Below are positions 1 to 64,000 of a stretch of 64,000 nt of DNA, one piece after another. The stretch spans positions 47,568 through 111,567 of the forward strand of contig CAZNGO010000043.1 in the NCBI GenBank assembly GCA_964572805.1. The letters run 5' to 3'. Source of the DNA: an uncultured Rhizobium sp. GTDB lineage: Bacteria > Pseudomonadota > Alphaproteobacteria > Micropepsales > Micropepsaceae. Every line of letters starts with the position of its first letter. The first letter of the stretch is position 1. A model generated the notes under the pieces. The model did not search any database, was not told the origin of the DNA, and saw only the letters and a program-made list of their open reading frames with translations. Position numbers and translations under genes: made by a program.

Positions 1-160
1 GGCGGGCGGCGCCGCTCAACCGACGGTACCGCCCGCCCCTGGGCCGAACCCTGGCGCACACGCCGGAGAAGACGCAGCGCCGGCCGGGACCATCCATCGG
101 GGGCGGACGGACCGGCATGGGTACAATTACAGGTTGTATCACCGGGTACTGAACGTCCGG

Positions 161-859
161 TTAAGGCAGCAGCGCCAGCAGCGCTTCCTGGTTGGGGGCG
201 GCCGCCACCCGGATGGCGGCAAAGAGCCCCGCAGGCAGTACGGCAGCGGTGGCCGGGCTGATGCAGAAGGCGGTCACGCCCTGAAGCGGCAAGTCTGGCG
301 CCTGTTCCAGGAAGGCGCGGGCGCTGCGGGGCGAAAAGAACAGCGCCGCATCCAGCGCGCCGCCGCGCAAGGCCTCAGCCGCTTCGGGCGCCAGCTTCAC
401 GACTTCCACGGCATAGAGAATCTCCCGCCGCACGGCATAGCCCTTTTCCTCCAGCGCCTGCGCCAGATTGCCGGCGCTGTCCTGGCCGCAGACATGCAGC
501 AGCGCGCCGGCACTGGGCGCAAGCCAGCGCGGCACGGCGGCTGCCAATGCATGTGCGTCACCATCGGCATTTTCGACGCGCAGAAACCCGGCAGCGCGGG
601 CCGCTTCAGCAGTCTGCGGTCCTACCGCGAAAACCGGAATGTCGCGCCGGAGGGAGGTCAAAGACATGCGGCGAACCAGCGCCCGCACCCCATTGGCCGA
701 AGTGGCCAGGATGGCGGCGACGCCGGAAAGCTCCAGCTTCGGACCGTCCAGCCAGCGTGTTTCCAGCAGCGGCGCCAGCAGCGCCTGGTGGCCGCGCGCG
801 GCCAGCCGGGCCGCAACCGCCGCGCCATCTTCCTGCGGCCGTGTGACTAGAATGCGCAT
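161..859 (-). CDS. hemD: uroporphyrinogen-III synthase
   Basis: Track ORF 161..982(-). The internal ATG at 859 gives MRILVTRPQEDGAAVAARLAARGHQALLAPLLE..., a HemD-like N-terminus and a length of about 232 aa. The 41 upstream codons are Pro/Arg-rich read-through. Confidence 0.75.
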   Translation of the reverse strand: MRILVTRPQEDGAAVAARLAARGHQALLAPLLETRWLDGPKLELSGVAAILATSANGVRALVRRMSLTSLRRDIPVFAVGPQTAEAARAAGFLRVENADGDAHALAAAVPRWLAPSAGALLHVCGQDSAGNLAQALEEKGYAVRREILYAVEVVKLAPEAAEALRGGALDAALFFSPRSARAFLEQAPDLPLQGVTAFCISPATAAVLPAGLFAAIRVAAAPNQEALLALLP

Positions 860-885
860 CGCCCGGTGGGGTAAAGGACCACCCC

Positions 886-1953
<1,068 letters not shown>

Positions 1954-1963
1954 CCGCCGGAGC

Positions 1964-2092
1964 CTAGAATGCGACGGCGACCGCGAGCAGCAGGACAAAG
2001 CCGCTGACCAGAGCGGCGGCATGGGAGAGAAGGTCGGAAACCTGCTCGGCAGTGCTGGGCTGTTCCGGGGCGATGGCGATAAGACGGGACAC
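1964..2092 (-). CDS. candidate 42-aa small membrane protein (unannotated)
   Basis: Below the track size cutoff. A GTG at 2092 is preceded about 6 nt upstream by GAAGGAG. It encodes VSRLIAIAPEQPSTAEQVSDLLSHAAALVSGFVLLLAVAVAF with a C-terminal hydrophobic helix and a TAG stop at 1964-1966. An AT-rich tract lies upstream. Confidence 0.35.
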   Translation of the reverse strand: MSRLIAIAPEQPSTAEQVSDLLSHAAALVSGFVLLLAVAVAF

Positions 2093-2280
2093 GGGATGCT
2101 CCTTCGATAGGCGACTGTGTTGCAGTGCAATATATCTCCTTCGTACCGCGTTTCAAGTATGTCTATTTATGACTATTTTGCATGTCTTAACTTTTAATGC
2201 ATTGATATATATGAAGTAATTCCTATTTTCTGACTGGAATTAACCCGCTGTGCAGTTGCAGCATGGAAGGGCTGCGAAGA

Positions 2281-3075
2281 ATGAAAATCGCCACCTGGAA
2301 CATCAATTCCGTGCGTCACCGCATCAATCTGGTGGGACGCTTCCTGCGGGAAAAGCAGCCCGATGTGCTCTGCCTGCAGGAGACCAAGGTCGAGAATGGG
2401 CTGTTCCCGGCCCTGCCCTTCCACAAGCTGGGCTATATTCACCAGGCCATTCACGGCCAGAAGGCCTATCACGGGGTGGCGGTGCTCTCGCGCCTGCCTT
2501 TTCGCAAAACCGGGATGCAGGATTTCTGCCGCGAAGGTCATGCCAGGCACATGGGCGTCACGCTCCAGAACGGACTGGAGCTGCACAATTTCTATGTGCC
2601 GGCCGGCGGCGACATTCCCGATCCCCGGGTGAACGGGAAATTCGATCACAAGCTGCATTTCCTGCGCGAGATGGAGCACTTCTTCGCCAGACGAAAAGCC
2701 GGGCGGAATGATCCGGTGCTGCTGCTCGGCGATCTCAATGTCGCGCCGCTGGAAAGCGATGTCTGGAGCCACAAGCAGCTGCTGGACGTGGTCAGCCACA
2801 CCCCGGTCGAAACCAAGCTGTTCGGCGAGGCCCAGGCGGCCTTCGACTGGACCGATGTGACGCGGCGCTTCGTGCCGCCGGAAGAGAAAATATATTCCTG
2901 GTGGAGCTATCGCGCCGCCGACTGGGAAGCGTCAGATCGCGGCCGGCGGCTGGATCATGTCTGGGCCAGCCCCGGCGCCGCCGGCGCGCTGAAGGGCCAG
3001 ACCATCTTCAGGAAGATGCGCGGCTGGCAGAAAGCCAGCGACCATGTGCCGGTGATGGTGGAGCTGGATATCTGA
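2281..3075 (+). CDS. xthA: exodeoxyribonuclease III
   Basis: MKIATWNINSVRHR...DVLCLQETK... matches the ExoIII/AP-endonuclease family. The ATG at 2281 lies inside track ORF 2263..3075. Confidence 0.9.
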   Translation: MKIATWNINSVRHRINLVGRFLREKQPDVLCLQETKVENGLFPALPFHKLGYIHQAIHGQKAYHGVAVLSRLPFRKTGMQDFCREGHARHMGVTLQNGLELHNFYVPAGGDIPDPRVNGKFDHKLHFLREMEHFFARRKAGRNDPVLLLGDLNVAPLESDVWSHKQLLDVVSHTPVETKLFGEAQAAFDWTDVTRRFVPPEEKIYSWWSYRAADWEASDRGRRLDHVWASPGAAGALKGQTIFRKMRGWQKASDHVPVMVELDI

Positions 3076-3159
3076 GCCAACCATTGCCCGGCCTCGCGTC
3101 GCGTTTGGGCGCGCGCCGCTGCGGCGTTCGGGCGGGCAAAAGGTCCACCGGACCTTTTG

Positions 3160-4125
3160 CTAATCCGCCCTCACCCAGAACCGTTTCATGCCCTTGAAAT
3201 CGCGATAGCGCTTCATCGCCTTCCTGGCGTGCGCGTCGCGCCCGGCGGCGCAATGGCCGGCAAACAGCCCGGCGCTGTAGCCGATTTCAGCCACCAGGCC
3301 GACCCGCAGCAATTCGGCGATGGTGGCCCGGGCATGGGCGATATCGTTGAGATGGCCCAGCTGTTCCTGCAGCCGCTTCAGCGCCGCAAGATAGGGCCTG
3401 GTCTTCTTCTTGCTGTAGAGCGGGGCAAAAGCCTGGGCGACATAGCGCAGCTTCTTCAGGGAAATGCGCAGCCGATGGAGATCGCGCTCCTCGAGACCGC
3501 GCGCCTTGCGGCCACGCTTTTCCGCTCGCCTTGCCGCCGTCTCAAGCAGCCCGCGCGCCACGCGCTTGAGCTTCTTGCCGCCGTCCATCGGCAGGTTGGA
3601 ACGGGAAAGCGCGGCGACATCATCCAGCAGATGACTGAAATCCTCCGACGCCAGGCAGGTCTCGACCCCTGCCCAGGCTTCGTCGCGCAGGGCTTCGGCA
3701 TCGCGGCGCAGGGCGGCGAAATCCCCGCCCCCGCCCGTCGCCGCGGGCCACAGATCGTCCAGAAAAACATCCAGATCGCGGGCCGGCGAGAGCTTGGCCG
3801 ACAGCGCCTTGGTGCGGCTGCGCAGATCGGCGAACCAGTCCTGCTCGAAGGCCTTGCCGAAAGCCCCCAGCATCACTTCCAGCCTTCTCAGCGCCACCCG
3901 CAGCTGATGCAGCGCCGGGACGGAGCGGCCGGCGCGCAGCACGCCGGCCTGGGCCGAGGCCGCGCCCAGGCAATCGGTCAGGATGGCGCGAAAGGCCTCG
4001 TCGGCGCGCAGCTTGCGGCTCAGCTTCAGACGCACCTGCTTGCCGGTGGCGGCAGCGCGCAGCAGCCGCTGGGTGCCATGACTGGGGCGGGCGCTGGAGT
4101 GGCGAACGGCAACCAGGTCTTCCAT
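3160..4125 (-). CDS. CHAD domain-containing protein
   Basis: Repeated helices of the type LHRLRISLKKLRYVAQAF and LHQLRVALRRLEVMLGAF are characteristic of CHAD domains. Confidence 0.7.
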   Translation of the reverse strand: MEDLVAVRHSSARPSHGTQRLLRAAATGKQVRLKLSRKLRADEAFRAILTDCLGAASAQAGVLRAGRSVPALHQLRVALRRLEVMLGAFGKAFEQDWFADLRSRTKALSAKLSPARDLDVFLDDLWPAATGGGGDFAALRRDAEALRDEAWAGVETCLASEDFSHLLDDVAALSRSNLPMDGGKKLKRVARGLLETAARRAEKRGRKARGLEERDLHRLRISLKKLRYVAQAFAPLYSKKKTRPYLAALKRLQEQLGHLNDIAHARATIAELLRVGLVAEIGYSAGLFAGHCAAGRDAHARKAMKRYRDFKGMKRFWVRAD

Positions 4126-4144
4126 GCGCCGGACTTAGCGCAAA

Positions 4145-4906
4145 TCAGATCGGGCGTACAGGGATGCCCGCCGCAGACAAGGCCGCTTTGGCTTGCGCCA
4201 CGCTGACTTCGCCGAAATGGAAGATGGACGCGGCGAGCACGGCGCTGGCATGGCCTTTTGTGACACCATCGACCAGGTCCTGCGCGGAACCGACGCCGCC
4301 GGATGCGATTACCGGCACCGGCACGGCGTCGGCAACAGCGCGGGTGAGCGCCAGATCATAGCCCGACTTGACGCCATCGCGGTCCATCGAGGTGAGCAGC
4401 ACCTCGCCGGCGCCGAAACCGGCCAGCTTCCTGGCATGTTCCACCGCGTCGATGCCGGTCTCGCGCCGCCCGCCATGGGTGTAGATCTCGTAGCGCCCGG
4501 AGGGCGCCATCTTGGCGTCGATGGCGGCGACGATGCACTGGCTGCCGAATTTCTCCGCCGCCTCGGCGACGAATTCCGGCCGCGCCACGGCGGCCGAGTT
4601 GATCGAGACCTTGTCGGCGCCCGCCAGCAGCAGGGCGCGGATATCCTTCAGTTCGCGCACGCCGCCGCCCACGGTGAGCGGCATGAAACAGACTTCCGCC
4701 GTGCGCCGCACCACATCCAGCATGGTGCCACGCGCCTCATGGCTGGCGGTGATATCGAGAAAGCAGAGTTCGTCGGCCCCGGCCTGGTCGTAGATGATGG
4801 CCTGCTCCACCGGGTCGCCGGCATCGCGCAGGGATTCGAAGTTGATCCCCTTGACGACGCGGCCGTCCTTCACATCCAGGCAGGGAATGACGCGGACTTT
4901 TAGCAT
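4145..4906 (-). CDS. hisF: imidazole glycerol phosphate synthase cyclase subunit
   Basis: [34 protein letters not shown]...FLDITAS.... The ATG at 4906 lies inside track ORF 4145..5029. Confidence 0.95.
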
Positions 4907-4907
4907 G

Positions 4908-5930
4908 TCAACGCGCCTTCGCCATGGCGGCGATGCTGAGCAGGGTGCGGCCGGTGACGGCTTCGGGCGGCACGGCAGTGGTGCGGCTGAGGGCCTCGGC
5001 CTCCAGCAGCATGTCCAGCGCCTCGCCAAGACGATCGCTGTTCCAGGCCCGCGCCTGCGCCTTGAAGGAATCGCTGCGGGAAAAATGGATCGGCGGGAAG
5101 AAGCGCTTCATCACTGTCTCAAGCTGCTCGCCGCGCGCCATGCCTTCCTTCGCCAGCATCAGGCGCTGGAAATGGCCCATGGCGCCCCGGATTACCTGGC
5201 TGGGATGGGTGTCCGCCGCCCACAATCTTTCCAGTTCCAGATCGAGCCGGGCATAATCGCCGCTGCCCGCCGCATCGAAGGCGCTTTCACCGCGCGCCTG
5301 GGCTTCGTCGCCCAGCACCGCCTGCACATCCTCGGCGCTGATCTGCTTGCGGCCATGGGCATAGAGCGCCAGCTTTTCCAGCTCCCGCCGCGTCACGCCG
5401 CGGTCGCTGCCCAGCCGCGCCACCGCTTCCTCCACCGCACCGGGCGCCAGGGAAAAGCCCAACGCGCGCAATTCATCCCGCACCACATCGGCAAGGTCGC
5501 GGGCGGAATCGGGATAGCAGGGAATCGCGGCAGCCTTGCCATCGCCTTCGAACAGCTTGCGCAGGGCGGACGATTTGGCGAGGTCGCCGGCTTCCAGCAC
5601 CACCAGCGCGTCGCCGGCGTGGTTTTCGAGAAAGGATTCGAAAAGATCGGCCAGTTCATTGCCGGCGCCGCGGACGCGGATCACCCGCCGCCCGCCCATC
5701 ATGGAAATGGCGGCGGCCTCGTCGAACAGAAGCGCCGGATCGGCCAGCAGCGCCGCCTCGCCCAGTTCCACGGCGTTGAAGGGATCATTGAGGTCGCTCA
5801 CCACGGTCTTCAGCAATTTCTCGGCCCGCTCCTGCACCAGGCCGGCATCGGGACCGAAGACCAGCGCCGCCTCCAATCCCTTCGGCGGGGCGGCAGCGAA
5901 GCGGTCAGCTTCGTGGTTCTTGATTATCAT
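4908..5930 (-). CDS. holA: DNA polymerase III subunit delta
   Basis: 340 aa, beginning [11 protein letters not shown]...[18 protein letters not shown]. It follows lptE, as in the conserved leuS-lptE-holA arrangement. Confidence 0.85.
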
Positions 5931-6403
5931 CGCCGCCGCCGGAAATAGGCCGCGAGGTCGAGGCGGATGCGCTCGGCGATATCCTCGGCGGCGCGTTTGT
6001 CGGCGTCCTGCTGCGCCGCCATGGTGGCATAGGGCGAAGAGGTGACGTTGTAGGCCGTCAGGCCGGTCTGGCTGCCTTCGGTCAGGGTCTTGCCGTTCAG
6101 GTCGGTGAGAACGAAATTGACCGCCAGCGTGTCGTTGTAGCGGGTAATGGCGGCGTCGTTGCGCAGCGCCACGCCCTGATTGCTTTCACGCAAGGTGACG
6201 GTGAGGCGGTAGCGCTTGCCAGCCGCCCGCCCATCCGAGCCCAGCAGGTCGATCAGGGTGTTGCGCAATTCATAGCCGTCGCGCTCGCCCATCGGCTCGA
6301 CATAGACGCTGGCAAGCTGGGGCGAGAGGCCGGGGCCGTACATGGGCTGGAAGCCGCAACCGGCGAGCAGAAAAGCGAATGCGAGGGTGGCCCGCGTCTT
6401 CAT
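5927..6403 (-). CDS. lptE: LPS-assembly lipoprotein
   Basis: Lipoprotein signal with lipobox LLAGCGF. ATGA overlap with the leuS stop. Synteny supports the call. Confidence 0.8.
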
Positions 6404-8943
6404 GCCACGATATTAACGATCCGGCCCGGGACCACGATGACTTTCTTGGGCGCGGCGCCGCCCAGGGCGCGCTTTATCTCGTCCAGCGCCAGCGCCGCCT
6501 GCTCCACCGCCGCCTTGTCGGCGGTTTTGGCGATCTGGAAGGTGGCGCGCAGCTTGCCATTGACCTGCACCGGATAGGTGACCCTGTCCGTTTCCAGCAG
6601 GGCGGGATCGTGTTTTGGCCATGCCGTTTCCACCACCAGGGTCTGGTGGCCCAGCGCCTGCCAGCAGCTTTCGGCCAGGTGCGGCATCATCGGCGCCGAC
6701 AGCAGCACCAGCGCCTCCAGCGCCTCACGGCAGGCGGAAGGATTGGCGGCGGCGCCATCCTGCACGGCATTGGCCAGGATGTAGAGCTGGGCAACGGCGC
6801 TGTTGAAACGCAGGCCTTCCAGATGCTCGGTGACGCCGGCGATCGCCTTGTGCGTCGCCGTCCGCAGCGCCTTGGAAGCGCCATCGTCGGCGGACGGCGC
6901 GGTGCCGGGAGCGGGCAGGCCCTCGGCCTCGGTCACCAGCCGGTGCACCCGCTGGACAAAACGCCAGCAGCCTTCGGCCCCGGCATCGGTCCATTCGATA
7001 TCGCGTTCCGGCGGGGTGTCGGACAGCATGAACCAGCGGATGGTGTCGGCGCCGTAATCCTCGATGATGGCTTCCGGCGCGATCACATTCTTCTTCGACT
7101 TGGACATTTTCTCCGAGGGGCCGATCGCCACTTCGGTGTCCGTGCCGTTCAGATACGCCTTGGACCCACGCTTCTCGACATCTTCCGGCGAAACCCATTC
7201 GCCGGCGGCGTTCCTGTAGGTCTCGTGGCAGACCATGCCCTGGGTGAACAGGCCGGCGAACGGCTCCTTGACGCCCACCAGCTCCAGCCGGTTCAGGGCG
7301 CGGGTGAAGAAGCGGGCATAGAGCAGATGCAGAATGGCGTGCTCGATGCCGCCGATATACTGGTCAACCGCCATCCAGTAGTCGGCGGCCTTGCGGTTCA
7401 CCGGCTCGCCCGCCCTGGGATCGCAGAAGCGCAGGAAGTACCAGGAGGAATCCGCGAAAGTGTCCAATGTGTCGGTGTCGCGCACCGCCGGGCCGCTGCA
7501 GCCGGGACAGGTCGTGTTCTTCCAGGCGAGATCGCGGTCCAGCGGATTGCCGGTGCGCGAGAAATCGATCTTCTCCGGCAGCAGCACCGGCAGGGCGCTT
7601 TCCGGCAACGGCACCATGCCGCACTTTTCGCAATGCACGACGGGAATCGGGCAGCCCCAGGGCCGCTGGCGCGACACCAGCCAGTCGCGCAGCCGGTAAT
7701 TCACCGTGCGGGTGCCAATGCCGGCGTTCTCCAGGCGGGTGGCGACTTCGTTCTTGGCCGCCTCCACGCTCATGCCGTCGAGGAAACGGGAGTTGGCCAG
7801 CCTGCCGGGGCCGGTATAGGCCTCCTTGCCGATCTTGAAAGCCGCCACATCGGCCTCTTCCGGCACCACCACCGGCGTCACCGGCAGGCCATATTTGCGA
7901 GCGAAATCCAGGTCGCGCTGGTCATGCGCCGGGCAGCCGAAAATCGCGCCGGTGCCGTAACCCATCAGCACGAAATTGGCCACCATCACCGGCAGCTTCC
8001 AGTTTTCGTCGAACGGGTGCGTGGCGGTGAGGCCGGTGTCGAAGCCCAGCTTTTCGGCCTTCTCGATTTCGGCTTCCGCCGTGCCGGTCTTGCGGCATTC
8101 GGCGATGAAATCCCGCAGCCCGGGACTGTTCGCCGCCAGCTCCTGGGTCAGGGGATGGTCGGGCGACAGCGCCACGAAAGAAGCACCGAACAGCGTGTCA
8201 GGACGAGTGGTGAAGACATCCAGCTTGCGCGCGTCTGAAAGCGTGAACTGGAACTTCAGCCCCTCGCTGCGGCCGATCCAGTTCTTCTGCATCAGCCGGA
8301 CTTTTTCCGGCCAGCGCTCCAGCGTGTCCAGCGCCTCCAGCAGTTCGGGCGCGAACTGGGTGATGCGGAAGAACCACTGGCTCAGCTTGCGCCGCTCCAC
8401 CACCGCGCCGGAGCGCCAGCCGCGCCCGTCAATCACCTGCTCGTTGGCCAGCACGGTCATGTCGACCGGATCCCAGTTGACGTCGGCCTCGCCGCGATAG
8501 ACGAAGCCGGCCTGCAGAAAACGCAGGAACAGCTTCTGCTGCTGGTGGTAATAGGCAGGATCGCAGGTGGCGAATTCGCGGCTCCAGTCGATGGAAAGCC
8601 CCATCAGCTTCAGCTGCGCGCGCATGTGCGCGATGTTCTCGTAGGTCCAGTCGCGGGGCGAGACGTTCTTCTCCCGCGCCGCATTCTCCGCCGGCAGGCC
8701 GAAGGCATCCCAGCCCATCGGATGCAGCACGCTGTAGCCCTGGGCGCGGCGGAAGCGGGCGATGACGTCGCCCATGGTGTAGTTGCGGGTATGGCCGACA
8801 TGGATGCGCCCCGACGGATAGGGGAACATCTCCAGCACATAGCATTTGGGGGCGTCAGAATGCTCCGGCGTCAGGAAGGACTTTTTCTCGTCCCAGACTT
8901 TCTGCCAGTGCGTTTCCGACTCTTTGGCGTTGTAGCGCGCCAT
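6400..8943 (-). CDS. leuS: leucine--tRNA ligase
   Basis: [19 protein letters not shown]..., with class I motifs HVGHTRNY and KMSKSKKN. The ATG is at 8943. The track ORF reaches 9837 only by read-through across the upstream gene. Confidence 0.97.
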
Positions 8944-8948
8944 CCGAT

Positions 8949-9404
8949 TTACTTGTTGGATGTGCTCATGGTGGCGAGACGCAGTTCCCGCGCCTTGGTC
9001 AGGACCACGTCTTCCAGCTTGTGCGCCGTGTCCGGATTGGGCTGGGCGTCGCTCCACACGCCGTTGACGCGGGTCTGGCGGAACACCACCAGCTTGAGGC
9101 CGTCGGCGCGCAAGGTGCGGTCCATGATATAGGCCGTCACTTTCAGCCGCTCGTCCGGCGTGGCGGGGGTGGAGTACCAGTCGGTGATGATGACCCCGCC
9201 GAAGGGATCGGCCGAGGCCAGCGGCAGGCTGACCAGCGTTTCCAGCGTCGCCTGCCAGAGATAGGTGTTCACCCCCAGGGTGACGCGGCTGGTGGTGCCG
9301 GCGATGGCAGTGGGATTGTCTTCCATGTACCTGGAGGCGTCGTCGGAGGATGAGCCGCACCCGGCCAGGATACCGGCGCACAGCAGAACGGGCAGAATTC
9401 GCAT
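8949..9404 (-). CDS. DUF3576-type lipoprotein
   Basis: Signal peptide plus lipobox (ILAGCGSS). I recall this family lying directly upstream of leuS in alphaproteobacteria. Confidence 0.7.
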
Positions 9405-9597
9405 CGGCTCGACTTAACCCTTGTTTGACCGGCGCCGCCGGAACTTGACCGGCCTTGCCATCGTGGCGCCCCGCTTGAAAGGGCTTATAGCGGCGGGTCT
9501 GCCGCCACGCAACTTCGCGGGCCTTGCGCCACCGGGGCCAGTTCGGCTTATTTTGGAAGCACTTAAGGCAGGAGCAGATTTGCGCAGATACCGGGCA

Positions 9598-10758
9598 ATG
9601 GCGCTGGCGATAGCCGGCCTGACGACGCCGGCCGGCGCGCAGACCCTGGAGCCGCTGACCCTGCCGGTGGGCGGCGCCGAACTCAGCCTGGGCGGGGCAG
9701 CGCGTGGCGCCCTGTTTTCCGCCGACCAGCCCGGCTCGGCCGCCGACATTGCCGGCGTCGCCAAGCTGACCGCCCGGCTGCAGCAGACCGATGACACCGG
9801 CCTGGCCACCAGCCTGAACGGCACCTTGGCGGTGCATGACCGGCTTTCCTTCGGCCGCTATGACGGTGATCTGCTGGAAAAACTATATGGCGAGGCCCGC
9901 ACCGGGCTTGGCACGGTGCGCCTGGGCCTGGTGGACGGCGCCAGCGCCCAACTGGCGGTGGCGGGACCGGTAGCCGACACGGCGGTGTCGCTGAACGATC
10001 CCAGCGTCACCTTCTTCCGCGACAATGCCGGCGCGGCGGTAGCCGGCATCTTCACCCTGCGCACGCCGGGCGGACCTTCCTCCAACTACGCCAAGATCGA
10101 AGTCGAGACGCCCGACCTTTCGCAATTCCTGGGCATGGATGTGCGCCTGGCGCTCTCCTTCGCGCCCGGCGAAGGCAAGAATGTGCTGCCCTTCCTGGCG
10201 GCTGGGCCGCAGGTTGCGGGGCGGCAGGCCGACATGTGGGAAGGCGCCGTCCGCTATGGCACCAGTTTCGGATCCTTGAATGTGTCCGCCTATGGCGGCG
10301 CATCGTTCGGCCGTGCCGAGCACAAGCTGCCGGGACAGGAAGGGGTCAGCGACTATGCGGCGGGCCTGCGCGGCGATTACACCGTGAACGACGCTCTCAC
10401 CCTTTCCCTGGGCGGCGCCTTTCATTCCTCCAATGCCTATGCCTTCAACATCAACCAGAGCCTTGCCGGTGCGACCACCCGCATCGTCCATCTCAGCGGC
10501 GGCGCGACGTTTGAAAAGTGGAGCGCCTCGCTGGAATATGGCAGCGGCGTTGCGGGCGCCACGGCGGGGCTGTCTCGCATCGGCCTGAACGGGATGGAAA
10601 CGCAGATCGCCCGCACGGTCAGCGACAGCGTGCTGGCCTCGCTGGGCTGGCAGCACCTGATTTATGGCCGCGACAGCGGCACCTTCTATGACGGCTCACG
10701 GCGGCTGTCGCTGGATGCGGTCTTCGTGCACCTCAGCCTTCGGACAAAGCCGTTATAG
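9598..10758 (+). CDS. putative outer-membrane beta-barrel (porin-like) protein
   Basis: The ATG at 9598 gives [15 protein letters not shown] (signal-like). The body is Gly/Ser/Ala-rich with alternating hydrophobic strands. No family was recognised and there is no terminal aromatic residue. Confidence 0.4.
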
Positions 10759-11296
10759 CGGCGATGCCGGCGAAAGACGGCGCCAGCAGGCCGGCATTGC
10801 GGTCCGTGACGCCGCCCAGGGCATAAACCGGCACGGGCGAGGCCGCCGCAATGAAGGCGGCGCGCGCCGCCGAGAGCGGTGGCGCACCGGGATGGCTGGC
10901 GGTTGCGAAGACCGGCGAGAGGAAGGCGGCGTCGAGATGACTCAGCGTCATCAGGGCGCGCAGCGAATGGGCGCTGGCGGTGATGATCCAGCCGGGATGG
11001 CGGACGCGCCAATGCGCCGCCTCGCGCGCCCGCGCCTGCGGCAGATGCAGGCCATCGGCGCCCCGCGCCAATTCCGGATCATCCGCGACCAGCAGTTTCA
11101 GCCCCGGCAGCGGCGACATGACGTCAAGCAACGCCGCGCGCCGCTTCGCCTCCCGGCTGCGGATGACGATAGCGCTGCCGCGCGGCAGGCGGCGGGCGGC
11201 GGCGGGCCAGTCGCGGCCGCTGTCATCGGTGAAGAGAACAAGTGGCATCGCCGCATTGAGGCGGCGCTGCTGCCTTGCTAGTTTTGACACTGACAT
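10733..11296 (-). CDS. thiamine phosphate synthase family protein (ThiE/TenI-like)
   Basis: ...LKLLVADDPELARGADGLHLPQ...ASAHS...LSPVFATASHPGAPPL...VYALGGV. The start is ambiguous (11296 or 11248). Confidence 0.65.
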   Translation of the reverse strand: MSVSKLARQQRRLNAAMPLVLFTDDSGRDWPAAARRLPRGSAIVIRSREAKRRAALLDVMSPLPGLKLLVADDPELARGADGLHLPQARAREAAHWRVRHPGWIITASAHSLRALMTLSHLDAAFLSPVFATASHPGAPPLSAARAAFIAAASPVPVYALGGVTDRNAGLLAPSFAGIAAITALSEG

Positions 11297-11981
11297 GAGC
11301 ATTCCGGAAAACCTGGCCGTCATTCTGGCCCGCATCGAAGCGGCGCGAAAGGCCGCCGTCAAACCGGCGCCCGCCACCCATCTGGTGGCGGTATCCAAGA
11401 CGGTGGACGCGGCCGGCATCCGCGAAGCTCTGGCGGCAGGCCAGCGACGCTTTGGCGAGAACCGGGTGCAGGAAGCGGCGGGCAAATTTCCGGCGCTGAA
11501 AGCCGAGTATCCCGATCTTGAACTGCACCTGATCGGCCCCTTGCAGAGCAACAAGGCGAAGGACGCGATGGCGCTGTTCGATGTCATCGAAACCCTGGAC
11601 CGGGTGAAACTGGCCGATGCCCTTGCGGCGGAGCGCGACAAGGGCAGCAAATGTCCCCGCCTCTTTATTCAGGTCAACACCGGCGAAGAACCCCAGAAGG
11701 CCGGTGTGCTGCCCGCCGACCTGGATGGCCTTTTCGTCCATGCCCGCGGCTTGGGCCTGCCGGTGGAAGGGCTGATGTGCATTCCCCCCGTCGACGACGA
11801 TGCCGCGCCGCATTTCGCCTTCCTGCTCAAACGGGCGCGCGATCTGGGCCTCGGCAATCTCAGCATGGGCATGAGCGGGGATTTCGAGCTGGCGATCCGG
11901 TTCGGCGCGACCCATGTGCGGGTGGGGAGCGCGATTTTTGGCGAGCGGAGCTATTCCACCACCACCGCGTCGCCCGGCTGA
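11295..11981 (+). CDS. yggS: YggS family pyridoxal-phosphate homeostasis protein
   Basis: LVAVSKT (PLP lysine), RFGENRVQE, HLIGPLQSNK, LSMGMSGDFELAI. The ATG at 11295 lies inside track ORF 10980..11981. Confidence 0.9.
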   Translation: MSIPENLAVILARIEAARKAAVKPAPATHLVAVSKTVDAAGIREALAAGQRRFGENRVQEAAGKFPALKAEYPDLELHLIGPLQSNKAKDAMALFDVIETLDRVKLADALAAERDKGSKCPRLFIQVNTGEEPQKAGVLPADLDGLFVHARGLGLPVEGLMCIPPVDDDAAPHFAFLLKRARDLGLGNLSMGMSGDFELAIRFGATHVRVGSAIFGERSYSTTTASPG

Positions 11982-12454
11982 AGCTGTTCCAGCGCCGCCA
12001 GCACGTCGGCGAAGGCCAAAGCGACACAGCCATGGGTGGGCGAGTAATCGGGCCGCGCCACATGCAGGAAAATTGCGCTGCCCCTGCCCGGCACCACCGG
12101 ATCGTCATTATAGCCCAGCACCGCCACCAGGTCGTAGAGATGATCCTCGCGCCACATCTTTTCCGCACTGGCGCGATAGGGCAGTTTCACCAGGCGGTTG
12201 TAGCTGGGGTCGTCGGGCGCGTCGCACCAGCCGTCATCGGGCTGGATCGCCCGCAGCGGCAGTTTCACATCGGGCCGGGCGATGCGGTCGGCGCGGTAGA
12301 AGATTTCCCGCACCGGGAAACGTCCACATGGGGTGATGCCGTCGCCTTCGCCGCCCTTCAGCGCGATGCCGGCCGGTCCGATGGCGGCGCGGCGCAGGCC
12401 GGCACCCCAGTCCAGCACGGCGGACACGCCGCGCATCGAAACATGCAGGTCCAT
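11951..12454 (-). CDS. L,D-transpeptidase family protein
   Basis: YkuD-type catalytic stretch GSAIFLHVARPDYSPTHGCVAL. Confidence 0.75.
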   Translation of the reverse strand: MDLHVSMRGVSAVLDWGAGLRRAAIGPAGIALKGGEGDGITPCGRFPVREIFYRADRIARPDVKLPLRAIQPDDGWCDAPDDPSYNRLVKLPYRASAEKMWREDHLYDLVAVLGYNDDPVVPGRGSAIFLHVARPDYSPTHGCVALAFADVLAALEQLQPGDAVVVE

Positions 12455-12467
12455 GCGGCTTTATAGC

Positions 12468-13031
12468 TTAGTTCAACCCGGCGGGGACAAGACCCTGGCT
12501 GCGGCGATAGGCATACATCGCCCGCGAGGCCATCTGGCCGTCCACGCCCTTGGCGGCCAGGGCGTTGCCGAAAGCCACGACATCGGCGCCATCGGCTTGC
12601 GGCGCCACCGGTGCGGCCGGTGTGTTCGCCGCCAGCTGTGCCGGCGCATCTTGATGACCAATGCCAAGCTCTTTTTCGGCGAAGGCCAACACCGTCGAGC
12701 CGAAATCCTTGCCGGTGATGGCCTCGAAGGCGCTGTCGGCAACGCCGCTTACCGCGCCCCACAGCCCGCCATAGAGCGCATCGCCGGCGATCTTCTCCAC
12801 CGTGCCCGGCTTGTCGCCGGTAATGGCGCGATAAAGCGTGCCGATCACCGGCAGATGCTGAAGCGGATTGACGATATCGATCAGGTCATGCAGCACGGCA
12901 TGGAAGGAAATGCCGCCGCTGTCGTCCGCCTTCGCCGCAGCCTGGGCCGCCTGGGCGGCGGGCGCCGCAGCCGACGCCACGCGCATCGCTTGCGTGTTCG
13001 CGGCCATCTGCAGGAAGGTCGGCAGGGACAT
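12468..13031 (-). CDS. hypothetical protein
   Basis: The ATG at 13031 (MSLPTFLQMAANTQ...) lies inside track ORF 12468..13133. The composition is protein-like but no family was recognised. Confidence 0.4.
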   Translation of the reverse strand: MSLPTFLQMAANTQAMRVASAAAPAAQAAQAAAKADDSGGISFHAVLHDLIDIVNPLQHLPVIGTLYRAITGDKPGTVEKIAGDALYGGLWGAVSGVADSAFEAITGKDFGSTVLAFAEKELGIGHQDAPAQLAANTPAAPVAPQADGADVVAFGNALAAKGVDGQMASRAMYAYRRSQGLVPAGLN

Positions 13032-13155
13032 AGGCACTTTCCAAGCAAGCCCCGCGCCATGGCGAAATCCCGCCAAATGCGCGGCTTTCCGGCCTTTGCC
13101 GCCGTTCCGCCCGGCAGAAATTGCCGACGCCATCGCCTGTGACTAGAATCGCGCC

Positions 13156-13791
13156 ATGCGTTCCAAGGCCCTGCTCATCGCCGCCCCCGGCGTCTTCCGC
13201 GACCAGCTGGCGCAGCAGCTGGCGGAAAGCGGCGAGATCGCCGCCGCCGCGACCCTGGCCGAGGCGCGCGGCCTGATCGCCGATTCCCTTTTCGCCTTCG
13301 CCGTGATCGACGAGGCGCTGGAAGGCGAGAATGGCGCCGAGGTGGCGCGGGCGCTGGAAGATGACGGCTTCAGCGCCCCGATGCTGCTGCTGGCGAACGG
13401 CGCGGAAAGTGGCGGCGAACTGCCACGGCTGACCAAGCCCTTCCGCATCGCCGCCCTGGTGCAGGCGCTGGGGCGGCTGCTGGCCCATCCCGGCGGCGAA
13501 GCGCCATTCCGCATCGGGCCGTATGCCTTTCACCCCTCCGCCAAGTTGCTGGTGGACGGCGAGCGACGCATCCGGCTGACCGAGAAGGAAACCGACATCC
13601 TGCGCTATCTGCGCACCGCCACCGGCATCGTGCCGCGCCAGACCCTGCTGGGCGAGGTCTGGGGCTATGGCCCGCAGGTCGCCACCCATACCCTGGAAAC
13701 CCACATCTACCGCCTGCGCAAGAAGATCGAGACCGACCCGGATTCGCCGATTCTGCTGACGGAAGACGGCGGCTACCGGCTCTGTGCCTAG
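13156..13791 (+). CDS. OmpR-family winged-helix response regulator with atypical receiver
   Basis: The C-terminus has [12 protein letters not shown]...[13 protein letters not shown]...GGYRL. The N-terminal receiver keeps FAVIDEAL and LTKPF but lacks the acidic DD pair. Confidence 0.8.
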
Positions 13792-13846
13792 GGGTTGGGA
13801 AGCCAATCTTTAACGGGCATTAACCAGTCCGCCCCAGACTGGCGGC

Positions 13847-15841
13847 ATGGCAAAGCCTGCCCCGAAGAAGCGCAACGGCCCGCCGCACGGCAAGCATGGC
13901 GGCGGCGGCCATGACGATGCTCCGCCGCCAAAGAAGCAGGTGCGCGGGCGCAAATCGAGCTGGCCCTTCATCCTGGCGATGTTCCTCATCTGGGGCGTGA
14001 TCTTCGGCGCGGTGGTGTTCTCGCATTTCATTTCCGGCCTGCCGGATGTGCGCAACCTGATGAAACAGGGCCCGTCGCAGGACGTCACCATCCTGGATGA
14101 TCGCGGCCGGCTGATCGCCCGGCGCGGCCTGACCCAGGGCGAAATGATTCCGGTCGCCGCCCTGCCAGATTATGTTCCGAACGCCTTCATCGCGATCGAG
14201 GACCGCCGCTTCCGTTCGCATTTCGGCATCGATCCGATGGGCCTGACGCGCGCGGCGGTGCGCAACATGCTCACCGGCCATGTGGTGCAGGGCGGTTCGA
14301 CCCTCACGCAGCAGCTCGCCAAGAACCTGTTTCTCTCTCCCAGCCGCACCATGGAGCGCAAGCTGCAGGAAGCCGGATTGGCGGTCTATCTGGAAACCCG
14401 CTACAGCAAGGACCAGATTCTCAGCCTCTATCTCAACAAGGTCTATTTCGGCGCCGGGGTCTATGGCATCGAGGCGGCGGCGGAGAAATTCTTCGGCAAG
14501 CATGCCAGCGAGCTCGGCCTGACGGAAGCGGCGATGCTGGCTGGCAGCGTCAAGGCACCGGCGAAATACAATCCCCTCGCCGATCCCGATGCCAGCCAGG
14601 CGCGCGGCCAGACCGTTCTGAAGGCGATGGAAGGCGCGGGCTTCATCGATCTGGAAACCCGGCTTGCTGCCGCCCAGACCAGGCCGCGCGTGATGCGCAC
14701 CGCCGCCACGCCCGGGTCCGGCTATTTCGCCGACTGGGTGATTTCGCAACTGAATGGCCTGACCGGCGCCAGCGCCGAGCCGGTGGTGGTGGAAACCAGC
14801 TTCGACCTGGAAACGCAGAACCTGGCGGAAGCGGCGCTGGAGCGCGGCCTGGCGCGGGATGGCGACAAGCTCCATGCCGGCCAGGGTGCGCTGGTGGCGA
14901 TGACGCCGGATGGCGCGGTGCGCGCCATGGTGGGCGGGCGTTCCTATGCCGGATCCGGCTTCAACCGCGCCGCCGACGCGGTGCGCCAGCCCGGCAGCGC
15001 CTTCAAGCCCTTTGTCTATCTCACCGCCTTCGAGAATGGCCGCAGCCCCGATGACGTGATGCATGACGGCCCCATCACCATCGGCAAATGGACGCCCGCC
15101 GATTTCGAGGACGAATACCAGGGCGACATGCCGCTGGTGAAAGCCTTCGCGGTTTCTTCCAATTCCATCGCCGCGCAACTGACCCAGGAAACCGGCCCGC
15201 GCGCCGTCGCGGCCACTGCAAGACGGCTGGGCATTTCTTCGCCGCTGGATGAAGTCGCCTCGCTGGCGCTGGGCACTTCAGGCGTGACGCCGCTGGAGCT
15301 GACCGGCGCCTATGCCGCCTTCGCCAATGGCGGCGAGGGCGTAACGCCCTTTGGCATCCTCAAGGTGCGGACCCTCTCGGGAAAGCTGCTATACGCCCGC
15401 CCCGAGCGCAAGCATGACGCGGTGATGAGCGCCGAGAACAACGCGGCGATGACACGGCTGATGCATGAGACCGTCGCCACCGGCACCGGCAAGGCCGCAG
15501 CGCTGGGCGAGCGGCCGGTGGCAGGCAAGACCGGCACCACCCAGGATTTCCATGACGCCTGGTTCATGGGTTTCACCGCCGACCTGGTCTGCGGCGTCTG
15601 GATCGGCAATGACAATTCCACGCCGATGAAACACGCCACCGGCGGCGGCCTGCCGGCGGTCATTTTCCACGACTTCATGGCCGGGGCGGAGCAGAACCTG
15701 CCGGTGCGACCGCTGATCGGCGCCATGATCGCCGCCAACCTGCCGGACGATGCGCCGGCGCCCAGGGCCGAGGGCAGCAAGCCAGATGAAAAGAAACCGG
15801 GCACCATCGAGTCCATCCTCAACGGTCTTTTCGGCGGCTGA
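13847..15841 (+). CDS. class A penicillin-binding protein (PBP1A family)
   Basis: GT51 motifs [13 protein letters not shown] and [12 protein letters not shown]. Transpeptidase motifs SAFKP, SSN and KTGTT. An N-terminal TM segment is present. Confidence 0.92.
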
Positions 15842-15911
15842 TCGCCAGGATTGATGGGGCCGGGATGCGACGCTAGCATCCAGCCATGCCGACACCCCGG
15901 ACAATGCCCTG

Positions 15912-16877
15912 ATGCGCGGCGAACGCGCGGTATTCGTGGGCCTGGCGCGCGACTGCGCCGGCACGCTGCCATCCGTGCTGGAAAATCTCGCCCGCAAGGC
16001 GGCGGTCTTTGGTGAAAGCGCCTTCCTGTTCATCGAGAATGATTCCCGGGATGCGACGCGCGCGATCCTGGAGGCGTGGTGCCGGGGCCGTCCGCGCGCC
16101 ATGGTCCTGTCGCCGGAAAGCCCGGAGGTCCGCAGCCGGCAGCGTTGCATCCGCATCGCGGCGCTGCGCAACCAGATGGCGGCGGCGGTGCGCGACCGCT
16201 TCGCCGATTTCGACCTGCTGGTGATCGCCGATTGCGATGAAGCAAACGCCATGGTGGTCACCGACATGACAGGCCTCGCGCGGGCGGTGGACTTCCTGAT
16301 GGCTGATGAAAGTCGCGCCGCGGTGTTCGCCAATACCACCGGCACCTATTACGACCTGTGGGCCCTGCGTCATCCCCAGCGCTGTCCCGATGACATCTGG
16401 GAAGCCACCATGGACCATGCCCTGCGCTATGGCATCGGCGACCAGCAGGCCTTTGACGCGGTTTTTGCGCCGCGCCTGTTCGGCCTTCCCATCGACGCGC
16501 CGCCGCTGGAAGTGGATTCGGCTTTTGGCGGCCTCGGCATCTACCGGCTGGCGCGGGTACTGGCCAATGCGGCGGTCTATGAAGGCTACAAGATCAAGCC
16601 CTCCGCGGGAGAGGCTCGCGGCGTCGGCTGGGAACAATGCGAACATGTCAGCTTTCATGGGGGCCTGCGCGCGGCGGGCGGCCGGCTTTTCGTGCTTCCC
16701 TGGCTGGTGATCCGCGACTTGCCGGATTACCGCCCGCCGCCCTGGGGCTGGCGGCACATGCTGTTCGACCTCGCCGAGCTGGAAAAAACCGCCGCACCGC
16801 CCGCTCCGGGACGAAACGAGTCTTGTCCCTGCGGGTCCGGCAAGCGCTACAAGCATTGCCATGGCGCCCTGACCTGA
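15912..16877 (+). CDS. SEC-C motif protein with glycosyltransferase-like N-terminal domain
   Basis: The C-terminal SCPCGSGKRYKHCHG is a SEC-C metal-binding motif. The N-terminal region was not confidently assigned. Confidence 0.6.
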   Translation: MRGERAVFVGLARDCAGTLPSVLENLARKAAVFGESAFLFIENDSRDATRAILEAWCRGRPRAMVLSPESPEVRSRQRCIRIAALRNQMAAAVRDRFADFDLLVIADCDEANAMVVTDMTGLARAVDFLMADESRAAVFANTTGTYYDLWALRHPQRCPDDIWEATMDHALRYGIGDQQAFDAVFAPRLFGLPIDAPPLEVDSAFGGLGIYRLARVLANAAVYEGYKIKPSAGEARGVGWEQCEHVSFHGGLRAAGGRLFVLPWLVIRDLPDYRPPPWGWRHMLFDLAELEKTAAPPAPGRNESCPCGSGKRYKHCHGALT

Positions 16878-16894
16878 AGTGGCGCCAGCGCGTT

Positions 16895-17668
16895 TCAGGC
16901 CTTGTAGCGCTGCAGCGTCCTGCCATGGGCGCCAAGCCAGGCCTGGGCGCTCTTGAACTCCGGATGGAGCTTCTCCACCAGCTTCCAGAAGCGCGGCCCG
17001 TGGTTCATCTCCTTCAGATGCGCCACCTCGTGCGCCACGACATAGTCGCGCACGAAATCGGGGGCGAGGATCAGACGCCAGGAGAAGGAGATCGCCCGCG
17101 CCGGCGAACAGGAACCCCAGCGGCTGGCGGTGTCGCGCATGGTGATGCGGGACGGAACCGCGCCGATCCGCACGCCATGGTCCAGCGCCCCGGCCTCGCA
17201 GAGTGTCCGCGCCTCGCGCTTGAGAAAATCGAGGATGCGGCGGGACGCATGTTCCGCCCGTCCCGTCACCCAGATGACATGGGCGCTTTCGTCCCGCCAC
17301 ACCGGCGCGGGACCGCGTGCAGCGCTATGGCGCACCTCATGGACCTGGCCGCGGAACGGCAACCGCGCGCCAGGCGCCAGCGTCACCGGCGCCGGCACCC
17401 GCGCCCGCTGCCGCGCGATCCATTCCTTTTCGCCGCGGGCGAACTCCAGGGCGTGCTGCAGCCCCCGGCGCGTCGGCGCCACCACCGTGACCTCGCCGGT
17501 GCCGGGATGGACCTTGACGATGACACGCCGGGCGCGCGGATTGAGGCGCAGCTTCACTTCCACCGGTGCGCCGTCTATGGCGAGATGCAGGATGTCACCC
17601 GCATTGCCGGCGCCGTCTCGCTTTTTCACGGGCTTGGCCTTAGGCTTGCCGCGGAACAGGAAAACCAT
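16895..17668 (-). CDS. YgjP-like (DUF45/M48 family) metallohydrolase
   Basis: HEVAHLKEMNHGPRFWKLVEKL motif near the C-terminus. Confidence 0.85.
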   Translation of the reverse strand: MVFLFRGKPKAKPVKKRDGAGNAGDILHLAIDGAPVEVKLRLNPRARRVIVKVHPGTGEVTVVAPTRRGLQHALEFARGEKEWIARQRARVPAPVTLAPGARLPFRGQVHEVRHSAARGPAPVWRDESAHVIWVTGRAEHASRRILDFLKREARTLCEAGALDHGVRIGAVPSRITMRDTASRWGSCSPARAISFSWRLILAPDFVRDYVVAHEVAHLKEMNHGPRFWKLVEKLHPEFKSAQAWLGAHGRTLQRYKA

Positions 17669-18089
17669 GTCAGAACGTCCGCGCTTTCATCTTGCGTTTC
17701 CGGTGCGCGATCTTGCCGAAGCCCGCGCCTTCTATGGCGGCCTGCTCGGCTGTCCCGAAGGACGCTCGAGCGCCGAATGGGTGGACTTCGATTTCTTCGG
17801 CCATCAGATCGTGGCGCATTTAAGCCTGAACGAGGCCGGGCACAAAGAACATAATCATGTTGACGGCGAAGAAGTTCCGGTGCGCCATTTCGGCGCAATC
17901 CTTTCCATGGATGCCTGGCGGACCCTGGCGGCAAAGCTGACCGATGCCGGCACAGCCTTCATCATCGAACCGCAGATTCGCTTTCAGGGCCTGGCGGGCG
18001 AGCAGGCGACTTTCTTTTTTCTCGATCCTTCCGGCAACGCGCTGGAGTTCAAGGCTTTCCATGACGACTCGGCAATCTTTGCGCGCTGA
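17667..18089 (+). CDS. VOC (glyoxalase/dioxygenase) family protein
   Basis: The ATG at 17667 gives MSERPRFHLAFPVRDLAEARAFYGGLLGC.... It lies inside track ORF 17130..18089. Confidence 0.75.
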   Translation: MSERPRFHLAFPVRDLAEARAFYGGLLGCPEGRSSAEWVDFDFFGHQIVAHLSLNEAGHKEHNHVDGEEVPVRHFGAILSMDAWRTLAAKLTDAGTAFIIEPQIRFQGLAGEQATFFFLDPSGNALEFKAFHDDSAIFAR

Positions 18090-18594
18090 CTATGTCGCGA
18101 TCGCGGTGGGCGCTGGTGCGCTGGCGCTGATTCTTGGCGCGCTCGGCTTCCAGTATCTGCGCGGCCTGGCGCCCTGCGAAATGTGCCACTGGCAGCGCTG
18201 GCCGCATATCGCCGCCGCCATTGTCGGGATCGTGGGCGGCGGCCTGTTGCCGCGCCGCTTCGCCGTGCCGGTGGTGATGGCGGCGATCCTGCTGGTGGCG
18301 ACGTCCGGCTTTATCGGCCTCTACCAGACCGCCGGACAATACAACCTTGTGCCCTTGCCACAGGCCTGCCGGATCGCGCATGCCTTCATGCTGGGTGCCC
18401 CTGCCCCGCCCACGCCGTCGCTTTTCCAGCGCGTGGCCGGATTTTTCACCAGCCTCGGCGAAGGCGCCAGCTGCGGCATTCCCACCTGGTTCTTTCTGGG
18501 TCTGGCGCTGCCGGCCTGGAACGCCATCTTCTCCTTCCTGATCGCGGGCGCCGCGATCTTTGTCCTGCGCGAACCCGATGCCCAGAAAGTCTAA
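18061..18594 (+). CDS. disulfide bond formation protein B family
   Basis: Four predicted TM segments and the APCEMCHWQRWPH motif. The ATG at 18061 overlaps the end of the VOC gene. Confidence 0.75.
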   Translation: MTTRQSLRADYVAIAVGAGALALILGALGFQYLRGLAPCEMCHWQRWPHIAAAIVGIVGGGLLPRRFAVPVVMAAILLVATSGFIGLYQTAGQYNLVPLPQACRIAHAFMLGAPAPPTPSLFQRVAGFFTSLGEGASCGIPTWFFLGLALPAWNAIFSFLIAGAAIFVLREPDAQKV

Positions 18595-19120
18595 GCCCGG
18601 CGCGCCCGGCAGCCCGCTGGACACCGAAGCGATGATCCGCGTCGATCATGCCGGCGAATATGGCGCGGTGCGCATCTATCAGGGCCAGCTTGCGGTGCTG
18701 AAGCACGGCGCCGCCGCCGACACCATCCGCCACATGGCCGGGCAGGAGGAGCGGCATCTCGCGGCCTTCGACAGGCTGGTCAATGAACGCAAGGTGCGGC
18801 CCACGGCGCTGGAGCCGGTGTGGCGGGTTGCGGGCTTTGCCCTCGGCGCCGCCACCGCCCTGATGGGCGAAAAGGCGGCCTTTGCCTGCACCGCCGCCGT
18901 CGAGGAAGTGATTGACGAACACTATGCCGGCCAGATCGCCGCCCTGGGCGACAAGGACGAAGCCCTGAAGGCGACGGTGGAGGATTTTCGCGCCGACGAA
19001 GCCGCCCACCGCGATACGGCGCTGGAAAACGGCGCGGAACAGGCGCCCGGCTACAGGCTGCTCAGCGAAGCGATCAAGGCGGGCTGCCGGGTCGCGATCA
19101 AGCTCTCCGAGCGAATCTAG
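18578..19120 (+). CDS. coq7: demethoxyubiquinone hydroxylase
   Basis: IRVDHAGEYGAVRIYQGQ and di-iron EXXH motifs (QEERH, DEAAH). The start is 18578 or 18560. Confidence 0.9.
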   Translation: MPRKSKPGAPGSPLDTEAMIRVDHAGEYGAVRIYQGQLAVLKHGAAADTIRHMAGQEERHLAAFDRLVNERKVRPTALEPVWRVAGFALGAATALMGEKAAFACTAAVEEVIDEHYAGQIAALGDKDEALKATVEDFRADEAAHRDTALENGAEQAPGYRLLSEAIKAGCRVAIKLSERI

Positions 19121-19716
19121 GGCTCGAGTTCGGAATCCCAATAAAGATAGTCCGCCCAGGATTCATGGAGATAGTTGGGCGGAAACTTGCGGCCATGTTC
19201 CCGCAATTCGGTCACGGTGGGCGGATGCGGCCGGTGGCGGGGATACATGCGCGCCTGGGCGGGCAGCAGGCCGCCCTTGGCGAGATTGCAAGGGCTGCAG
19301 GCGGTGACGACATTCTCCCAGGTGGTGCGGCCGCCCCGGCTGCGGGGAACGACATGGTCGAAGGTCAGTTCCTTATCGTCGCCGCAATACTGGCAGGAAA
19401 ATTCGTCGCGCAGGAAGACGTTGAAACGGGTGAAGGCGGGATGGCGCGCTGGCCGGATATAGGTCTTGAGCGCGATGACCGAAGGCAGCTTCATCGAGAA
19501 GCGGGCGGAGCGCACCTCGCGGTCATATTCCTCCAGGATGTTCACCCTCTCCAGGAACACCGCCTTGATGGTGTCCTGCCAGCTCCAGAGCGAAAGCGGA
19601 TAATAGCTCAGCGGCCGGTAATCGGCGTTCAGCACCAGCGCCGGACAGGCGCTTGAGGTCACACTGGGCGCTAGCACGGAGCAAACTCTGTGAAGGCGGT
19701 TCTCCTCTTGCGCCAA
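19117..19716 (-). CDS. HNH endonuclease
   Basis: CQYCGDDKELTFDHVVPRSRGGRTTWENVVTACSPCN. Confidence 0.85.
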   Translation of the reverse strand: MAQEENRLHRVCSVLAPSVTSSACPALVLNADYRPLSYYPLSLWSWQDTIKAVFLERVNILEEYDREVRSARFSMKLPSVIALKTYIRPARHPAFTRFNVFLRDEFSCQYCGDDKELTFDHVVPRSRGGRTTWENVVTACSPCNLAKGGLLPAQARMYPRHRPHPPTVTELREHGRKFPPNYLHESWADYLYWDSELEP

Positions 19717-19767
19717 ATCTAGTGGGAGATTCGCGATACACTCAAGTGCCTAAGTGCAACAGCTTTG

Positions 19768-20427
19768 TTACCCCTTGGGGGCGAGCTCGTTCTGGAGGAA
19801 TTTCGCCCCCAATTCCAGGCTTTCCGGATCGATGCCATGGCCGGTATTGCGGGCCAGATGCCAGTCGATCACGACGCCCAACTGGTTCAGGGCGCCCGCC
19901 GCCAGGAACATCATCTGCGGCGGCACCACCGGGTCACTGTCGCCATGGCTGAGAAATACCGGTGGATAGGCCCCGCCCGGCGCCGGCATCGGGGCCCGCC
20001 CCGCCAGCAGGCCCGAATAGGACAGGATGGCCAGCGGCGGCCGCGCCCGTGCAAGGCCGACCCGCAGCGCCATCATCGCCCCCTGGCTGAAGCCCAGCAG
20101 CGCCAGCTTTTCCGGCCCCAGCTTCAGAGCCTGGAGTTCGGCATCAATAGCGGCCTCGATCGCCGGGCCAGCGTCCGCGACGCCCTGCTCGACTTCCTCC
20201 TGATTGAGGTCGGTAAGAGCGAACCATTGAAAACCCGGGCTGCCGGGGGCGGCTGTCGGGGCGTTGGGGGCAAAGAAGGCCGCGTCGGGAAAACGCGCCT
20301 GCCAGGCGCGGCCCAGCGCGATCAGGTCATTGCCGTCGGCGCCATAACCATGCAGCAGCACGATCAACTGGCGGGCCGTGCCGCTGACGGGGGCGAGACG
20401 GGGACCATCGAGCACTGGCAAAGACAT
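19768..20427 (-). CDS. alpha/beta hydrolase (phospholipase/carboxylesterase family)
   Basis: LLHGYGADGNDL and the nucleophile elbow GFSQGAMMAL. Confidence 0.8.
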   Translation of the reverse strand: MSLPVLDGPRLAPVSGTARQLIVLLHGYGADGNDLIALGRAWQARFPDAAFFAPNAPTAAPGSPGFQWFALTDLNQEEVEQGVADAGPAIEAAIDAELQALKLGPEKLALLGFSQGAMMALRVGLARARPPLAILSYSGLLAGRAPMPAPGGAYPPVFLSHGDSDPVVPPQMMFLAAGALNQLGVVIDWHLARNTGHGIDPESLELGAKFLQNELAPKG

Positions 20428-20474
20428 TCGGCCTCGGGCGTTCTAGATTCCGGTGGGACCATACATAACCCGCC

Positions 20475-21275
20475 ATGATTGTCACCCGCTTTGCCCCCAG
20501 TCCGACCGGCCTGTTGCATCTGGGCCATGCCTTCGCTGCCATGACCGCGGCCGAAAGCGGTGACGATTTCCTGCTGCGGATCGAGGATCTGGATTCCGGC
20601 CGCAGCCGCGACATTTTCATCGAGGCAATCTATCGCGACCTGAAATGGCTGGGCCTTTCCTGGGACGAGCCGGCGCTGCGCCAGTCGCGCCGTGGGCCGG
20701 CCTATGGCGCAGCGCTGGAAAAGCTGAAGGCGATGGGGGTGATCTATCCTTGCGTCTGCACAAGGGCGGAGATCGCCGCGGAAATCGCGCGGGCCGGCGA
20801 AGCCCAGCATGGGCCCGAGGGCCCCCTCTATCCCGGCACCTGCCGCCATCTCGCCTCGGTGCCCGCCGGCAAGCCGCATGTGCTGCGTCTGGATGCGGCC
20901 AGGGCGGCGGCGCTGGCAGGTCCCCTCACTTTTACGGAGCATGGCAAGACCGAGGCCGTTGATCCCGCGCGCTTCGGCGACATTGTGCTGGCAAGAAGGG
21001 ATTTGCCCGCCGCCTACCATCTGGCGGTGGTGCTGGACGATGCCTTCCAGAATGTGAACCTGGTAACGCGCGGCGAAGACCTGTTGGCCGCCACCCATCC
21101 GCAACGGCTGCTGCAGGCGCTGCTGCATTTGCCGGAACCGGCCTATGCCCATCACCGCCTAATCCTGGACGAGACGGGCAAGAAGTTCTCCAAGCGCGAT
21201 CAGGCCGTGACGCTGGCATCCTTGCGCGAAGCCGGCGCTACGCCATCGGATGTGCGCACGCGGCTGGGGCTTTAG
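20475..21275 (+). CDS. gluQ: tRNA glutamyl-Q(34) synthetase
   Basis: RFAPSPTGLLHLGH, LLRIEDLD, GKKFSKRD. The short length (266 aa) is typical of GluQRS. Confidence 0.9.
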   Translation: MIVTRFAPSPTGLLHLGHAFAAMTAAESGDDFLLRIEDLDSGRSRDIFIEAIYRDLKWLGLSWDEPALRQSRRGPAYGAALEKLKAMGVIYPCVCTRAEIAAEIARAGEAQHGPEGPLYPGTCRHLASVPAGKPHVLRLDAARAAALAGPLTFTEHGKTEAVDPARFGDIVLARRDLPAAYHLAVVLDDAFQNVNLVTRGEDLLAATHPQRLLQALLHLPEPAYAHHRLILDETGKKFSKRDQAVTLASLREAGATPSDVRTRLGL

Positions 21276-21831
21276 GCTGGTTTGTGCGTCGCGCTATCCA
21301 GCGGGGGCGCTCCACCGTGATGAAGGCCATGGTGGCGAGATAGCAGAGGGCGACGGCGGCGGGCAGCAGCGTTGGGCGCCCATCGGGAGCCGCGAACCAG
21401 ATCACCGACACCGCAATGGTACGCACCACCGCATGTACCCAGGGGAATGGCGAGTCATAGGCCCAGGCCATGACGAAGAAATCGATACCGAAGGCGATGG
21501 CCATGACCAGGATCATGATCTGCGGCCAATAGAGAAAGGCGGCGAATATGATGGGCAGGCACATCATGCCGCCGCTGAGATGCGCCATGGTGATGAGCGT
21601 CGCCAGGCTGTTGGAATGCGCCTTGGGATCGGCGCGGAGAATGAAGGAGGCGGCAAATCCCATCGGGGCAATGGCGCAGGAGCCGGCCAGCCAGAGCAGC
21701 TTGGCAGCGGCGAGCGGATAGAGGGCACCCATTGCGGCGGCATAGCTCCAGAACAAGAAGCCGGCGACCCAGAAGCCGATGTTCCACTTCATCCGCTGCG
21801 CCAGGTCCATTCGTTCTGCCGCGATATCCAT
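21238..21831 (-). CDS. integral membrane protein, unknown function
   Basis: About 6 hydrophobic helices. It is the last gene of a three-gene minus-strand unit with the wHTH gene. Confidence 0.5.
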   Translation of the reverse strand: MDIAAERMDLAQRMKWNIGFWVAGFLFWSYAAAMGALYPLAAAKLLWLAGSCAIAPMGFAASFILRADPKAHSNSLATLITMAHLSGGMMCLPIIFAAFLYWPQIMILVMAIAFGIDFFVMAWAYDSPFPWVHAVVRTIAVSVIWFAAPDGRPTLLPAAVALCYLATMAFITVERPRWIARRTNQPKAPAACAHPMA

Positions 21832-21833
21832 GC

Positions 21834-22124
21834 TCAGTCCTCGATGATGCCGCGCAGAAATGAGACATAATCCTCGAAGGCGCGGCGGCCCTCGCGGGTG
21901 AGCTTGACCCTTGTGCGGGGGCGGTTGTCGGCGAAGTCTTTCTCCACCGCGACATAGCCCGCCTCTTCCAGGGTCTGGATATGGGCGCCGAGATTGCCTT
22001 CCGTCGCCTCGACGATCTTTTTCAGGCGGACGAATTCCAGCATCTCGCCCGGCGGCAACGCCTTGAGCGCCGACATGATCTTCAGCCGCACCGGCTGGTG
22101 GATGATGGCGTTGAGCTCGCCCAT
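21834..22124 (-). CDS. winged-helix transcriptional regulator
   Basis: IHQPVRLKIMSAL...LKKIVEATEGNLGAHIQTLEEAGYVAVEK is ArsR/PadR-like wHTH. Length 96 aa. Confidence 0.75.
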   Translation of the reverse strand: MGELNAIIHQPVRLKIMSALKALPPGEMLEFVRLKKIVEATEGNLGAHIQTLEEAGYVAVEKDFADNRPRTRVKLTREGRRAFEDYVSFLRGIIED

Positions 22125-22125
22125 C

Positions 22126-22713
22126 TCACACCTTCCGGAGCCAAAGACCGACCAGGACCAGCGAACCGCCGCCCACCGCCGCCATCCAGAGCAGAAAATA
22201 TGGGTAAAGATAGAACCAGCCGCCCAATGTCAGCGCCGCCAGCGCGATGCCGGCAAACAAAAAGCGCAGGCCCCGCCAGATGCCCATGACGGAATAGATG
22301 GCGGCGATCAGCAGCGGAATGAAGGCGCCGGAGACCAGGGGGTTGCGGGGACGCATCACCATGAAGACTGCGAACAGGAAGACATAGAAGACCAGCATGG
22401 TCATGCCCCAGCGAAGGCCGATGGCCTTGCCCTTGGCGATCACCTCCGGCGCCAGATGCCGGTAGCGGCGGCGGCCTAGGATGCTGCTGCTGATGACGCC
22501 GATCAGGCAAAGCCCGAACCACAGCCAGTTGATGCCTTGGACAAAGCCGTAATTGGGCAGCAGGTAGCTGCCGGTGTAGCCCACCATCCAGAGCAGGCCC
22601 CACAGGATGAACTGAGGACTGGAATGGGCATAGTCATGCGCCTCGGCGCTGCGCCGCTGGGTGCGCTCGATTTCCTTCAGGCTTTCCGCCGCCTGGCCGG
22701 GTGAAAGGTCCAT
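22126..22713 (-). CDS. integral membrane protein, unknown function
   Basis: The ATG at 22713 (MDLSPGQAAESLKEIERTQRR...) lies inside track ORF 22126..22980. About 5 TM helices. Confidence 0.55.
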   Translation of the reverse strand: MDLSPGQAAESLKEIERTQRRSAEAHDYAHSSPQFILWGLLWMVGYTGSYLLPNYGFVQGINWLWFGLCLIGVISSSILGRRRYRHLAPEVIAKGKAIGLRWGMTMLVFYVFLFAVFMVMRPRNPLVSGAFIPLLIAAIYSVMGIWRGLRFLFAGIALAALTLGGWFYLYPYFLLWMAAVGGGSLVLVGLWLRKV

Positions 22714-22817
22714 GATAGCCCCATGATAGATAACTCTGTGTTGCAGAGTACTCTGGAGAAACAGGTTTTGCAAGCGCCCATTTCCGCCCTCTGCCCGCGC
22801 CATGCTAGGAGCGCCCC

Positions 22818-23138
22818 ATGAGCGAGCACGCCATCGACCGCCTCTTCGCCACCATCGCCGCCCGCAAGGGCGCCGATGCCGGCACCTCCTACACCGCCCA
22901 GCTTCTGGCCGCCGGGGTGGAGAAGTGCGCCAAGAAATTCGGCGAGGAAGCGGTGGAAGCGGCGATCGCCGCCGTCTCACGCGACAAGCGGGCGCTCGCC
23001 GCCGAAAGCGCCGATGTGCTGTATCACCTGCTGGTGCTGTGGGCGGCGGCGGGCATCACGCCCGACGATGTCTATGCCGCGCTGAAAGCGCGTGAAGGAC
23101 AATCAGGACTGGTCGAAAAAGCCAGCCGTTCTCTTTAA
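22818..23138 (+). CDS. hisE: phosphoribosyl-ATP pyrophosphatase
   Basis: SYTAQLLAAG...KKFGEEAVE...ESADVLYHLLVLW. Length 106 aa. Confidence 0.92.
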   Translation: MSEHAIDRLFATIAARKGADAGTSYTAQLLAAGVEKCAKKFGEEAVEAAIAAVSRDKRALAAESADVLYHLLVLWAAAGITPDDVYAALKAREGQSGLVEKASRSL

Positions 23139-23548
23139 GAATCTTTTTCGGCCTGCTCTTCGGCGAGACTTTTCACAAGATCGAGCACGCGCTTGCGCAC
23201 CTTGGCGTCCTTGATCTTCATGAAGGCAAGGGAGAGCTGCATGCCTTCGCCGGAGGAGACGAACTCCATCACCGGCGGCGCGTTCTCCTCGGCAAAGCCC
23301 GGCTGGCCCGACAGCTGCGCCGCCACGCCTTCATAGAAATAGTCGATCGGCACGCCCAGGATGCGCGAAATGTCGAACAGCCGGCCGGCGCCGATGCGGT
23401 TGACGCCCTTTTCGTATTTCTGCACCTGCTGGAAGGTTAGGCCGAGCAGTTCGCCCAGGCGCTCCTGGCTCATGCCGATCAGCATCCGACGGATGCGGAC
23501 GCGATTGCCGACCAGCATGTCGGTCTGACTGGCTTGTTTTTTGGGCAC
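23135..23548 (-). CDS. XRE-family helix-turn-helix transcriptional regulator
   Basis: VGNRVRIRRMLIGMSQERLGELLGLTFQQVQKYEKGVNRI. The start is GTG 23548 or ATG 23518. Confidence 0.8.
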   Translation of the reverse strand: MPKKQASQTDMLVGNRVRIRRMLIGMSQERLGELLGLTFQQVQKYEKGVNRIGAGRLFDISRILGVPIDYFYEGVAAQLSGQPGFAEENAPPVMEFVSSGEGMQLSLAFMKIKDAKVRKRVLDLVKSLAEEQAEKDS

Positions 23549-23636
23549 CAGAACACACTCCTGGAGCGGGAGAAACGCACCCGCGATGGCTGTAAACTTA
23601 GCGGCAACAGTCACCAAAGCGAAACAAAATATCTCT

Positions 23637-25190
23637 TCAGAATGAGAGTCGGCGCGCCGCCAGGGCGAGTCCCGTAACGAGAATGAGAAGCAGCAAAAAG
23701 AGGAGATCGCCAAAGCGGCCATAGAGAGTGGGGCCCAGCGCCGCCGGCAAAGGCGCATCCACCACGCCCATGCGGTCAAGACCAAGCCTGGCAATGATAC
23801 GGCCATGCGCATCGATCACGGCGCTGATGCCGGTATTGGCGGTGCGCGCCATCGGCACACCTTCCTCGATGGTTCGCATCCGCGCCGTCAGCAGATGCTG
23901 GGCCGGACCTGCCCAGGGCCCGAACCAGGAATCGTCGGTGACATTGACGAACCAGCCCGGGCGGCCATCCTGCGACACCACGGCGCCGGGAAAGATATCC
24001 TCGTAACAGATAAGCGGCGTTACCAATGGCGCGCCCCGCACGACATAGCGATGCAGACCGTTGCCCGGTGTCGCAGGGATCAGCCCGATCAGCGTGGCGA
24101 TGCCCAGCGGATTGAGCAGACGGGGATAGGGCACATACTCACCGAATGGCACCAGGTGTGTCTTGTCGTATACAGCCATCGCAGCGCCGCCCGGCTCGAA
24201 CAGGTAGAGGCTGTTGTACCAGGTGAAATTCTGCGCCGTGGCGGAAGCGGGTACCCGCTGGGCGCCGGTCATCAGCACCGCGCCCTGCGCAGTCAGCCGG
24301 GCGATATCGTCCAGCGCAACGGATGAACGCTCCAGAGGAAAATCGGCCGCAGCCTCCGGCCAGATGATATGGGTGGGATTGCCAGGGCCCCGGCTGAGAC
24401 TCAGCAACCTCTGCCAGTTGCGGTTGATGTAGCGGCTGCGCATTTCTTTCTGCGGCACATCAGGCTGTACCAGGCGCAGCGCAACACCCGGCACGCTGGC
24501 GGAAGGCTGCGCCAGTTGCAGCGCCCCCCATCCCCACAGACCGGCGAAGACCAGCGTCATGATCGCGGGCAGCCGCCAGCGCCGCCGCGCCCCCTTCCCA
24601 TTCGTCAGTTCGGCCAGCGAAACACCCAGCAGAATGGTGAGAAAGGAAAGGCCATAGGCGCCGACCAGCGCCGCCGCCTGCATCACCGCCAGCGAGGCGC
24701 CCCAGCCATAGGCAGGCAGATTCCAGGGAAAGCCGGTGAGGACATGGCCGCGCAACCATTCCGCCGCTGCATAACCCACGGACAGCAGCAGCAGGCGCGA
24801 TGTTCCTGCTCGCGCCAGCAGAGCGGGAAGCACGCCCAGCGCGCCAAACAGGCCAAGCCCCGCCGGCAGCAGCGTCAGCGCGAAAGGCAGCTGCCACAGG
24901 TGCTGCGCCGGATCGACCATGAAGGGATAGACGATCCAGTGCATTCCCGCGAGAAACTGGCCGAAGGCGAAAGCCCAGCCTGTCGCAGCGGCGGCGCGCC
25001 AGGGCCGCGGCGCCTGCGCCGCGCCATCCAGCAGCAGCGCCAGCCCCGCAAGCCCGAGCAGCAGGGCAGGGAAGAAGCCGGCCGGCGCGAAGGCGAGCGC
25101 CGAAAAAAGTCCCAGCACAAAGGCGATGGCGAGACGGCGCCAGCCGCCAGGGGCGCGCAGCCAATCGCCAAGCCGCGCCAGAAAATTCAT
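23637..25190 (-). CDS. lnt: apolipoprotein N-acyltransferase
   Basis: N-terminal polytopic membrane region followed by a CN-hydrolase domain with CYEDIFP. The ATG at 25190 is preferred over the track's alternative start at 25202. Confidence 0.92.
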   Translation of the reverse strand: MNFLARLGDWLRAPGGWRRLAIAFVLGLFSALAFAPAGFFPALLLGLAGLALLLDGAAQAPRPWRAAAATGWAFAFGQFLAGMHWIVYPFMVDPAQHLWQLPFALTLLPAGLGLFGALGVLPALLARAGTSRLLLLSVGYAAAEWLRGHVLTGFPWNLPAYGWGASLAVMQAAALVGAYGLSFLTILLGVSLAELTNGKGARRRWRLPAIMTLVFAGLWGWGALQLAQPSASVPGVALRLVQPDVPQKEMRSRYINRNWQRLLSLSRGPGNPTHIIWPEAAADFPLERSSVALDDIARLTAQGAVLMTGAQRVPASATAQNFTWYNSLYLFEPGGAAMAVYDKTHLVPFGEYVPYPRLLNPLGIATLIGLIPATPGNGLHRYVVRGAPLVTPLICYEDIFPGAVVSQDGRPGWFVNVTDDSWFGPWAGPAQHLLTARMRTIEEGVPMARTANTGISAVIDAHGRIIARLGLDRMGVVDAPLPAALGPTLYGRFGDLLFLLLLILVTGLALAARRLSF

Positions 25191-25198
25191 CAGCCTGC

Positions 25199-26080
25199 TC
25201 AAGTGACGATGTCCGCATGAGGCGGGCGGATGCGCAGGCGGCGCACCCGCCTGGGGTCTGCTTCCAGCACTTCGAAGGTGAAGCCCGCCGGACCTTCGAC
25301 GATCTCGCCGCGCTGTGGCACCCGGCCCAGATGCGTCACCACCAGCCCGCCCAACGTGTCGATTTCCTCCAGCTCCGCCGGCGGCGCCAGGTCAAGGCCG
25401 GTCTGTTCGGTGAAGGCTTCCAGCTCCAGCCTTGCATCGGCGACATAGGAATCGCCGTCCTGCTTCAGGGCGATGGGCTCTTCGTCATGCTCGTCGGCGA
25501 TGTCGCCCACGATCTCCTCGATGATATCCTCGATCGAGACCAGGCCATCGGTGCCGCCATACTCGTCGATCACCAGCGCCAGGTGGGTGTGGGTGGTCTG
25601 CATTTTCAGCAGCAGGTCGGTCGCCCGCATCGAGGGTGGCACGAACAGGATCGGGCGGCGCAATCCGGCGATCGGAACGTCCGGCAGGCGGTAGCCGCCG
25701 CCCGGCGCGTCCTGCAGCAGGGCCAGCACGTCTTTCACATGCACCAGCCCGGTGGGGTCGTCCAGCGTCTCGCGGTAGAGCGGCAGGCGCGAATGCTGCG
25801 CCTCGCGGAACAGCTGCACCAGTTCGTTCATCGACACCGTCTCGTCCACCGCGATGATGGCGGCGCGCGGCACCATCACGTCCTTCAGCCGGAGCTCGCC
25901 GAACTTGAGCAGGTTGCCCAGCATCACCCGCTCGGCATCGGAAAGGGCGGGCGACTGGCGCTCGCTTTCCTCGATCACCTCTTCCAGGCTTTCGCGGATG
26001 GCGGCCTGTTCGGCGCGGTCTTCGCCTTGCAGAGCGCGGACAATCTTCTTCCAGAGCGAGATGTCGCCTTCGTTGCTCAC
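25199..26080 (-). CDS. corC: CBS-domain hemolysin/CorC family protein
   Basis: CBS pair plus a CorC_HlyC C-terminal domain. The GTG at 26080 forms a GTGA overlap with the ybeY stop. The track start at 26173 would overlap ybeY by about 100 nt. Confidence 0.88.
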   Translation of the reverse strand: MSNEGDISLWKKIVRALQGEDRAEQAAIRESLEEVIEESERQSPALSDAERVMLGNLLKFGELRLKDVMVPRAAIIAVDETVSMNELVQLFREAQHSRLPLYRETLDDPTGLVHVKDVLALLQDAPGGGYRLPDVPIAGLRRPILFVPPSMRATDLLLKMQTTHTHLALVIDEYGGTDGLVSIEDIIEEIVGDIADEHDEEPIALKQDGDSYVADARLELEAFTEQTGLDLAPPAELEEIDTLGGLVVTHLGRVPQRGEIVEGPAGFTFEVLEADPRRVRRLRIRPPHADIVT

Positions 26081-26610
26081 GGGCGAACCGCCTTGCTTTT
26101 GCTCGCACGGCCGGACGGAGTTGGTCGCGGCAGCGTACCAACGCTTCGCGCTTTTCCTGGCCGATGCCCCCACGGGTCCGGCACGCCCAGCCGGGCAAGA
26201 ATTCTCGTTTCCAGCGGCTCCATCATTTTGGCGTCGCGATCCGTCATGTGGTCGTAACCGGCCAGGTGCAGCACGCCATGGACGACAAGATGGCGGGCAT
26301 GATCGGCGAAGGTCTTGCCTGAGGCCAGCGCTTCCTTCCGGGTCACGCCATAGGCCAGCGCGACGTCGCCGGCATAATCGCGTTCCGCCGAGGGAAAGGA
26401 CAGCACATTGGTCGGCTTTTTCTTGCCGCGAAAATCGTGATTGAGGCGCCGGAGCCGCGCATCCGCCGCCAGGAGAATGGTGAGGCGCCGATGCCCCGGC
26501 AGCCTGGCCGCCCGGCGCGCCGCTTCAGCCGCCCGCATCAGTTTCGGCAAGAGGCCGCGATGGCTGCGCCAGGCCGCCTCTTCCACCACCAGGGTAATTG
26601 CCCCCTCCAT
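26077..26610 (-). CDS. ybeY: rRNA maturation RNase YbeY
   Basis: HLVVHGVLHLAGYDH zinc motif. Confidence 0.93.
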   Translation of the reverse strand: MEGAITLVVEEAAWRSHRGLLPKLMRAAEAARRAARLPGHRRLTILLAADARLRRLNHDFRGKKKPTNVLSFPSAERDYAGDVALAYGVTRKEALASGKTFADHARHLVVHGVLHLAGYDHMTDRDAKMMEPLETRILARLGVPDPWGHRPGKARSVGTLPRPTPSGRASKSKAVRP

Positions 26611-27552
26611 CTACCGCCGTGAATCTCTCTTATTATAGGCGGCGACGATGCGCCCGACGAGGGGATGGCGCACCACATCGGCCGCGGAAAAGCGGGCGAC
26701 GCCAACACCTTCTACGCCTTCGAGAATCTCCAGCGCTTCATCCAGCCCTTCGGCGCGGCCGCCGGGCAGATCGCTTTGCGTGGCGTCGCCCGTCACCACC
26801 ATCTGCGAATCCTCGCCCAGCCGGGTCAGCGCCATCTTCATCTGGGCGCTGCTGGCATTCTGCGCTTCGTCGAGAATCACGAAGGCCCGGCTCAGGGTGC
26901 GCCCGCGCATGAAGGCCAGCGGCGCCACCTCGATCACGCCCTGCTCGCGCAGGCGCGCCGCCCTGTCACCCAGCACGTCGAACAGCGCGTCATGCAGCGG
27001 CCGCAGATAGGGATCGATCTTCTCATTGAGGTCGCCGGGCAGGAACCCCAGCCGCTCGCCCGCCTCGATGGCGGGGCGCGACAGCACGATGCGTTCGACG
27101 CGCCGTTCCTGCAGCATGTGGGCGGCGAAGGCGGCGGCGAGATAGGTCTTGCCGGTGCCGGCCGGGCCGATGCCGAAGACCAGGGGATTGGCCCGCATCA
27201 AGTCGAGATAGGCGGCCTGGGCGGGGCCGCGCGGCCGGGTGATGCGGCCCGACGAGGTGCGGATGGCGCCCGGCACCTGGTCGCGGCCTGCCTCGGTAAA
27301 GCGGATCTCGGCATCGACCTCGGCCAGGGTGATGCTTTCGCCGGCTTCCAGCCGGGCGTGGAGCGCCTTCAGGATCGCGGCCGCGCGGTCGCGTTGCCGA
27401 CCCTCCACCGCCACAAGATTGCCACGGCTGGCGATGCGCACATCCAGCGCCTGCTCCAGCCTGGCAAAATTCTTTTCATGGGCCCCGCCCAGCGCCGCCA
27501 GCAATCTGTTGCCGGGAAATTCGAGCGTGATCTGGGCCTTCTTCGCGCTCAA
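26611..27552 (-). CDS. phoH: PhoH family ATPase
   Basis: Walker [12 protein letters not shown]. Conserved miaB-phoH-ybeY synteny. Confidence 0.93.
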
Positions 27553-28859
27553 GCCAGGATGCCTTTGAGGGAATTGGAGGTGCGGGCGATTATCCTCACC
27601 GGCAAAATTCTTCCGATCAGATCCTCGCCTTCGGCATGAACCGGGTGCAGCCAGGGCGAACGCCCGACGAACTGGCCGACGCCGCGCCCCGGCTTTTCAA
27701 ACAGAACGTTCATGGTGCCGCCGATGGCAGCGTCATTGAATTCATCCTGCTGCGCCAGCAGCAGCTTCTGCAGCGCCTGCAGCCGCTCGTCCTTGACCTG
27801 CTCTGAAACCTGCTTCGGCGCCGCGGCGGCCGGCGTGCCGGGGCGCCGGGAATATTTGAACGAAAAGGTCTGGGCGAACTTCACCTGGCGCGCCAGCGCC
27901 ATGGTCGCTTCGAAATCGGCGTCGCTCTCGCCGGGATATCCGACAATGAAATCCGACGACAAGGCGATGTCGGGGCGGGCGGCGCGAACGCGCGCGATGA
28001 TGCGCAGATAATCCTCAGCCTTGTGCTGGCGATTCATCGCCGCCAGCACGGCGTCGGAGCCGGACTGCACCGGCAGGTGCAGGAATGGCATCAGCTTTTC
28101 GTTGCCGCGATGGGCGGCGATCAGGTCGTCGCCCATGTCGCGGGGATGGCTGGTGGTGTAGCGGATGCGCGCCAGGCCTTCGATCTGCGCCAGCGCATCG
28201 CACAGCCGCGCCAGCGACCAGGGCTTCGCATCCGCGCCTTCGCCGCGATAGGCGTTGACATTCTGGCCCAGCAGCACGATCTCGCGCACGCCGCCCGCCA
28301 CCAGCGCTTTCGCTTCGGCGATCACCGCTTGCGGTGGCCGCGAATGTTCGGCCCCGCGCGTATAGGGGACGACGCAGAAGGTGCAGAACTTGTCGCAGCC
28401 TTCCTGCACGGTGAGAAAGGCGCTCAGCCCGCGCGCGCCGGCCTCGGGCAAGGCGTCGAACTTTTCCAGCGCCGGAAACTCAGCCTCCAGCGCCTTGCCG
28501 CCGGCGCGCGAAATCCGGGCGATCATTTCCGGCAGGCGATGATAGGTCTGCGGCCCGACCAGCAGATCGATGACGGGCGCGCGCTTCAGCATCAATTCGC
28601 CTTCGGCCTGGGCGACGCAGCCAGCCACGGCGATCAGCATGTCCTTCTTTTCTTCCTTCAGCGCGCGCAGCGTGCCCAGTTCGGAATAGACCTTCTCCGC
28701 CGCCTTCTCGCGGATATGGCAGGTGTTGAGCACCACCATGTCGGCGTCTTCCGGGCCTTCCGCCGCGCCATAGCCCAACGGCGCCAGCAAATCCGCGATG
28801 CGCCCGCTGTCATAGGCATTCATCTGGCAGCCGTAAGTCTTTATGAAGAGCTTTTTCAT
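27549..28859 (-). CDS. miaB: tRNA (i6A37) methylthiotransferase
   Basis: [14 protein letters not shown] and the radical-SAM motif CDKFCTFC. Confidence 0.96.
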
Positions 28860-28904
28860 GTCTCTTTCAGTGCGCGCCTGTGGCGCGCGGGGGGTTTACA
28901 GCTT

Positions 28905-29738
28905 TCATGCCCGTCCTGCCAGCGCGCGGCTGAGGCCCGCCTGAATCTGGGCCCGCGCCCGCGCCGCCAGTTCCTTCCGGCTCATCTGATCGAGGGTGGC
29001 GGGCGGATGGAACTCCACCGTCACATCCAGCGGCCCGGCCTTCAGCGCCTCCCACAGATGCGGCACCATCTCCATGTCGCCGAACCAGGCGAAGAAAGGC
29101 CGCATCTCCCGCCCCATCGGCATGCCGTGGCAGGCGGTGAAGGCGGCCGAAACCGGCTGCACCGCGACATGCCGCCCGTCGGCGCGCCGCGCCTCGGCCG
29201 CGCCCAGCAGGGCGCTCTTGAACGGCCCGACACTGTTGCCGTCATAGGAGGTGCCTTCGGGAAACAGCATCAGGCAGTCACCCGCCGCCAGCCGCGTCCC
29301 GATCTCTTCCGCCACCGCGCCGGTCCGGGCCCGGCGCTCGCGGGCGACGAAGACGGTGCGCTGCAGCCGCGCCAGGGTGCCGAAGAAGGGCCAGCGCGCG
29401 ATTTCAGCCTTGGCGATGAAGGAGAGCGGCGTCGCCGCCGAAAACAGGATGATGTCCAGCCAGCTGGTGTGGTTGGCCAGCAGCAGCACGCCTTCGCCCG
29501 TCACCGGCGCGCCGATGATCCGCAGCCGAAGTCCGAACAGCTTCGCGACAAATCGGTGATAGCGGTTGGGAAAGCGCCGCGCCGCCTCCGGCGCCACGCG
29601 CAGCAGCAAGGCCTGCCACGGCATGCCCGCCAGGGTCACGACCAGGAAGACGGCGACAATCGCGCCGGCGCGGAGCCGCGCGATCAGGGGAAAGAGCGGC
29701 GGCAAGTCAGCTGGGCCGCTTGGCCTTGGGGACGCCAT
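28905..29738 (-). CDS. lysophospholipid (1-acyl-sn-glycerol-3-phosphate) acyltransferase
   Basis: NHTSWLDI (HX4D) and FPEGT motifs. The start is uncertain, because the ATG at 29738 overlaps the fur stop by 32 nt. Confidence 0.8.
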   Translation of the reverse strand: MASPRPSGPADLPPLFPLIARLRAGAIVAVFLVVTLAGMPWQALLLRVAPEAARRFPNRYHRFVAKLFGLRLRIIGAPVTGEGVLLLANHTSWLDIILFSAATPLSFIAKAEIARWPFFGTLARLQRTVFVARERRARTGAVAEEIGTRLAAGDCLMLFPEGTSYDGNSVGPFKSALLGAAEARRADGRHVAVQPVSAAFTACHGMPMGREMRPFFAWFGDMEMVPHLWEALKAGPLDVTVEFHPPATLDQMSRKELAARARAQIQAGLSRALAGRA

Positions 29739-30123
29739 ACAATTCCAGCCGGTGGTCGATCAGCTCGAAGCCCAGTTCCTCGGCGACGCGGCGCTGCAGC
29801 TTTTCGATATCCTCGTTGCGGAATTCGATCACGCTGCCGCTCTGCACATCGATCAGATGGTCGTGATGGCTTTCCGGCGCCTCCTCGTAGCGCGAGCGGC
29901 CGTCGCGGAAGTCATGCCGCTCCAGGATGCCGGCATCCTCGAACAGCTTGACGGTGCGATAGACGGTGGCGATGGAGATATGCGGGTCGATGGCGGCGGC
30001 GCGGCGATAAAGTTCTTCCGCGTCGGGATGGTCGGCGGCATCCGACAGCACCCGGGCGATCACCCGGCGCTGCTCGGTCATGCGCAAGCCCTTGTCAACG
30101 CAGAGCTTTTCTATACGGGTCAC
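29707..30123 (-). CDS. fur: Fur family transcriptional regulator
   Basis: LRMTEQRRVIARVL...ISIATVYRTVKLFEDAGIL...HHDHLID. Length 138 aa. Confidence 0.88.
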   Translation of the reverse strand: MTRIEKLCVDKGLRMTEQRRVIARVLSDAADHPDAEELYRRAAAIDPHISIATVYRTVKLFEDAGILERHDFRDGRSRYEEAPESHHDHLIDVQSGSVIEFRNEDIEKLQRRVAEELGFELIDHRLELYGVPKAKRPS

Positions 30124-30156
30124 GCTGGAACAGTCCTTGCCATCAGGGCGGGCACG

Positions 30157-31236
30157 TTAGGCCAAATCGCCCCCAAGCGGAAGCGCGGCCTTGAACACCA
30201 GCGCATCGCCCTGCGAGCCGCTCTCGTAATAGCCCTTGCGGGCGCCAACGCGGGCGAAGCCAAGCCCGGTATAAAGCGCCATCGCGGCCGGATTGTCCGT
30301 GCCGACTTCCAGAAACAGGCTTTGCGCTCCCAGCGCGACGGCGCGGCCAGCGGCAGCCTGCATCAGCGCGCGCCCCAGACCGCGGCCGCGCGCCCCCGGC
30401 TTCACCGCCAGGGTCAGTATCTCCGCTTCGTTCGCGACGGCGCGCGCGAGCACAAAACCCGATGGCGCGGCAAAGGCGAAAACGCCGGGCCCCGCCAGCA
30501 GATCCCGGATCGCCGCTTCGTCCCAGGGTTTTGGAAATGCGGCCGCATGCAGGATGGCGAGGTCGGCGGCAGCGCCTTCGAAGAAGGTCACAAGTTCCCG
30601 GCCACCAGGCAATCTGGCGTCGGGCGCGCGCAGATAAAGCGGCGCGGGCGTGGCGGACGGCGCGGGTCGGGCTGCAGCCAGACGCGCCACGAACAGGGCA
30701 TCGGGCTGACGGATGGCGGAATGGGTGAAGCCTTCGCCCAGCTTTTCCTTCGCGGCGGGTGCGCCGGTTCCGGCCAGGACACAGGGGCCGAAAGCGCGAA
30801 TTGTTTCGATGGCCTCGGCAAGGGGAAGAACCCGCGGCGCGCTGGCGGCGCCATTTTCCACCAGCGAGAGATAGGCTTCGTCGCGGCGGGCATCATGGAT
30901 GGCGGCGGCGCGCAGGATTCCGGTTTGCGCCGATGCGGCGGCGGCCATCGCTTCCAGGCTGGTGATGCCGGTCAATGGCTTGTTCAGGGCCAGCTTCAGG
31001 CCACGCATGAAAGCAAGGCCGACGCGCTGGCCGGTGAAGGTGCCCGGCCCAACTGTCACCGCGAGCCGGTCCAGGGCTGCGAGATCATGGCCGGCCATCA
31101 CCTCCGCCACCATGGGCGCCAGCGCCTCGGCATGGCCGCGCTCCATCGCCTGCCAGCGATGGGCGAGGGTATTTTCGCCTTCGAGCAGCGCCACCGAACA
31201 GGCGCCCAGACAGGTTTCGACAGCCAGCAGCTTCAC
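30157..31236 (-). CDS. tsaB: TsaB (t6A dimerization subunit) fused in frame to RimI-type N-acetyltransferase
   Basis: The N-terminal half has LLAVETCLGACSVALL...VTVGPGTFTGQRVG (TsaB). The C-terminal half has EILTLAVKPGARGRGLGRALM...LEVGTDNPAAMALYTGLGF (GNAT/RimI). No stop codon separates them. The GTG at 31236 forms a GTGA overlap with the upstream gene's stop. Confidence 0.8.
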   Translation of the reverse strand: MKLLAVETCLGACSVALLEGENTLAHRWQAMERGHAEALAPMVAEVMAGHDLAALDRLAVTVGPGTFTGQRVGLAFMRGLKLALNKPLTGITSLEAMAAAASAQTGILRAAAIHDARRDEAYLSLVENGAASAPRVLPLAEAIETIRAFGPCVLAGTGAPAAKEKLGEGFTHSAIRQPDALFVARLAAARPAPSATPAPLYLRAPDARLPGGRELVTFFEGAAADLAILHAAAFPKPWDEAAIRDLLAGPGVFAFAAPSGFVLARAVANEAEILTLAVKPGARGRGLGRALMQAAAGRAVALGAQSLFLEVGTDNPAAMALYTGLGFARVGARKGYYESGSQGDALVFKAALPLGGDLA

Positions 31237-31856
31237 AGGATCTTGCAGGCGTCGTCGAAAGCAAGGCGAGCCGCGCGGGGGCGCAGACCTTCGCGGTCGC
31301 CATAGCCGAGATTGCAGAGAAAGCAGGATTTGATGGCGGTGCCGGCGAAGAATTCGCGGTCCACGCCTTCGCGGTCGAAGCCCGACATCGGCCCGCAATC
31401 CAGCCCCAGCGCCCGCGCCGCGACCATGAAATAGCCGCCCTGCAGGCCGGCGCTGCGTGTCGCCATGAATTCGGCACGCGCCGGATCGCCGGGCAGCTTG
31501 TCCATCAGCCCGCGGGCATGGGGCGCCAGCACGGAAAGGGTGCGCACGAAGTCGAGGTCATAGGCAATGATGGCGGTGGCGGGCGCGGCCATGGTCTGGG
31601 CGACATTGCCGTCGTCGAGCAGCGGCTTCAGCCGCGCCTTGGCCTCTTGCGATACCACGAAATGAAACCGCGCCGGGGTGATGTTGGATTCGGTCGGGCC
31701 CCAGCGCATCAGGTCGTAGATCGCCATCAGCAGGGAAGGCGGCACGGGCTTGTCGCGCCATTTGCGCAGGGTCCGCGCCTCGCGAAAAATCTGGTCCAGT
31801 GCGGCATCGCCGATGGCGTGATCGAAATGCGCCGGCGGAAGATCGTCAGGCATCAC
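31233..31856 (-). CDS. nitroreductase family protein (RutE/malonic semialdehyde reductase-like)
   Basis: IFREARTLRKWRDKPVP...WGPTESNITPARFHFV.... Confidence 0.78.
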   Translation of the reverse strand: MMPDDLPPAHFDHAIGDAALDQIFREARTLRKWRDKPVPPSLLMAIYDLMRWGPTESNITPARFHFVVSQEAKARLKPLLDDGNVAQTMAAPATAIIAYDLDFVRTLSVLAPHARGLMDKLPGDPARAEFMATRSAGLQGGYFMVAARALGLDCGPMSGFDREGVDREFFAGTAIKSCFLCNLGYGDREGLRPRAARLAFDDACKIL

Positions 31857-32416
31857 ACTGCTTCGACCGCCGTCACTTCCGGCACATAATGGCGCAGCAT
31901 GTTCTCGATACCGTTCTTCAGCGTCATGGTCGAGGACGGGCAGCCGGCGCAGGAGCCCTGCAGGTGCAGCGAGACGATGCCGGTATCGCTGTCGAAGCGC
32001 TTGAAGATGATGTCGCCGCCATCCTGCGCCACCGCCGGGCGGACGCGGGTTTCGATCAGCTCCTTGATCTGCTCCACCAGCTCGGCGTCTTCGGCGTCAT
32101 AGGTTTCGCCGCCCTCGTCTTGCGCTGCACTGCCGGTCATCAGCGGCAGGCCGCGGGTGAAATGCTCCATCACCGCCCCCAGGATGGCGGGCTTCAGATG
32201 CTTCCAGTCGCCATCGCGCTTGGTGACGGAAATGAAATCGGCGCCGAAAAAAACCCGGCTGACTTCCGGGATGGCGAACAGTGCCGCCGCCAGGGGCGAG
32301 CGACCGGCGGTGTCGGCGCTGGGAAAATCGGCCACCGCGCCTTCGCCCATCACTTCGCGGCCGGGCAGGAACTTCAGGGTGGCGGGATTGGGGGTGGATT
32401 CGGTCTGGATGAACAT
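31853..32416 (-). CDS. NifU/Nfu family Fe-S cluster assembly protein
   Basis: MFIQTESTPNPATLKFLPG (Nfu_N) and a C-terminal CAGCPSS. The ATG at 32416 lies inside track ORF 31853..32473. Confidence 0.88.
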   Translation of the reverse strand: MFIQTESTPNPATLKFLPGREVMGEGAVADFPSADTAGRSPLAAALFAIPEVSRVFFGADFISVTKRDGDWKHLKPAILGAVMEHFTRGLPLMTGSAAQDEGGETYDAEDAELVEQIKELIETRVRPAVAQDGGDIIFKRFDSDTGIVSLHLQGSCAGCPSSTMTLKNGIENMLRHYVPEVTAVEAV

Positions 32417-32553
32417 GGGACGTGGCCGGAAAAGCTGCTTGCCGTACATGGACCCGCGCGGAAGCGGGTTCAAGCACGGGATTATTACCCGGATTATAAT
32501 TGACGCCCTATAATTTATCCGGATATAAATACTTTTATGCCGGGGTAGATATT

Positions 32554-33060
32554 ATGGCATATACGGTTTTTATCGGGGCAAAATGGCTCGGCGAAGGCAC
32601 CCTGCCCGTAGCCTACAACCACGCCAGCGCCAATCCCGGTTCGCTGATCTACGACAGCGAGACCGGAAAGGTCGTCGATATAGATCCCAACCACCCGCCC
32701 GAACCGGAAGCCAAAGGCCCCGGCCGCCCGAAGTTGGGTGTCACCGCGCGTGAAGTCACTCTCCTGCCCCGGCACTGGGAGTGGCTGGCACGCCAGCCCG
32801 GCGGCGCCTCGGTGGCGCTGCGCAAGCTGGTGGAAGCCGCGAGCCGCGATCCCAAGGCCGCACGCCTGGAGGTCCGCGATGCGGTCTGCCGCCTGGCCAC
32901 GGCGCTGGCGGGCAATGAGGCCGGTTTCGAGGAAGCGATGCGGGCGCTTTATGCCGGCAAGCGCAAGCGCTTCCGCCGCCAGATCGAAACCTGGCCGCCG
33001 GACGTGCGCGATTATCTGGAAAAGCTGGCGGCGCCGGTTTTCAACGACGACGAAGATTAA
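32554..33060 (+). CDS. DUF2239 family protein
   Basis: GRPKLGVTAREVTLLPRHWEWLARQPGGASVALRKLVE recalls DUF2239. The ATG at 32554 lies inside the track ORF. Confidence 0.65.
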   Translation: MAYTVFIGAKWLGEGTLPVAYNHASANPGSLIYDSETGKVVDIDPNHPPEPEAKGPGRPKLGVTAREVTLLPRHWEWLARQPGGASVALRKLVEAASRDPKAARLEVRDAVCRLATALAGNEAGFEEAMRALYAGKRKRFRRQIETWPPDVRDYLEKLAAPVFNDDED

Positions 33061-33257
33061 AAATCCACCGCGATGCCCTTGCGCTCCCAGTCGCCGAACC
33101 GCGTCGGCTCCGGCCCCTTGGGCCCGCCCAATTCCGGCGGCAATTTGCCGTCAGACTCCCGGGCGCGGCGCGCTTGCGCTTCCGCGGCGGCGCGGCGGCC
33201 AGCTTCGGCGATGCGGGCCGCGATCTCGGCCCCCTTGCTATTGTCTTGACTGGACAT
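33057..33257 (-). CDS. DUF1674 (SDHAF4-like) small protein
   Basis: 66 aa, with the C-terminal EPTRFGDWERKGIAVDF typical of DUF1674. Confidence 0.75.
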   Translation of the reverse strand: MSSQDNSKGAEIAARIAEAGRRAAAEAQARRARESDGKLPPELGGPKGPEPTRFGDWERKGIAVDF

Positions 33258-33295
33258 TTTTCAATCTTACATCACTGCCTTAAGAAGAGGAACCG

Positions 33296-34204
33296 ATGAA
33301 CACGCTGAAAACCGGCATCCTGATGTCCCTCCTGATGGGGCTGTTCCTGGTGGTGGGCGCCGTGGTCGGCGGCCAGGCCGGAATGCTGGTCGCCTTCCTC
33401 ATGGCGGCGGGGATGAACCTATTCGCCTATTGGAATTCCGACCGGATGCTGCTGTCCATGTATGGCGCGCGGCAGGTGGATGAAACCTCCGCGCCCGAGC
33501 TTTACCGCCTGGTGCAGCGGCTGGCGGCGGCTGCGCACCTGCCCATGCCGCGCGTTTTCATCTCCGACAATCCGCAGCCCAACGCCTTTGCCACCGGCCG
33601 CAGCCCCGAACATGCCGCGGTCTGCGTCACGCAAGGGCTGCTGGATCGTGTCGGCCAGGAAGAACTGGCGGGCGTGCTGGCGCATGAACTGGGCCATGTC
33701 CGCAACCGCGACACCCTGACCATGACCATCGTGGCGGTGATGGCGGGCGCCATCGGCATGTTGGCCAATTTCGCCTTCTTCATGGGCGGCGACCGCAGGA
33801 ACAATCCGCTGGGCCTGGTCGGCGTGCTGCTGGTCACCATGCTGGCGCCGTTCGCCGCCATCCTGGTGCAGATGGCGATCAGCCGCTCGCGCGAATACGA
33901 GGCCGACCGCGCCGGCGCCGAAATCACCGGCCGGCCGCTCTGGCTGGCCGGCGCGCTGGAGAAGATCGAGCGCGCGGCGCGCGGCACCGACAATCCGCAG
34001 GCCGACGCCAATCCCGCCACGGCGCACATGTTCATCGTCAATCCGCTCCACGGCGGCATTTCGGGAATGTTCGCCAGTCATCCGCCGACCGAAGAACGCA
34101 TCGCCCGGCTGCGCGCCATGGCCGGCGGCGCGGCTGTACCGATGGACGAAGTTGAGAGCGTGCCGAGGATCGCACAGGGACCGCGACGCGGACCTTGGGG
34201 TTGA
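33296..34204 (+). CDS. htpX: zinc metalloprotease HtpX
   Basis: TM helices plus [10 protein letters not shown] and a downstream EYEADR. Confidence 0.93.
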
Positions 34205-34301
34205 TCCACTGCGAAAACACAGGCTTTCTCCCCCTGCGCGGCGAAGCCGCTGGAGGGGGAGATGTCCGCCGGCAGGCCGCGAAGCGGACAGAGGGGGGTA
34301 A

Positions 34302-35564
34302 ATGAGCGAAGGCTTGCCTTCGCGCAAAGCCGCCCTCGCCCTTCTTTCCGGCATGCTGACGCGGCGCAAGCCGCTGGACGCCGATCTTCCACAACTGAAA
34401 TCTCTGCCGCCGCGCGATGCCGCCTTCGCCCGCGCCCTGGCGAGCCAGACGTTGCGCCATCTCGGTGCGCTGGAAACGGTGTTGCGCGAATTCCTTGCCA
34501 AGCCGCTGGCCCCGCACAAATCCGGCGCGGCGATGGAGATATTGCTGCTGGGGGCCTGTGAATTGCTGGTGCTGAAGACGCCGGCCCATGCCGCGGTGGA
34601 TGCCGCCAACAAGCTGGCGGCGGCGGACAGCAAGGCGGTGCATTTCAAGCCTCTGGTCAACGCCGTGCTGCGCAAGGTGGCGAATGCGGCGCTGCCGCAG
34701 GATGCGGCGCGGCTCTCAACGCCCGACTGGCTGTGGTCACGCTGGACGGCCCAATATGGCGAGGAGATCGCGCAGCGCATCGCCCGGGCACATCTGATCG
34801 AAGCGCCGCTGGACATTACCTTGCGCAGCGCCGAGGCGGCGCATCCCGAGAGCACACCCCTTTTCGGCCTGTCGCGGCGCGTGACGCAGGGCGAGCGGGT
34901 TGAGGAATTGCCCGGCTTCGCTGAAGGCGCCTGGTGGGTGCAGGACGCGGCCGCCATCCTGCCCGCTTTGCTGCTGGGTGATGTGAGCGGCAAAGATGTG
35001 ATTGACCTCTGTGCCGCGCCGGGCGGCAAGACGCTGCAACTGGCGGCCGCCGGCGCGCGCGTGACCGCGGTGGAGAAGCATGAGCTTCGCATGGCGCGGG
35101 TCGCCGAGAATCTGGCGCGCACCCATCTCACCGCCACCCTGGCCGCCAGCGACGCCCGGGACTTTGAGGGCGCGGCACCACTCGTGCTGATCGACGCGCC
35201 CTGCACCGCCACCGGCACCATCCGCCGTCATCCCGAGCTCCCCTGGATCAAGGGTGCCGCCGATGTGACGGTGATGGCGGCGCTGGCTTACGAGATTCTG
35301 GAAAGCGGCGCAGCGATGGTGACGCCGGGCGGGCGGCTGGTCTTTGCCGTCTGCTCCCTGGAGCGCGAGGAAGGCGAAGAGCAGATCGCGGCCTTCCTTG
35401 CCGCGCATCCCCAATTCACCCGGGATCCGATCACGCCTGACGAAATCTTCGGCCATGCGGAGTGGCTGACGCGGGACGGCGATCTGCGGACCCTGCCTTA
35501 TTACATCGAAGGCGGCATGGACGGATTCTATGCTGCAAGGCTGCGGCGCTCAGAGCCGCCCTAG
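34302..35564 (+). CDS. rsmB: RsmB/NOP-family rRNA cytosine-C5 methyltransferase
   Basis: DLCAAPGGKT, LIDAPCTATGTIRRHPE, VFAVCSLEREEGE. Confidence 0.88.
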   Translation: MSEGLPSRKAALALLSGMLTRRKPLDADLPQLKSLPPRDAAFARALASQTLRHLGALETVLREFLAKPLAPHKSGAAMEILLLGACELLVLKTPAHAAVDAANKLAAADSKAVHFKPLVNAVLRKVANAALPQDAARLSTPDWLWSRWTAQYGEEIAQRIARAHLIEAPLDITLRSAEAAHPESTPLFGLSRRVTQGERVEELPGFAEGAWWVQDAAAILPALLLGDVSGKDVIDLCAAPGGKTLQLAAAGARVTAVEKHELRMARVAENLARTHLTATLAASDARDFEGAAPLVLIDAPCTATGTIRRHPELPWIKGAADVTVMAALAYEILESGAAMVTPGGRLVFAVCSLEREEGEEQIAAFLAAHPQFTRDPITPDEIFGHAEWLTRDGDLRTLPYYIEGGMDGFYAARLRRSEPP

Positions 35565-35614
35565 CGCAGGGGCGTCGGCGAGAACCGGAGCGACCAAATA
35601 GATATGCGTGGCCG

Positions 35615-37660
35615 TCAGAGACGGCCCAACGCATAAGCAATCGCCAGATAGACCTTGCCGGTATCGGCAGAGAGCAGGGTCGAAACCAGCAGGCCATCGG
35701 CATCGCCTTCGCGCGCCTTGTCCAGCAGAGTCTCAAACTCGCCGAGATAGGCGTCGGCCGCGGCGTGGAAGCGGTCATCGTCGCGATAGAGTTCGGTGAT
35801 GCGGTCCACCGCATCGACATCGATGGTCTCGGCCAGGCGGCGGGCGAAAATGGCGCGGTCGCCGGCGAGATAGGATTTCCATTCCCCGTCGGTGGGCTCG
35901 GACGGCGCCAGCGCCGACAGATCCAGCGCCATGTCGGCCAGCGCGGTTTCCAGCGCCGCCAGCGCCTGGACATTGGAAGGCCGCAGGGCGCGCGGTTCAT
36001 CGCTTTCCACTGCCGCCAGCAACTGCTTCATTTCCCAGTTGGGCGAAGCATTGTCCTTGCGCGGCCGGCGCTGGGTCAGCCGCCGCGCCAGACCCTTCAG
36101 GCCGTCATCCTCCGGCACCGGCTGCGCCACATTCTGCGGCGCTTCGCTTGCGGGCTTGCGGCCGCGGGCGTGCAGCGCCGACATGGTGCGGGCCGACAGA
36201 TCGAGAATCTGTTCGGTCTCGCCCTGCACCACCAGGCGCACGCGCCGCGCCTCGTCCTGGGCCAGGCCCGGCAGGCGGATCAGGTGGCGCTCCAGCTCCT
36301 CGGCCGACTTGGCCAGCGAGGTGCGGATCTTGTTCGCTTCGCCGGCCAGTTCGCCGGCCACGCGCAGCAGCCGCTCGCATTCGCCCATCGCCTCGCCCAC
36401 CAGAGAATGGGCGTCGTGGCGCGCCTGGGCGGCGCTCTGGGCGATCAGGTCGCGCGCCCCTTCGCCCGCATCCTTGAGGCCGTTCATCAGATTGGCGAGC
36501 AGGGCGTTGGCGGTGTCGCTGGCGTCCTTCAGCTTCTCCGCCTCGCGGGCGAAATTGCCGGTCAGGGTGGCGGCGCGCGCCGCCGCATTGGCCATCAGCA
36601 TTTCGAGATGGCGCTGGGCGTCGCCGGTGACATCCTCGAACTTGCCGGCCTCGGCGCGCACGGCAGCGACGGCATTCTCCATGCCGGCCTGCTGGCGCGC
36701 CAGTGCGATTTCCAGCACGCCGCTTTCGCGCTTCAGCGTCTCCAGCATCTCCGCCATCATGCCGCGCTGCTTTTCCTGCCGCGCCAGCACGAACTCCGCC
36801 CGTTGCAGCGCGGTGTCGGAAACTTCCTCGATCCGCTTGGCCTGCGAATCCAGCTCCAGCGCCGCGGCATGGGGCGACTCCGCGGCCTGGGTGGCGGCAG
36901 AGCGGAAGGCGGCAGCCTGCACATCCAGAGTCTGCGTCGCCATCTTGAGTGAGGTTTCCGCCGCCTCGATCCCGGATTTGATCTGGGCGGCGCGTCCGGC
37001 CACCGTCTCGCTGGCGCGAACCGCCGTGTCGGTGAGGGTGCCGGACAATTGCTCCAGCCGGTCGCGCTCGGCGCTGAGGCGGGCGGCGACGCTTTCGCCG
37101 CGCACTTCGGCGCGGGCGCCGGCTTCGTCCAGAGCGGCGATCTGGTTTTCCAGCACCGTCTCCAGGGCGCGCAGGCGCTGGAAGGCGCCGTCGAGACCGG
37201 CGTTCAACCCGTCGAGCTCGCGGCGCACGGCACGGCCCAGGCGCGCGGCGCTGCGGGCCGCGACGTCATCCACCGCCAGCAGGCGATCGCTGGCGGCCAG
37301 CAGATGCTCGGCAGTGTCGGAAAGCGAAAGCGTGCGCGCGATCAGCAGCGCGATGGCGATGAACAGCAGCGGCGGCAGCAGCAGCGCCGCGGCGATGGGC
37401 GCGATCTGGGTCAGCGGCAGGGCCAGCAGGCGGTCGGGGCCGAGATAGCCGGAAAGAAAGGCGACCCCGATGCCGGTCCAGAAGAACGAGGCCACCAGCC
37501 CCAGCAGCACCGAGACCAGGGCATGGTGGCGGCGGGGCAGTTCCGGGCGGGGTTGCGGCGGGGAGGGCAGCGGCCGGTCCGTCCGCTCGCCGGCAGAGAC
37601 GGGCGCGGGCACGCCCTCATTGGCCGCAAGCGGCGGATTCTGCTGGGAAAAATTCCTCAT
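35615..37660 (-). CDS. large membrane-anchored coiled-coil protein, unknown function
   Basis: The ATG at 37660 gives MRNFSQQNPP.... Two to three N-terminal TM helices are followed by about 500 aa of Ala/Glu/Leu/Arg-rich heptad-like sequence. The long plus-strand ORFs here are antisense shadows. Confidence 0.6.
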   Translation of the reverse strand: MRNFSQQNPPLAANEGVPAPVSAGERTDRPLPSPPQPRPELPRRHHALVSVLLGLVASFFWTGIGVAFLSGYLGPDRLLALPLTQIAPIAAALLLPPLLFIAIALLIARTLSLSDTAEHLLAASDRLLAVDDVAARSAARLGRAVRRELDGLNAGLDGAFQRLRALETVLENQIAALDEAGARAEVRGESVAARLSAERDRLEQLSGTLTDTAVRASETVAGRAAQIKSGIEAAETSLKMATQTLDVQAAAFRSAATQAAESPHAAALELDSQAKRIEEVSDTALQRAEFVLARQEKQRGMMAEMLETLKRESGVLEIALARQQAGMENAVAAVRAEAGKFEDVTGDAQRHLEMLMANAAARAATLTGNFAREAEKLKDASDTANALLANLMNGLKDAGEGARDLIAQSAAQARHDAHSLVGEAMGECERLLRVAGELAGEANKIRTSLAKSAEELERHLIRLPGLAQDEARRVRLVVQGETEQILDLSARTMSALHARGRKPASEAPQNVAQPVPEDDGLKGLARRLTQRRPRKDNASPNWEMKQLLAAVESDEPRALRPSNVQALAALETALADMALDLSALAPSEPTDGEWKSYLAGDRAIFARRLAETIDVDAVDRITELYRDDDRFHAAADAYLGEFETLLDKAREGDADGLLVSTLLSADTGKVYLAIAYALGRL

Positions 37661-37760
37661 ATGCCGGTCTCTATGCCCCAGGGAGAGGCATTTAACCCTA
37701 ATCCACACGGAAAGGCACGCATTAACGGCACCTTAGCCGTGCCCGGGGCAAAATCCGGCC

Positions 37761-38099
37761 ATGTCCGGCATCATCGATCTCGAACATCTGGCCCGCTACA
37801 CCGGCGGAGAAAAAGCCGTGAATGCCGAAATTCTGCGGCTGTTCGACGGGCAGGTCAGTGAGATGGTCGGCCAGCTGCGCAGCGTCATCGCCGCCCGCGA
37901 CGCCAAGCGCTGGAAGGAAATCACCCACACCATCAAGGGTGCCGCCCGCGGCGTCGGCGCCTTTGCCTTTGGCGAAGCTGCCGCGGCGGCCGAACCGGTG
38001 GACCCCGCCAATGGCGAGCGCGCCGCCCAGGCGATTGCGCGGCTGTCGGAAGAAGCGATGGCGGTGCACGATTTCATCCGCCACTACCTCGCCGCCTGA
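37761..38099 (+). CDS. Hpt domain-containing phosphotransfer protein
   Basis: WKEITHTIKGAARGVGA (HxxKG phosphohistidine motif). Length 112 aa. Confidence 0.75.
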   Translation: MSGIIDLEHLARYTGGEKAVNAEILRLFDGQVSEMVGQLRSVIAARDAKRWKEITHTIKGAARGVGAFAFGEAAAAAEPVDPANGERAAQAIARLSEEAMAVHDFIRHYLAA

Positions 38100-38556
38100 A
38101 CACGCCATAGCGGCTTTCGCGCCAGCCTCATTGTATGCTACGGTAAGTAGCATATGCAGCCTCAAGAGATCAGCAACCGCCAGATTGTGATCGACACGCT
38201 GAAAAGCGTGGCGCTTTTGGCCGGCGCCTCTGCAGCGCTTCTGGTGCTGGCAGAGGCGACGCTCCGCTTCTTTCCGCCTCTGCCGCCAAAGACGCATAAC
38301 CTGGTCATCACCATCGCTCTTGTCTTGGCGCCACTGCTGGCCCGCTGGTTGCGCCGCGCCCCTTGAGAATTGCTGCGTTGCGAAATATTCGCAGAAGACC
38401 CCTATTTTTGGCTTGTTTTTTGTTCGCAACTGCAGCAAGCTTACTTCAAGGTCAAGTTGACCTGCGGCGGTTTCCCCGCCGTTTCAGCAGCCCAGAACAC
38501 GACATGCCGCACAGGGCGGAACCGGGATTGATCACCTAACCCCAAAGGAGATCGTC

Positions 38557-38817
38557 ATGGTTCGCAACTTCATCCCCCTCGCCTCCCTCACGCTCACCCT
38601 TTTTGCCGCGCCGGCCCTGGCCGCCGACGAGGCGCTGGTGGAACGCATCACCGCCGAAGCCGAAAAGGCCTGTCCGTTGCAGGTCTATGACGGCCCCCGC
38701 CACCTCTTCTATCCGATCAGCTACAAGGCGGAACATGAGACCTGCGTCCGCCTGGTCACGCGCAGCGTCGTGAAGAAGATCGAAGCGGCGCGCGCCGCGC
38801 AGATCGCGCAGAACTGA
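38557..38817 (+). CDS. small secreted protein, unknown function
   Basis: AAAGGAG lies 7 nt upstream of the ATG. Signal peptide ...LFAAPALAADE. Length 86 aa. Confidence 0.55.
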   Translation: MVRNFIPLASLTLTLFAAPALAADEALVERITAEAEKACPLQVYDGPRHLFYPISYKAEHETCVRLVTRSVVKKIEAARAAQIAQN

Positions 38818-38849
38818 ACTGCCGGCATGGGGCGCTCTTTAAGGGCGCC

Positions 38850-39167
38850 TCATTTGCCCTTGGCATCAAAGGCGGCGAATTCGTGCGCGATGGAGCGCTC
38901 GATCAAGACCCGCCACACCGACTCCGCGATGGCCGGCGAGAGGCCGGACCGTTTCGCCTCGGCCATCACTTTTTCCACCACCGCCTCGATCCGACCTTCA
39001 TCGCGAATGGTGCCGCGATCGGTCTTGAGCATGGCCGCCCGCTCGACATAGGCTTGGCGCAGCGCCAGCAGCCGCACCAGCTTTTCATCCAGCGCGTCGA
39101 TGGCGGTCCTGAGCTGGGCCATGTCGGCGCAGTCCTGCGGGTTCTCCAGGGGAGCGTCGTTTTGCAT
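38850..39167 (-). CDS. chorismate mutase (AroQ class)
   Basis: LRTAIDALDEKLVRLLALRQAYV...IRDEGRIEAVVEKV. The ATG at 39167 lies inside track ORF 38850..39239. Confidence 0.8.
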   Translation of the reverse strand: MQNDAPLENPQDCADMAQLRTAIDALDEKLVRLLALRQAYVERAAMLKTDRGTIRDEGRIEAVVEKVMAEAKRSGLSPAIAESVWRVLIERSIAHEFAAFDAKGK

Positions 39168-39258
39168 CGCAGCACTGTTTATAGCAGGGGTTGTTGCGCT
39201 GGCTATTTTTACATATAAGAACGCCAGTTTCCCAAGCATTACATCAGTTTAGGTGTGA

Positions 39259-40323
<1,065 letters not shown>

Positions 40324-40371
40324 GCCCTCATCCTTCGACGGGCTCAGGATGAGGAATGAGAGGATGAAGAC

Positions 40372-40683
40372 ATGAAAATCACCGGCACCGACCGCCAGGG
40401 CAATACCAGGGAAGTCGAAGGCCGCGACGGCTGGAGCGTGATGGAGATCCTGCGCGACGCCGGGTTCGACATCGCCGCCGAATGCGGCGGGGCCTGCGCC
40501 TGCGCCACCTGCCATGTCTATGTCACGGGCGGCTGGTACGAGAAGCTGCCCGCTCCCTCCGAGGCCGAGATCGACATGCTGGACATGGCGCTGGCGGTGG
40601 AACCGGGCTCCTCGCGCCTCTCCTGCCAGATCATCTGCTCGGCGGCCACCGACGGCATCCAGGTCACGGTGGCGCCCGAGTAA
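40372..40683 (+). CDS. 2Fe-2S ferredoxin (adrenodoxin type)
   Basis: ECGGACACATCHVYV...SRLSCQI cysteine pattern. Length 103 aa. Confidence 0.9.
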   Translation: MKITGTDRQGNTREVEGRDGWSVMEILRDAGFDIAAECGGACACATCHVYVTGGWYEKLPAPSEAEIDMLDMALAVEPGSSRLSCQIICSAATDGIQVTVAPE

Positions 40684-40829
40684 GCTCTCGCCGCTTGAGA
40701 GCGTGCCCCGACGCCGTGTTGACAGGGCTGTTCTTTCCCCCTCCCATTGGGTAATACCAATTCGTTGGCGCGGCGCCAGAACCGCGCAACAACAAGCGCT
40801 TGCGCGATTTTCAGGGAAAGAAACCACTT

Positions 40830-43031
40830 ATGAAGAAGTCAGGAACGCCGCTCACCCGGCGTACGGTTCTCAACAATTCCGCCGCCGTCCTCGCGCTGGC
40901 GGGCACCCCGCTGGGCGAGGCACTGGCCCAGGGGCCTGCGACGACTCCGGCCGCCGGACTTGGCGGTACCGCGCCGGCCAACACCGACTGGACCGCGCCT
41001 TCGGCCACCAACCGCGCCACCCGCTACGCGCCGCTGGACCAGATCAACGCCGCCAACTTCAACACCATGGAAGTGGCCTGGCGCTTCAAGACCGACAATT
41101 TCGGCAACCGTGCCGACGCCTTCTTCAATTCGACGCCGCTGGTGGTGAAGGGCCGCATGTACGCCACGGTCGGCCTGCAGCGCTATCTGGTCTGCCTCGA
41201 TCCCGCCAACGGCCAGATCCTCTGGACCTACCGCCATGACGAAAAGGGCCGCACCGGCGCGCGCGGCGGTTCGGGTTGGGGCTGCGCCTACTGGACCGAC
41301 GGCAAGGAGGAACGCATCCTCTATGTCACCATCAGCTATCAGCTGATCTCGATCGACGCCAAGACCGGCCTGCCCGATCCCAAATTCGGCGACGGCACCG
41401 AAGTCGATCTGCGCAAGGACTGGGATCACACGGTCGATCCCCGCGCCTCCATTGTCGGTCTTCATGCCGCTCCCACCGTCTGCCGCGATGTGGTGGTGGT
41501 GGGCGCCGCCTCCGCCTCCACCGGCCCGGGCCATATCCGCGGCTTCGATGTGCGCACCGGCAAACGCAAATGGATCTTCCACACCGTGCCGCAAAAGGGC
41601 GAGTTCGGCTACGACACCTGGGGCCCCGGCCAGCCGGAAACCGCCACCAACACCGGCGTCTGGGCGCCGATGACCGCCGACGAGGATCTCGGCACCGTCT
41701 ATTGCGGCGTCGAGTTGCCCCAGGCCGACTGGATCGGCAAGACGCGCACCGGCAACGCGCTTTTCACCGAGACGCTGGTGGCGCTGGACATCGAGACCGG
41801 CCGGCGCAAATGGCATTACCAGACCGAGCATCACGGCCTGTGGGACCGCGATATCTGCGCCGCCGCCATTCTCTATGACCTGCCCTATAACGGCCGGACG
41901 GTGAAGGCGCTGGCCCAACCGACCAAACAGGCATTCCTGTTCGTGCTCAATCGCGAAACCGGCCAGCCGATCTGGCCGATCGAAGAACGCCCGGTCGAGG
42001 CCGGCAACGTGCCTGGCGAATATTATGCCCCAACCCAGCCATTCCCCTCAAAGCCACCGCCTTTCGATCACCAGGGCTTTACCCGCGACGACGCCATCGA
42101 CTGGACGCCCGCGATCAAGGCCAAGGCGCAGGAGATTCTGAATCACTATCACCTGGGCCCGATCTACACGCCTCCGATCCTTGCCACCGACACGGTGTGG
42201 GGCACGATCACCACGCCGGAGAACCAGGGCGGCTCCAACTGGCCCGGCGGTTCGCTCGATCCGGAAAGCGGCATCTTCTACATCTACTCCAAGTCCACGC
42301 CGCAGGTTTACGCCATCAGCCAGGGCGCCAATGGCGTCGCCAACGCCGCCGGCGCCACCGGCCAGGGCACCAACGACAATATGGGCGGCGGCTTCGGCGG
42401 CTCGGCCAATCCGGGCGGCCGCGCCGGTGGCCTGGGCGGGCCGGTCCGCGCCGGCACCATGGACGGCCTGAACGATCCGGTCTTCCGCAACCAGCTCACC
42501 ATCGGCGGCATGTCGATCCTCAAGCCGCCCTATGGCCGCATCACCGCCATCGACCTGAAGACCGGCAACAAGCTTTGGCAGGTCGCCCATGGCGAAACCC
42601 CGGACTACATCAAGAACAGTCCGCTGCTGAAGGGCGTCACCATTCCGCGCACCGGCCAATCGGGCGTGGCGGGCGTGCTGACCACCAAGAGCCTGGTGAT
42701 CTGCGGCGACACCGGCCAGTTCACCGACGCCCAGGGCCGCAAGGCCGCGCGCTTCCGCGCCTATGACAAGATGACGGGGCAGGAAGTGGGCGCCGTCTTC
42801 ATGGACCAGGCCCAGACCGGCTCGCCCATGAGCTACATGCTGAACGGACGGCAGTATATCGTGGTGGCCAGCGGCGGCCTCAACGGCGCGGAGTTCATCT
42901 GCTACAGCCTGCCCGGCGCCAATGCCATCGCCGGCGGGGGCCGTGGCGGTCGCGGCGGCGGCCGGGGTGCGCCGCCTCCCGGCGCCGCGCCGGGTGGCCG
43001 CGGCCCCGTGCCGGGCAATGGCGGTGACTGA
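40830..43031 (+). CDS. PQQ-dependent dehydrogenase (beta-propeller quinoprotein)
   Basis: The ATG at 40830 gives MKKSGTPLTRRTVLNNSAAVLALAG (Tat-like). Repeated W-containing propeller blades are present. The C-terminal 35 aa are Gly/Arg/Pro low complexity. Confidence 0.86.
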   Translation: MKKSGTPLTRRTVLNNSAAVLALAGTPLGEALAQGPATTPAAGLGGTAPANTDWTAPSATNRATRYAPLDQINAANFNTMEVAWRFKTDNFGNRADAFFNSTPLVVKGRMYATVGLQRYLVCLDPANGQILWTYRHDEKGRTGARGGSGWGCAYWTDGKEERILYVTISYQLISIDAKTGLPDPKFGDGTEVDLRKDWDHTVDPRASIVGLHAAPTVCRDVVVVGAASASTGPGHIRGFDVRTGKRKWIFHTVPQKGEFGYDTWGPGQPETATNTGVWAPMTADEDLGTVYCGVELPQADWIGKTRTGNALFTETLVALDIETGRRKWHYQTEHHGLWDRDICAAAILYDLPYNGRTVKALAQPTKQAFLFVLNRETGQPIWPIEERPVEAGNVPGEYYAPTQPFPSKPPPFDHQGFTRDDAIDWTPAIKAKAQEILNHYHLGPIYTPPILATDTVWGTITTPENQGGSNWPGGSLDPESGIFYIYSKSTPQVYAISQGANGVANAAGATGQGTNDNMGGGFGGSANPGGRAGGLGGPVRAGTMDGLNDPVFRNQLTIGGMSILKPPYGRITAIDLKTGNKLWQVAHGETPDYIKNSPLLKGVTIPRTGQSGVAGVLTTKSLVICGDTGQFTDAQGRKAARFRAYDKMTGQEVGAVFMDQAQTGSPMSYMLNGRQYIVVASGGLNGAEFICYSLPGANAIAGGGRGGRGGGRGAPPPGAAPGGRGPVPGNGGD

Positions 43032-43058
43032 AGCCGCTTCACCGCCAGACCGTACAAA

Positions 43059-43084
43059 AGGGGCCTGCAAGGGCCCCTTTTTTC
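43059..43084 (+). terminator. rho-independent terminator
   Basis: AGGGGCC-TGCAAG-GGCCCCT followed by a T-run (TTTTTTTC), 28 nt after the PQQ dehydrogenase stop. Confidence 0.75.
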
Positions 43085-43117
43085 TTCTATCCTTCCTGGC
43101 AGAAAAGGATCCCCGCC

Positions 43118-44923
43118 ATGCTCACCCGCCGCACCGCTCTCAAATCCGGCGCCGCCGCCCTGGCGCTGGCCGCCGCGCCCGGCGCCCGCGCCGCCGACGC
43201 GAAGCTGGCGGCGTTGTTCGATACATTTGTGCAGGAAGACCTCGATCTATCGCCCACCGAGGCGACCTATCTCGGCCTGGACAAGGGCAAGCGGGCGCAT
43301 CAGCGCGGCGAGATCGACGATTCCTCGCTGGCCGGCATCGCCAAGGCCAAGGCGGTGACCGCCAGCCAGTTGCAGCGCCTTGGCCAGATCGGCCGCGCCG
43401 GGCTTACCGGCGCCGACCAGCTCAACTACGACATCGTCAAATACGAGCTCAGCAACAGCGACGCCGCCAACAAGGCGTTCCAGTACGGCCCCGCCGGCGC
43501 GGGCGCGCCCTATGTCCTGTCGCAGCTCACCGGCAGCTATTGCAACACACCTTCCTTCCTCGACAGCCAGCATCCCATCGAGACCAGGGCCGATGCCCAG
43601 GCCTATCTGGCGCGGCTGGAAGGTTTTGCGCGCGCCATGGACCAGGAGATCGAGGTCTGCCGCCATGACATGGGCACGGGCGTGGTGCCGCCCGACTTCG
43701 TGCTGGCCAAGACGGCGCTGCAGATGGGCCAGTTGCGCAGCGAGAAGCCCGCCACTTCGAACCTGGTGATGTCGCTGGTGACGCGCGCCCGGGCGAAGAA
43801 GATCGCCGGCGACTGGGCCGCGCCCGCCGCCAAGATCGTGGCGGACAAGGTCTATCCGGCGCTGAACCGCCAGATCGCGCTGATCCGGCAGATGCAGCTG
43901 CGCACCCGCCATGATGCCGGTGTCTGGGCCCTGCCCAAGGGCGCGGACTATTATCGCGCCTCACTGGTCAACTGGGCCACCACCGACAAGACACCGGAGG
44001 AGATTCACAAGCTCGGCCTCGACATCGTCGCCGATCACACGGCGCGGCTGGACGAACTGATGAAGAAGCAGGGTCTGAGCAAGGGCAGCGTGGGGATGCG
44101 GCTGCGCGCCATGTTCAAGGACAAGCGCTACCTCTATCCCAACACCGATGCGGCCAAGGACCGGCTGATCGCCGAACTCAACACCCATGTGCGCAAGGTT
44201 CGCGCCGACCTGCCGAAGATGTTCGGCACCCTGCCCAAGGCCGACCTGCTGATCCGTCGCGTGCCCAAGAACATCGAGGCCGGCCAGCCCATGGGCTATT
44301 ATTATCCGCCGCCGCTGGATAATTCGCGGCCCGGCATCTACTGGATCAACCTGCGCGATACCGCTGAAGTGCCAAGCTGGACGCTGGGCACCCTGACCCA
44401 TCATGAAGGCATTCCCGGCCATCATCTCCAGCTCGCCATCCAGGGTGAGGCGGCGCTGCCGACCTTGCGCAAGATGATGGGCTTTTCGGCCTATGAGGAA
44501 GGCTGGGCGCTGTATTCCGAGCAGCTGGCGGTGGAGATGGGCGAATTCGCGGCCGATCCGGTAGGCGAGATCGGGCAATTGCACGATTCCATGTTCCGCG
44601 GCGTGCGCCTGGTGGTGGATTCGGGCATGCACGCCCTGAAATGGAGCCGCGAACAGGCGGTGAAATACTATGTCGATATCTTGGGCGACCTGGAAGCGTC
44701 GGCCATCACCGAAATCGAACGCTATTCCGTCTGGCCGGGCCAGGCCTGCAGCTACATGCTGGGCAAGCTGTCCATTCTCGCTAACCGCGAGCGGGCGCAG
44801 AAGGCGCTGGGCGCGAAGTTCGACATCCGCAAGTTCCACGATGCCGTGCTGCTGAACGGGGCCATGCCGCTGAAACTTCTGGACGGCGTGGTGGACAAGT
44901 ATATCGGCGGGGCGAAGTCTTAA
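43118..44923 (+). CDS. DUF885 family protein
   Basis: Tat-like signal MLTRRTALKSGAAALALAAAPGARA and the HEGIPGHHLQ motif. Confidence 0.86.
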   Translation: MLTRRTALKSGAAALALAAAPGARAADAKLAALFDTFVQEDLDLSPTEATYLGLDKGKRAHQRGEIDDSSLAGIAKAKAVTASQLQRLGQIGRAGLTGADQLNYDIVKYELSNSDAANKAFQYGPAGAGAPYVLSQLTGSYCNTPSFLDSQHPIETRADAQAYLARLEGFARAMDQEIEVCRHDMGTGVVPPDFVLAKTALQMGQLRSEKPATSNLVMSLVTRARAKKIAGDWAAPAAKIVADKVYPALNRQIALIRQMQLRTRHDAGVWALPKGADYYRASLVNWATTDKTPEEIHKLGLDIVADHTARLDELMKKQGLSKGSVGMRLRAMFKDKRYLYPNTDAAKDRLIAELNTHVRKVRADLPKMFGTLPKADLLIRRVPKNIEAGQPMGYYYPPPLDNSRPGIYWINLRDTAEVPSWTLGTLTHHEGIPGHHLQLAIQGEAALPTLRKMMGFSAYEEGWALYSEQLAVEMGEFAADPVGEIGQLHDSMFRGVRLVVDSGMHALKWSREQAVKYYVDILGDLEASAITEIERYSVWPGQACSYMLGKLSILANRERAQKALGAKFDIRKFHDAVLLNGAMPLKLLDGVVDKYIGGAKS

Positions 44924-44949
44924 GCCCGGCACAAAGAGGAGGATACGCC

Positions 44950-45399
44950 ATGCGCAGACACGTCACCGGCATTGTCATTCTCGCCTGCATCGCCACCCTT
45001 GCCGCCGCCGCGCCGGCGCGCGGCACCGCCGCCGAGGCGCATGCCATGCTGGTGCGCGCCATCACCGCGCTGAAGGCCGATCCGGTGGTGGCGCTGGCCA
45101 GCTTCAACAAGGCGGATGGCGGATTCCGCGACCGCGACCTTTATGTCGCCTGCTTCGACGCCCGCAGCGGCAAGGTGCAGGCGCATATCGATCCCAAGCA
45201 GCTGGGGGTGGATGTGCGCACCCTCAAGCAGCCCGACGGCACGGCCTTCGGCCAGAAGCTGTTCGCTGCCGCCAAGGCAGGTCGCATTTCCAGCGTGGAC
45301 TATGAATATTACGCCCCCGGCGGCTCCACGCATGTCCCCAAGCGCTCCTATGTGACGCGGGTGGGGGGCGAAGGCTGCCTTGTCGGGTATTATAAATAA
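44950..45399 (+). CDS. periplasmic single-Cache-like domain protein
   Basis: Signal peptide, then FNKADGGFRDRDLYVACFDARSGKVQAH...YVTRV, which resembles sCache_2 domains. Confidence 0.65.
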   Translation: MRRHVTGIVILACIATLAAAAPARGTAAEAHAMLVRAITALKADPVVALASFNKADGGFRDRDLYVACFDARSGKVQAHIDPKQLGVDVRTLKQPDGTAFGQKLFAAAKAGRISSVDYEYYAPGGSTHVPKRSYVTRVGGEGCLVGYYK

Positions 45400-45405
45400 A
45401 GCTGT

Positions 45406-45423
45406 CTGCAGCTTTGGCTGCAG
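45406..45423 (+). terminator. stem-loop after the Cache gene (weak terminator candidate)
   Basis: CTGCAGC-TTTG-GCTGCAG is a perfect 7 bp stem. No T-run follows. Confidence 0.35.
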
Positions 45424-45474
45424 GTTCACGACTGTGTTGCGTGTGTTTTCCCATCCGCTTTCGCAACAGGTCGC

Positions 45475-45517
45475 ATGGCTGTCGCCCATATCCACACCGT
45501 CGCCTTCCAGGGCATAG
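45475..45517 (+). pseudogene. comM: comM/yifB 5' fragment (first 14 codons)
   Basis: ATG GCT GTC GCC CAT ATC CAC ACC GTC GCC TTC CAG GGC ATA G encodes MAVAHIHTVAFQGI. The reading frame continues exactly at 49822. Confidence 0.75.
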
Positions 45518-45541
45518 CGGTATTAGGTAGCGGATACAGAA
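45518..45541. repeat. left terminal inverted repeat of the transporter IS
   Basis: CGGTATTAGGTAGCGGATACAGAA. The reverse complement is present at 49797-49820. Confidence 0.9.
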
Positions 45542-45587
45542 GACCTTTTTCTTCTTCCTTCGGGGGTCCGGGGGTAATTTGCGCCCT

Positions 45588-45761
45588 ATGATGAGCCCCC
45601 GCGCAGCCCGGATCGTCTGGACAATCCTAATCATCCTGACGCTATGCGTCGCCTGTCTGTTCCTGGCAGGCGGCAGGCCCATTGCTTGGCCCCAATGGCT
45701 TAAAGCCGGGTGGGTGGTCGTCGTAGGCGGCATCGTCATCTACCAGCTTCGCAACAAATAG
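45588..45761 (+). CDS. small two-TM membrane protein (IS passenger)
   Basis: MMSPRAARIVWTILIILTLCVACLFLAGG...WVVVVGGIVIYQL. The TAG stop abuts the ATG of the next ORF. Confidence 0.45.
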   Translation: MMSPRAARIVWTILIILTLCVACLFLAGGRPIAWPQWLKAGWVVVVGGIVIYQLRNK

Positions 45762-46196
45762 ATGGCTGAGTCCCAAACCGTCACCACGCTGCGCAACAAG
45801 CGCGACGCCATAGCCGCTGCCATCGCCAGCTATGAGCGCCAGCTAGACCAAGCCCGGCACGATTTCACCCATGTCACCGCTGCCCTGGCGATCTTCGAGG
45901 CCCAGGACGAACCAGGCTCTCAAAGGGCCTATGTCGCCCTGCATCGCTTCTTCAAATACGGAGAGGTGGCGGCTATGTGCCGGGCCATGCTGGCGGACGG
46001 TCCCATGACCACGCCAGAACTGACCAAGCGGGTCATGGCCGACAAGGGAATGGACCCGGCAGACCGTGTGCTGGTCCAGACCGTCAATTTCACGGTGCTG
46101 CGGTCCATGCGGGGGATGGCAAAGCGCAAGACCGTCACCCAAGCTCGGAAGCGGGGCCGGTGCATATGGGCTATCGCCTGTCCCCAGAGCGGTTAA
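45762..46196 (+). CDS. coiled-coil plus putative winged-helix protein (IS passenger)
   Basis: N-terminal helix LRNKRDAIAAAIASYERQLDQARHDFTHVTAALAIFE. The C-terminal GPMTTPELTKRVMADKGMDPADRVLVQTVNFTVLRSM is wHTH-like. It resembles a hypothetical family I recall from alphaproteobacterial islands. Confidence 0.55.
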   Translation: MAESQTVTTLRNKRDAIAAAIASYERQLDQARHDFTHVTAALAIFEAQDEPGSQRAYVALHRFFKYGEVAAMCRAMLADGPMTTPELTKRVMADKGMDPADRVLVQTVNFTVLRSMRGMAKRKTVTQARKRGRCIWAIACPQSG

Positions 46197-46426
46197 TTAG
46201 GGCCAACGGGCAAAAAATATAGTCTTATATTTTCAATGGCTTATCGGCCTTTACGCCGCCGATGCCTAGATCTGCCGCTGGATTTTCTAGGATTTGCTCT
46301 GATTTTCGGCCAAGAGTTCCAAGGCCTGCTCGGCCAGCGCTTCGCCGTCGCTATAGCCGTTCTCTTCGCAGATGCGTTGTTTTGGCTTAAAGCCTTGGAA
46401 AACAACTAAGGATAGAATATTTCGCG

Positions 46427-47002
46427 ATGACAACCCTAACCTTGCAGCGCAACACCCTGTCTGCTAGTAGCGGCTCAACAGAATCGCTGCTTCGGGGATA
46501 TTGCTTGTCTGGAAGTAGGGGCGCGGCGCCGACAAGAGCGCGTAGGTTTTTCGCGGGGCTGAAGACATTCTCCGGGTTGAGTGCTGCGGCCGCGCTTTGG
46601 ATCGCGACGGCTGTTTTTGTCGCTTGCCCCGATAAGATCATGGACCTCAGCCAGCTCGCCCCCTCGTTTTTCGGGAGCGATGGCACTGACGTTCTGACCC
46701 ACGCGAATATTCTCGCGATCCTGGTGATCGCTGACATCTTCATCGCCACGATTGTTGTTGGCGACGAAGGAATGCGTCACGTGGTTTTCTCGCGAATCGG
46801 GTTTGGGATTTCCTTCGTTTGCATCGCAGCATTTCTGCTGGCTGACTTTTTTGGACTGCGCCAGCTTCGCCCGATGTTGGACCACAACGGGGCTCAATAT
46901 TTGCTCGCGGCGCTTGTTCTTATCTGCATTCCGCGTGGGCTGTCCTATTGGCGCCCTCAGGGAAAAGCGCAGCCAGTCCGTCATTCTGTCGGAGGGGGTT
47001 AA
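46427..47002 (+). CDS. polytopic membrane protein (IS passenger)
   Basis: About 4 hydrophobic helices. The stop lies 3 nt before the next ATG. The start is uncertain (46427, or an internal ATG near 46640). Confidence 0.45.
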   Translation: MTTLTLQRNTLSASSGSTESLLRGYCLSGSRGAAPTRARRFFAGLKTFSGLSAAAALWIATAVFVACPDKIMDLSQLAPSFFGSDGTDVLTHANILAILVIADIFIATIVVGDEGMRHVVFSRIGFGISFVCIAAFLLADFFGLRQLRPMLDHNGAQYLLAALVLICIPRGLSYWRPQGKAQPVRHSVGGG

Positions 47003-47005
47003 GCT

Positions 47006-47503
47006 ATGCTTTACGTGATAGCCGTCTCCATCGTGGTACTCGCGCTGATTTTCTTTACCTCGCCGAAGCGGTTCAATGTGAAAGCCTCCCGGCCTAGTGG
47101 CGTGCATCGCCATTCGGATCGCTGGTTTATGGCCGGACTTGCCCTGGACGCCAATGGAGCGCCCCTCAACACGGCGGGTAAGTTTATTGGACGCGTCGAT
47201 GGACAGTCGATGAACACCTACGGGATCCCCAGCGGTTCCACTGTCATTGCCAGCTATCTAAAAGATGCCGAGCGCAAACAGGTCAGTCACGGTGACATTC
47301 TCATTGTTGAGGATGCGCATCCGCATGGCAAAGCCTCTGAATATTGTCTCCGCAGGGTAGAGCGCGTCAAAAATGGCATGATTGAGTACTCGCCTGATAC
47401 TGGCGGGGATCATTGCCCACATGACGATGACAAAGCTGTAGCTATTGTTACGGCTTATGTTCCTCAAAAAAGGCTTCGCGGATTGTTCGAGGCTGCCGCC
47501 TAG
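47006..47503 (+). CDS. membrane-anchored S24 (LexA/signal-peptidase-like) domain protein (IS passenger)
   Basis: N-terminal TM MLYVIAVSIVVLALIFF. Then VDGQSMNTYGIPSGSTVIA...GDILIVED...RRVERVKNGMIEYSPD...AVAIVTAYV, which matches the S24 fold pattern. Confidence 0.6.
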   Translation: MLYVIAVSIVVLALIFFTSPKRFNVKASRPSGVHRHSDRWFMAGLALDANGAPLNTAGKFIGRVDGQSMNTYGIPSGSTVIASYLKDAERKQVSHGDILIVEDAHPHGKASEYCLRRVERVKNGMIEYSPDTGGDHCPHDDDKAVAIVTAYVPQKRLRGLFEAAA

Positions 47504-47609
47504 GCGCACGTGCAATTTCGCGAGTTGGCCCTCATTAGACCCTCTTCTGTGGTTTACTAATCTGTCGGCGGAAGACTGTGTTCGCCTCTGACACCCCGGC
47601 GCGAGCCCG

Positions 47610-48587
47610 TTACGCCACGCGCTCTGCCGGGGACCGGCGCTGCCAATACCCTTTCCACTGACGACTGACAGGATGCGTGGCCGCAGCCGTAACGATGGCG
47701 GCAAACTGCTCCCCATTGCTCACCCGGCGGCGATCCTCGCGCCAGTCCATTTCAGCGGCGTAGGATGCCAGATAGGGCCCGGCGATATGATGGTGCGTCC
47801 CGATTTCCGCGCGGCGCAGGCGGCTGAAAAAGCTTTCCGCCATATTGGTCGAGCAATCATCATCCTTGTAGCAGACTGAGTGATTGACGCGCTTGGTGTC
47901 GTACGAGGCATGGAAAGCGTCCCAGTGCGTAGCCTCATCGGCATAGACCGTGCTGCCAGGAGCAATCTTGCCATGCAGCGCCGGAACGGAGGCGGCTTCT
48001 GACTTGGCGGCGAAAGTGATGGTATTGCCGTTGCGCTCGCGCGCCACAATCACCGACTGGCGCTTGCCGGTTTGATTTTCAAGCAAGCGGCGGTCCTTGC
48101 GCGCCGCCTTATGATTTGCGGGCTTCACATAGCCGCCCACATACATGCCATCAATTTCAACATGGCCCGAGACTTTCTTTCCCGCATCTTCCGCCGCCAT
48201 CGCTTCCCGCAGCTTATGAGCCATCACGAAAGCGGTCTTGTATTGAACGTCCAGGTCACGGCTCAGTTGAAGCGCCGAAATGCCCTTTGCACCATTGGCG
48301 AAGATGGCGATGGCCGCGAGAATGTCCCGGATTGAAAGCTGGCGGCTTGAAAAGATCGTGCCGCTCGTGACCGAGAACTCCTTCTTGCAGCCTTTGCATT
48401 TCCAAACTTTGCGCGTCTGAAACCAATACAGGTCCACGCAGCCGCACTTGGGGCAGAAGGCCTCCCCGCCATTGGCAGCGAACCGAACCGCCTTGAAGGC
48501 GTCATAAGCCTCCTGGTCCGACATGCGCAGGACTTGGGCGAGGCTGACGGTCCGGGCGGCGCTGGAAAGGAGAAAGTGCTGGGCCAT
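47610..48587 (-). CDS. IS1595 family (ISXO2-like) transposase
   Basis: N-terminal zinc ribbon CPKCGC...CKGCKK. The DDE-type core has VEIDGMYVGG, VYADEATHW and NMAESFFSRLRR. Confidence 0.92.
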   Translation of the reverse strand: MAQHFLLSSAARTVSLAQVLRMSDQEAYDAFKAVRFAANGGEAFCPKCGCVDLYWFQTRKVWKCKGCKKEFSVTSGTIFSSRQLSIRDILAAIAIFANGAKGISALQLSRDLDVQYKTAFVMAHKLREAMAAEDAGKKVSGHVEIDGMYVGGYVKPANHKAARKDRRLLENQTGKRQSVIVARERNGNTITFAAKSEAASVPALHGKIAPGSTVYADEATHWDAFHASYDTKRVNHSVCYKDDDCSTNMAESFFSRLRRAEIGTHHHIAGPYLASYAAEMDWREDRRRVSNGEQFAAIVTAAATHPVSRQWKGYWQRRSPAERVA

Positions 48588-48690
48588 TTGTCATCGCATC
48601 CAGTGATATTACACACTGGATATAGCGATAGACCGCACCGGATGCAAGGGTTATTATCATCGGATATGATGATATTCATGGTCCGGACAG

Positions 48691-48945
48691 ATGCCGAAAA
48701 ACACCTATAAATCCAATGCCTTAACCCAGGAATATGAGGAAAAGGCCAAGAATCTGCTCAAGGGGGAATTGAAACGCAGGGGCGTGACCTATGCCCAGCT
48801 AGTCGAAAAGCTGGGGGCATTGGGTGTGCAAGAGACAGAACGCAACCTTGCCAATAAGATCAGCCGGGGCGGGTTTACGGGGGCGTTTCTAATCCAATGT
48901 CTCGACGCTATTGGCTGCCGCTCATTGCAGTTGTCGGACTCCTAG
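48691..48945 (+). CDS. DUF6471-like small HTH protein (IS passenger)
   Basis: KGELKRRGVTYAQLVEKLGALGVQETERNLANKISRGGFTGAFLIQCLDAIG. It is divergent from the transposase. Confidence 0.6.
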   Translation: MPKNTYKSNALTQEYEEKAKNLLKGELKRRGVTYAQLVEKLGALGVQETERNLANKISRGGFTGAFLIQCLDAIGCRSLQLSDS

Positions 48946-49742
48946 GGAGCGTACAGGCTCAGCCCGTACGTCAAAGCCCCAGCGGCCAAGCCGCCGCTCA
49001 GCAACGCAAGACCAAGCCAGCCGCCGACGCGCCACCAAGCATCCCTGTAACCGTCCAGAACGACATCCATGGCATCGCCAGCGCGCTGAAAACAGCGAAC
49101 GATAAGCAACCATCCAGCACAGACGAGCGCAATGCCAAGGCCCAGGAAGATGTAGCGTGGTGGACGCCCTGGCTGCTTTTGGTCGCCTTTCTGGAAATGC
49201 TCGTTACTGGCGCTGGCGTATGGCTGGTTTATCGCACTCTTTACCATACCAAGCGTGCAGCAGATGCCGCCCACGCAACAGTTCAATCCATGGAGTCTAC
49301 CTCCGCGCGGCAGTTGAGGGCTTACGTTCACGTTTGGAGATGCACCATGTCCATTTCTGAAGGTGCTGCCCACGTGAGGGTAAGGCTGGAAAACGCCGGC
49401 TCTACACCCGCTTATAAAGCCAGTGGATACGCAACAGTATGGGTGGATACTTTCCCCACCCCGCAGAACATTCCCACGACAAAACCCAAACTCGGAACTG
49501 ATATTGGGCCCGGAGGGAAAATGACTATGTGGAGACGAACTCCGATTTCGGATGCAGAAATGAAGCGGGTTACCGAAGGAACTCACGTAATATGGGTCAC
49601 TGGAATACTTGACTATCAAGATGCGTTCAAACAACCCAGACACGTAGACTTTCGTTACTTCCTTGCTGGCTATGAAGTCCCCAAGGCCATGACTGAAAAA
49701 GTCAGATTGAGCCTGTGCGAACAAGGCAACAATTCCGACTAG
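48897..49742 (+). CDS. membrane protein with signal-like N-terminus and one internal TM (IS passenger)
   Basis: MSRRYWLPLIAVVGLLGSVQA..., an internal helix WWTPWLLLVAFLEMLVTGAGVWLVY, and a beta-rich C-terminus. The antisense ORF 48942..49763 looks like a shadow. Confidence 0.5.
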   Translation: MSRRYWLPLIAVVGLLGSVQAQPVRQSPSGQAAAQQRKTKPAADAPPSIPVTVQNDIHGIASALKTANDKQPSSTDERNAKAQEDVAWWTPWLLLVAFLEMLVTGAGVWLVYRTLYHTKRAADAAHATVQSMESTSARQLRAYVHVWRCTMSISEGAAHVRVRLENAGSTPAYKASGYATVWVDTFPTPQNIPTTKPKLGTDIGPGGKMTMWRRTPISDAEMKRVTEGTHVIWVTGILDYQDAFKQPRHVDFRYFLAGYEVPKAMTEKVRLSLCEQGNNSD

Positions 49743-49796
49743 ACCCAGACTAGTTTTAAACACCGTTGCCTCCGGGGCAGCGGTATCAGGGGCGGT

Positions 49797-49820
49797 TTCT
49801 GTATCCGCTACCTAATACCG
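49797..49820. repeat. right terminal inverted repeat of the transporter IS
   Basis: TTCTGTATCCGCTACCTAATACCG is the exact reverse complement of 45518-45541. Confidence 0.9.
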
Positions 49821-50433
49821 GGGCATAGAAGCGCGTGACGTAGACGTGCAGGTGCATGTCGCCGAGGGCGGCAGCGGCCAGTTCACCATCGTCGGCCTGG
49901 CCGACAAGGCTGTCGCAGAAAGCCGCGAACGGGTGCGTTCGGCGCTGTCGGCCATCGGCCTGGCCATGCCGTTCCAGCGGGTGACGGTCAATCTCGCCCC
50001 CGCAGACCTGCCCAAGGAGGGCAGCCATTACGACCTGCCGATCGCGCTGGGGCTGCTGGCCGCGATGGGCGTGCTGCCCGCCAGCGAAATGGCGAATTAT
50101 GTCGCGCTGGGAGAATTGTCGCTGGATGCGGCGATCACCGCCGTGCCTGGCGTGCTGCCCGCCGCGCTGGCGGCCAGTGAACAGGGGCGCGGCCTGATCT
50201 GCCCGGAAGCCTGCGGGCCGGAAGCGGCCTTCGCCGGCGAGATTGAAATTCTCGCCGCCCCATCTCTGATCGGTCTGGTCAATCACATGAAAGGCGCGAC
50301 GGTGCTGGCCCCGCCTTCGCCAAAAGTGGCTTCGGCGGGCAGGCCCGCCCCTGACCTGCGCGACGTCAAGGGCCAGGAAAGCGCCAAGCGGGCGCTGGAA
50401 ATCACGGCGGCCGGCGGCCACAACCTGCTGATG
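49821..50433 (+). pseudogene. comM: comM/yifB middle fragment (N-terminal domain up to just before Walker A)
   Basis: GIEARDVDVQVHVAEGGSGQFTIVGLADKAVAESRERVRSAL...DLRDVKGQESAKRALEITAAGGHNLLM. ComM similarity ends at 50433. Confidence 0.9.
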
Positions 50434-50453
50434 TTGAGGTCTATATGCCCGGC
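50428..50453 (+). repeat. 26 bp direct repeat, copy 1 (comM/island junction)
   Basis: CTGATGTTGAGGTCTATATGCCCGGC is identical to 57757-57782. Confidence 0.9.
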
Positions 50454-50471
50454 GATAGCCGATGGTCCGAG

Positions 50472-50987
50472 CTACCTTTTCGCTTGCAAGTCGAAGACTG
50501 CTCCCAACTCTCCCTCAGATGAGCGAAATAACCGGTTCTTGCGAAATCCAAACACGCCAGAGCGGATCAAATACAATGCCCATTCCTTCGGCGCGACTAC
50601 CGCGAATACCATCGGATAACTCCCCTTTCGCGCCAGATTAAACCAACTGCCCGTATCAATAACTGATGGTTTGGGGCTGCCGTATGGATGGGTATGCCAC
50701 TCCCCGATAAATGTCGTGGTTTCACCAGACCTCCGCCAAGCCTTTGTGGCTGTCGATTGATGAATGGGGTCCTTTCTGACAAACGAGTATTGGCGGCGTT
50801 CGTCGCTCGGCCCCGAACGCGTGAAGTCAGTTACCTCAAGATGGGGACCGCGATAGCGCCCAAGCAGAATCCCACCATCCTCGACGAGGCCACGACATTT
50901 ATCGGCGGCTTCGTCCAGGAAGGCGATAACGGGGTAGTGAACCAAAACATGCGGATGCTTAAGCAGCACAGACCCGGCATCCAGCAA
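50472..50987 (-). CDS. cap3: CBASS Cap3 (JAB/MPN isopeptidase)
   Basis: JAMM motif GEWHTHPYGSPKPSVID. It lies immediately downstream of the E1/E2 gene. Confidence 0.85.
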   Translation of the reverse strand: MLDAGSVLLKHPHVLVHYPVIAFLDEAADKCRGLVEDGGILLGRYRGPHLEVTDFTRSGPSDERRQYSFVRKDPIHQSTATKAWRRSGETTTFIGEWHTHPYGSPKPSVIDTGSWFNLARKGSYPMVFAVVAPKEWALYLIRSGVFGFRKNRLFRSSEGELGAVFDLQAKR

Positions 50988-52617
50988 GCTTGGTGAGGTT
51001 CTGGTCTTTAGTCTGAAACGTTGCTGTTTCGTTGATCCTTATGGTCCGAAGACGCGGCGATGGAGTTCCTGCCACCCAATCAAGGGCCATTTGCACGCCC
51101 ATTCCCGATGCGATCCCGGATGGGCCTGGCCCATAAGCGAAATACGCACCCTCGCCGCAATTCGCGGGGACTAAGGCCGCTGGATGTTCTGGCTGCAAGA
51201 CACGAAATCGTTCTTTTCCATCAGCCTGAGTCAGGCAATCAAGGCAGCCGAAGGCGGGGTCGTCAACAAGAAGCGCGCGCGCTGCAACTCCGTTGCCTTC
51301 AAGCCAAACATGAAGATGGGCGGGCGCGACCTTTCCGGCCCTTCTTAGGCCGACAAGATGAGCGTTGATTGCACGAGAAACCGGTTGATCGCCGGTCGCA
51401 TCGACGACTAGATCATATCGCGCCAACTCATCGAGGTGTCGCAGCGCATCGTCATTAGTGGGTTGAGCGTTAATGCCTGGGTACGTGGCCTTCAGAAGCG
51501 CGCAGCATTCTGACGCCTTTGAAAGTCCGATTGACCGAAGGCCAAGAACGTGCCGCCCGACATTTCCCGGACTAAATAATTGTTGGTCCATCAAAGACAG
51601 ATAGCCGCCGCCAAAGCCAGCCCCAGCTTGCGCGAACAATTTCGCCAATTGCCCGCCAATGGTCCCGAGGCCCACTAGGACGATGCGCTTCTTATCCAAG
51701 CCGGGCTTTCCTCCGAGGTTCCGTTCAATAACGAACCGTTCGTCCGCCCGCTCTCCCGTCAACCTCGTAATGGGGATTTTATCTGCGAAGTGTTGAATCA
51801 GATATCGCCCAAAACCCTTAGTCTGTTGCGCCTTCACCAACCCCGGAGGAGGCTTTGCTATCGCGCCGACCGTGCCATTCTGGGCGGCCAAAATTACACA
51901 CATCGACGACAACCGCCGCTCTGCAAGACCATTAGTAATCTTTGTGTCCAAATCGAACTCAACTGATGCAGCCCATTTCAGCAGTTCATCCAACGTACTT
52001 GGCTGCACAAACGGACGCTTAAACGTAAGTGGGTTTTTCACCCTTATCACCCAGGCTCGTGGTGCGTTTCTCCAGACCTGGGCCTTCTGTGTCGCCGTCA
52101 TGCCGAAGCGATTGAGCGAATCCTCTCCTTTGCCTATCACCGATAACAGGTCCTGTTCGCGCTCTACCTGCAACAGCCTTGCCTCTCCGGATTTCGGCCA
52201 CTCCTCAGCAATGTAGAACCGGTCTCCGCGCCAGTGCTGCGGAAATTCAATTGCAATCTCCTCGCTCAGATCTTGGGTCAACATGCGCGCGAGCGCTTCA
52301 GTCATAGCGTTTACGCATCGAGTAACTGAAACGTCTGGCCGAAATGGGTCGAGTTGCATCTCGATATCTTGGGCGTAGCAAACGCGGTCGTCGTCTTCTA
52401 TGTGGGCGACTATCTCGGAAAACTGCTTCGCTCTATCGACGAGAAAGAGCCTGGGGATGCGCGTAAGCGTTGCATCCGTAAACAGTACCTCGACCTCCAC
52501 CGACGTATTATTCGGCCTTAGTACGCCTTTGAATTTTAAACCACGAGTTTGAGTGCGATCACGCTCGAAACCAAGCACGACCATGGTCTCGTGTATCACC
52601 CGCGCATTATCATCCAT
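50959..52617 (-). CDS. cap2: CBASS Cap2 (E2-like plus E1/ThiF-like fusion)
   Basis: N-terminal E2-like region with DDDRVCYAQ. The C-terminal ThiF/E1 Rossmann region has VLVGLGTIGGQLAKLFAQAGAG and a CLDC cysteine cluster. Its start shares one base with the CD-NTase stop (TGATG). Confidence 0.87.
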   Translation of the reverse strand: MDDNARVIHETMVVLGFERDRTQTRGLKFKGVLRPNNTSVEVEVLFTDATLTRIPRLFLVDRAKQFSEIVAHIEDDDRVCYAQDIEMQLDPFRPDVSVTRCVNAMTEALARMLTQDLSEEIAIEFPQHWRGDRFYIAEEWPKSGEARLLQVEREQDLLSVIGKGEDSLNRFGMTATQKAQVWRNAPRAWVIRVKNPLTFKRPFVQPSTLDELLKWAASVEFDLDTKITNGLAERRLSSMCVILAAQNGTVGAIAKPPPGLVKAQQTKGFGRYLIQHFADKIPITRLTGERADERFVIERNLGGKPGLDKKRIVLVGLGTIGGQLAKLFAQAGAGFGGGYLSLMDQQLFSPGNVGRHVLGLRSIGLSKASECCALLKATYPGINAQPTNDDALRHLDELARYDLVVDATGDQPVSRAINAHLVGLRRAGKVAPAHLHVWLEGNGVAARALLVDDPAFGCLDCLTQADGKERFRVLQPEHPAALVPANCGEGAYFAYGPGPSGIASGMGVQMALDWVAGTPSPRLRTIRINETATFQTKDQNLTKLAGCRVCAA

Positions 52618-53843
52618 CAGCCAGAACGAGTTCGGATAACGATGGGTGCCGATACTCTCGTGGCCTCGTATTGCCGGATCAGGCGCTCCGCCGTGACGGG
52701 GACAATCAATTCGGCGTCGTCCGGTATCCGCGAACCGAGAACCTCAACAAATCGAGCCAGAGAGAATTCTGTGTTCGATGTGCTTTGTATCGCGTCTGAC
52801 ACGCTCCTGTGAAGTGCCTTTGCCGCCTCGACATATTCCGCGCGTTGGGCTGCTGTCCATTCGCCATTCAAGACTTTCTGAAGGACAGGATTTGCTATGC
52901 CCCTTGGGTCAGCGAAAAAATCCGGAAGCTTTGAAGCCACTAGCAGGAGCGCCGCGTCGTCCCGTGCGCTATCGAAATTGCCCTGTAAGGAATCGAAAAC
53001 GTCCACGGCGCATTTCATCAAGGTGATCGAACTGACACGCGATGTCGTCTGCCAGCGGAAATCCCTCCACGCCTTAATATAGCGGCAAATGCGCACCAAC
53101 TGCTCGCCATGGGTTTTGACTGCCTCCACAAACCAATCTTCGATGGCCCGAGGATCAGATTCAGTCCAGCCTTCCGAGCGCTGCGCCAGCATGATCGTGT
53201 CGGTATCGAGATCGCGGTAAACTCGATCCGCGAACTCGTCGAAGGCCAGCAGCGCCGTATCATGGGCGAACAAGGAATCTGCCCGAGCGGCTTTTTCGAG
53301 TAACGTTGCGTATTCCTTATCGGGGATCGCGTAGAGCGCGATGTCGAGGTGAGAACGCGCATCAAGCTCGATCCGGACGCAGCAATCCTTCTGAATCATC
53401 TTCCAGTTTTGGGCCCTGCACAGCGGTTCAAGCGCCTTCTCCACTAGGAGGAAGTAGCCCTGGCTTGTGATGGCTGGTGACTGGCTGTTGCCTTGGACAA
53501 AGAACGAGACTGGCAGAAACATGCCATCATCGAAGTCGATCTGCTGACCGGTCCAGGCGGGTACATTCAGCGTTCGATATGCGTAGCTACCTTGCCTTCG
53601 AAATTTGGGGCTAAGGTTGGGGACAGGCATTCCAGCGCGAGCATAGGCGCGCTCAATCACCGTCTTGTCGTCGGCAAGCTGGTGCCAGTTCTTGAAGGCT
53701 AGGGTTATCGCGGTGCGCGCCTTGTCTCGGGCATTCCGGAGGCGGTTCAGCCTGTCTTCTGGCACTTCCAAAGATTCGAGAAAGGGCCGGTCGGCGCGCT
53801 GGCCGGAAAACAGAGAATGGGCATTCAAAATCGTCTGAATCAT
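52617..53843 (-). CDS. CD-NTase (cGAS/DncV-like nucleotidyltransferase)
   Basis: RRQGSYAYRTLN (G-S motif), QQIDFDDGMFLP (DxD) and SHLDIALYAIP (third Asp). Length 408 aa, with a C-terminal ...RTRSG. Confidence 0.9.
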   Translation of the reverse strand: MIQTILNAHSLFSGQRADRPFLESLEVPEDRLNRLRNARDKARTAITLAFKNWHQLADDKTVIERAYARAGMPVPNLSPKFRRQGSYAYRTLNVPAWTGQQIDFDDGMFLPVSFFVQGNSQSPAITSQGYFLLVEKALEPLCRAQNWKMIQKDCCVRIELDARSHLDIALYAIPDKEYATLLEKAARADSLFAHDTALLAFDEFADRVYRDLDTDTIMLAQRSEGWTESDPRAIEDWFVEAVKTHGEQLVRICRYIKAWRDFRWQTTSRVSSITLMKCAVDVFDSLQGNFDSARDDAALLLVASKLPDFFADPRGIANPVLQKVLNGEWTAAQRAEYVEAAKALHRSVSDAIQSTSNTEFSLARFVEVLGSRIPDDAELIVPVTAERLIRQYEATRVSAPIVIRTRSG

Positions 53844-53917
53844 AATATCCTACCTTGGGCTTCCAGCCCCTTCTTGACGACCTCCCTCACCCCCAAAGGG
53901 TCACGCCAAACGTTATC

Positions 53918-54604
53918 ATGTTCCAACTCCTAGATTTTAGAAAATGCTTGGAGTGGTTCGCGCCCCTCGTGGCCGCGACGGCAATCATTATATGGGCGAT
54001 TCGGATGCCGAGGGAACTGCTAGATATCGTGGAGACGATCAGCCTTGCGGGGCTCGTCTCGGTCACGATTGTATTCCTAGTTGGTGAGACACCGCTTTTC
54101 CACGTGTTGTGGAAAATCCCCTTTGTTCAGAAGCACTTGTTTCCATTCATCCCTGGAATTTATGACGGGACGATATCGTCAAATTGGAAAGTGATTGAAG
54201 CACTTCGAACGGGTGCGACCGGTATTGGTGGCCTTGTAGACGCCAGTTTGCATGTGGATCGAGTGGGAAATTTCGATAAGCCCGTAACGGTCGAAATAAA
54301 GGCTTCTCTGTTCCGGGTGAGCATGAAACTCACACCCAAGGATGCTTACACCGACTCGCAGACCGTCTGGCTGCGTCCAATCGCCGAAGGTGAAGCAGGA
54401 CATCCACGGCTGTTCTACATGTATAGATCAATCACTCAGGGCGCGCCCAAAGCGACGGATGTTCCTACTCATTTTGGCGCGGCTTATGTGGATGTGATCG
54501 CAGATGGCAACAAGATCACGCTCAGGGGCGTCTACTGGACAGAGCGGGACTGGCCGCGTGGGAACAACACAGCCGGTGCGATCAGTGTCGCAAAGGTATT
54601 TTGA
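53918..54604 (+). CDS. two-TM, beta-strand-rich CBASS effector candidate (Cap15 / S-2TMbeta-like)
   Basis: The ATG at 53918 gives MFQLLDFRKCLEWFAPLVAATAIIIWAI...ISLAGLVSVTIVFLVG (2 TM), followed by a roughly 150 aa beta-rich domain ending GVYWTERDWPRGNNTAGAISVAKVF. It is divergent from the CD-NTase. Confidence 0.68.
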   Translation: MFQLLDFRKCLEWFAPLVAATAIIIWAIRMPRELLDIVETISLAGLVSVTIVFLVGETPLFHVLWKIPFVQKHLFPFIPGIYDGTISSNWKVIEALRTGATGIGGLVDASLHVDRVGNFDKPVTVEIKASLFRVSMKLTPKDAYTDSQTVWLRPIAEGEAGHPRLFYMYRSITQGAPKATDVPTHFGAAYVDVIADGNKITLRGVYWTERDWPRGNNTAGAISVAKVF

Positions 54605-54745
54605 CTAGAGCCATCGCCCAAGTGGTAGCGCTAGGCAAACTACCTCGGAGTCTCGCGACTGACCGGAGTATGTGCTTGGCGCATTGCCTGTTTTTATTCA
54701 AGGAATGTGTGCCGGACTGCGCCCAGCAAAGGCCACGTTCTCCAC

Positions 54746-55018
54746 TTACCCGCCATGCCCCGCCCGATACTGCTGGATCATCGCCGGGGTCACATCCGCG
54801 TCGTAGCAGATGGGCGAGCGGCCTCCTGGACGGCTGTATGCGCTCCTCCGCCCACACGAACGGCCCGCTCGATCCCTGTTGTAGGGACAGGGGCAATTGC
54901 CGGGATACGAGGCGAGTGACTCTCGGATGACGGCCTGCCGGACCTGGGCGTCCGTCATCCGCTGGGCGGCGGCGGGCATGGCGATGGTGAGCAACGCAAC
55001 AGCGAGCAACGCTCTCAT
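54746..55018 (-). CDS. small secreted Cys-rich protein
   Basis: Signal peptide MRALLAVALLTIAMPAAAQ, then GNCPCPYNRDRAGRSCGRRSAYSRPGGRSPICY. Length 90 aa. Confidence 0.6.
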   Translation of the reverse strand: MRALLAVALLTIAMPAAAQRMTDAQVRQAVIRESLASYPGNCPCPYNRDRAGRSCGRRSAYSRPGGRSPICYDADVTPAMIQQYRAGHGG

Positions 55019-55056
55019 GGCATCCCCCTATTGTTTTGGCCGGTATAGCACAATTT

Positions 55057-55075
55057 GCCGGGCTATATGCCCGGC
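55057..55075. repeat. perfect palindrome containing a third copy of the island-end 13-mer
   Basis: GCCGGGC-TATAT-GCCCGGC. Positions 55063-55075 (CTATATGCCCGGC) equal the 3' half of the 26 bp repeat. Confidence 0.85.
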
Positions 55076-55099
55076 GCTATGCCCGGACCCTATCTAGGC

Positions 55100-55132
55100 G
55101 CGAATGACCGCTTCTGACCCAAAGCGGACATT
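55100..55132. repeat. REP-like hairpin repeat, copy A
   Basis: GCGAATGACCGCTTCTGACCCAAAGCGGACATT. It matches 57692-57724 at 29 of 33 positions and contains the CCGCTT/AAGCGG stem. Confidence 0.75.
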
Positions 55133-55387
55133 CAGACGGGGACCTTGATTTGCTCCGTATGCACTTTCGGATGGGCTGTTTTACTGACTGAGTTGATTGA
55201 TCGAGGCGGGCGACGGACCCACTGTGGTCCCTGATCGGGCCATACAGCCTGAAAAACTGCCCACGTCATCCTCACGTGGTGGACGAATAGCCCAGTTCGG
55301 TACAAGATGCGTATGGGGTGATCGCCGAGGGATTTACCGAGCAGGCGTACCAACTTTTTGGACATCACATTTGGCGGGGCAACCATT

Positions 55388-56074
55388 ATGTGGAAGTCGA
55401 TTATCATTCCGGCTTTAATTCTGGCGACATTTGCTAGCCCAGTAAAGGGGCAATCAATACAGGGCTTTAATCCGCGGTGCACAGACGCAGCGGGCACTCC
55501 GGTGCGATTTATTTTCGTGCCACAATTGTCGGACATAGGAATCTCTACGGTGCTGAATGGGGCTCCGGTTATCGAGCTTCATTCAAATCTCCTCTCGTTT
55601 CCCCCCCTTTTGCAGATGTTCTTCTATGTCCATGAATGCGAACACCACATACATGGCGACGTTCTAAACGGCCTTTTGGGTGTGGTTGATTTTAGCCGGG
55701 AAAGCAAGGCTGACAGAGATGCGATACGTGCTCTGAGAGACGTTTATGGGATATCATCCGCACAAGCTGCGCTTATCTCAAGCCTCTTTCTAAGCGTGCC
55801 TGAAATGCGTCCATTTTATGCTGCGGGACCCATTCGTGCCAAATGGATCCGAGATTGCTTCGCTACGTCCGACGAATTCTGTGGCTCATCGACGGCGTTT
55901 AAAGGATTGCGGGGCTCTTCCGGTGAAAGGGATGGCGAAGGAAGACCGTGCGATAGTGCTGAAGCTCTCATTATGCAGTCCTGTAGGAGCCAGCAAGAAA
56001 TCGATGCCGAGAAACAGCGTTCGTATTGCAACAGCGCAGCGGCCATGATTATGGGCGACTGCAAAAAGGATTAG
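55388..56074 (+). CDS. secreted protein with HExxH motif (putative metallopeptidase)
   Basis: The ATG at 55388 gives MWKSIIIPALILATFASPVKGQ (signal). FFYVHECEHHIHGD contains HECEH. The C-terminus is Cys-rich. Confidence 0.5.
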   Translation: MWKSIIIPALILATFASPVKGQSIQGFNPRCTDAAGTPVRFIFVPQLSDIGISTVLNGAPVIELHSNLLSFPPLLQMFFYVHECEHHIHGDVLNGLLGVVDFSRESKADRDAIRALRDVYGISSAQAALISSLFLSVPEMRPFYAAGPIRAKWIRDCFATSDEFCGSSTAFKGLRGSSGERDGEGRPCDSAEALIMQSCRSQQEIDAEKQRSYCNSAAAMIMGDCKKD

Positions 56075-56108
56075 ACCGCTTCTTCATTCGCGTGTTTGGA
56101 GGCGTTCA

Positions 56109-57638
56109 ATGTCGCGGCTTGCTTTAACTTTCTGTGTAGCGATTGCTTGCGGCTCCGCCGTTCTGGGTAGTGGCCTGATTTGGCGGCCTGCATCTGCTCA
56201 GCAAGGATTTGATTACGCCAAAGAGGCGACGCCCGGCGCCGAAATCCCGGACATCCATGCGTGCAAGGTAGAAAAGCTTAGCCACGCAATGTTGGCGTTG
56301 CCTGGAATCAAGTGCGATGTAACAAGCGACTTGGGCATCATAACAAAAGAGGCAGATCAGCAGTCACAGTATTTCTGTTCCGCTGACGGGCGGATTTACC
56401 GCGCATCCGATCTCGGCGCTCATGCTTACGAGACTAGGTGTACGATGTCCTTGGGTGACATGCGTGTACGCTTTCTATACGCGAATGCTCTTCAATGCGG
56501 CGTAGCTGAGGGTTTATCGCAAACCGCTCTCAGTGGACTATTAGCAGGCGGTCCATTTGTAACGGAGCGCGTTCATTGCCCATCAGGCTTACATCCGGAC
56601 GCCCGCACGGAGGCCGGAAAGGCAACAATAATGCGGCAATGCTTCCAGCAAACGCTGGAGGGTGTGCGAAAGGAATCGGGCGATCTGACTCTTCGTCCGT
56701 GTGCACCAAACTCTCGTTGGAATGGCTTCAATTCTGAAATTACTCGTGAGCTGGGACTCGACCAATCTTTAAATGATGAATTCGCGCACCCGGTAAGCGC
56801 TGGGCCAACATTGCAGGATTGTCCAGAATTATGCCCAAAGATGGCCCTTATTCCAGCGGGCTCTTTTTTAATGGGTGTAAACGATGGCCATAGGGTAACC
56901 ATCGCCAAACCATTCGCGATGGCAAAGTATGATGTTACGCGCGCAGATTATGCTCGCTTTGTTGCTGAGACGAATTGGAAGTCTGAAGACCATTGCTGGA
57001 AAGGCGATGACCATACAGGCCCTTCCGGCATTAGCGAGGACGCCAATTGGCGCTCCCCCGGCATAACCCAATCTGATTTGGACCCGGTAGTGTGTGTCAG
57101 TTTCGCAGATGTCCAAGCTTACATTGAATGGCTCAATCGAAAGACACACCAGACCTATCGTTTGCCGTCTGAGGCGGAATGGGAATACGCCACCAGAGCG
57201 GGGAGCATAACGACATATTGGTGGGGCCAAGACATCAATCGGGGGTGCGAGTTTGACAACTTATTCGATACCGGCTCGTTGAACCAACATGTGAGTGACC
57301 GAGAAATCAGTTTTGCGATTTCTCACCTTTACGTGGCTGCAAATTGTTCTGATGGCTATTTGACGTTCTCACCCGTTGGCGCATTTAAGCCCAATCCTTT
57401 CGGCCTCTACGATATGGTTGGAGACGCAAGGCAATATATGGCTGATTGCTGGCATGTAAGCGTTGTGGATGCACCGAGCAACGGCAGCCCGTGGATAGCT
57501 CCTTCCTGTAGGTATCATGTGATTCGCGGCGCAGGTTGGTATGAAAGTGCCTGGCAAATGTCTCAGTCTGGATATCGTAGCACCTGGGGTGGGCAGGCGC
57601 ACTTTGACTTAGGGTTTAGGCTCGCCAAGTCTCTTTGA
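56109..57638 (+). CDS. secreted FGE-sulfatase (SUMF1/EgtB/PvdO-type) domain protein
   Basis: The C-terminal half has LIPAGSFLMG...YRLPSEAEWEYATRAG...PNPFGLYDMVGD...VIRGAGW...GFRLAK. The N-terminal roughly 240 aa are unassigned and carry a signal peptide. Confidence 0.85.
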   Translation: MSRLALTFCVAIACGSAVLGSGLIWRPASAQQGFDYAKEATPGAEIPDIHACKVEKLSHAMLALPGIKCDVTSDLGIITKEADQQSQYFCSADGRIYRASDLGAHAYETRCTMSLGDMRVRFLYANALQCGVAEGLSQTALSGLLAGGPFVTERVHCPSGLHPDARTEAGKATIMRQCFQQTLEGVRKESGDLTLRPCAPNSRWNGFNSEITRELGLDQSLNDEFAHPVSAGPTLQDCPELCPKMALIPAGSFLMGVNDGHRVTIAKPFAMAKYDVTRADYARFVAETNWKSEDHCWKGDDHTGPSGISEDANWRSPGITQSDLDPVVCVSFADVQAYIEWLNRKTHQTYRLPSEAEWEYATRAGSITTYWWGQDINRGCEFDNLFDTGSLNQHVSDREISFAISHLYVAANCSDGYLTFSPVGAFKPNPFGLYDMVGDARQYMADCWHVSVVDAPSNGSPWIAPSCRYHVIRGAGWYESAWQMSQSGYRSTWGGQAHFDLGFRLAKSL

Positions 57639-57691
57639 CATTGTGGCTGATTGCACCCTGGCCAATGTCCTGATGATCTTACCACCCCTCG

Positions 57692-57724
57692 GCGAACGAC
57701 CGCTTTTGGCGCAAAGCGGACATT
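57692..57724. repeat. REP-like hairpin repeat, copy B
   Basis: GCGAACGACCGCTTTTGGCGCAAAGCGGACATT. The stem is CCGCTTT/AAAGCGG. Confidence 0.75.
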
Positions 57725-57756
57725 GCGAATGTCACGAAATTGGTAGGCTCACCTTC

Positions 57757-57782
57757 CTGATGTTGAGGTCTATATGCCCGGC
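57757..57782 (+). repeat. 26 bp direct repeat, copy 2 (boundary between island modules)
   Basis: CTGATGTTGAGGTCTATATGCCCGGC is identical to 50428-50453. Confidence 0.9.
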
Positions 57783-57797
57783 TGCAAACGGAATGGT

Positions 57798-58106
57798 CTA
57801 ATTGAGCGGAACATTGTGCTCGGCCATACACTGCCGGAATACATATTTGGCCTGCTGGTCAACGTTCATAAAGCCGTTGTCTTCGACCTTGCCCGTTGCC
57901 GCGTTGTAGTAGGCGTCAAAATGCTTGTAGGAGTCACCGTATGCTGGGTTTGGGTCTGGCATGTTGCGGACGTACAGAACACAGTCAGCAATCACCTTCT
58001 TTATCACCGCGCTTATGGCAGGTTTTTTTGGGGAACTTGCCTGTTGACCGAATGTGGGCAGAGTTGCCGTAGCCATTAGGAATACCGCAGCCACTAGCCT
58101 TTTCAT
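57798..58106 (-). CDS. small secreted protein, unknown function
   Basis: The ATG at 58106 gives MKRLVAAVFLMATATLPTFGQQ (signal). It has two Cys residues. There is a 1-nt gap to the stop of the upstream ORF. Confidence 0.5.
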   Translation of the reverse strand: MKRLVAAVFLMATATLPTFGQQASSPKKPAISAVIKKVIADCVLYVRNMPDPNPAYGDSYKHFDAYYNAATGKVEDNGFMNVDQQAKYVFRQCMAEHNVPLN

Positions 58107-58107
58107 T

Positions 58108-58431
58108 TTATAACCCCTTCCAGCCCTCAACGGCGGCGACAACGCTAGCCACGGCGGCAACCAGTGAAAGCGCCAGCAGGACGCTATAGCCGATCCTGTC
58201 CATCAAGATACGCCAGCGGATGACCGCTACCAGTTCCACCCGGCTTATCAGACCGTCGCTGAGGCGAAGTAGATCGTCACTGGTGCCTTGGTAGATGCGG
58301 CGTAGGTCGTCGGTGGTGTAAAGTTTCAAATCGGCGGCGTTGCGGCCTGAGATTTTCCGCAAGACGCAAATTACATCCCACCATGTCATCAAGTGGACGG
58401 TCTGCTTCGGGCCGGGGATTGCCATAGGCAC
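58108..58431 (-). CDS. tail-anchored small membrane protein, unknown function
   Basis: Soluble N-terminal roughly 70 aa, then a C-terminal TM YSVLLALSLVAAVASVVAAV. The start is 58431 or 58389. Confidence 0.42.
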   Translation of the reverse strand: MPMAIPGPKQTVHLMTWWDVICVLRKISGRNAADLKLYTTDDLRRIYQGTSDDLLRLSDGLISRVELVAVIRWRILMDRIGYSVLLALSLVAAVASVVAAVEGWKGL

Positions 58432-58594
58432 AGCATACCCGATTTTCAGTCAGCGCTAGACCTGTCGGGCAGCCGGTTGCCGGAAAAGCACGATGGGGCC
58501 GCCAAGGGGCCCCCGGCACGTCGCCAATTTTTCTAGGTGAACTCGCCTATCGGCTCGCCAAGCCTTCGGCTTGGGCTGGCGCTCGGCCTATGCC

Positions 58595-59308
58595 TCAGGC
58601 GGCAGGACGCTCCAGCCCAAGCCGGTCCCGCAGCCGCCGGACTGACGTTTCATGCCAGCGACCGCCCTCGCGGCGCGTTTCGATTCCGTTGTCGTTAAGC
58701 TGCTTCGCAATGGCCTTGTCACTTAGACCTTGGGCGACGTAGGGAGCGATAAAGTCTTTCATTCCATTTGCGAACTTGTCCGCCGCCTGTTCCGCGCCCT
58801 CAACTGCCGCCACATTGCCATACAGGGCGACATGCGCGACCAATGGGGCCGCTCCGCCGGGCCCGCCTAGCTTGATGCCACGCGCAACAGCAGCCGCCAG
58901 CGCCGCCTTGGTTCGGGCTGAGATTGCCCTAGCCTCCTCCTCAGCCACCACGGCCATAATGCCAAGCTGTAGGGTGCTGGCGTGGGGCGTATCGGCAAAG
59001 ACCACCTTGACCTTGGAGTCGTCCAACAACGTCAGAACCTCGCTGGCGCGCCTGCCGATGCGGTCCAGCTTCGCCACTACAAGCGTTGACCGGGTAGCCT
59101 TTGCCAAGGCTATGGCCCTTTTGAGCGCCGGGCGGGCCTTTAGGCCGGACTTTACCTCCCTGAAGCTTTCGACAACGCGGGCATTGTGGAAGGCCACGTA
59201 GTCAGCCAGCAGCTTGTCCTGAGCCGCCATGCCGAGCCCGTTCATGCCCTGTGTCCGGGCCGTGCTGACGCGGGTGTAAGTCACCACCTTTTTGACCGTT
59301 TGCAGCAT
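58595..59308 (-). CDS. small serine recombinase (resolvase/invertase family)
   Basis: The ATG at 59308 gives MLQTVKKVVTYTRVSTARTQ (catalytic Ser context). LVVAKLDRIGRR is present. The C-terminus has LNDNGIETRREGGRWHETSVRRL. Confidence 0.9.
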   Translation of the reverse strand: MLQTVKKVVTYTRVSTARTQGMNGLGMAAQDKLLADYVAFHNARVVESFREVKSGLKARPALKRAIALAKATRSTLVVAKLDRIGRRASEVLTLLDDSKVKVVFADTPHASTLQLGIMAVVAEEEARAISARTKAALAAAVARGIKLGGPGGAAPLVAHVALYGNVAAVEGAEQAADKFANGMKDFIAPYVAQGLSDKAIAKQLNDNGIETRREGGRWHETSVRRLRDRLGLERPAA

Positions 59309-59310
59309 AA

Positions 59311-59346
59311 ACACAATCTCCCTAACGCCCGTTCGGGAGATTGTGT
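59311..59346 (-). promoter_or_regulatory. 12 bp perfect inverted repeat over the recombinase ribosome-binding site
   Basis: ACACAATCTCCC, a 12 nt spacer, then GGGAGATTGTGT. On the mRNA the 3' arm contains the GGGAG Shine-Dalgarno sequence 9 nt from the ATG. Confidence 0.6.
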
Positions 59347-59687
59347 GGCATGGCATTGTGAGGGAGTCAAACGGGGTCCGGGGGCGATTTGGCCGGTCTG
59401 GCTGGCTTGACTGCATCGGTTGAGCGCAGCCGCCCGCGTGGCAGGGCGCGAGGATCGCGCCGGAGGCGCGGGCCGAGTTAGCAGGGCAGACAGGACCGCC
59501 GGAGCCGCCCTTAGCTGCCCCCGCAAAAGCCAAAATAAATAGGATTATTCTCCGTGTACGGACTTTCTACAGGCGGTGACGGGCAGGAAAGCTGATTATT
59601 TGGCCGATGAATCTGCTGGGTACGTGTTTACACCGGATACTTTGGTACCAACCCATCTTGGGGCGAGAAATGCCAGCGGAGGGGCAC

Positions 59688-59727
59688 AAAAAAGCCCCTT
59701 CGCAGCAGAGCAGTGCTGCGAAGGGGC
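59688..59727 (-). terminator. strong rho-independent terminator (minus strand)
   Basis: On the minus strand: GCCCCTTCGCAGCA-CTGCTC-TGCTGCGAAGGGGC followed by TTTTTT. The stem is a perfect 14 bp. Confidence 0.78.
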
Positions 59728-59998
59728 CGAGCGGTTGAGCGTCAAGGGGATGCGGCGGTGTTGCAAGTCGCGGCATAGCTGCCGACGCGGACCGTTGGAC
59801 ATAGTATCTCGCGCATCGCGGGACAGGTCAACGAATCCATGTACGCGCTTCGCGCGCTTGCCCGCCTGCGGCGGCAAGTCTGCGATCATCACATCGGAAA
59901 AGGCGAACAGCCCGCGCGGTGTGAAGGCGCGCGGGCCGCTCGGATCGTCCGGAGAGGGGCAGACGATGTTCCGGTAAATCCGGGGGCGCTTGGTATTA

Positions 59999-60121
59999 TT
60001 GTCCCCTGTCCCCCCAGAATTCAAAGATTTGAAATCTACTTGAAAACGATACGTAACGCCCTCCGTACGTATGGCGGGGGGTACGCGCCCCCCCGTTCCG
60101 TTGGGGGGACACGGGGGACAA
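59999..60121. repeat. structured G/C-tract inverted repeats around an AT-rich core (candidate ori or recombination site)
   Basis: TTGTCCCCTGTCCCCCC (59999-60015) pairs with GGGGGGACACGGGGGACAA (60103-60121). Between them lie AGATTTGAAATCT, two TACGTA boxes and GGGGGGTACGCGCCCCCCC. Confidence 0.4.
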
Positions 60122-60123
60122 CA

Positions 60124-61569
60124 TCATTCCGGGCTGCGTTCGTAACCCCGCTTCGGATTCTTTTCTCCATCTACGCGAGGCTTCACGCGCCGCCAGCCGA
60201 GGCGCCTCAGAATACCGCCAATCCTTTTCGCATCGGTTTCCCTCATTTGCAGCTTTTCCAGCCCAATGGCGTCTTTAAGAATTTCGGCAGAGGTCACAAA
60301 CAACAAACCCGGGTTTGCCGCCAAATAGGCTGCGACCAAATCTTCCCACGGTTCCTCGACCGTCCGCGAAGCTTGGATTGCGCGGGCAACCTCCCAGAGG
60401 TTTTCCGGCAAAACTGTGGAGTAGCCGTCGCGATACATCGCCAACGCCTCCGCCCACAATTGCAAACGGTCCCGTTCAAACTCTGTCGGCTTCAAATCTG
60501 TTGTTTCCACCGGCAGGTACCGGCGATTGCCTGTTTTGTCCTGCAAGTAGATCGACTCATTGGTAGTGGCGATAAAGATTCCCCTGCGAGGAAAATCCTT
60601 AACTGCACGACCATAGGGCAGGCGAATGCGATCTGTCTGCCGCGAGTTAAACGCCTTCATCGCGTTCAAATCGGCCCGCGAGGCAACATCTAGTTCCGCC
60701 CATTCAATGATGTTCTTTCCCTGAATCTTTTGAATCGTGTCCTTGCTGCGCACGTCTCCAATATCCGGGTCAGCGTAAAATTCTCCGCCAAGGGTCCGCA
60801 ACATAGCGGACTTGCCCTTGCCCTGAATCTCGCCTTCTAAAACGAGCATAGTGTCAAACTTGCAGCCCGGCTCATATTCGCGCTTGATTGCGCCTACAAG
60901 CGTGATTGACCCAGCGGCGCTAACATACGCGCGTTGCTTCTGTTTCCATTCGCGCTCCTCCTTGGAGTCGCTGTCCTCGTCCTCAGGCGATACAGCGCCA
61001 AAATACACCGCTAAAAAAGTCGGAACCCGCTTAATGCCGTCATGCTTGGGAAGGGATTCGAGAAACTCCCTAAATGGCGCGACCGGATTTTGCTGACAGA
61101 GTGTTTCGACAGCTTCCCAGACATGCTGCTTCGTAAACTCGGCATCGGTATTGAAATGCAAGAAATCGCGGATTTCGATGGCAAGCTTGTCATCCATCGT
61201 TTCGCCGAAATGTGACTTAGACCACGGAACGGAGTGGCCACGAAAGAGATAGTCGCCCGTTGTAATGTCATAGGCGAAACCCCAATCCTGCTTTTCGAGT
61301 AGCAAAAGTGCGTTTGTGTAAGTTGGCCGAATTGAACCATCATCCTCGATACTGACCGAGGGCGGAATAACGAAACCAAGCGTGGTCCGCTTCGCCATTG
61401 CCTTTTGCTTCTTTGATAGCTTTTTTGCGCTTCGCTTTGCTCGATCAATTTCATTGCGGCGTTCGCGCTTCGCTTCGGCCGCTTCCTCAGGTGTAAGGCT
61501 AACCGGAACATCCTCAAAAATGTTCTCGGTTTGATTAGTGTCAGTAATTGCTTTGGTCATTTTCTTCAC
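60124..61569 (-). CDS. VirE-family (virulence-associated protein E) helicase/NTPase
   Basis: Walker A LEGEIQGKGKSAMLRTLG, FIATTNE, RRYLPV. It lies next to a PrimPol gene. Confidence 0.87.
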   Translation of the reverse strand: MKKMTKAITDTNQTENIFEDVPVSLTPEEAAEAKRERRNEIDRAKRSAKKLSKKQKAMAKRTTLGFVIPPSVSIEDDGSIRPTYTNALLLLEKQDWGFAYDITTGDYLFRGHSVPWSKSHFGETMDDKLAIEIRDFLHFNTDAEFTKQHVWEAVETLCQQNPVAPFREFLESLPKHDGIKRVPTFLAVYFGAVSPEDEDSDSKEEREWKQKQRAYVSAAGSITLVGAIKREYEPGCKFDTMLVLEGEIQGKGKSAMLRTLGGEFYADPDIGDVRSKDTIQKIQGKNIIEWAELDVASRADLNAMKAFNSRQTDRIRLPYGRAVKDFPRRGIFIATTNESIYLQDKTGNRRYLPVETTDLKPTEFERDRLQLWAEALAMYRDGYSTVLPENLWEVARAIQASRTVEEPWEDLVAAYLAANPGLLFVTSAEILKDAIGLEKLQMRETDAKRIGGILRRLGWRRVKPRVDGEKNPKRGYERSPE

Positions 61570-62518
61570 ACTGCATTACAAAAGCTCGCGCCCGTTCGAT
61601 TGCGCGAGGCAAATCCGGTCCGGACATGTAGCGCCTGACATCGCGTCCCGGACCTTTGGGCGCGGTATCAATCATCATCCTCAGCGCGGACATGATTGGT
61701 TCATCCGGCGCGTCAACGCCGGACATAAAGAAATAGCGGATTGCGTTTTTGTAGATCGGTTTGTCAAAGCCGCCGAAGCCGGGGCCGTCGCCGATAAGCA
61801 ACGACGCCGGATCGTGTTCGCGCTTAACGCGCGGGCCGCGACTAACTGGCGATGATGTACGCGGGCGCTCTGACGTTTCGCCGTCCAAATCCTTTTTCGG
61901 AAGGAACTCCCACCATGCAGCGGGGCATTCCGCCAGTTCAACCTCGCCCGGAGCGCAACCGGGAGACCACTGGTAGCGCGGGCCATACGAATGAAGGTTG
62001 CCGGGGATGACCGCGTATCCATGCCACCCACGGACATCAATTTTCGGGTAGCCGGGTAAACCCTGTTGGTTCATCCGGTCATCGCTGCCGGGCGGCGGGC
62101 GAAGCCAGATATGCTCCCCGCCATCAGGACGCCCAGACCTCACCCGCCACGTATTACGCGGCAATGTGCCGAGTACGGATTCAGCCTTTGCAAGAGACGC
62201 GCGACCTTCCTCTCCATCCACATCAATAATGACAACCCCACCATCGCGGCCAGTTAAAATCAGCCAGCCGGGATTGCGCTTGCGGACATGCCATGACGCG
62301 ATGACTTGAGGGCTGGATGACGCCCTGAATTGAAACTTTCCGATTGCTGGCTTTTTTGTTTCCCGGACACCGGGGAAGGGACGCAAGCCGTGCTCTGCAC
62401 CAAGCAACAAGGCCACCGGGAGCGGATGCGGCGCGCGATAACCCGCGCCTGCAATGCGGGGATCGAGGTTTTGAGACACGAGGGCGCGCTCGACGCGCGC
62501 AATGGCTTCGGAGTTCAT
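61541..62518 (-). CDS. bifunctional DNA primase/polymerase (PrimPol, AEP family)
   Basis: GVVIIDVDGEEG (DxD) and VRSGRPDGGEHIWLRPP (sGxGgxH). Confidence 0.83.
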   Translation of the reverse strand: MNSEAIARVERALVSQNLDPRIAGAGYRAPHPLPVALLLGAEHGLRPFPGVRETKKPAIGKFQFRASSSPQVIASWHVRKRNPGWLILTGRDGGVVIIDVDGEEGRASLAKAESVLGTLPRNTWRVRSGRPDGGEHIWLRPPPGSDDRMNQQGLPGYPKIDVRGWHGYAVIPGNLHSYGPRYQWSPGCAPGEVELAECPAAWWEFLPKKDLDGETSERPRTSSPVSRGPRVKREHDPASLLIGDGPGFGGFDKPIYKNAIRYFFMSGVDAPDEPIMSALRMMIDTAPKGPGRDVRRYMSGPDLPRAIERARAFVMQCEENDQSNY

Positions 62519-62709
62519 GCTTGCAACACTATTCAGCGCCGCGCCGTGGGGCGCGAACGGTTACGGCGTTAGGTGCCTTGGAACCTTGATCCCATTAGCC
62601 TGCTTGGTTGGATAGCGGCTGCGGCGGGATCGCCGTGGGGGTCCATTGGGCGGACCCCATCCCTAGAAAATCAGACTGCCAGACTTTCTGGCGCTGTCAA
62701 GAATTGCGA

Positions 62710-63033
62710 CTAGCCCACCGCCACGTCCACGATCCGCACCGCCAACGCGGCGAGCGATCCGGGCTTATCCATGAGTATCTTTTGCCCATCAATATGAACC
62801 GCCATGCCATCTACCTTGACGCCCACAACGCGGCCCTTGCCGCTGGACTCGGTCAAATAGAGCAAGCCGCTCGCCCGGCTGGTGCCCAGTTCCAGACTGA
62901 GCCGGACGTTGAAGCCTTGCGTTTCTAGGCTGGATTGGGCCGCCGTAATCGCGGCGCAAAGAGTGGAGCGGACGAGCGACTCCATCGCCAGCCCGTCCGG
63001 GGCGGTTGCATCAAGTGCAGCGATTGCGTTCAT
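62710..63033 (-). CDS. hypothetical protein
   Basis: 107 aa. Four-nt overlap with the upstream ORF. No family was recognised. Confidence 0.42.
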   Translation of the reverse strand: MNAIAALDATAPDGLAMESLVRSTLCAAITAAQSSLETQGFNVRLSLELGTSRASGLLYLTESSGKGRVVGVKVDGMAVHIDGQKILMDKPGSLAALAVRIVDVAVG

Positions 63034-63452
63034 GACAGAGACCGCCCTTCCGCCGCGCCGCGTGATACAGGAGCGGAAAATGCCGACGCTTGGGCCTCAG
63101 CCATGCAAATCAGTGACATCAGGTAATCAGCCAACCTTTGGGTACCGGACGCCCCGGCCAGAAATAGCTCGTCGCCCCCGATGCGCAAGCAACTCACGCC
63201 GGTGATTTTGACCGGGTACGTAAAGGAGTCGCGGCCCACCTCAATCCGCAGCAGCGCCGCGTTCGTTTCTTTCATAAAATCGAGCGTGACGTGCGTCGCG
63301 CGACCTTGACGGATCAGGTACTGGCAAAGTTCGGCGACCGTTGCCGCGAGCAACCCGCGTGACGTTGCGTTGCCATTGCTGCCGCAGCCGCCGGCATAAT
63401 GCGTCAAGTTCGGCGCAAAAAGATCGGGCGCTGCGGCCTTGGACTTAGCCAT
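63030..63452 (-). CDS. hypothetical protein
   Basis: 140 aa. Overlaps the neighbouring ORFs at both ends, consistent with an operon. No family was recognised. Confidence 0.42.
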   Translation of the reverse strand: MAKSKAAAPDLFAPNLTHYAGGCGSNGNATSRGLLAATVAELCQYLIRQGRATHVTLDFMKETNAALLRIEVGRDSFTYPVKITGVSCLRIGGDELFLAGASGTQRLADYLMSLICMAEAQASAFSAPVSRGAAEGRSLS

Positions 63453-63771
63453 TTGCGCGCTTCCTATGCCGCCGCGAAACCTCCGCCAGCGTAGCCACAG
63501 CTTCCAGCCTCTGCTTCGCAGACAGGCGGTGCTTTTGGGCCGCTGGGACTGGCGATGGTGGGTAGCGCGTTTCCAGCACGAGCAGATCAGCGGGCGTGCA
63601 ATCTAACTCGCGGCAGAGCCGCGCCAGACGGTCGAAACTGATGCACTGGACGCGCCCACGCTTCATCTGGGAAAAATTGCTTTCGCGCACGCCAATGGCC
63701 CGCGCAACGTCGCGGCCCGTGCGACCGGAACGCGCCAGCATTTCTGCCAAACGGAATTTGACGACCTGCAT
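63445..63771 (-). CDS. XRE-family HTH regulator
   Basis: The ATG at 63771 gives MQVVKFRLAEMLARSGRTGRDVARAIGVRESNFSQMKRGRVQCISFDRLARLCRELDCTPADLL. Confidence 0.75.
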   Translation of the reverse strand: MQVVKFRLAEMLARSGRTGRDVARAIGVRESNFSQMKRGRVQCISFDRLARLCRELDCTPADLLVLETRYPPSPVPAAQKHRLSAKQRLEAVATLAEVSRRHRKRANG

Positions 63772-63980
63772 TAGACCCTCCCTTCGGCGCGAGCGTTGGC
63801 GAAATGGAGCTTCTCGACCGGCGTCATCTTTGCGAACGCGGCGCGTTGCGCAGCAGTCAACGGGGGCGGCGTATAAACATCGCGCTTCTTGGGGCGGAAA
63901 GTTTGTTCCCATTCCGCAACGCTTTGTTTCAAGGCGGGCGGCAACGTGCTGATGTCTCCGGCGGGCAAGACCACCGCCAA
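63771..63980 (-). CDS. hypothetical small protein
   Basis: 69 aa. Its TAA stop shares one base with the ATG of the XRE gene (TAATG). Confidence 0.4.
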   Translation of the reverse strand: MAVVLPAGDISTLPPALKQSVAEWEQTFRPKKRDVYTPPPLTAAQRAAFAKMTPVEKLHFANARAEGRV

Positions 63981-64000
63981 ATCGTCGTAGCAACCCGGAT

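Follow-up and report, generated by a model that had tools for sequence, protein, structure and literature searches.

Codons 1-14 and 15-216 of comM are separated in the window, by which we mean the whole 64,000-nucleotide stretch of DNA analysed, by a 4,303-bp insertion sequence (IS), and the reading frame then stops before Walker A. comM (yifB) is a non-essential AAA+ helicase gene that functions in natural transformation and DNA uptake, and a first reading made from the sequence alone (the sequence-only reading) had likewise placed two breaks in it. The ATG at 45475 begins MAVAHIHTVAFQGI in translation, and the frame picks up at 49822 as GIEARDVDVQ...ITAAGGHNLLM, with similarity to ComM gone after 50433. 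Both starting points had been read correctly, with the refinement that an 8-bp target-site duplication (TSD) has its second copy at 49821-49828, so that unique comM sequence restarts at 49829. When the sequence from 49829 onward is joined in silico to the piece at 45475, an uninterrupted ComM N-terminus results, and removal of both inserts leaves a continuous ComM ORF; the comM fragments contain no stops and no frameshifts.

The joined fragment contains the ChlI/Lon-like N-terminal domain (Pfam ChlI PF13541, 6.5e-40) and covers just profile positions 1-27 of Mg_chelatase (PF01078) in the window. With the full-length 505-aa ComM of an 88%-identical relative as the query, tblastn produced a single match (aa 6-217, at 49801-50436, 86% identity) and no match for aa 218-505 anywhere in the window in any frame, as the sequence-only reading had stated. 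The GC content is 0.661 upstream of 45475 and 0.564, 0.555, 0.524 and 0.586 in the inserted segments, confirming a change in base composition at approximately 45.5 kb, while the 605-bp comM piece between the two insertions has a host-like GC of 0.688. The claim that comM lies under more than 18 kb of accessory DNA also holds, with the actual inserted total being approximately 20.3 kb (4,311 bp + 15,948 bp), part of it beyond the window. Features of the locus are listed in Table 1.

Table 1. Features of the interrupted comM locus (window positions)
Feature	Position	Strand	Basis or remark
comM codons 1-14 (45475-45516) + base 1 of codon 15	45475..45517	+	translation
IS1595-family cargo-carrying IS ("transporter IS"), 4,303 bp	45518..49820		inverted repeats, 8-bp TSD, GC 0.564
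Accessory gene, 144 aa	45762..46196	+	long N-terminal helix, then winged-helix DNA-binding fold (predicted)
Cargo ORF, multi-pass membrane protein, 191 aa	46427-47002	+	Pfam
Cargo ORF, 165 aa, sub-threshold Peptidase_S24 match	47006-47503	+	Pfam
IS1595-family DDE transposase, 325 aa, N-terminal zinc ribbon	47610..48587	-	PF12762 1.7e-40, PF12760 8.3e-11
Membrane-anchored cargo protein, 281 aa	48897..49742	+	recurrent cargo family of IS lineage
TSD copy 2 (49821-49828) + comM codons 15-216 (49829-50433), end ...AAGGHNLLM	49821..50433	+
attL: comM arm ...GGCCACAACCTG, CT 50428-50429 (putative crossover), element arm GATGTTGAGGTCTATATGCCCGG	50412..50456	+	comparison with attR on L001
Type II CBASS operon, anti-phage (predicted)	50472..54604		Pfam + PADLOC
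Cap3 JAB	50472-50987	-	PADLOC JAB 1.5e-32
Cap2 E2/E1	50959-52617	-	PADLOC E1-E2 2.8e-121
CD-NTase	52617-53843	-	PADLOC Cyclase 1.6e-119
2TM effector of CBASS	53855-54604	+	PADLOC 2.3e-49
Degenerate element-arm copy in hairpin (GCCGGGCTATATGCCCGGC), then 33-nt palindromic repeat (55100-55132)	55046..55132	+	direct-repeat families D6, D10; alignment
Protein with HExxH motif (HECEH), 238 aa	55358-56074	+	translation
FGE-sulfatase-domain protein, 509 aa	56109-57638	+	PF03781 1.2e-48
33-nt palindromic repeat copy 2 (57692-57724), then internal attL-like site (57750-57782)	57692..57782	+	direct-repeat families D8, D10
8.6-kb serine-recombinase element, left 6.2 kb in window; end at window-equivalent 66381	57763..64000	-	Pfam; L001 gene calls; PHROGs
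Small serine recombinase	58595-59308	-	Pfam
VapE-type helicase	60124-61560	-	PHROGs helicase 1.3e-80
PrimPol	61541-62518	-	PHROGs primase 1.3e-19
HTH regulator	63445-63771	-	Pfam
LSR, 558 aa	~64654-66330 (beyond window)	-	PF00239, PF07508, PF13408 on L001; PHROG integrase 4.1e-81

An IS1595-family element interrupts codon 14

The element at codon 14 has the hallmarks of the IS1595 family, namely a zinc-ribbon DDE transposase, terminal inverted repeats and an 8-bp TSD. The 24-nt inverted repeats CGGTATTAGGTAGCGGATACAGAA (45518-45541 and 49797-49820) are 100% complementary (24/24), and the TSD GGGCATAG lies on either side of the element (45510-45517 and 49821-49828). Together with the restoration of the ORF on removal of the inserts, these perfect repeats indicate that the interruption of comM is not due to chance. 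The first break is best explained by transposition of the 4.3-kb element through an 8-bp staggered cut, which would have generated the TSD and brought in membrane-protein cargo together with the conserved accessory gene for a winged-helix protein. The transposase is 86% identical to that of L003 and 88.7% identical to that of L178, and the element has no match in the plasmid collection.

The 144-aa accessory protein has no Pfam match and no PDB sequence match. Its AlphaFold2 model (pLDDT 85.8) yields only weak Foldseek matches, to ArsR/Fur/PadR winged-helix proteins (E >= 5e-3). The 281-aa membrane-anchored protein, which has no Pfam or PADLOC hit, belongs to a cargo family that recurs in 11 of the 36 complete elements of the lineage. 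The other two cargo ORFs have no PADLOC hit and no relative in other elements of the lineage; a 212-aa antisense ORF overlaps them and is a possible coding alternative by codon-position GC.

A large serine recombinase element occupies the Walker A site

The 8.7-kb contig L001, which comes from a public sequencing run, is identical to window positions 57696-64000 (0 mismatches in 6,305 bp) and continues for 2,403 bp past the window, through a gene for a large serine recombinase (LSR) with Resolvase catalytic, Recombinase and zinc ribbon (Zn_ribbon_recom) domains, to ...ACAACATGCTGATG/ATCGGCCCGCCGGGCGCCGGCA, encoding LLM/IGPPGAG. The right end of the island (LSR, attR and the 3' part of comM) lies outside the window and is known from this contig only. 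Since the LSR gene is directly followed there by comM restarting at IGPPGAG, the second break is an attL/attR pair of the LSR around a 15.9-kb island. Rightward extension, which had been suggested as a way to find the 3' half of comM, thus shows that the gene resumes approximately 2.4 kb past the window end and is not lost; L001 shows just 22 nt of the comM sequence that follows.

The attL and attR sites share the block TGCTGATG (50426-50433), so the crossover falls inside it and not exactly at 50433/50434; the earlier placement of the break at 50433 marks where ComM similarity ends and not where the strands were exchanged. The crossover dinucleotide is probably the CT at 50428-50429. The window, L123 and L038 each have this CT in both attL and attR; L169, with TT in attL and CT in attR, counts against it. 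By inspection of the sequence, the attP arms around the CT form an inverted repeat (18/23 bases identical), and this putative inverted-repeat attP together with hybrid attL and attR sites is what is expected of an LSR integrative element. We propose that the LSR recombined the element attP, reconstructed as CCGGGTATAAAGACTACAACATG-CT-GATGTTGAGGTCTATATGCCCGG, with the comM sequence encoding the start of Walker A (attB, ...CACAACCTG-CT-GATGATCGGCCCGCCGGGC), after codon 216, which would leave attL at 50434 and attR approximately 2.4 kb beyond the window. LSR relatives are found at the same Walker A site with identities of 73% (L169), 68% (L172), 53% (L103), 44% (L123), 36% (L032) and 34% (L038). 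Recombination between attP and attB is predicted from these sites, and a search of IMG/VR for the excised attP found neither it nor an empty attB of the island, and hence no sign of current activity there.

The island carries a CBASS operon and a small integrative element

The island consists of a 7.3-kb recombinase-less module with a type II CBASS and an 8.6-kb element with a primase, a helicase and the LSR. The CBASS is predicted to be complete, as all four components (CD-NTase, Cap2, Cap3 and 2TM effector) lie in one operon with strong matches on which Pfam and PADLOC agree; nothing unusual was detected in it, and the suggestion that defence DNA had accumulated in comM was well founded. The HExxH and FGE-sulfatase proteins have no PADLOC hit. 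Within the window the 8.6-kb element also has two small ORFs, and its PHROGs categories are only integrase, repressor, primase, helicase and invertase, with no virion structural genes. A prophage or phage satellite was rejected on the lack of virion structural, packaging or known satellite hallmark genes (PHROGs), and no close relatives were found in IMG/VR. The element works as a small integrative element would, and it brings a replication module of its own.

The 33-nt palindromic repeat has only two copies in the window versus 0 expected, and the left end of L001 falls inside it. Given that public contigs end exactly at these repeats and that the window is apparently metagenome-assembled, its relatives being MAGs, we considered whether assembly or binning created a chimera here at repeated att-like sequences. 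We find this hardly credible. The separately assembled contig L168 matches the attL junction with 0 mismatches, and L001 and L168 (other pipeline) together match attL, the internal site and attR, again with 0 mismatches; moreover, both insertions have textbook boundaries whose removal restores the ORF, and the same architectures occur in the unrelated assemblies L169, L103, L123 and L178.

The island is most likely composite

The 15.9-kb insert most likely arose by tandem accretion of two parts joined at the internal attL-like site: the recombinase-less module, with CBASS, HExxH protein and FGE-domain protein, and a satellite- or IME-like element that would integrate by itself, with LSR, HTH regulator, PrimPol, VapE helicase and small serine recombinase. 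Two observations count for accretion. In L169, which holds the closest LSR relative, a 9.5-kb element of this type adjoins comM directly, without the CBASS module, and the internal site (57750-57782, putative CT at 57757-57758) repeats 33 nt of attL (50421-50453) with 30/33 bases matching. The route of accretion is uncertain, since the internal site has a left arm, GGTAGGCTCACCTTC, that fits neither comM nor the element arm well (14/21 and 10/21 bases match, respectively), and recombination between attP and attR is not known to be usual for LSRs, which counts against it. The ICESt1/ICESt3-CIME system, in which an ICE accretes with cis-mobilisable elements, similarly places a recombinase-less module and a recombinase-bearing element in tandem with att-type junctions common to both. 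It uses tyrosine recombinases, which recombine attP-like sites with att-flank sites more freely, whereas such a route would be unusual for the LSR found here.

The same left arm, matching neither att arm well, could also point to a single LSR element with the CBASS and FGE genes as cargo, with the internal 33-nt copy and the arm-like hairpin arising by chance or through local duplication. Consistent with this, there is one LSR gene only, and L169 also has variable cargo between its small recombinase and attL. We regard a single element as possible but doubtful. The internal copy holds 13 nt that are external to the element at the true attL (CACCTTCCTGATG versus CAACCTGCTGATG), so duplication of element sequence alone is insufficient; in addition, the three segments differ in GC (0.555, 0.524 and 0.586), and L005 holds an LSR-less remnant with the same arm. 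If the island is composite, as we think most likely, three or more insertion events in comM are therefore probable.

comM is a recurrent insertion site in relatives

The closest relatives have an uninterrupted comM of 505-506 aa (L008, 88% identity; Rhizomicrobium L009-L011, 78-80%), and a full-length reading frame is present in approximately 60 of 80 alphaproteobacterial species representatives. Since intact alleles exist in close relatives (78-88% ComM identity), the interpretation of comM as a gene hit by at least two independent insertions holds, the mechanisms being unrelated (DDE transposition at codon 14 and LSR integration at Walker A). The description of comM as a sink extends across relatives, which have insertions at Walker A, aa ~244, Walker B (aa 307) and aa ~347. 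Taken as a whole, the locus is very probably a comM inactivated by two unrelated mobile elements in a soil alphaproteobacterium, through IS1595-family transposition at codon 14 and LSR integration, at Walker A, of an island that is most likely accreted, the order of these events being a matter of inference.

Precise LSR excision would give an in-frame Walker A, and the fragments are free of stops and frameshifts, as would be expected of a reversible genetic switch in which regulated excision restores comM, like the Listeria comK prophage or Bacillus skin/SPbeta. Such a switch is very unlikely here, as the IS at codon 14 keeps comM broken even after LSR excision, no directionality factor was recognised among the island genes (PHROGs), and relatives show irreversible decay, as in L005, where comM aa 218-310 have disappeared from between two sites of insertion.

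Inactivation of comM by mobile elements has precedents. The AbaR/Tn6022-type islands of Acinetobacter baumannii are Tn7-like transposons with TnsABC and a TnsD/TniQ-like selector, and they produce a 5-bp duplication. They resemble the present case in their target gene and in being large accessory islands, whereas the insertions described here arose by serine recombination and IS1595 transposition. No Tn7-like genes (TnsA/TnsB/TnsC, TnsD/TniQ) were found by Pfam among the 20 proteins at 45.7-64 kb or on L001, and a Tn7-like or AbaR-type island was rejected on this basis; the AbaR analogy drawn earlier is apt for the choice of target and not for the machinery. The benefit proposed for AbaR islands in comM is a block on transformation-mediated removal (PMC11441513, PMC7508600), and by analogy loss of ComM may shield the elements described here in the same way. 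Croucher et al. (2016, PMC4774983) describe islands with an integrase in comM of Aggregatibacter, Mannheimia, Francisella and Pseudomonas syringae; compared here at the gene level, these likewise show different mobile elements converging on an orthologous comM position across genera, but their hosts are Gammaproteobacteria and membership of their integrase family is judged by similarity to CF65_00446. Among LSRs, Mg-chelatase-family genes are reported to be the top target (12.4% of site-specific LSRs; Durrant et al. 2022, PMC10083194). Compared by target gene family, those elements share the three-domain LSR, the inverted-repeat attP and integration inside a ComM-family coding sequence, and differ in that this LSR lineage and its Rhizomicrobium-like alphaproteobacterial hosts are unnamed there, in lacking the tandem CBASS module found here and perhaps also in the exact site (Walker A codons, putative CT core). 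Insertion of mobile elements into comM and LSR targeting of its gene family are thus already published.

An IS1595-family lineage recurs at exact comM codons

In a sample of elements ascertained by transposase alone, half of the complete ones (16 of 32) are inserted in comM. They occupy two exact codons, in both orientations; Walker B (DELPEF, at its E-F codons) accounts for 11 of them and the E-A-L codon near aa 244 for five. The other 16 lie at 16 unrelated loci. With codon 14, which is occupied separately in a 92%-identical relative by an element with the opposite orientation and different cargo, the lineage occupies three exact comM codons, and both orientations are seen at all three. Perfect 8-bp TSDs are also present in 36 related elements, and the winged-helix accessory gene is carried by 32 of 36 complete elements and by 20 of 20 comM-sited ones. 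ISNha5/ISNwi1-type "transporter IS" are IS1595-family insertion sequences with passenger genes (ISfinder, TnPedia); they share with this lineage the DDE_Tnp_IS1595 transposase with zinc ribbon, terminal inverted repeats, 8-bp duplication and passenger genes, but the lineage differs in its conserved second gene and in that half of its complete copies in the sample occupy exact comM codons.

We tentatively suggest that the codon-14 element may represent an undescribed IS1595-family lineage that homes to comM, with its coiled-coil/winged-helix accessory protein as target selector. The role of TnsD/TniQ in Tn7 provides a model for such a selector. The analogy is functional only: in both, an accessory DNA-binding protein would assist a DDE element, with a conserved coding sequence serving as a safe site and other sites also used, but the lineage here lacks TnsABC and inserts inside the gene, not downstream, in both orientations. 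If correct, a simple DDE insertion sequence would be steered to one gene, and comM would be a safe site at which transformation is disabled too.

The recurrence might instead reflect a few ancestral comM::IS alleles spread by homologous recombination through conserved flanks (by transformation or gene-transfer agents), with in-place inversion between the terminal repeats accounting for the two orientations. The comM flanks are indeed conserved, AbaR islands are known to spread in this way (PMC11441513), and TSD copies stay identical under either model. We consider such spread unlikely, given that elements with transposases 53-66% identical are found at the same sites in hosts with a ComM that shares just 52-68% identity with the reference; that both orientations occur at all three sites; that the TSD register at Walker B wobbles by 1 nt (GGAATTCC versus GAATTCCA); that the site within comM differs between sister transposases (for example, L024 occupies Walker B and L123 site 2; likewise L125 and L157); and that the remaining complete copies are at unrelated loci.

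We found no report in the literature of gene-specific targeting by the IS1595 family and no published description of the recurrent comM siting of this lineage, while the rest of the pattern is largely known. Elements of the lineage also carry toxin- and defence-like cargo.

Double interruption of comM

The sequence-only reading had held that comM/yifB is broken at two points under accessory DNA, and we find that this double interruption is real. The ATG at 45475 opens MAVAHIHTVAFQGI in translation, the same frame resumes at 49822 as GIEARDVDVQ...ITAAGGHNLLM, and the sequence after 50433 is unrelated to ComM, all as that reading had claimed. In the joined 216-aa fragment the ChlI domain is recognised (6.5e-40), and the match to the Mg_chelatase AAA+ profile covers its first 27 positions only. 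Likewise, the claim that no remainder of the gene follows agrees with our alignments: the 505-aa ComM of an 88%-identical relative aligns only over aa 6-217, and a search of all frames of the 64-kb window with the full-length relative as query revealed nothing of comM beyond aa 217. The reported change in base composition near 45.5 kb is also present, with a GC of 0.661 upstream giving way to 0.52-0.59 within the insertions; the 605 bp of comM that separate them have a GC of 0.688, as in the host. The interpretation that at least two insertions hit this gene is supported, with transposition at the first break and serine-recombinase integration at the second. Most of the finding is one more case of biology already described, namely comM as a landing pad, large serine recombinase (LSR) integration into genes of this family and CBASS carried by islands. 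An AbaR/Tn7-like island or a tyrosine-integrase island at comM was ruled out, as such genes are absent.

Coordinates of features at the interrupted comM locus (positions in the window)
Feature	Position	Remarks
IS1595-family element	45518-49820	bounded by perfect 24-nt inverted repeats
144-aa protein gene	45762-46196 (+)	in the element, next to the left repeat
Two small membrane or S24-like ORFs		in the element
281-aa membrane-anchored protein		in the element
tRNA-His candidate (rejected)	48463-48543 (-)	81 nt, anticodon ATG (ARAGORN)
attL	50434	left island-comM junction
Hairpin	55051-55069	perfect 7-bp stem, GCCGGGC-TATAT-GCCCGGC
33-nt direct repeat, first copy	55100-55132	88% identical to second copy
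33-nt direct repeat, second copy	57692-57724
Junction of island parts	57750-57782	30/33 bases are a copy of true attL
Right part of island	57763 to about 66381	8.6 kb
Small serine recombinase gene	58595-59308

Transposition at codon 14

Given the perfect inverted repeats of the IS1595-family element, the direct 8-bp target duplication around it (GGGCATAG) and the exact recovery of the comM frame when the element and one duplication copy are deleted, the first break is a transposition. The transposase is of the IS1595-family DDE type with a zinc ribbon. A defence-model search over the element's cargo returned zero matches, and nothing close to its DNA was found in plasmids. An Rfam search of 44-64 kb of the window gave zero RNA-gene matches, and the tRNA-His candidate lies within the transposase coding sequence and is most likely a false positive.

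Serine-recombinase integration at Walker A

The sequence-only reading had proposed extending the contig rightwards to find the 3' part of comM. L001, a public contig overlapping the window's right end, matches 57696-64000 with 0 mismatches in 6,305 bp and runs on for 2,403 bp, in which a 558-aa LSR is encoded. This extension ends with ...CCGGGTATAAAGACTACAACATGCTGATG|ATCGGCCCGCCGGGCGCCGGCA, encoding LLM|IGPPGAG, indicating that comM resumes at its own Walker A. Public contigs past 64 kb are short; they reach attR, the right island-comM junction, and stop before the comM 3' half. The block common to attL and attR is TGCTGATG, and the element arms of the two sites are mutual inverted repeats (18/23 bases) with a central CT. 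An LSR attP is typically built in this way, with inverted-repeat arms around a central dinucleotide. The attL junction is mismatch-free on a second, separately assembled contig (L168), and the same comM position is occupied at seven other loci, in either orientation, by LSRs whose identity ranges from 73% to 34%. The second break is a serine-recombinase integration. The empty attB left by precise excision would read CACAACCTGCTGATGATCGGCCCGCC, and the excised attP would read GACTACAACATGCTGATGTTGAGGTCTATATG. In viral contigs we found nothing close to the LSR or attP. LSR integration into this gene family is an already published pattern, with Mg-chelatase-family genes being the most enriched LSR target (12.4% of site-specific LSRs; Durrant et al., PMC10083194).

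Make-up of the 15.9-kb island

The right part of the island encodes two small ORFs, a small serine recombinase, a VapE-type helicase, a PrimPol, two further small ORFs, an HTH regulator and the LSR, and it holds no virion structural genes. The same gene order is found in the locus of the closest LSR relative (L169), where the element directly adjoins comM. The left 7.3 kb contains no recombinase; besides a complete type II CBASS it encodes a secreted 90-aa protein, an HExxH protein and an FGE-sulfatase-domain protein. This locus shows CBASS carried in a comM island. The attL-like copy at the junction of the two parts includes 13 nt that at the true attL lie outside the element, and we infer that the island is probably a tandem accretion of the 7.3-kb and 8.6-kb parts; less probably, the whole is a single element. 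The left arm of the copy matches comM at 14/21 bases versus 10/21 for the element's own arm. Since this arm is more comM-like, the internal site may have served as a pseudo-attB.

Two direct 33-nt copies, both 11-2-11 palindromes (GACCGCTTCTG-AC-CCAAAGCGGAC and GACCGCTTTTG-GC-GCAAAGCGGAC), bracket the HExxH/FGE module, and breakpoints of public contigs fall at them. Their layout resembles the crossover site of a small serine recombinase, a gene for which lies in the right part of the island, although the central dinucleotides differ. A genome-wide REP element was ruled out, as there are two copies only in 64 kb. The nearby hairpin looks like the outer parts of both LSR attP arms joined without the core, and it may be a relic of a third att site.

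comM in relatives

Comparison with close relatives, which the sequence-only reading had named as a check, revealed intact 505-506-aa comM in the nearest representatives (L008, 88%; Rhizomicrobium L009-L011, 78-80%), indicating that the insertions are recent and polymorphic. Among 80 alphaproteobacterial species representatives, about 60 have a full-length comM frame and four more run off the contig; in the remainder comM is interrupted, frameshifted or has an aberrant C-terminus. We had considered that the clade might have no intact comM, as the 120 best protein matches are all <=389 aa, but the genome census shows intact 505-aa ComM; the ranked list of a word-indexed protein search is biased and can mislead on truncated versus intact alleles. 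The breaks in interrupted alleles are concentrated at Walker A, aa ~244, aa 279, Walker B (aa 307) and aa ~347, and double hits recur (L103, L123, L169).

Several individual loci were also noted. At L005:10001-15106, comM aa 218-310, between two insertion sites, are gone; a 3.8-kb recombinase-less remnant with the same LSR-type left arm as in the window bridges the Walker A and Walker B sites. This locus represents irreversible comM decay after a double hit. A further hot spot is aa ~347, where ten relatives stop exactly at ...AAMNP (proteins P0029, P0046, P0101 and others) and where L017:10001-11086 is another locus. In L172 (8062-9956) the comM fragment is 134 aa long, and after it comes a second serine recombinase, of 505 aa. 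Read-through tails at the aa-244 and Walker B sites (for example GMGAQTHL, GIGEQTHLN, HAIMAQTHL and HGILAQKPLF; P0057, P0033, P0016, P0069, P0076) imply another element end sequence, perhaps of a diverged branch of the IS1595-family lineage, of which L096 may be a case.

An IS1595-family lineage preferentially in comM

Gene-specific targeting is rare among DDE insertion sequences. Our sample comprised 80 metagenome loci chosen solely for transposase similarity (58-83% identity), and comM fragments adjoin the element in 29 of them. The complete elements counted (n=32) have perfect 8-bp duplications, span 2.6-6.3 kb and all carry cargo. Of these 32, eleven are inserted at the DELPEF E-F codons (Walker B), five at an E-A-L codon near aa 244 and 16 at 16 unrelated loci. 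The codon-14 site is recurrent: L178, whose ComM is 92% identical, has a 4,089-bp element at the same codon (duplication AGGCATCG), which is oriented the other way and carries other cargo.

The best reading of these loci is target-specific transposition into comM, and the main rival is that pre-disrupted comM alleles spread by homologous recombination. At each comM site elements occur in both orientations, and the duplication register shifts by 1 nt. The transposase tree intersperses the site classes, with sister elements at different comM sites; the window's copy, although at codon 14, falls in a clade whose other members are at Walker B. No convincing sequence motif common to the three target sites emerged, with a weak GRRWWYYC duplication bias that site 2 misfits.

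Cargo of related elements includes toxin- or defence-like genes, such as a SocA_Panacea-domain protein, a Fic protein and DUF6471 in L178:4154-7333; L170:3912-6741 carries an N6/N4 DNA methyltransferase with two unknown partners. Across 36 elements, 80 cargo ORFs are without a relative in any other element.

Present in 32/36 complete elements, the 144-aa gene belongs to the core of the family. It accompanies all 20 comM-sited elements versus 11/16 elsewhere (Fisher p = 0.012, a weak test). The protein had zero matches to Pfam and PDB sequences; in its model a long helix precedes a winged helix, with structural matches only to generic winged-helix proteins. That it could act as target selector is only a hypothesis. 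A literature search linking IS1595 elements to comM found none, the single co-mention being unrelated; the preferential occurrence of this lineage in comM, with a conserved DNA-binding partner, goes beyond the searchable literature. As a compact two-gene system, the lineage could be used to dissect how a simple insertion sequence chooses its target.

Convergence of unrelated elements on comM

The IS1595-family lineage uses three precise comM codons across diverse hosts, the LSR lineage is at Walker A and other recombinases are near aa 347. Thus, element classes of at least three unrelated mechanisms target comM, and what they hit is the most conserved motif-coding DNA of this dispensable gene. 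Convergence of mobile elements on comM, with a proposed link to escape from transformation-mediated removal, is established (PMC4774983, PMC11441513, PMC7508600), and the window locus adds an alphaproteobacterial case that is useful but expected. The convergence of at least three classes strengthens the hypothesis that parasites silence transformation.

Upstream of the comM locus, GC dips at 2001-3000 (0.588) and 38001-41000 (0.617-0.638), against about 0.67, could be signs of additional acquired DNA or of RNA genes.

Follow-up and report, generated by a model that had tools for sequence, protein, structure and literature searches.

The window, the whole stretch of 64,000 nucleotides analysed here, contains a transporter insertion sequence (IS) of the IS1595 family, 4,303 bp long, which interrupts comM at codon ~14. 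Six non-transposase ORFs lie within the IS ends. Four of these, ORF1 to ORF4, occupy positions 45588-47503 and are all present on the + strand, as had been described in an earlier sequence-only reading of this DNA. They are arranged as two closely spaced pairs, ORF1-ORF2 (pair 1) and ORF3-ORF4 (pair 2).

45510..45517, no strand: left 8-bp target-site duplication, GGGCATAG, in comM codons Q-G-I-E
45518..45541, no strand: left terminal inverted repeat (IR), CGGTATTAGGTAGCGGATACAGAA; 24 nt, 100% complementary to 49797-49820
45588..45761, + strand: ORF1, small peptide with two transmembrane (TM) helices; 57 aa (start ATG 45588) or 60 aa (start TTG 45579)
45762..46196, + strand: ORF2, long-helix (coiled-coil) and winged-helix DNA-binding protein, 144 aa
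46197..46426, no strand: spacer of 230 nt from chassis gene to cargo pair; presumed site of the cargo promoter
46427..47002, + strand: ORF3, 191-aa polytopic (4-TM) membrane protein, first cargo gene
47006..47503, + strand: ORF4, 165-aa TM-anchored protein of S24 (LexA/UmuD) fold, from the model, alignments and family conservation
47610..48587, - strand: IS1595-family transposase with Zn ribbon and DDE_Tnp_IS1595 domains; convergent with ORF4
48691..48945, + strand: DUF6471 HTH protein of the IS chassis (7.2e-31, Pfam); divergent from the transposase
48897..49742, + strand: 281-aa membrane protein of the other IS arm; N-terminal half semi-conserved, rest variable
49797-49820, no strand: right terminal IR, perfect 24-nt partner of the left IR
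49821-49828, no strand: right copy of the 8-bp target duplication, GGGCATAG again

The element and its insertion in comM

The perfect IRs and the flanking duplication bear out the earlier claim that the genes are carried inside a transposon. Joining the IS flanks restores comM (MAVAHIHTVAFQGIE followed by ARDVDVQVHV), the empty-site join being open through residue ~14. The GC content of the IS is 0.54-0.61 vs 0.62-0.70 in the 4 kb upstream, and the source genome has one copy of the element. The transposase matches PF12762 (1.7e-40) and PF12760 (8.3e-11) in Pfam and NF033547 (4.1e-45) in NCBIfam, and its relatives reach 89% identity. A 325-aa ORF at 61541..62518, considered as a second, 'right-arm' IS copy, was rejected as unrelated to this transposase.

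Relatives of the IS were gathered with a 14-nt IR core, mismatches allowed. The core CGGYATTAKGTAGC is common to the window IS and 61 related elements, giving 62 elements of 3.0-6.8 kb with identical IR cores and 8-bp duplications; the full 24-nt IR has zero exact matches among species-representative genomes. Insertions of this lineage strongly favour comM, the target in 23 of the 62. Judged by the description of the ISNha5 group by Siguier, Gagnevin & Chandler (2009), in the form in which it is cited in PMC11891212, the window IS is probably an ISNha5-type transporter IS. The features shared with the group as summarised there are the IS1595 DDE transposase with a Zn ribbon, the terminal IRs, the 8-bp duplication, passenger genes including transcription-regulator-like proteins, and hosts among the Alphaproteobacteria. 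In contrast to the group as so described, the window lineage favours comM and the window IS has ORF3-ORF4, absent from the other 80 related loci.

Chassis genes and the cargo slot

The TAG of ORF1 immediately precedes the ATG of ORF2 with zero gap, so this coupling was read correctly from the start. At the ORF1 position, the closely related elements L007 and L012 encode 2-TM peptides, 72 and 56 aa long, without detectable sequence similarity to ORF1, while in the remaining related elements ORF1 is missing and ORF2 as a rule begins ~68 nt inside the IS end. ORF1 is an add-on upstream of ORF2 and is confined to the closest IS sub-lineage. ORF2 is 75% identical to its L007 and L012 homologues and has homologues in 59 of the 62 related elements. 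Its structural model (pLDDT 88.3) consists of a helix at residues 2-49 followed by a winged helix-turn-helix (wHTH), with Foldseek matches to ArsR/PadR/Fur-type winged helices (prob 0.99-1.0), in agreement with the coiled coil and wHTH first proposed for it; two members of the ORF2 family also match HARE-HTH. Within the IS family ORF2 is a core companion gene, chassis rather than cargo. With a dimerising long helix joined to a winged helix, it would most likely bind IS or target DNA and so regulate or direct transposition.

The DUF6471 protein is 81-93% identical in the closest elements, and its BLAST cluster is found in 31 of the 62, with 16 others having a different small-protein cluster of Xre-type HTH appearance, judged by eye only. 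Residues 1-154 of the 281-aa membrane protein are 49% identical to its counterpart in L011, similarity to L007 is weak, and the family libraries (Pfam, PHROGs) contain no match to it.

Between the transposase and the ORF2 companion gene lies a cargo slot, which in the window is occupied by ORF3-ORF4. In related elements the slot contains a Type ISP restriction-modification (R-M) enzyme, an N6/N4 methylase fused to an Mrr nuclease, Fic, PIN, NYN, KilA-N or DUF3800 proteins, or nested ISs, making the slot of this comM-targeting family rich in conflict genes, restriction and toxin genes among them. ORF3 and ORF4 are absent from all 80 related IS loci, and the ORF2 homologues of the IS family occur without them; conversely, at least seven non-IS contexts have ORF3-ORF4 but not pair 1. 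The four ORFs are two independent pairs within one IS, pair 1 being chassis and pair 2 exchangeable cargo, and this architecture with its two-module split is held with high confidence. The proposal that the four ORFs form one coupled cargo unit is thus not upheld, ORF2 being core to the IS family and pair 2 separate, and a lack of co-occurrence of the two pairs outside the window element, which the sequence-only reading had named as refuting it, is largely what is seen, each being found without the other. In the 230-nt spacer between them, a scan of the + strand for sigma-70-like promoters was empty and the small ORFs have no match in the family libraries. Separating the companion gene from true cargo aids the annotation of the comM-targeting transporter ISs of the Alphaproteobacteria, a large family.

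ORF3 and ORF4: conservation, fold and active site

Hydropathy identifies three clear TM segments and a weaker fourth in ORF3, and four in its homologues, in line with the four-TM protein described before. Conserved motifs are WI..(V)AFP in TM1, D(I/L)xI in TM2 and PR(A/G)xSY..P after TM4. The ORF3 TAA lies 3 nt ahead of the ORF4 ATG, confirming the second coupled pair, with the ribosome-binding site GGAGGGGG 7 nt upstream. An antisense ORF of 212 aa (46475..47113, - strand), preferred by GC3-based gene picking, was rejected in favour of ORF3 because of homology and synteny.

Exhaustive HMMER searching of 1.84 billion proteins recovered 60 cluster representatives of the ORF4 family (E ≤ 1e-3), mostly 145-190 aa and aligned over most of their length. 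Word-indexed protein searches with ORF3 and ORF4 returned self-matches only, and six-frame translations of 60 related genomes gave no match to either. Genomic contexts, a small sample (n=11), were taken one protein at a time, several on short contigs, and include a cultured Rhizobium. In 9 of these 11 independent contexts, mostly outside any IS, the gene directly before the S24-like gene encodes an ORF3 homologue, an outcome in favour of pairing for the co-occurrence check that had been suggested for the 4-TM and S24-like genes; one ORF4 family member is without a 4-TM partner. IS1595 elements hold three of the 11 sampled members (the window, L017 and L016) in identical slot and orientation, and one further member adjoins comM, whereas at least seven contexts have neither an IS1595 transposase nor the IR core. 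Non-IS neighbours include Type I R-M genes, ParE-like and HicA toxin genes, and Xre-RES inside phage-tail/GTA-like genes; two contexts lie among ordinary housekeeping genes. No ORF4 relative was found in phage records, and in the plasmid collection a single replicon, a 2.8-Mb Rhizobium record, encodes one.

ORF3-ORF4 are a real, conserved and rare two-gene membrane module. More broadly, the four ORFs are more than chance reading frames because they are conserved at the protein level elsewhere; this expectation of the sequence-only reading stood for all four, except that the ORF1 counterparts in L007 and L012 share its place and not its sequence. ORF1, ORF2 and ORF3 have zero matches in Pfam, NCBIfam, PADLOC and PHROGs, and for ORF4 these libraries give sub-threshold S24/UmuD matches only. 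No PADLOC-DB 2.0 family matches ORF1-ORF4 at E ≤ 1, consistent with the first impression that they belong to no named defence system. The two cargo protein families are not covered by the curated libraries (Pfam above threshold, PADLOC, PHROG), and the present analysis defines an architecture and conserved motifs for both.

Structure prediction, Foldseek and hhalign agree on the TM-anchored S24 fold previously suggested for ORF4. The AlphaFold2 model has pLDDT 92.9 and pTM 0.85, and Foldseek matches in the PDB at ranks 1-33 are all S24 domains of LexA/UmuD/CI type (best E 1.2e-4, prob 1.0; TM-score on target up to 0.69), the four best being what we take to be LexA forms in cleavable or RecA-bound conformation. 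Phage LexA/CI-type repressors are the top matches in BFVD, where ranks 4 and 6 are viral S26/signal-peptidase models. Aligned by hhalign to LexA, ORF4 scores a probability of 95.4% (E 1.8e-8) and Ser68 is paired with LexA Ser119. The match to Pfam PF00717 (Peptidase_S24) reaches 19.6 bits, under the cut-off of 23.3, and just 4 of 52 ORF4 relatives match that family at E < 0.01. In the model, the N-terminal TM helix spans residues 2-18, and it begins at residue ~2 in 47 of 52 family members; ORF4 has no match to HTH families in Pfam or NCBIfam. Across the 47 members the net charge is ~0 before the helix and +2.3 over the 15 residues after it, a bias which predicts an N-out/C-in topology and hence a cytoplasmic domain.

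Ser68, in the motif G-x-S-M, is present in 52 of 52 relatives and Gly66 in 51, and the motif aligns with the GDSM motif of UmuD. The sequence-only reading had noted that Ser was kept and that LRRV stood in place of the LexA VKRL, which holds across the family: Arg116 is found in 52 of 52 relatives, in a strand reading [YFL]-[RC]-L-R-x-[VI], and no Lys is conserved among the 52. The family thus lacks the Lys general base that S24 peptidases have in the pattern [FV]-T-[VF]-K-[KR]-L. The exact register of the LexA Lys differs among three methods. By hhalign, LexA Lys156 falls on ORF4 Tyr113 and Arg116 on Lys159, and HMMER against UmuD yields a third register; from the spacing of hydrophobic residues and how far the hairpin turn lies, we infer that the gapless register EVTVKRL/EYCLRRV is to be preferred. 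Arginine is a poor general base and proteolysis may for that reason have been lost in ORF4. An Arg at the expected Lys position implies cleavage that is slow or activator-dependent, or a domain that no longer cuts.

Directly behind the membrane anchor sits a second conserved motif, P20-x4-V-[H/K]-A27-[A/S/G]-R. Position 27 is Ala in 48 of 52 family members and Cys, as in UmuD, in two, and position 28 is Ala (33), Ser (11) or Gly (3) in 47 of 52. Under one hhalign setting the V-H-A-[A/S/G]-R stretch is paired with LexA V-A-A-G-E-P, and it appears to resemble the LexA cleavage site. Ala43-Gly44 is a second candidate site.

Set beside the C-terminal domains of LexA, UmuD and lambda CI (MEROPS S24, clan SF), ORF4 shares the fold and the G-x-S-M nucleophile motif, and has a conserved small-residue pair N-terminal of the core, a candidate counterpart of LexA Ala84-Gly85 and UmuD Cys24-Gly25. 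It differs in having a membrane anchor instead of a DNA-binding domain, an invariant Arg at the expected Lys position with Pfam S24 below threshold, a shorter length (150-175 aa) and a paired 4-TM protein.

Possible functions of pair 2

The best overall explanation, which we consider reasonably probable, is that of two pairs in one IS with pair 2 forming a putative tethered, self-cleaving switch on the cytoplasmic side of the membrane and its 4-TM partner. In such a switch, the strand behind the anchor, with V-[H/K]-Ala27 followed by [Ala/Ser/Gly]-Arg, would rest in the active-site cleft as the cleavage-site region of LexA does. On arrival of a signal Ser68 would attack the Ala27 bond, and the cut would free a domain of ~138 aa from the membrane, altering the state of the partner. 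ORF4 and its partner would then be a single-use membrane switch, like those of abortive-infection or addiction modules. Self-cleavage of ORF4 at Ala27 is a tentative proposal, and the role given to ORF3 is one that we infer in its entirety.

The neighbourhood of pair 2 makes a defence or exclusion role a plausible inference, and a conflict or addiction module is possible, if somewhat short of an even bet. Lambda RexA/RexB is a two-gene abortive-infection/exclusion system with a small polytopic membrane effector. As a functional analogy only, pair 2 resembles it in the gene for a 4-TM protein of ~150-190 aa adjoining that for a cytoplasmic partner and in carriage on mobile elements among defence and addiction genes; however, in pair 2 that partner is a tethered protein of S24 fold, and the two genes come in the opposite order. 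A more specific version is unlikely: an undescribed conflict system in which a trigger (for instance a RecA filament, some phage product or a shift that the 4-TM partner detects) would drive ORF4 autoproteolysis at Ala27 by a Ser-Arg pair unprecedented in clan SF, the released domain leaving a 4-TM protein that becomes membrane-damaging or loses inhibition, with the module on several IS1595 lineages as judged from cargo-copy divergence. If the switch model were true, the principle of LexA/UmuD self-cleavage would reach beyond soluble repressors, into a two-gene module anchored in the membrane, and the enzymological question would arise of whether Ser/Arg can substitute for Ser/Lys in clan SF.

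The missing Lys, the invariant Arg116 and the sub-threshold Peptidase_S24 score, with few members recognised by that family, are what would be expected of a non-catalytic membrane complex, in which the S24 fold would bind or scaffold the 4-TM protein, for example to regulate a channel or transporter, and no cleavage would occur. However, the invariant Ser68 and near-universal Gly66 are hard to explain without chemistry at that position, and the LexA-like small-residue pair kept just behind the anchor also speaks against such a complex; we regard it as a doubtful, though serious, alternative to the self-cleaving switch. If pair 2 were inert or housekeeping, the gain would simply be that an ordinary transporter IS is more cleanly annotated.

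That pair 2 instead serves the transposon, through damage-responsive (RecA-sensing) control of transposition or through IS maintenance, might be read from the three IS1595-borne members in matching slot and orientation and from the one beside comM. The IS-maintenance role once offered for pair 2 is nevertheless unlikely because none of the 80 related IS loci has it, and service to the transposon in general is very improbable given also the contexts free of IS1595 transposase and IR core and the unrelated cargo that fills the slot elsewhere.

The S26 peptidases belong to clan SF and are anchored at the N-terminus. ORF4 has in common with the S26 type I signal peptidases and TraF a small clan-SF serine peptidase fold and a single N-terminal TM tether, and could on these grounds be a periplasm-facing protease of that type with the 4-TM protein as substrate or as secretion/pilus partner. 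The two viral models in BFVD and a weak TraV-like match of ORF7 of the window IS (1.1e-4, far under the cut-off) point the same way. Yet S26 domains are periplasmic, their anchor being N-in, and use Ser/Lys, whereas ORF4 is predicted from its charge distribution to be cytoplasmic, lacks the S26 Lys as well, has no S26 match in Pfam and has S24 structural neighbours, with zero signal peptidases among the 33 best PDB matches; conjugation genes were not found nearby, and the reading is hardly tenable.

Least credible of all is a single four-gene system: the ORFs do share one strand with tight spacing inside each pair, and in L017 too an ORF2-type gene precedes an ORF3-ORF4 pair, but the pairs stand 230 nt apart, the 59 elements with ORF2 homologues have them without pair 2, pair 2 occurs in non-IS contexts without pair 1, and L017, itself without ORF1, has an ORF2 only ~27% identical to that of the window.

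The four ORFs and their carrier element

All four plus-strand ORFs claimed in the sequence-only reading are present in the window, exactly as described:

45579/45588 to 45761, + strand: ORF1, a two-TM peptide of 60/57 aa
45762 to 46196, + strand: ORF2, a coiled-coil and winged-helix protein of 144 aa
46427 to 47002, + strand: ORF3, a 4-TM protein of 191 aa
47006 to 47503, + strand: ORF4, an anchored S24-like protein of 165 aa

ORF1, the small one, ends in a TAG that directly abuts the ATG of ORF2 (pair 1), and the ATG of ORF4, preceded by the strong ribosome-binding site GGAGGGGG, lies 3 nt past the TAA of ORF3 (pair 2), with a gap of 230 nt between the pairs. Antisense to ORF3 and the first part of ORF4 runs an ORF of 212 aa (46475-47113, - strand), which a simple gene picker based on GC3 prefers to both. 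The protein it would encode is rich in Arg, Asn and Asp and has no support, and automatic annotation might choose the wrong strand at this place.

The ORFs lie inside one 4,303-bp element, bounded by perfect 24-nt inverted repeats (45518-45541 and 49797-49820) and flanked on both sides by the 8-bp direct duplication GGGCATAG. The element encodes an IS1595-family transposase on the strand opposite to the four ORFs, as well as a 281-aa membrane protein and a DUF6471 HTH protein, a domain on which a literature search found no paper. Joining the flanks with the element removed restores the comM N-terminus (MAVAHIHTVAFQGIE/ARDVDVQVHV, the slash marking the join). The element is present once in the 3.29-Mb draft genome and has a lower GC content than the flanking genes. 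What had been read as left-arm cargo is the arm of this transporter IS left of the transposase, and the carrier belongs to a known kind, the transporter ISs of the IS1595 family. Another member, ISNha5, is cited in PMC11891212 as bearing regulator-like passengers. ARAGORN calls a tRNA-His (anticodon 'atg', 48463-48543, - strand) within the transposase ORF, which is probably a false positive.

Pair 1, the IS chassis and comM targeting

Relatives of the transposase number in the thousands, with identities of up to 89%, and the closest share one architecture. On one side, a variable membrane protein and a DUF6471 gene are divergent from the transposase; on the other, a variable slot is followed by a 139-145-aa gene at the far end, oriented inward from the end of the IS. 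A set of 80 related loci was taken from species-representative genomes, nearly all alphaproteobacterial, and 61 further elements were delimited by a 14-nt IR core (62 with that of the window). These 61 are 3.0-6.8 kb long, with 8-bp duplications that are perfect in 59 and match at 7/8 positions in the other two. Clustering of the ORFs of all 62 elements recovered the transposase in 62, an ORF2 homologue in 59, the DUF6471 cluster in 31 and another small-protein cluster, with an Xre-type HTH look as judged by eye, in 16, along with ~205 singleton ORFs.

The coiled-coil and wHTH-like reading of ORF2 was correct: its model (pLDDT 88.3) has a helix of 48 residues and, after it, a winged helix, which Foldseek matches to ArsR/PadR/Fur/Z-alpha-type winged helices with probabilities of 0.99-1.0 but E-values of only ~1e-2. 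Two members of its family match HARE-HTH, and the whole-length protein has no Pfam family. ORF2 and its counterparts in the closest elements are 75% identical, and the gene belongs to the core of the IS family as a companion gene, not to the payload. Its homologue starts ~68 nt from the IS end in most elements, with no ORF ahead, and this ubiquity and fixed position make it likely that the protein binds DNA, either at the ends of the IS or at the target. A 2-TM peptide precedes this gene only in the window and in two related loci, L007 and L012, and the three peptides share no sequence similarity.

This IS family strongly prefers comM, the empty-site join reading through the gene in 23/62 elements, with hot spots at residues ~14, ~242-248, ~308-314 (the ELPEF / GAATTC region) and 468. 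The first of these is used by the window, L007 and L018, with identical codons Q-G-I-E. A second recurrent target was found in L039, L053, L055, L057, L066, L075 and L091, six of which have the 8-bp duplication CATTTCCG or its complement CGGAAATG in common, and the seventh (L057) the near-variant CATTTTCG. In the window, direct repeats with the core GGTCTATATGCCCGGC lie at 50421-50457, 55060-55079 and 57750-57786, the first at the end of comM homology and the others 4.6 and 7.3 kb further. The CBASS genes and a second cassette lie between these repeats, so that comM is interrupted not only by the IS but by stacked islands as well.

Pair 2 as a mobile two-gene unit

Relatives of ORF3 or ORF4 are encoded in none of the 80 related loci, and none were found in 60 genomes of the same genus or class or in phage records. 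In other elements, the slot contains a Type ISP restriction-modification enzyme, an N6/N4 methylase fused to an Mrr-type nuclease, Fic (twice), PIN, NYN, KilA-N (twice), DUF3800, DUF6731, a DprA-like protein or nested ISs. Exhaustive HMMER searches identified an ORF4 family of 60 cluster representatives at E<=1e-3 (18 at <=1e-10), mostly of 145-190 aa, with alignments that span the greater part of the protein including the anchor. Genomic contexts were sampled for a small set of 11 distinct members. In 9/11, the immediate upstream neighbour is an ORF3 homologue (25-41% identical, with BLAST E-values down to 1e-35 among them), at spacings from an overlap of up to 4 nt to a gap of up to 62 nt. 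In a tenth, L016, the upstream side is cut by the contig end, and in L014/L015 the S24-like gene has no 4-TM partner.

Contexts of ORF4-family members
L017 and L016: other IS1595 elements, slot and orientation as in the window; L017 in the comM GGAATTCC site
L013: adjoins a type I R-M system
L128: within phage-tail/GTA-like genes, two genes from an Xre-RES pair
L136: between genes for ParE-like and HicA toxins
L130: adjoins an intact comM
L134: ordinary genes around
L133: 2.8-Mb replicon of a cultured Rhizobium

The 4-TM and S24-like pair is thus a mobile, conserved two-gene unit, patchily distributed and often in accessory DNA. Its occurrence in these contexts and its absence from the 80 related loci indicate that pairs 1 and 2 are independent, so the four ORFs do not form the single cargo system that had been implied. 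The same absence makes a role for pair 2 in IS biology, including the IS-maintenance function suggested earlier, unlikely.

Some of these neighbourhoods have features of their own. The copy in L128 (464-5818) stands in a run of DUF2460, Phage_BR0599 and NlpC/P60 genes upstream of the Xre-HTH/RES pair, the two pairs being placed as if both were morons. The partnerless member at L014:3898-7717 adjoins a Trypco2-domain protein, a 536-aa protein, an AAA ATPase and a 963-aa protein, which looks like an uncharacterised defence-type cluster. In L130 (2958-3202 and 4639-6198), the pair is just upstream of comM, preceded in turn by short duplicates of two stretches of comM (residues ~90-131 and ~166-197); neither transposase nor IR core is present at this locus, which may be the trace left by an older insertion.

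Fold and active site of ORF4 and a putative switch

In pair 2, a 4-TM protein is translationally coupled to an S24-fold protein that is anchored in the membrane and has an invariant Ser and an invariant Arg. The AlphaFold2 model of ORF4, built with 52 relatives as alignment (pLDDT 92.9, pTM 0.85), has a TM helix (2-18), a strand (21-26) and a beta-rich domain beyond. Foldseek against the PDB returned only LexA, UmuD and a lambda-186 repressor at ranks 1-33 (best 1jhe_A, E 1.2e-4, TM-score on target 0.69), and phage LexA/CI-type repressors rank first in BFVD. Alignment of the family by hhalign with LexA from 30 related genomes gave a probability of 95.4% (E 1.8e-8) and placed Ser68 on Ser119. 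Together, these results bear out the anchored S24 reading, although the Pfam S24 score of ORF4 (19.6 bits) is below the 23.3 threshold and only 4/52 family members reach E<0.01.

The suspicion of an altered Ser/Lys dyad was well founded. Ser68 and Arg116 are present in 52/52 family sequences and Gly66 in 51/52, but no Lys is conserved, so the dyad is unconserved whatever the register. The strand at Arg116 reads [Y/F/L]-[R/C]-L-R-x-[V/I], and a gapless register against LexA E-V-T-V-K-R-L and UmuD F-T-V-K-K-L sets Arg116 on the catalytic Lys, keeping the hydrophobic pattern (i, i+2, i+5) and the distance to the next hairpin turn. hhalign and HMMER favour other registers, with shifts of 3 and 5 residues. 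On this comparison of sequences, Arg116 probably replaces the catalytic Lys.

The segment right after the anchor resembles the LexA V-A-A/G and UmuD C/G cleavage sites, and in one hhalign setting VKASRP of ORF4 aligned with LexA VAAGEP. Among the 52 sequences, conservation here is P20 50, V25 34, H26 37, A27 48, A/S/G28 47 and R29 33, with Lys at position 26 in the window ORF4 and Cys at position 27 in 2/52. Ala43-Gly44 is a second, weaker candidate site. In the PDB, the top four matches comprise a LexA quadruple mutant, LexA bound to RecA (two structures) and 1jhh chain B, all of which we take to represent the cleavable conformation. The TM helix begins at residue ~2 in 47/52 members, with a net charge of ~0 before it and +2.3 over the next 15 residues; by the positive-inside rule, the S24 domain is predicted to be cytoplasmic, unlike that of signal peptidases.

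The anatomy of pair 2 is clean and open to testing, and from it we infer a possible function. The anchored domain would be an autopeptidase with its own juxtamembrane segment as substrate strand. Cutting this strand would free the domain from its anchor and change the 4-TM partner, and such a one-shot switch would fit a role in abortive infection, exclusion or addiction. With Arg standing in for the Lys, cleavage might be slow or activator-dependent. The main rival explanation is that this replacement may instead mark the loss of catalysis in ORF4. Pfam, NCBIfam, PADLOC and PHROGs do not cover the proteins of pair 2, and a literature search found no paper on a 4-TM and S24-like module of this type. 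What is new in pair 2 is the architecture in which this LexA-like fold of clan SF appears, together with the alteration of its dyad.

Follow-up and report, generated by a model that had tools for sequence, protein, structure and literature searches.

This locus raises the question of why an identical 26-bp sequence stands at the point where comM breaks off and then recurs downstream, in front of DNA that has no relation to comM. In the window, the whole 64,000-nt stretch of DNA that was analysed, the 26-mer CTGATGTTGAGGTCTATATGCCCGGC has an exact count of two, at 50428-50453 and 57757-57782, both on the + strand. No other match was found in the window at up to three mismatches, and shuffled sequences (n=100) lead to an expectation of zero, so that the two same-orientation copies named in the original prediction for this DNA are borne out. 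The copies are identical at 26/26 positions and can be extended, with mismatches, to 33 nt at 91% (repeat D5). The first six bases of copy 1, CTGATG, encode the L-M of GGHNLLM in comM, and both translation and Pfam agree with the earlier description of these as the final comM codons. It was also correctly stated that the sequence beyond copy 2 is not comM; the element E2 is found there. The weak residual similarity reported after both copies does not surpass that of shuffled sequence, and the downstream or upstream flanks past the 26-mer, compared pairwise, do not exceed shuffled controls.

The anatomy of the attachment sites and the orthologous loci together show the locus to be a composite island, apparently formed by site-specific stacking at the LSR attachment site of comM, and they agree with the view that two related modules are stacked at this one site. 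As reconstructed, the layout reads comM 5′, B-CT-P′, M1, decayed P′, M2, X-CT-P′, E2, P-CT-B′ and comM 3′.

The middle segment of comM (49821-50433, +), recognised from translation and from the Pfam families ChlI and Mg_chelatase, runs from the ChlI domain to GGHNLLM and stops at the insertion site of the LSR, immediately 5′ of the codons for Walker A. This insertion point is conserved in the collected loci. The segment is 82% identical at the nucleotide level to comM of L105, a locus with an empty site and intact attB, which is also the best intact comparator (91% aa identity). The uninterrupted orthologous site in L105 reads ...CACAATCTGCTGATGATCGGGCCGCC..., and joining the left of attL1 to the right of attR recreates ...HNLLMIGPPGAG, indicating that the insert splits comM cleanly. 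The gene resumes at virtual position ~66376, where the flank reads LMIGPPGAG, the Walker A region. The two copies were also considered as attL and attR of one insertion of the tyrosine-integrase type; this was rejected because E2, and not comM, follows copy 2 and comM resumes only at that distant position.

Contig L001, the source of the sequence past the window, overlaps the window by 6305 nt at 100% identity. Element E2, with a total length of 8.6 kb, extends on the - strand from 57783 to the window end at 64000 and continues beyond it as far as about 66375. According to Pfam and PHROGs it contains two small ORFs and then a small serine recombinase of about 230-237 aa (58595-59308, -), followed by a VapE-like helicase (60124-61560, -) and a PrimPol (61541-62518, -). 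An HTH repressor (63445-63771, -) is preceded by small ORFs in the window. Past the window lie a 148-aa ORF, a 64-aa ORF and a 558-aa LSR (virtual 64654-66330; L001:74-1750), and then the P arm and comM 3′.

The LSR is located ~650 bp past 64000 and adjoins the comM 3′ half, 45 nt from the junction. It contains PF00239, PF07508 and PF13408 (Resolvase, Recombinase and Zn_ribbon) and matches a PHROG integrase at 4e-81. Its domains and position indicate that it is almost certainly the integrase responsible. The serine recombinase at 58595-59308, to which the original prediction pointed, is not likely to be the integrase. The possibility that the small recombinase is a frameshifted large one was rejected, as three-frame translation yields a complete ~230-aa protein with no continuation. 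With regard to a possible phage satellite (PICI, P4-like or PICI-like tycheposon), E2 has an integrase, an HTH repressor, a PrimPol and a VapE-type helicase. No terS, capsid, packaging or interference genes are recognisable in E2, six of its small ORFs have no match in PHROGs, and none of the small ORFs stood out as a candidate RDF. The relatives of the LSR in IMG/VR are distant only, with ≤42% identity across the greater part of its length and one 70-residue match at 55%.

The first attachment site, attL1 (50406-50453, +), consists of the comM B arm (..GGCGGCCACAACCTG), the CT crossover at 50428-50429 and then the P′ half-site. The crossover position was deduced from the centre of the palindrome and from the overlap of attL and attR in L021, where the two have only CT in common at the same comM codon. 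The attP reconstructed from the left of attR and the right of attL is a ~50-bp imperfect palindrome, the arms of which (22 nt each) are inverted-symmetric at 17/22 positions about TG-CT-GA. Judged by this anatomy, the 26-mer is a 2-bp CT crossover with a 24-bp P′ half-site, predicted to bind one LSR subunit. The identity between copies 1 and 2 runs from the crossover to the outer edge of the half-site. No similarity past the 26-mer in the window rises above shuffles; the repeat has the limits of the functional site and not those of a random duplication. The P arm is near base-for-base alike in the closest relatives (L003, L012 and L100), and the same junction architecture is retained in about 45 more distant loci.

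The original prediction held that stacking would be contradicted if the comM 3′ half followed an unrelated end without a further copy of the repeat. Beyond 64000, comM 3′ follows the P arm, and the common sequence of attL1 and attR is TGCTGATG only, with no long direct repeat. The stacking model nevertheless stands, as the proposed test presumed direct repeats of the tyrosine type and is set aside for that reason. A different end before comM 3′ is what is expected of a serine integrase, and the P arm and the repeat are inverted partners at 17 of 22 positions, so that the model is not contradicted.

Copy 2 (57757-57782, +) provides the CT crossover and the P′ half-site of E2. The right end of the cassette array (57692-57756, +) lies immediately to its left and is composed of hairpin D6b (57692-57724) and an X arm (57727-57756; GAATGTCACGAAATTGGTAGGCTCACCTTC). 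The unit of D6b and X recurs in L103 (74 nt, 85% identity) and in L104 (64 nt, 84% identity), with unrelated flanking genes. By this comparison copy 2 is a hybrid junction, X-CT-P′, in which the conserved right-end arm of the array is joined to the P′ arm. The view that each copy is the left end of its own element holds in so far as the same left-end sequence begins both, but it fails for copy 2 as a whole, which is this hybrid. The X arm matches the comM B arm at 7-10/15 positions and the P arm at 3-6/15; in the window the likeness to B is modest (8/15, null 4.2 +/- 1.8). The flank of copy 2 was also tried as a decayed comM 5′ end and rejected, the shuffle z being 2.2, yet with 19% of random genomic 60-mers scoring equally. 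For this reason only the short B-arm resemblance is claimed for X.

A third copy of the P′ half-site, in decayed form, is present at 55056-55079 (+), with the outer 17-20 nt kept and the crossover-proximal part gone. It agrees with copy 1 at 18/20 positions over 55060-55079, and the 13-mer CTATATGCCCGGC has three exact occurrences in the window. The modules are delimited by the P′ sites at 50434 and 57763 and by the decayed one at 55056, the three having the same orientation (+), and the attR junction is outside the window. The third copy and the hairpin next to it are homologous to the P′ and hairpin units of the L104 array. The third copy probably marks the boundary of M1 and M2, splitting the first module into two cassettes. 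That module had been described as one recombinase-less unit with cargo including CBASS; the account of the cargo is upheld, but the decayed P′ suggests that there are probably two cassettes. As a decayed attP (P-P′), the third copy was not significant. The left-end hairpin of cassette M2, D6a (55100-55132, +), forms a 33-nt repeat (D6) with D6b at 57692-57724 (88% identity), and hairpins near-identical to D6a sit after the P′ sites at L104 11746 and 12837. Hairpins D6a and D6b flank cassettes.

The cargo of M1 (50472-54604) is a type II CBASS of four genes identified with Pfam and PADLOC. These are Cap3 JAB (50472-50987, -; PADLOC JAB 1.5e-32), Cap2 E1/E2 (50959-52617, -; PADLOC E1-E2 2.8e-121), a CD-NTase (52617-53843, -; PADLOC cyclase 1.6e-119) and a 2TM (Cap15-like) effector (53855-54604, +; PADLOC 2.3e-49). 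The system is complete, with CD-NTase, Cap2, Cap3 and effector all matched in one operon region. The last gene of M1 is a 90-aa ORF (54746-55018, -), the translation of which has a signal-peptide-like N-terminus and no Pfam match. The cargo of M2 (55132-57638) comprises three ORFs, namely a 134-aa ORF (55132-55536, -), a 228-aa signal-peptide protein (55388-56074, +) and a 509-aa protein (56109-57638, +) with a signal peptide at its N-terminus and a C-terminal FGE-sulfatase domain in Pfam. No homologue of the FGE-domain protein above ~40% identity was found among the best 120 hits. Pfam detects no recombinase domain in the main ORFs of 50454-57756, as had been claimed for the first module. These comparisons show M1 and M2 as what appears to be an LSR-less cassette array with a conserved X arm at its right end.

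The orthologous loci compared have 72-85% nucleotide synteny with the window. A search for relatives carrying one kind of module, as recommended in the original prediction, was successful: L003 and L106 hold the LSR element alone, L104 the LSR-less array alone and L105 neither. In L104 the X arm joins comM 3′ at the same nucleotide, and the junction is close to base-for-base the product predicted for excision of E2 only. L103 contains an array with the same X-CT-P′ junction. No LSR or small recombinase homologue was found by tblastn in the array of L103 or in that of L104. What the arrays have in common are the junction units and hairpins, their cassette genes being unrelated; there are three arrays with this P′/X family and one remnant (L092), and no cassette is common to any two. 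An exact 20-mer search returned one match in the JGI metagenomes, L092, 1.1 kb from the contig end, and no match in IMG/VR.

On a wider scale, >50 of 80 loci, drawn from many phyla, have a member of this LSR family at one and the same codon of comM, in agreement with Durrant et al. (2022; PMC10083194). The P′ sites are repeated on the comM 5′ side only and the P arms are never repeated (~45 loci), which is expected if growth occurs at a regenerated target beside comM 3′. Among ~38 loci screened, internal P′-type repeats are confined to L044, L021, L087, L103 and L104.

The arrangement is probably explained by a stacked composite in which the array was present first and the 8.6-kb E2 integrated at its end, with X-CT-B′ as a surrogate attB. 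X-CT-B′ is proposed for this role because X resembles the comM B half-site. E2, as a self-replicating integrative element, would enter the X-CT-B′ at the array end in an ordinary reaction of the attP x attB type, from which X-CT-P′ (copy 2) and P-CT-B′ (attR) would result. The LSR with a directionality factor could then excise the whole 15.9-kb composite via attL1 x attR, an event that would make comM site 1 whole again, with the cassettes travelling in cis. Alternatively, E2 alone may leave via X-CT-P′ x attR, and what stays behind would resemble the L104 array and offer a target that can be used again. Canonical LSRs are not known to act on hybrid sites unless a directionality factor is present. 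Mobilisation as a 15.9-kb composite in cis appears more likely than mobilisation strictly in trans. A point against this account is that contig L001 of the Logan assembly runs unbroken through copy 2, and so gives no sign that DNA with E2 alone excised makes up a sizeable share of that sample.

An identical final arrangement with identical junction sequences would be produced if E2 was resident first, with B-CT-P′ as its attL, and an M circle with X-CT-P′ later joined this attL through the LSR acting in trans. Conserved junctions around differing cassettes would also fit circles that each have one X-CT-P′ site. This order of arrival is unlikely, however, as two sites of the attL type would have to recombine (attL x attL), a reaction that LSRs do not normally carry out. 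The array-first order needs the canonical reaction only, given that LSR-less arrays of the L104 type end in X-B′. In addition, the L104 array exists without an LSR element, and repeats on the comM 5′ side only fit growth at the 3′ side.

The stacked composite may also be imagined as a fossil, its internal sites dead, with only attL1 x attR working, or nothing, and the island fixed. The clear decay of the third P′ copy and the decayed LSR-less remnants in comM of L108 and L092 fit such a state, and the best 120 among the ComM N-terminal homologues listed are all truncated, which suggests long-term occupation. It is improbable in view of the 26/26 identity of copies 1 and 2 and of the intact LSR, PrimPol, helicase and repressor ORFs of E2. 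A further argument against it is that the contigs L001 and L002 both break off at precisely the 30-mer from which attR no longer differs from intact attB. These ends are the signature of a branch in the assembly graph and point to an uninterrupted site 1 in the same samples, from empty cells or another strain. A non-recombinase origin, with the P′ end of one element duplicated by slippage or illegitimate recombination and cargo inserted later, is very improbable despite the short attL-like tandem duplications of distant relatives (47-bp units in L021, ~41-bp units in L087), as the identity runs from the inferred crossover dinucleotide to the half-site edge and the conserved arm that precedes copy 2 is joined in L104 to comM 3′ at the same nucleotide.

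A broader generalisation of the stacked composite is put forward tentatively from the compared loci. The comM gene of a Rhizomicrobium-like alphaproteobacterial clade might hold an integron-like, LSR-driven cassette array, in which LSR-less cargo including CBASS would be bounded, cassette by cassette, by the attL mimic X-CT-P′. A terminal X-CT-B′ would regenerate attB, and replicative LSR elements could dock, leave and re-dock, dropping or gaining cassettes, while the junction unit travels between genomes. An integron-like array in the sense of IntI, attI and attC was rejected, as there is no tyrosine integrase in the island and the sites are LSR half-sites.

Stacking is a known mode of island growth, here at a new locus and with an unusual re-usable target site. 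In staphylococci, SCCmec, ACME and COMER occupy orfX (rlmH) through the CcrAB LSRs, and ACME, which has no recombinase, relies on the ccrAB of its neighbour (PMC7029739). Similar to the present island, modules are stacked at one LSR site within a conserved gene or at its end, and each is delimited by short direct repeats of the attachment sequence. The differences are the comM target, another recombinase lineage, and a single far-end LSR plus small recombinase in place of the ccrA/ccrB pair. The repeat here is a half-site plus crossover, and the internal junctions have a distinct conserved X arm. Excision has been demonstrated for SCC and is a prediction for this island.

The ssrA islands of Dehalococcoides are also arranged in tandem, downstream of one LSR target and with a ~20-bp direct repeat bounding each of them (McMurdie et al. 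2011; PMC3146451). Their integration module consists of a ~540-aa LSR and a ~200-aa small serine recombinase, and islands lacking it were proposed to be mobilisable in cis by accretion (PMC3146451). The target there is the 3′ end of the tmRNA gene, which is rebuilt by the repeat, and the LSR and small recombinase are adjacent in an operon, whereas they lie at opposite ends of E2. Tycheposons reshape genomic islands at fixed sites by integration and excision (bioRxiv 10.1101/2020.12.28.424599), but mostly use tyrosine recombinases and tRNA targets, and E2 has no recognisable packaging or capsid-hijack gene. PICI-like satellites and streptococcal CIME/ICE accretion are further systems for comparison.

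Durrant et al. (2022; PMC10083194) report the Mg-chelatase-like/comM gene, the same target gene as here, as the target of 12.4% of predicted site-specific LSRs; the passages of that paper found by keyword contain no mention of stacked arrays, LSR-less cassettes or a surrogate attB at comM. No description of stacking at comM was found in the literature on comM, serine recombinases and islands. The locus yields a full, testable natural set of sites (attB, attP, attL, attR and the hybrid X sites) for an LSR that targets comM, a target class of about one in eight predicted site-specific LSRs. If X-CT-B′ is a true surrogate attB, a strictly directional recombinase can build multi-cassette islands at one site, which would also account for CBASS-type defence in modules that are integrase-less yet hitch-hiking. 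For annotation, short exact repeats beside comM should be taken as LSR half-sites, the integrase of which may sit many kilobases off.

The comM gene is interrupted twice, at the LSR site and at codon ~14, where a 4.3-kb IS1595-family transposon with passenger genes is inserted (45518-49820). The comM 5′ start (MAVAHIHTVAFQGI...; 45476-45517, +) matches the N-termini of ComM homologues. The transposon ends are perfect 24-bp terminal inverted repeats (I1, 100% complementary), and the target duplication is 8 bp, GGGCATAG, at 45510-45517 and 49821-49828. DDE_Tnp_IS1595 and Zn_ribbon domains (47610-48587, -) and DUF6471 (48691-48945) are encoded in the transposon. The alignment with L105 covers the window from 45430 to 45515 and then skips to 49818.

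The 26-mer CTGATGTTGAGGTCTATATGCCCGGC was found by exact search at two positions in the window, 50428-50453 (copy 1) and 57757-57782 (copy 2), in the same orientation, as originally described. Allowing up to three mismatches gave no further match across the whole window, and none in 100 shuffles. Copy 1 lies over the last comM codons (L-M), with the comM segment ending ...AAGGHNLLM, and the sequence that follows copy 2 is not comM, both as originally described. The ‘weak residual similarity’ reported downstream of both copies is at chance level. Two other repeats had been overlooked. The first is a partial third copy at 55056-55079, of which 55060-55079 agrees with copy 1 in 18 of its 20 nt; three exact occurrences of the 13-mer CTATATGCCCGGC are present in the window. 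The second is a 33-nt hairpin repeat at 55100-55132 and 57692-57724 (88% identity).

The DNA between the two copies encodes a complete type II CBASS (50472-54604; JAB, E1/E2, CD-NTase and 2TM effector), followed at 54746-57638 by small proteins with signal-peptide-like N-termini and a 509-aa protein with an FGE-sulfatase domain. The main ORFs of 50454-57756 yielded no recombinase domain, in agreement with the prediction of a recombinase-less first module. To the right of copy 2 are two small ORFs, a small serine recombinase of ~237 aa, a VapE-type helicase, PrimPol, further small ORFs and an HTH repressor. The right end of the island is present on L001, an 8708-bp Logan contig retrieved by exact look-up of a window protein. 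This contig is 100% identical to window 57696-64000 across 6305 nt and runs 2.4 kb past the window. It encodes a large serine recombinase (LSR) of 558 aa, in which Resolvase, Recombinase and Zn_ribbon_recom domains are present; the LSR start codon is 45 nt from the right junction. The outer flank of this junction, CTGATGATCGGCCCGCCGGGCGCCGGCA, encodes LMIGPPGAG of the comM Walker A region, and the island therefore ends at ~66376 when the window is extended by L001. This gives a whole insert of about 15.9 kb and a length of 8.6 kb for the LSR element right of copy 2 (E2).

When the element sides of the right junction and of copy 1 are joined, they form a ~50-bp site, TCCGGGTATAAAGACTACAACA TG-CT-GA TGTTGAGGTCTATATGCCCGGC, with 22-nt arms of inverted symmetry (17/22). 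Judged from its sequence, this site has the usual form of an LSR attP. With B and B′ as the comM-side arms and P and P′ as the element-side arms, the left junction (attL1) reads B-CT-P′ and the right junction (attR) P-CT-B′; TGCTGATG is their sole common sequence. At L021, a locus from a Rhodospirillales MAG, attL and attR have only CT in common, in the same comM codon, and the crossover accordingly falls at window 50428-50429. The 26-mer thus consists of the crossover dinucleotide and a complete P′ half-site, and the identity of copies 1 and 2 begins at the crossover and ends at the outer edge of the half-site. The original prediction had counted comM 3′ sequence beside a different end sequence as evidence against stacking. 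That arrangement was found and does not refute the model, because the reasoning presumes direct repeats of the tyrosine type, whereas a serine integrase predicts an inverted partner arm.

Five loci have 72-85% nucleotide identity to the window in the chromosomal genes that lie upstream of comM. By this similarity they represent the orthologous comM locus in related species, and Rhizomicrobium MAGs are the closest relatives with a name. The proposed search for relatives with a single module was run on these five loci. In L105 the LSR insertion point just 5′ of the Walker A codons (comM site 1) is intact, as GGCGGCCACAATCTG-CT-GATGATCGGGCCGCC. L003-L005 contain only an E2-like element, with an LSR 73% identical, PrimPol and VapE, and the P′ arm directly on comM 5′. 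L106 also has only an LSR-type element, in which the P′ arm and a small resolvase are separated by 4.5 kb of cargo; it contains no internal copy. L104 has no LSR and carries an array alone, with four same-orientation P′ sites (10649, 11177, 11706 and 12796) between cassettes of 0.5-1.4 kb. L103 has P′ sites at 10586, 11404, 12797 and 15550. Empty, element-only, array-only and array-plus-element states are thus shown to occur at one orthologous site, as is the site anatomy described above.

The L104 array terminates in ...ACATTGCGAATGTCACGAAATCGGGTAGGCCCGCCGTC-TTGATG-ATCGGGCCGCCGGGC, where the hairpin and a conserved arm, X, are joined to comM 3′ at the crossover position. The hairpin-plus-X unit is also found directly left of copy 2 and left of the 11404 site of L103; the window unit has 85% identity over 74 nt to that of L103 and 84% over 64 nt to that of L104. 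No similarity was found among the neighbouring cassette genes around these three units, and no cassettes were common to different arrays. The metagenome contig L092 has the same hairpin-X-P′ unit; its P′ site matches the whole 26-mer at 24/26 and is joined to a degraded remainder of comM 3′. In all seven examples, the 15 nt of X beside the crossover has 7-10 matches to the comM B arm and only 3-6 to the P arm, against a null of 4.2 ± 1.8. In a multiple alignment the longer flank of copy 2 lines up with the comM 5′ end; pairwise, this is not significant against random genomic 60-mers. The 15-nt matches support the inference that X is a mimic of a B-type half-site.

In the proposed model, an LSR-less array ending in X-CT-B′ would act as a surrogate attB. 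Integration of E2 there by an attP x attB-type reaction would produce X-CT-P′ (copy 2) and P-CT-B′. Recombination of attL1 with attR would excise the 15.9-kb composite, carrying the cassettes in cis and repairing comM site 1, and that of X-CT-P′ with attR would free only E2 and restore the target. The junction predicted to remain after such an E2-only excision from the window is matched almost base for base by that of L104. Arrays are proposed to grow at the comM 3′ side, which would explain why P′ sites are repeated on the comM 5′ side only and P arms never, across ~45 loci. Stacking at one comM site, as originally predicted, is retained; copy 2 is, however, not simply the left end of a second element but a hybrid junction, X-CT-P′. 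The P′-plus-hairpin units of L104 are homologues of the third copy with its neighbouring hairpin, so the first ‘module’ is probably two LSR-less cassettes, M1 (CBASS) and M2 (FGE-domain protein), with a decayed junction between them. No directionality factor was identified. Contigs L001 and L002 both stop exactly at the 30-mer where attR equals an intact attB. Such ends are consistent with an assembly-graph branch to an uninterrupted site present in the same samples; little weight is given to them, because contigs of L003-type relatives end less regularly.

Within the window, the hairpin CCGCTT-N-AAGCGG is confined to the two ends of M2 (55106-55127 and 57698-57719). L092 contains it frequently (about four in 7 kb), and in L104 it lies before or after P′ sites (11746, 12650 and 12837). 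It may serve as a cassette-insulating terminator or belong to the recombination unit, or it may be a former host's repetitive extragenic palindromic (REP) element. L104 also contains, at 9182-9267, an extra comM 5′-end fragment with a P′-like arm, 80% identical to window 50374-50460. This lies upstream of the complete comM 5′ half and suggests that attL-type units can be duplicated left of comM as well.

According to Durrant et al. 2022 (PMC10083194), 12.4% of predicted site-specific LSRs have a Mg-chelatase/comM homologue as their target. In agreement with this report, comM halves lie beside the LSR in more than 50 of the 80 loci fetched with this LSR family. The cut point in the loci collected is always directly after the GGHNLL(M) codons, in Alpha-, Gamma- and Deltaproteobacteria, Planctomycetes, Verrucomicrobia, Gemmatimonadetes and cyanobacteria alike, and elements with both junctions visible are 5-11 kb long.

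Units resembling attL are also repeated on the comM 5′ side in the distant lineages L044, L021 and L087. In L044 (7216-9920; Akkermansiaceae MAG), a 2.67-kb LSR-less module of four ORFs, with no family matches, lies between comM 5′ and an LSR element whose LSR is only ~40% identical. It is flanked by two near-identical half-site copies, TCAAGTTGTGACCCAATTGACC and TCAAGTTGTAGCCCAATTGACC, and on this arrangement is an independent case of an LSR-less module stacked beside an LSR element in comM. L021 (reverse strand, ~3850-4010) and L087 (9620-9760; Oleispira MAG) each have three tandem units, with periods of 47 bp and ~41 bp respectively, a P′-type arm in each and no cargo between, directly after the comM 5′ junction. 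Slippage and repeated recombination are candidate origins. L102 (8062-11710) and L010 have a 134-aa comM fragment between two different LSR genes. As the second LSR element sits some 130 codons downstream of the first site, comM offers LSRs more than one place to attach.

Comparable systems are known. In SCCmec/ACME composite islands, direct repeats at the LSR site delimit modules, and ACME relies on the ccrAB of its neighbour (PMC7029739). The ssrA islands of Dehalococcoides are tandem LSR islands with ~20-bp repeats, an LSR and a small serine recombinase, and their recombinase-less islands have been proposed to be cis-mobilisable (PMC3146451). In gene content E2 resembles tycheposon or PICI-like elements, but packaging genes could not be recognised in it. 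No account of stacking at comM came up in literature searches. The class of mechanism is an established one, and cassette arrays in comM that carry a conserved arm as a surrogate target seem not to have been described before.

In E2-type elements a small recombinase is retained close to the P′ end, well away from the LSR. This is a serine recombinase of ~230-250 aa in the window (58595-59308), L100 (10394-11092) and L106 (15245-15997), replaced at that position in L003 by a 206-aa tyrosine recombinase (16941-17561). It may serve multimer resolution of the replicating circle; the DsiA/DsiB pairing of Dehalococcoides is a possible parallel.

The comM gene of this genome, which begins at 45476, is disrupted twice; the other interruption, which had also been overlooked, is a 4.3-kb IS1595-family transposon (45518-49820) at codon ~14. 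Its terminal inverted repeats of 24 bp (CGGTATTAGGTAGCGGATACAGAA) are perfect, its target duplication is the 8-bp GGGCATAG, and its ORFs include those for an ISXO2-like transposase and a DUF6471 protein. The same IS1595-type element (end GGTATTAGG..., read-through tail VLGS[KN][LV]P) interrupts comM of relatives at other positions, after LDELPEF and after LDAREAL(EIS), in L104 (~14270-16150), L105 (~10100-10370), L003 (3170-9880) and L092 (reverse strand, ~1200 onward). In this clade comM is a repeated target of at least two unrelated kinds of mobile element. All of the best 120 ComM N-terminal-half homologues listed (77-91% identity) are truncated, at 199-338 aa, with tails of few classes (L[RGW]S[IR][CY]P..., VLGSNVP...), and from these intact comM seems rare in the clade.
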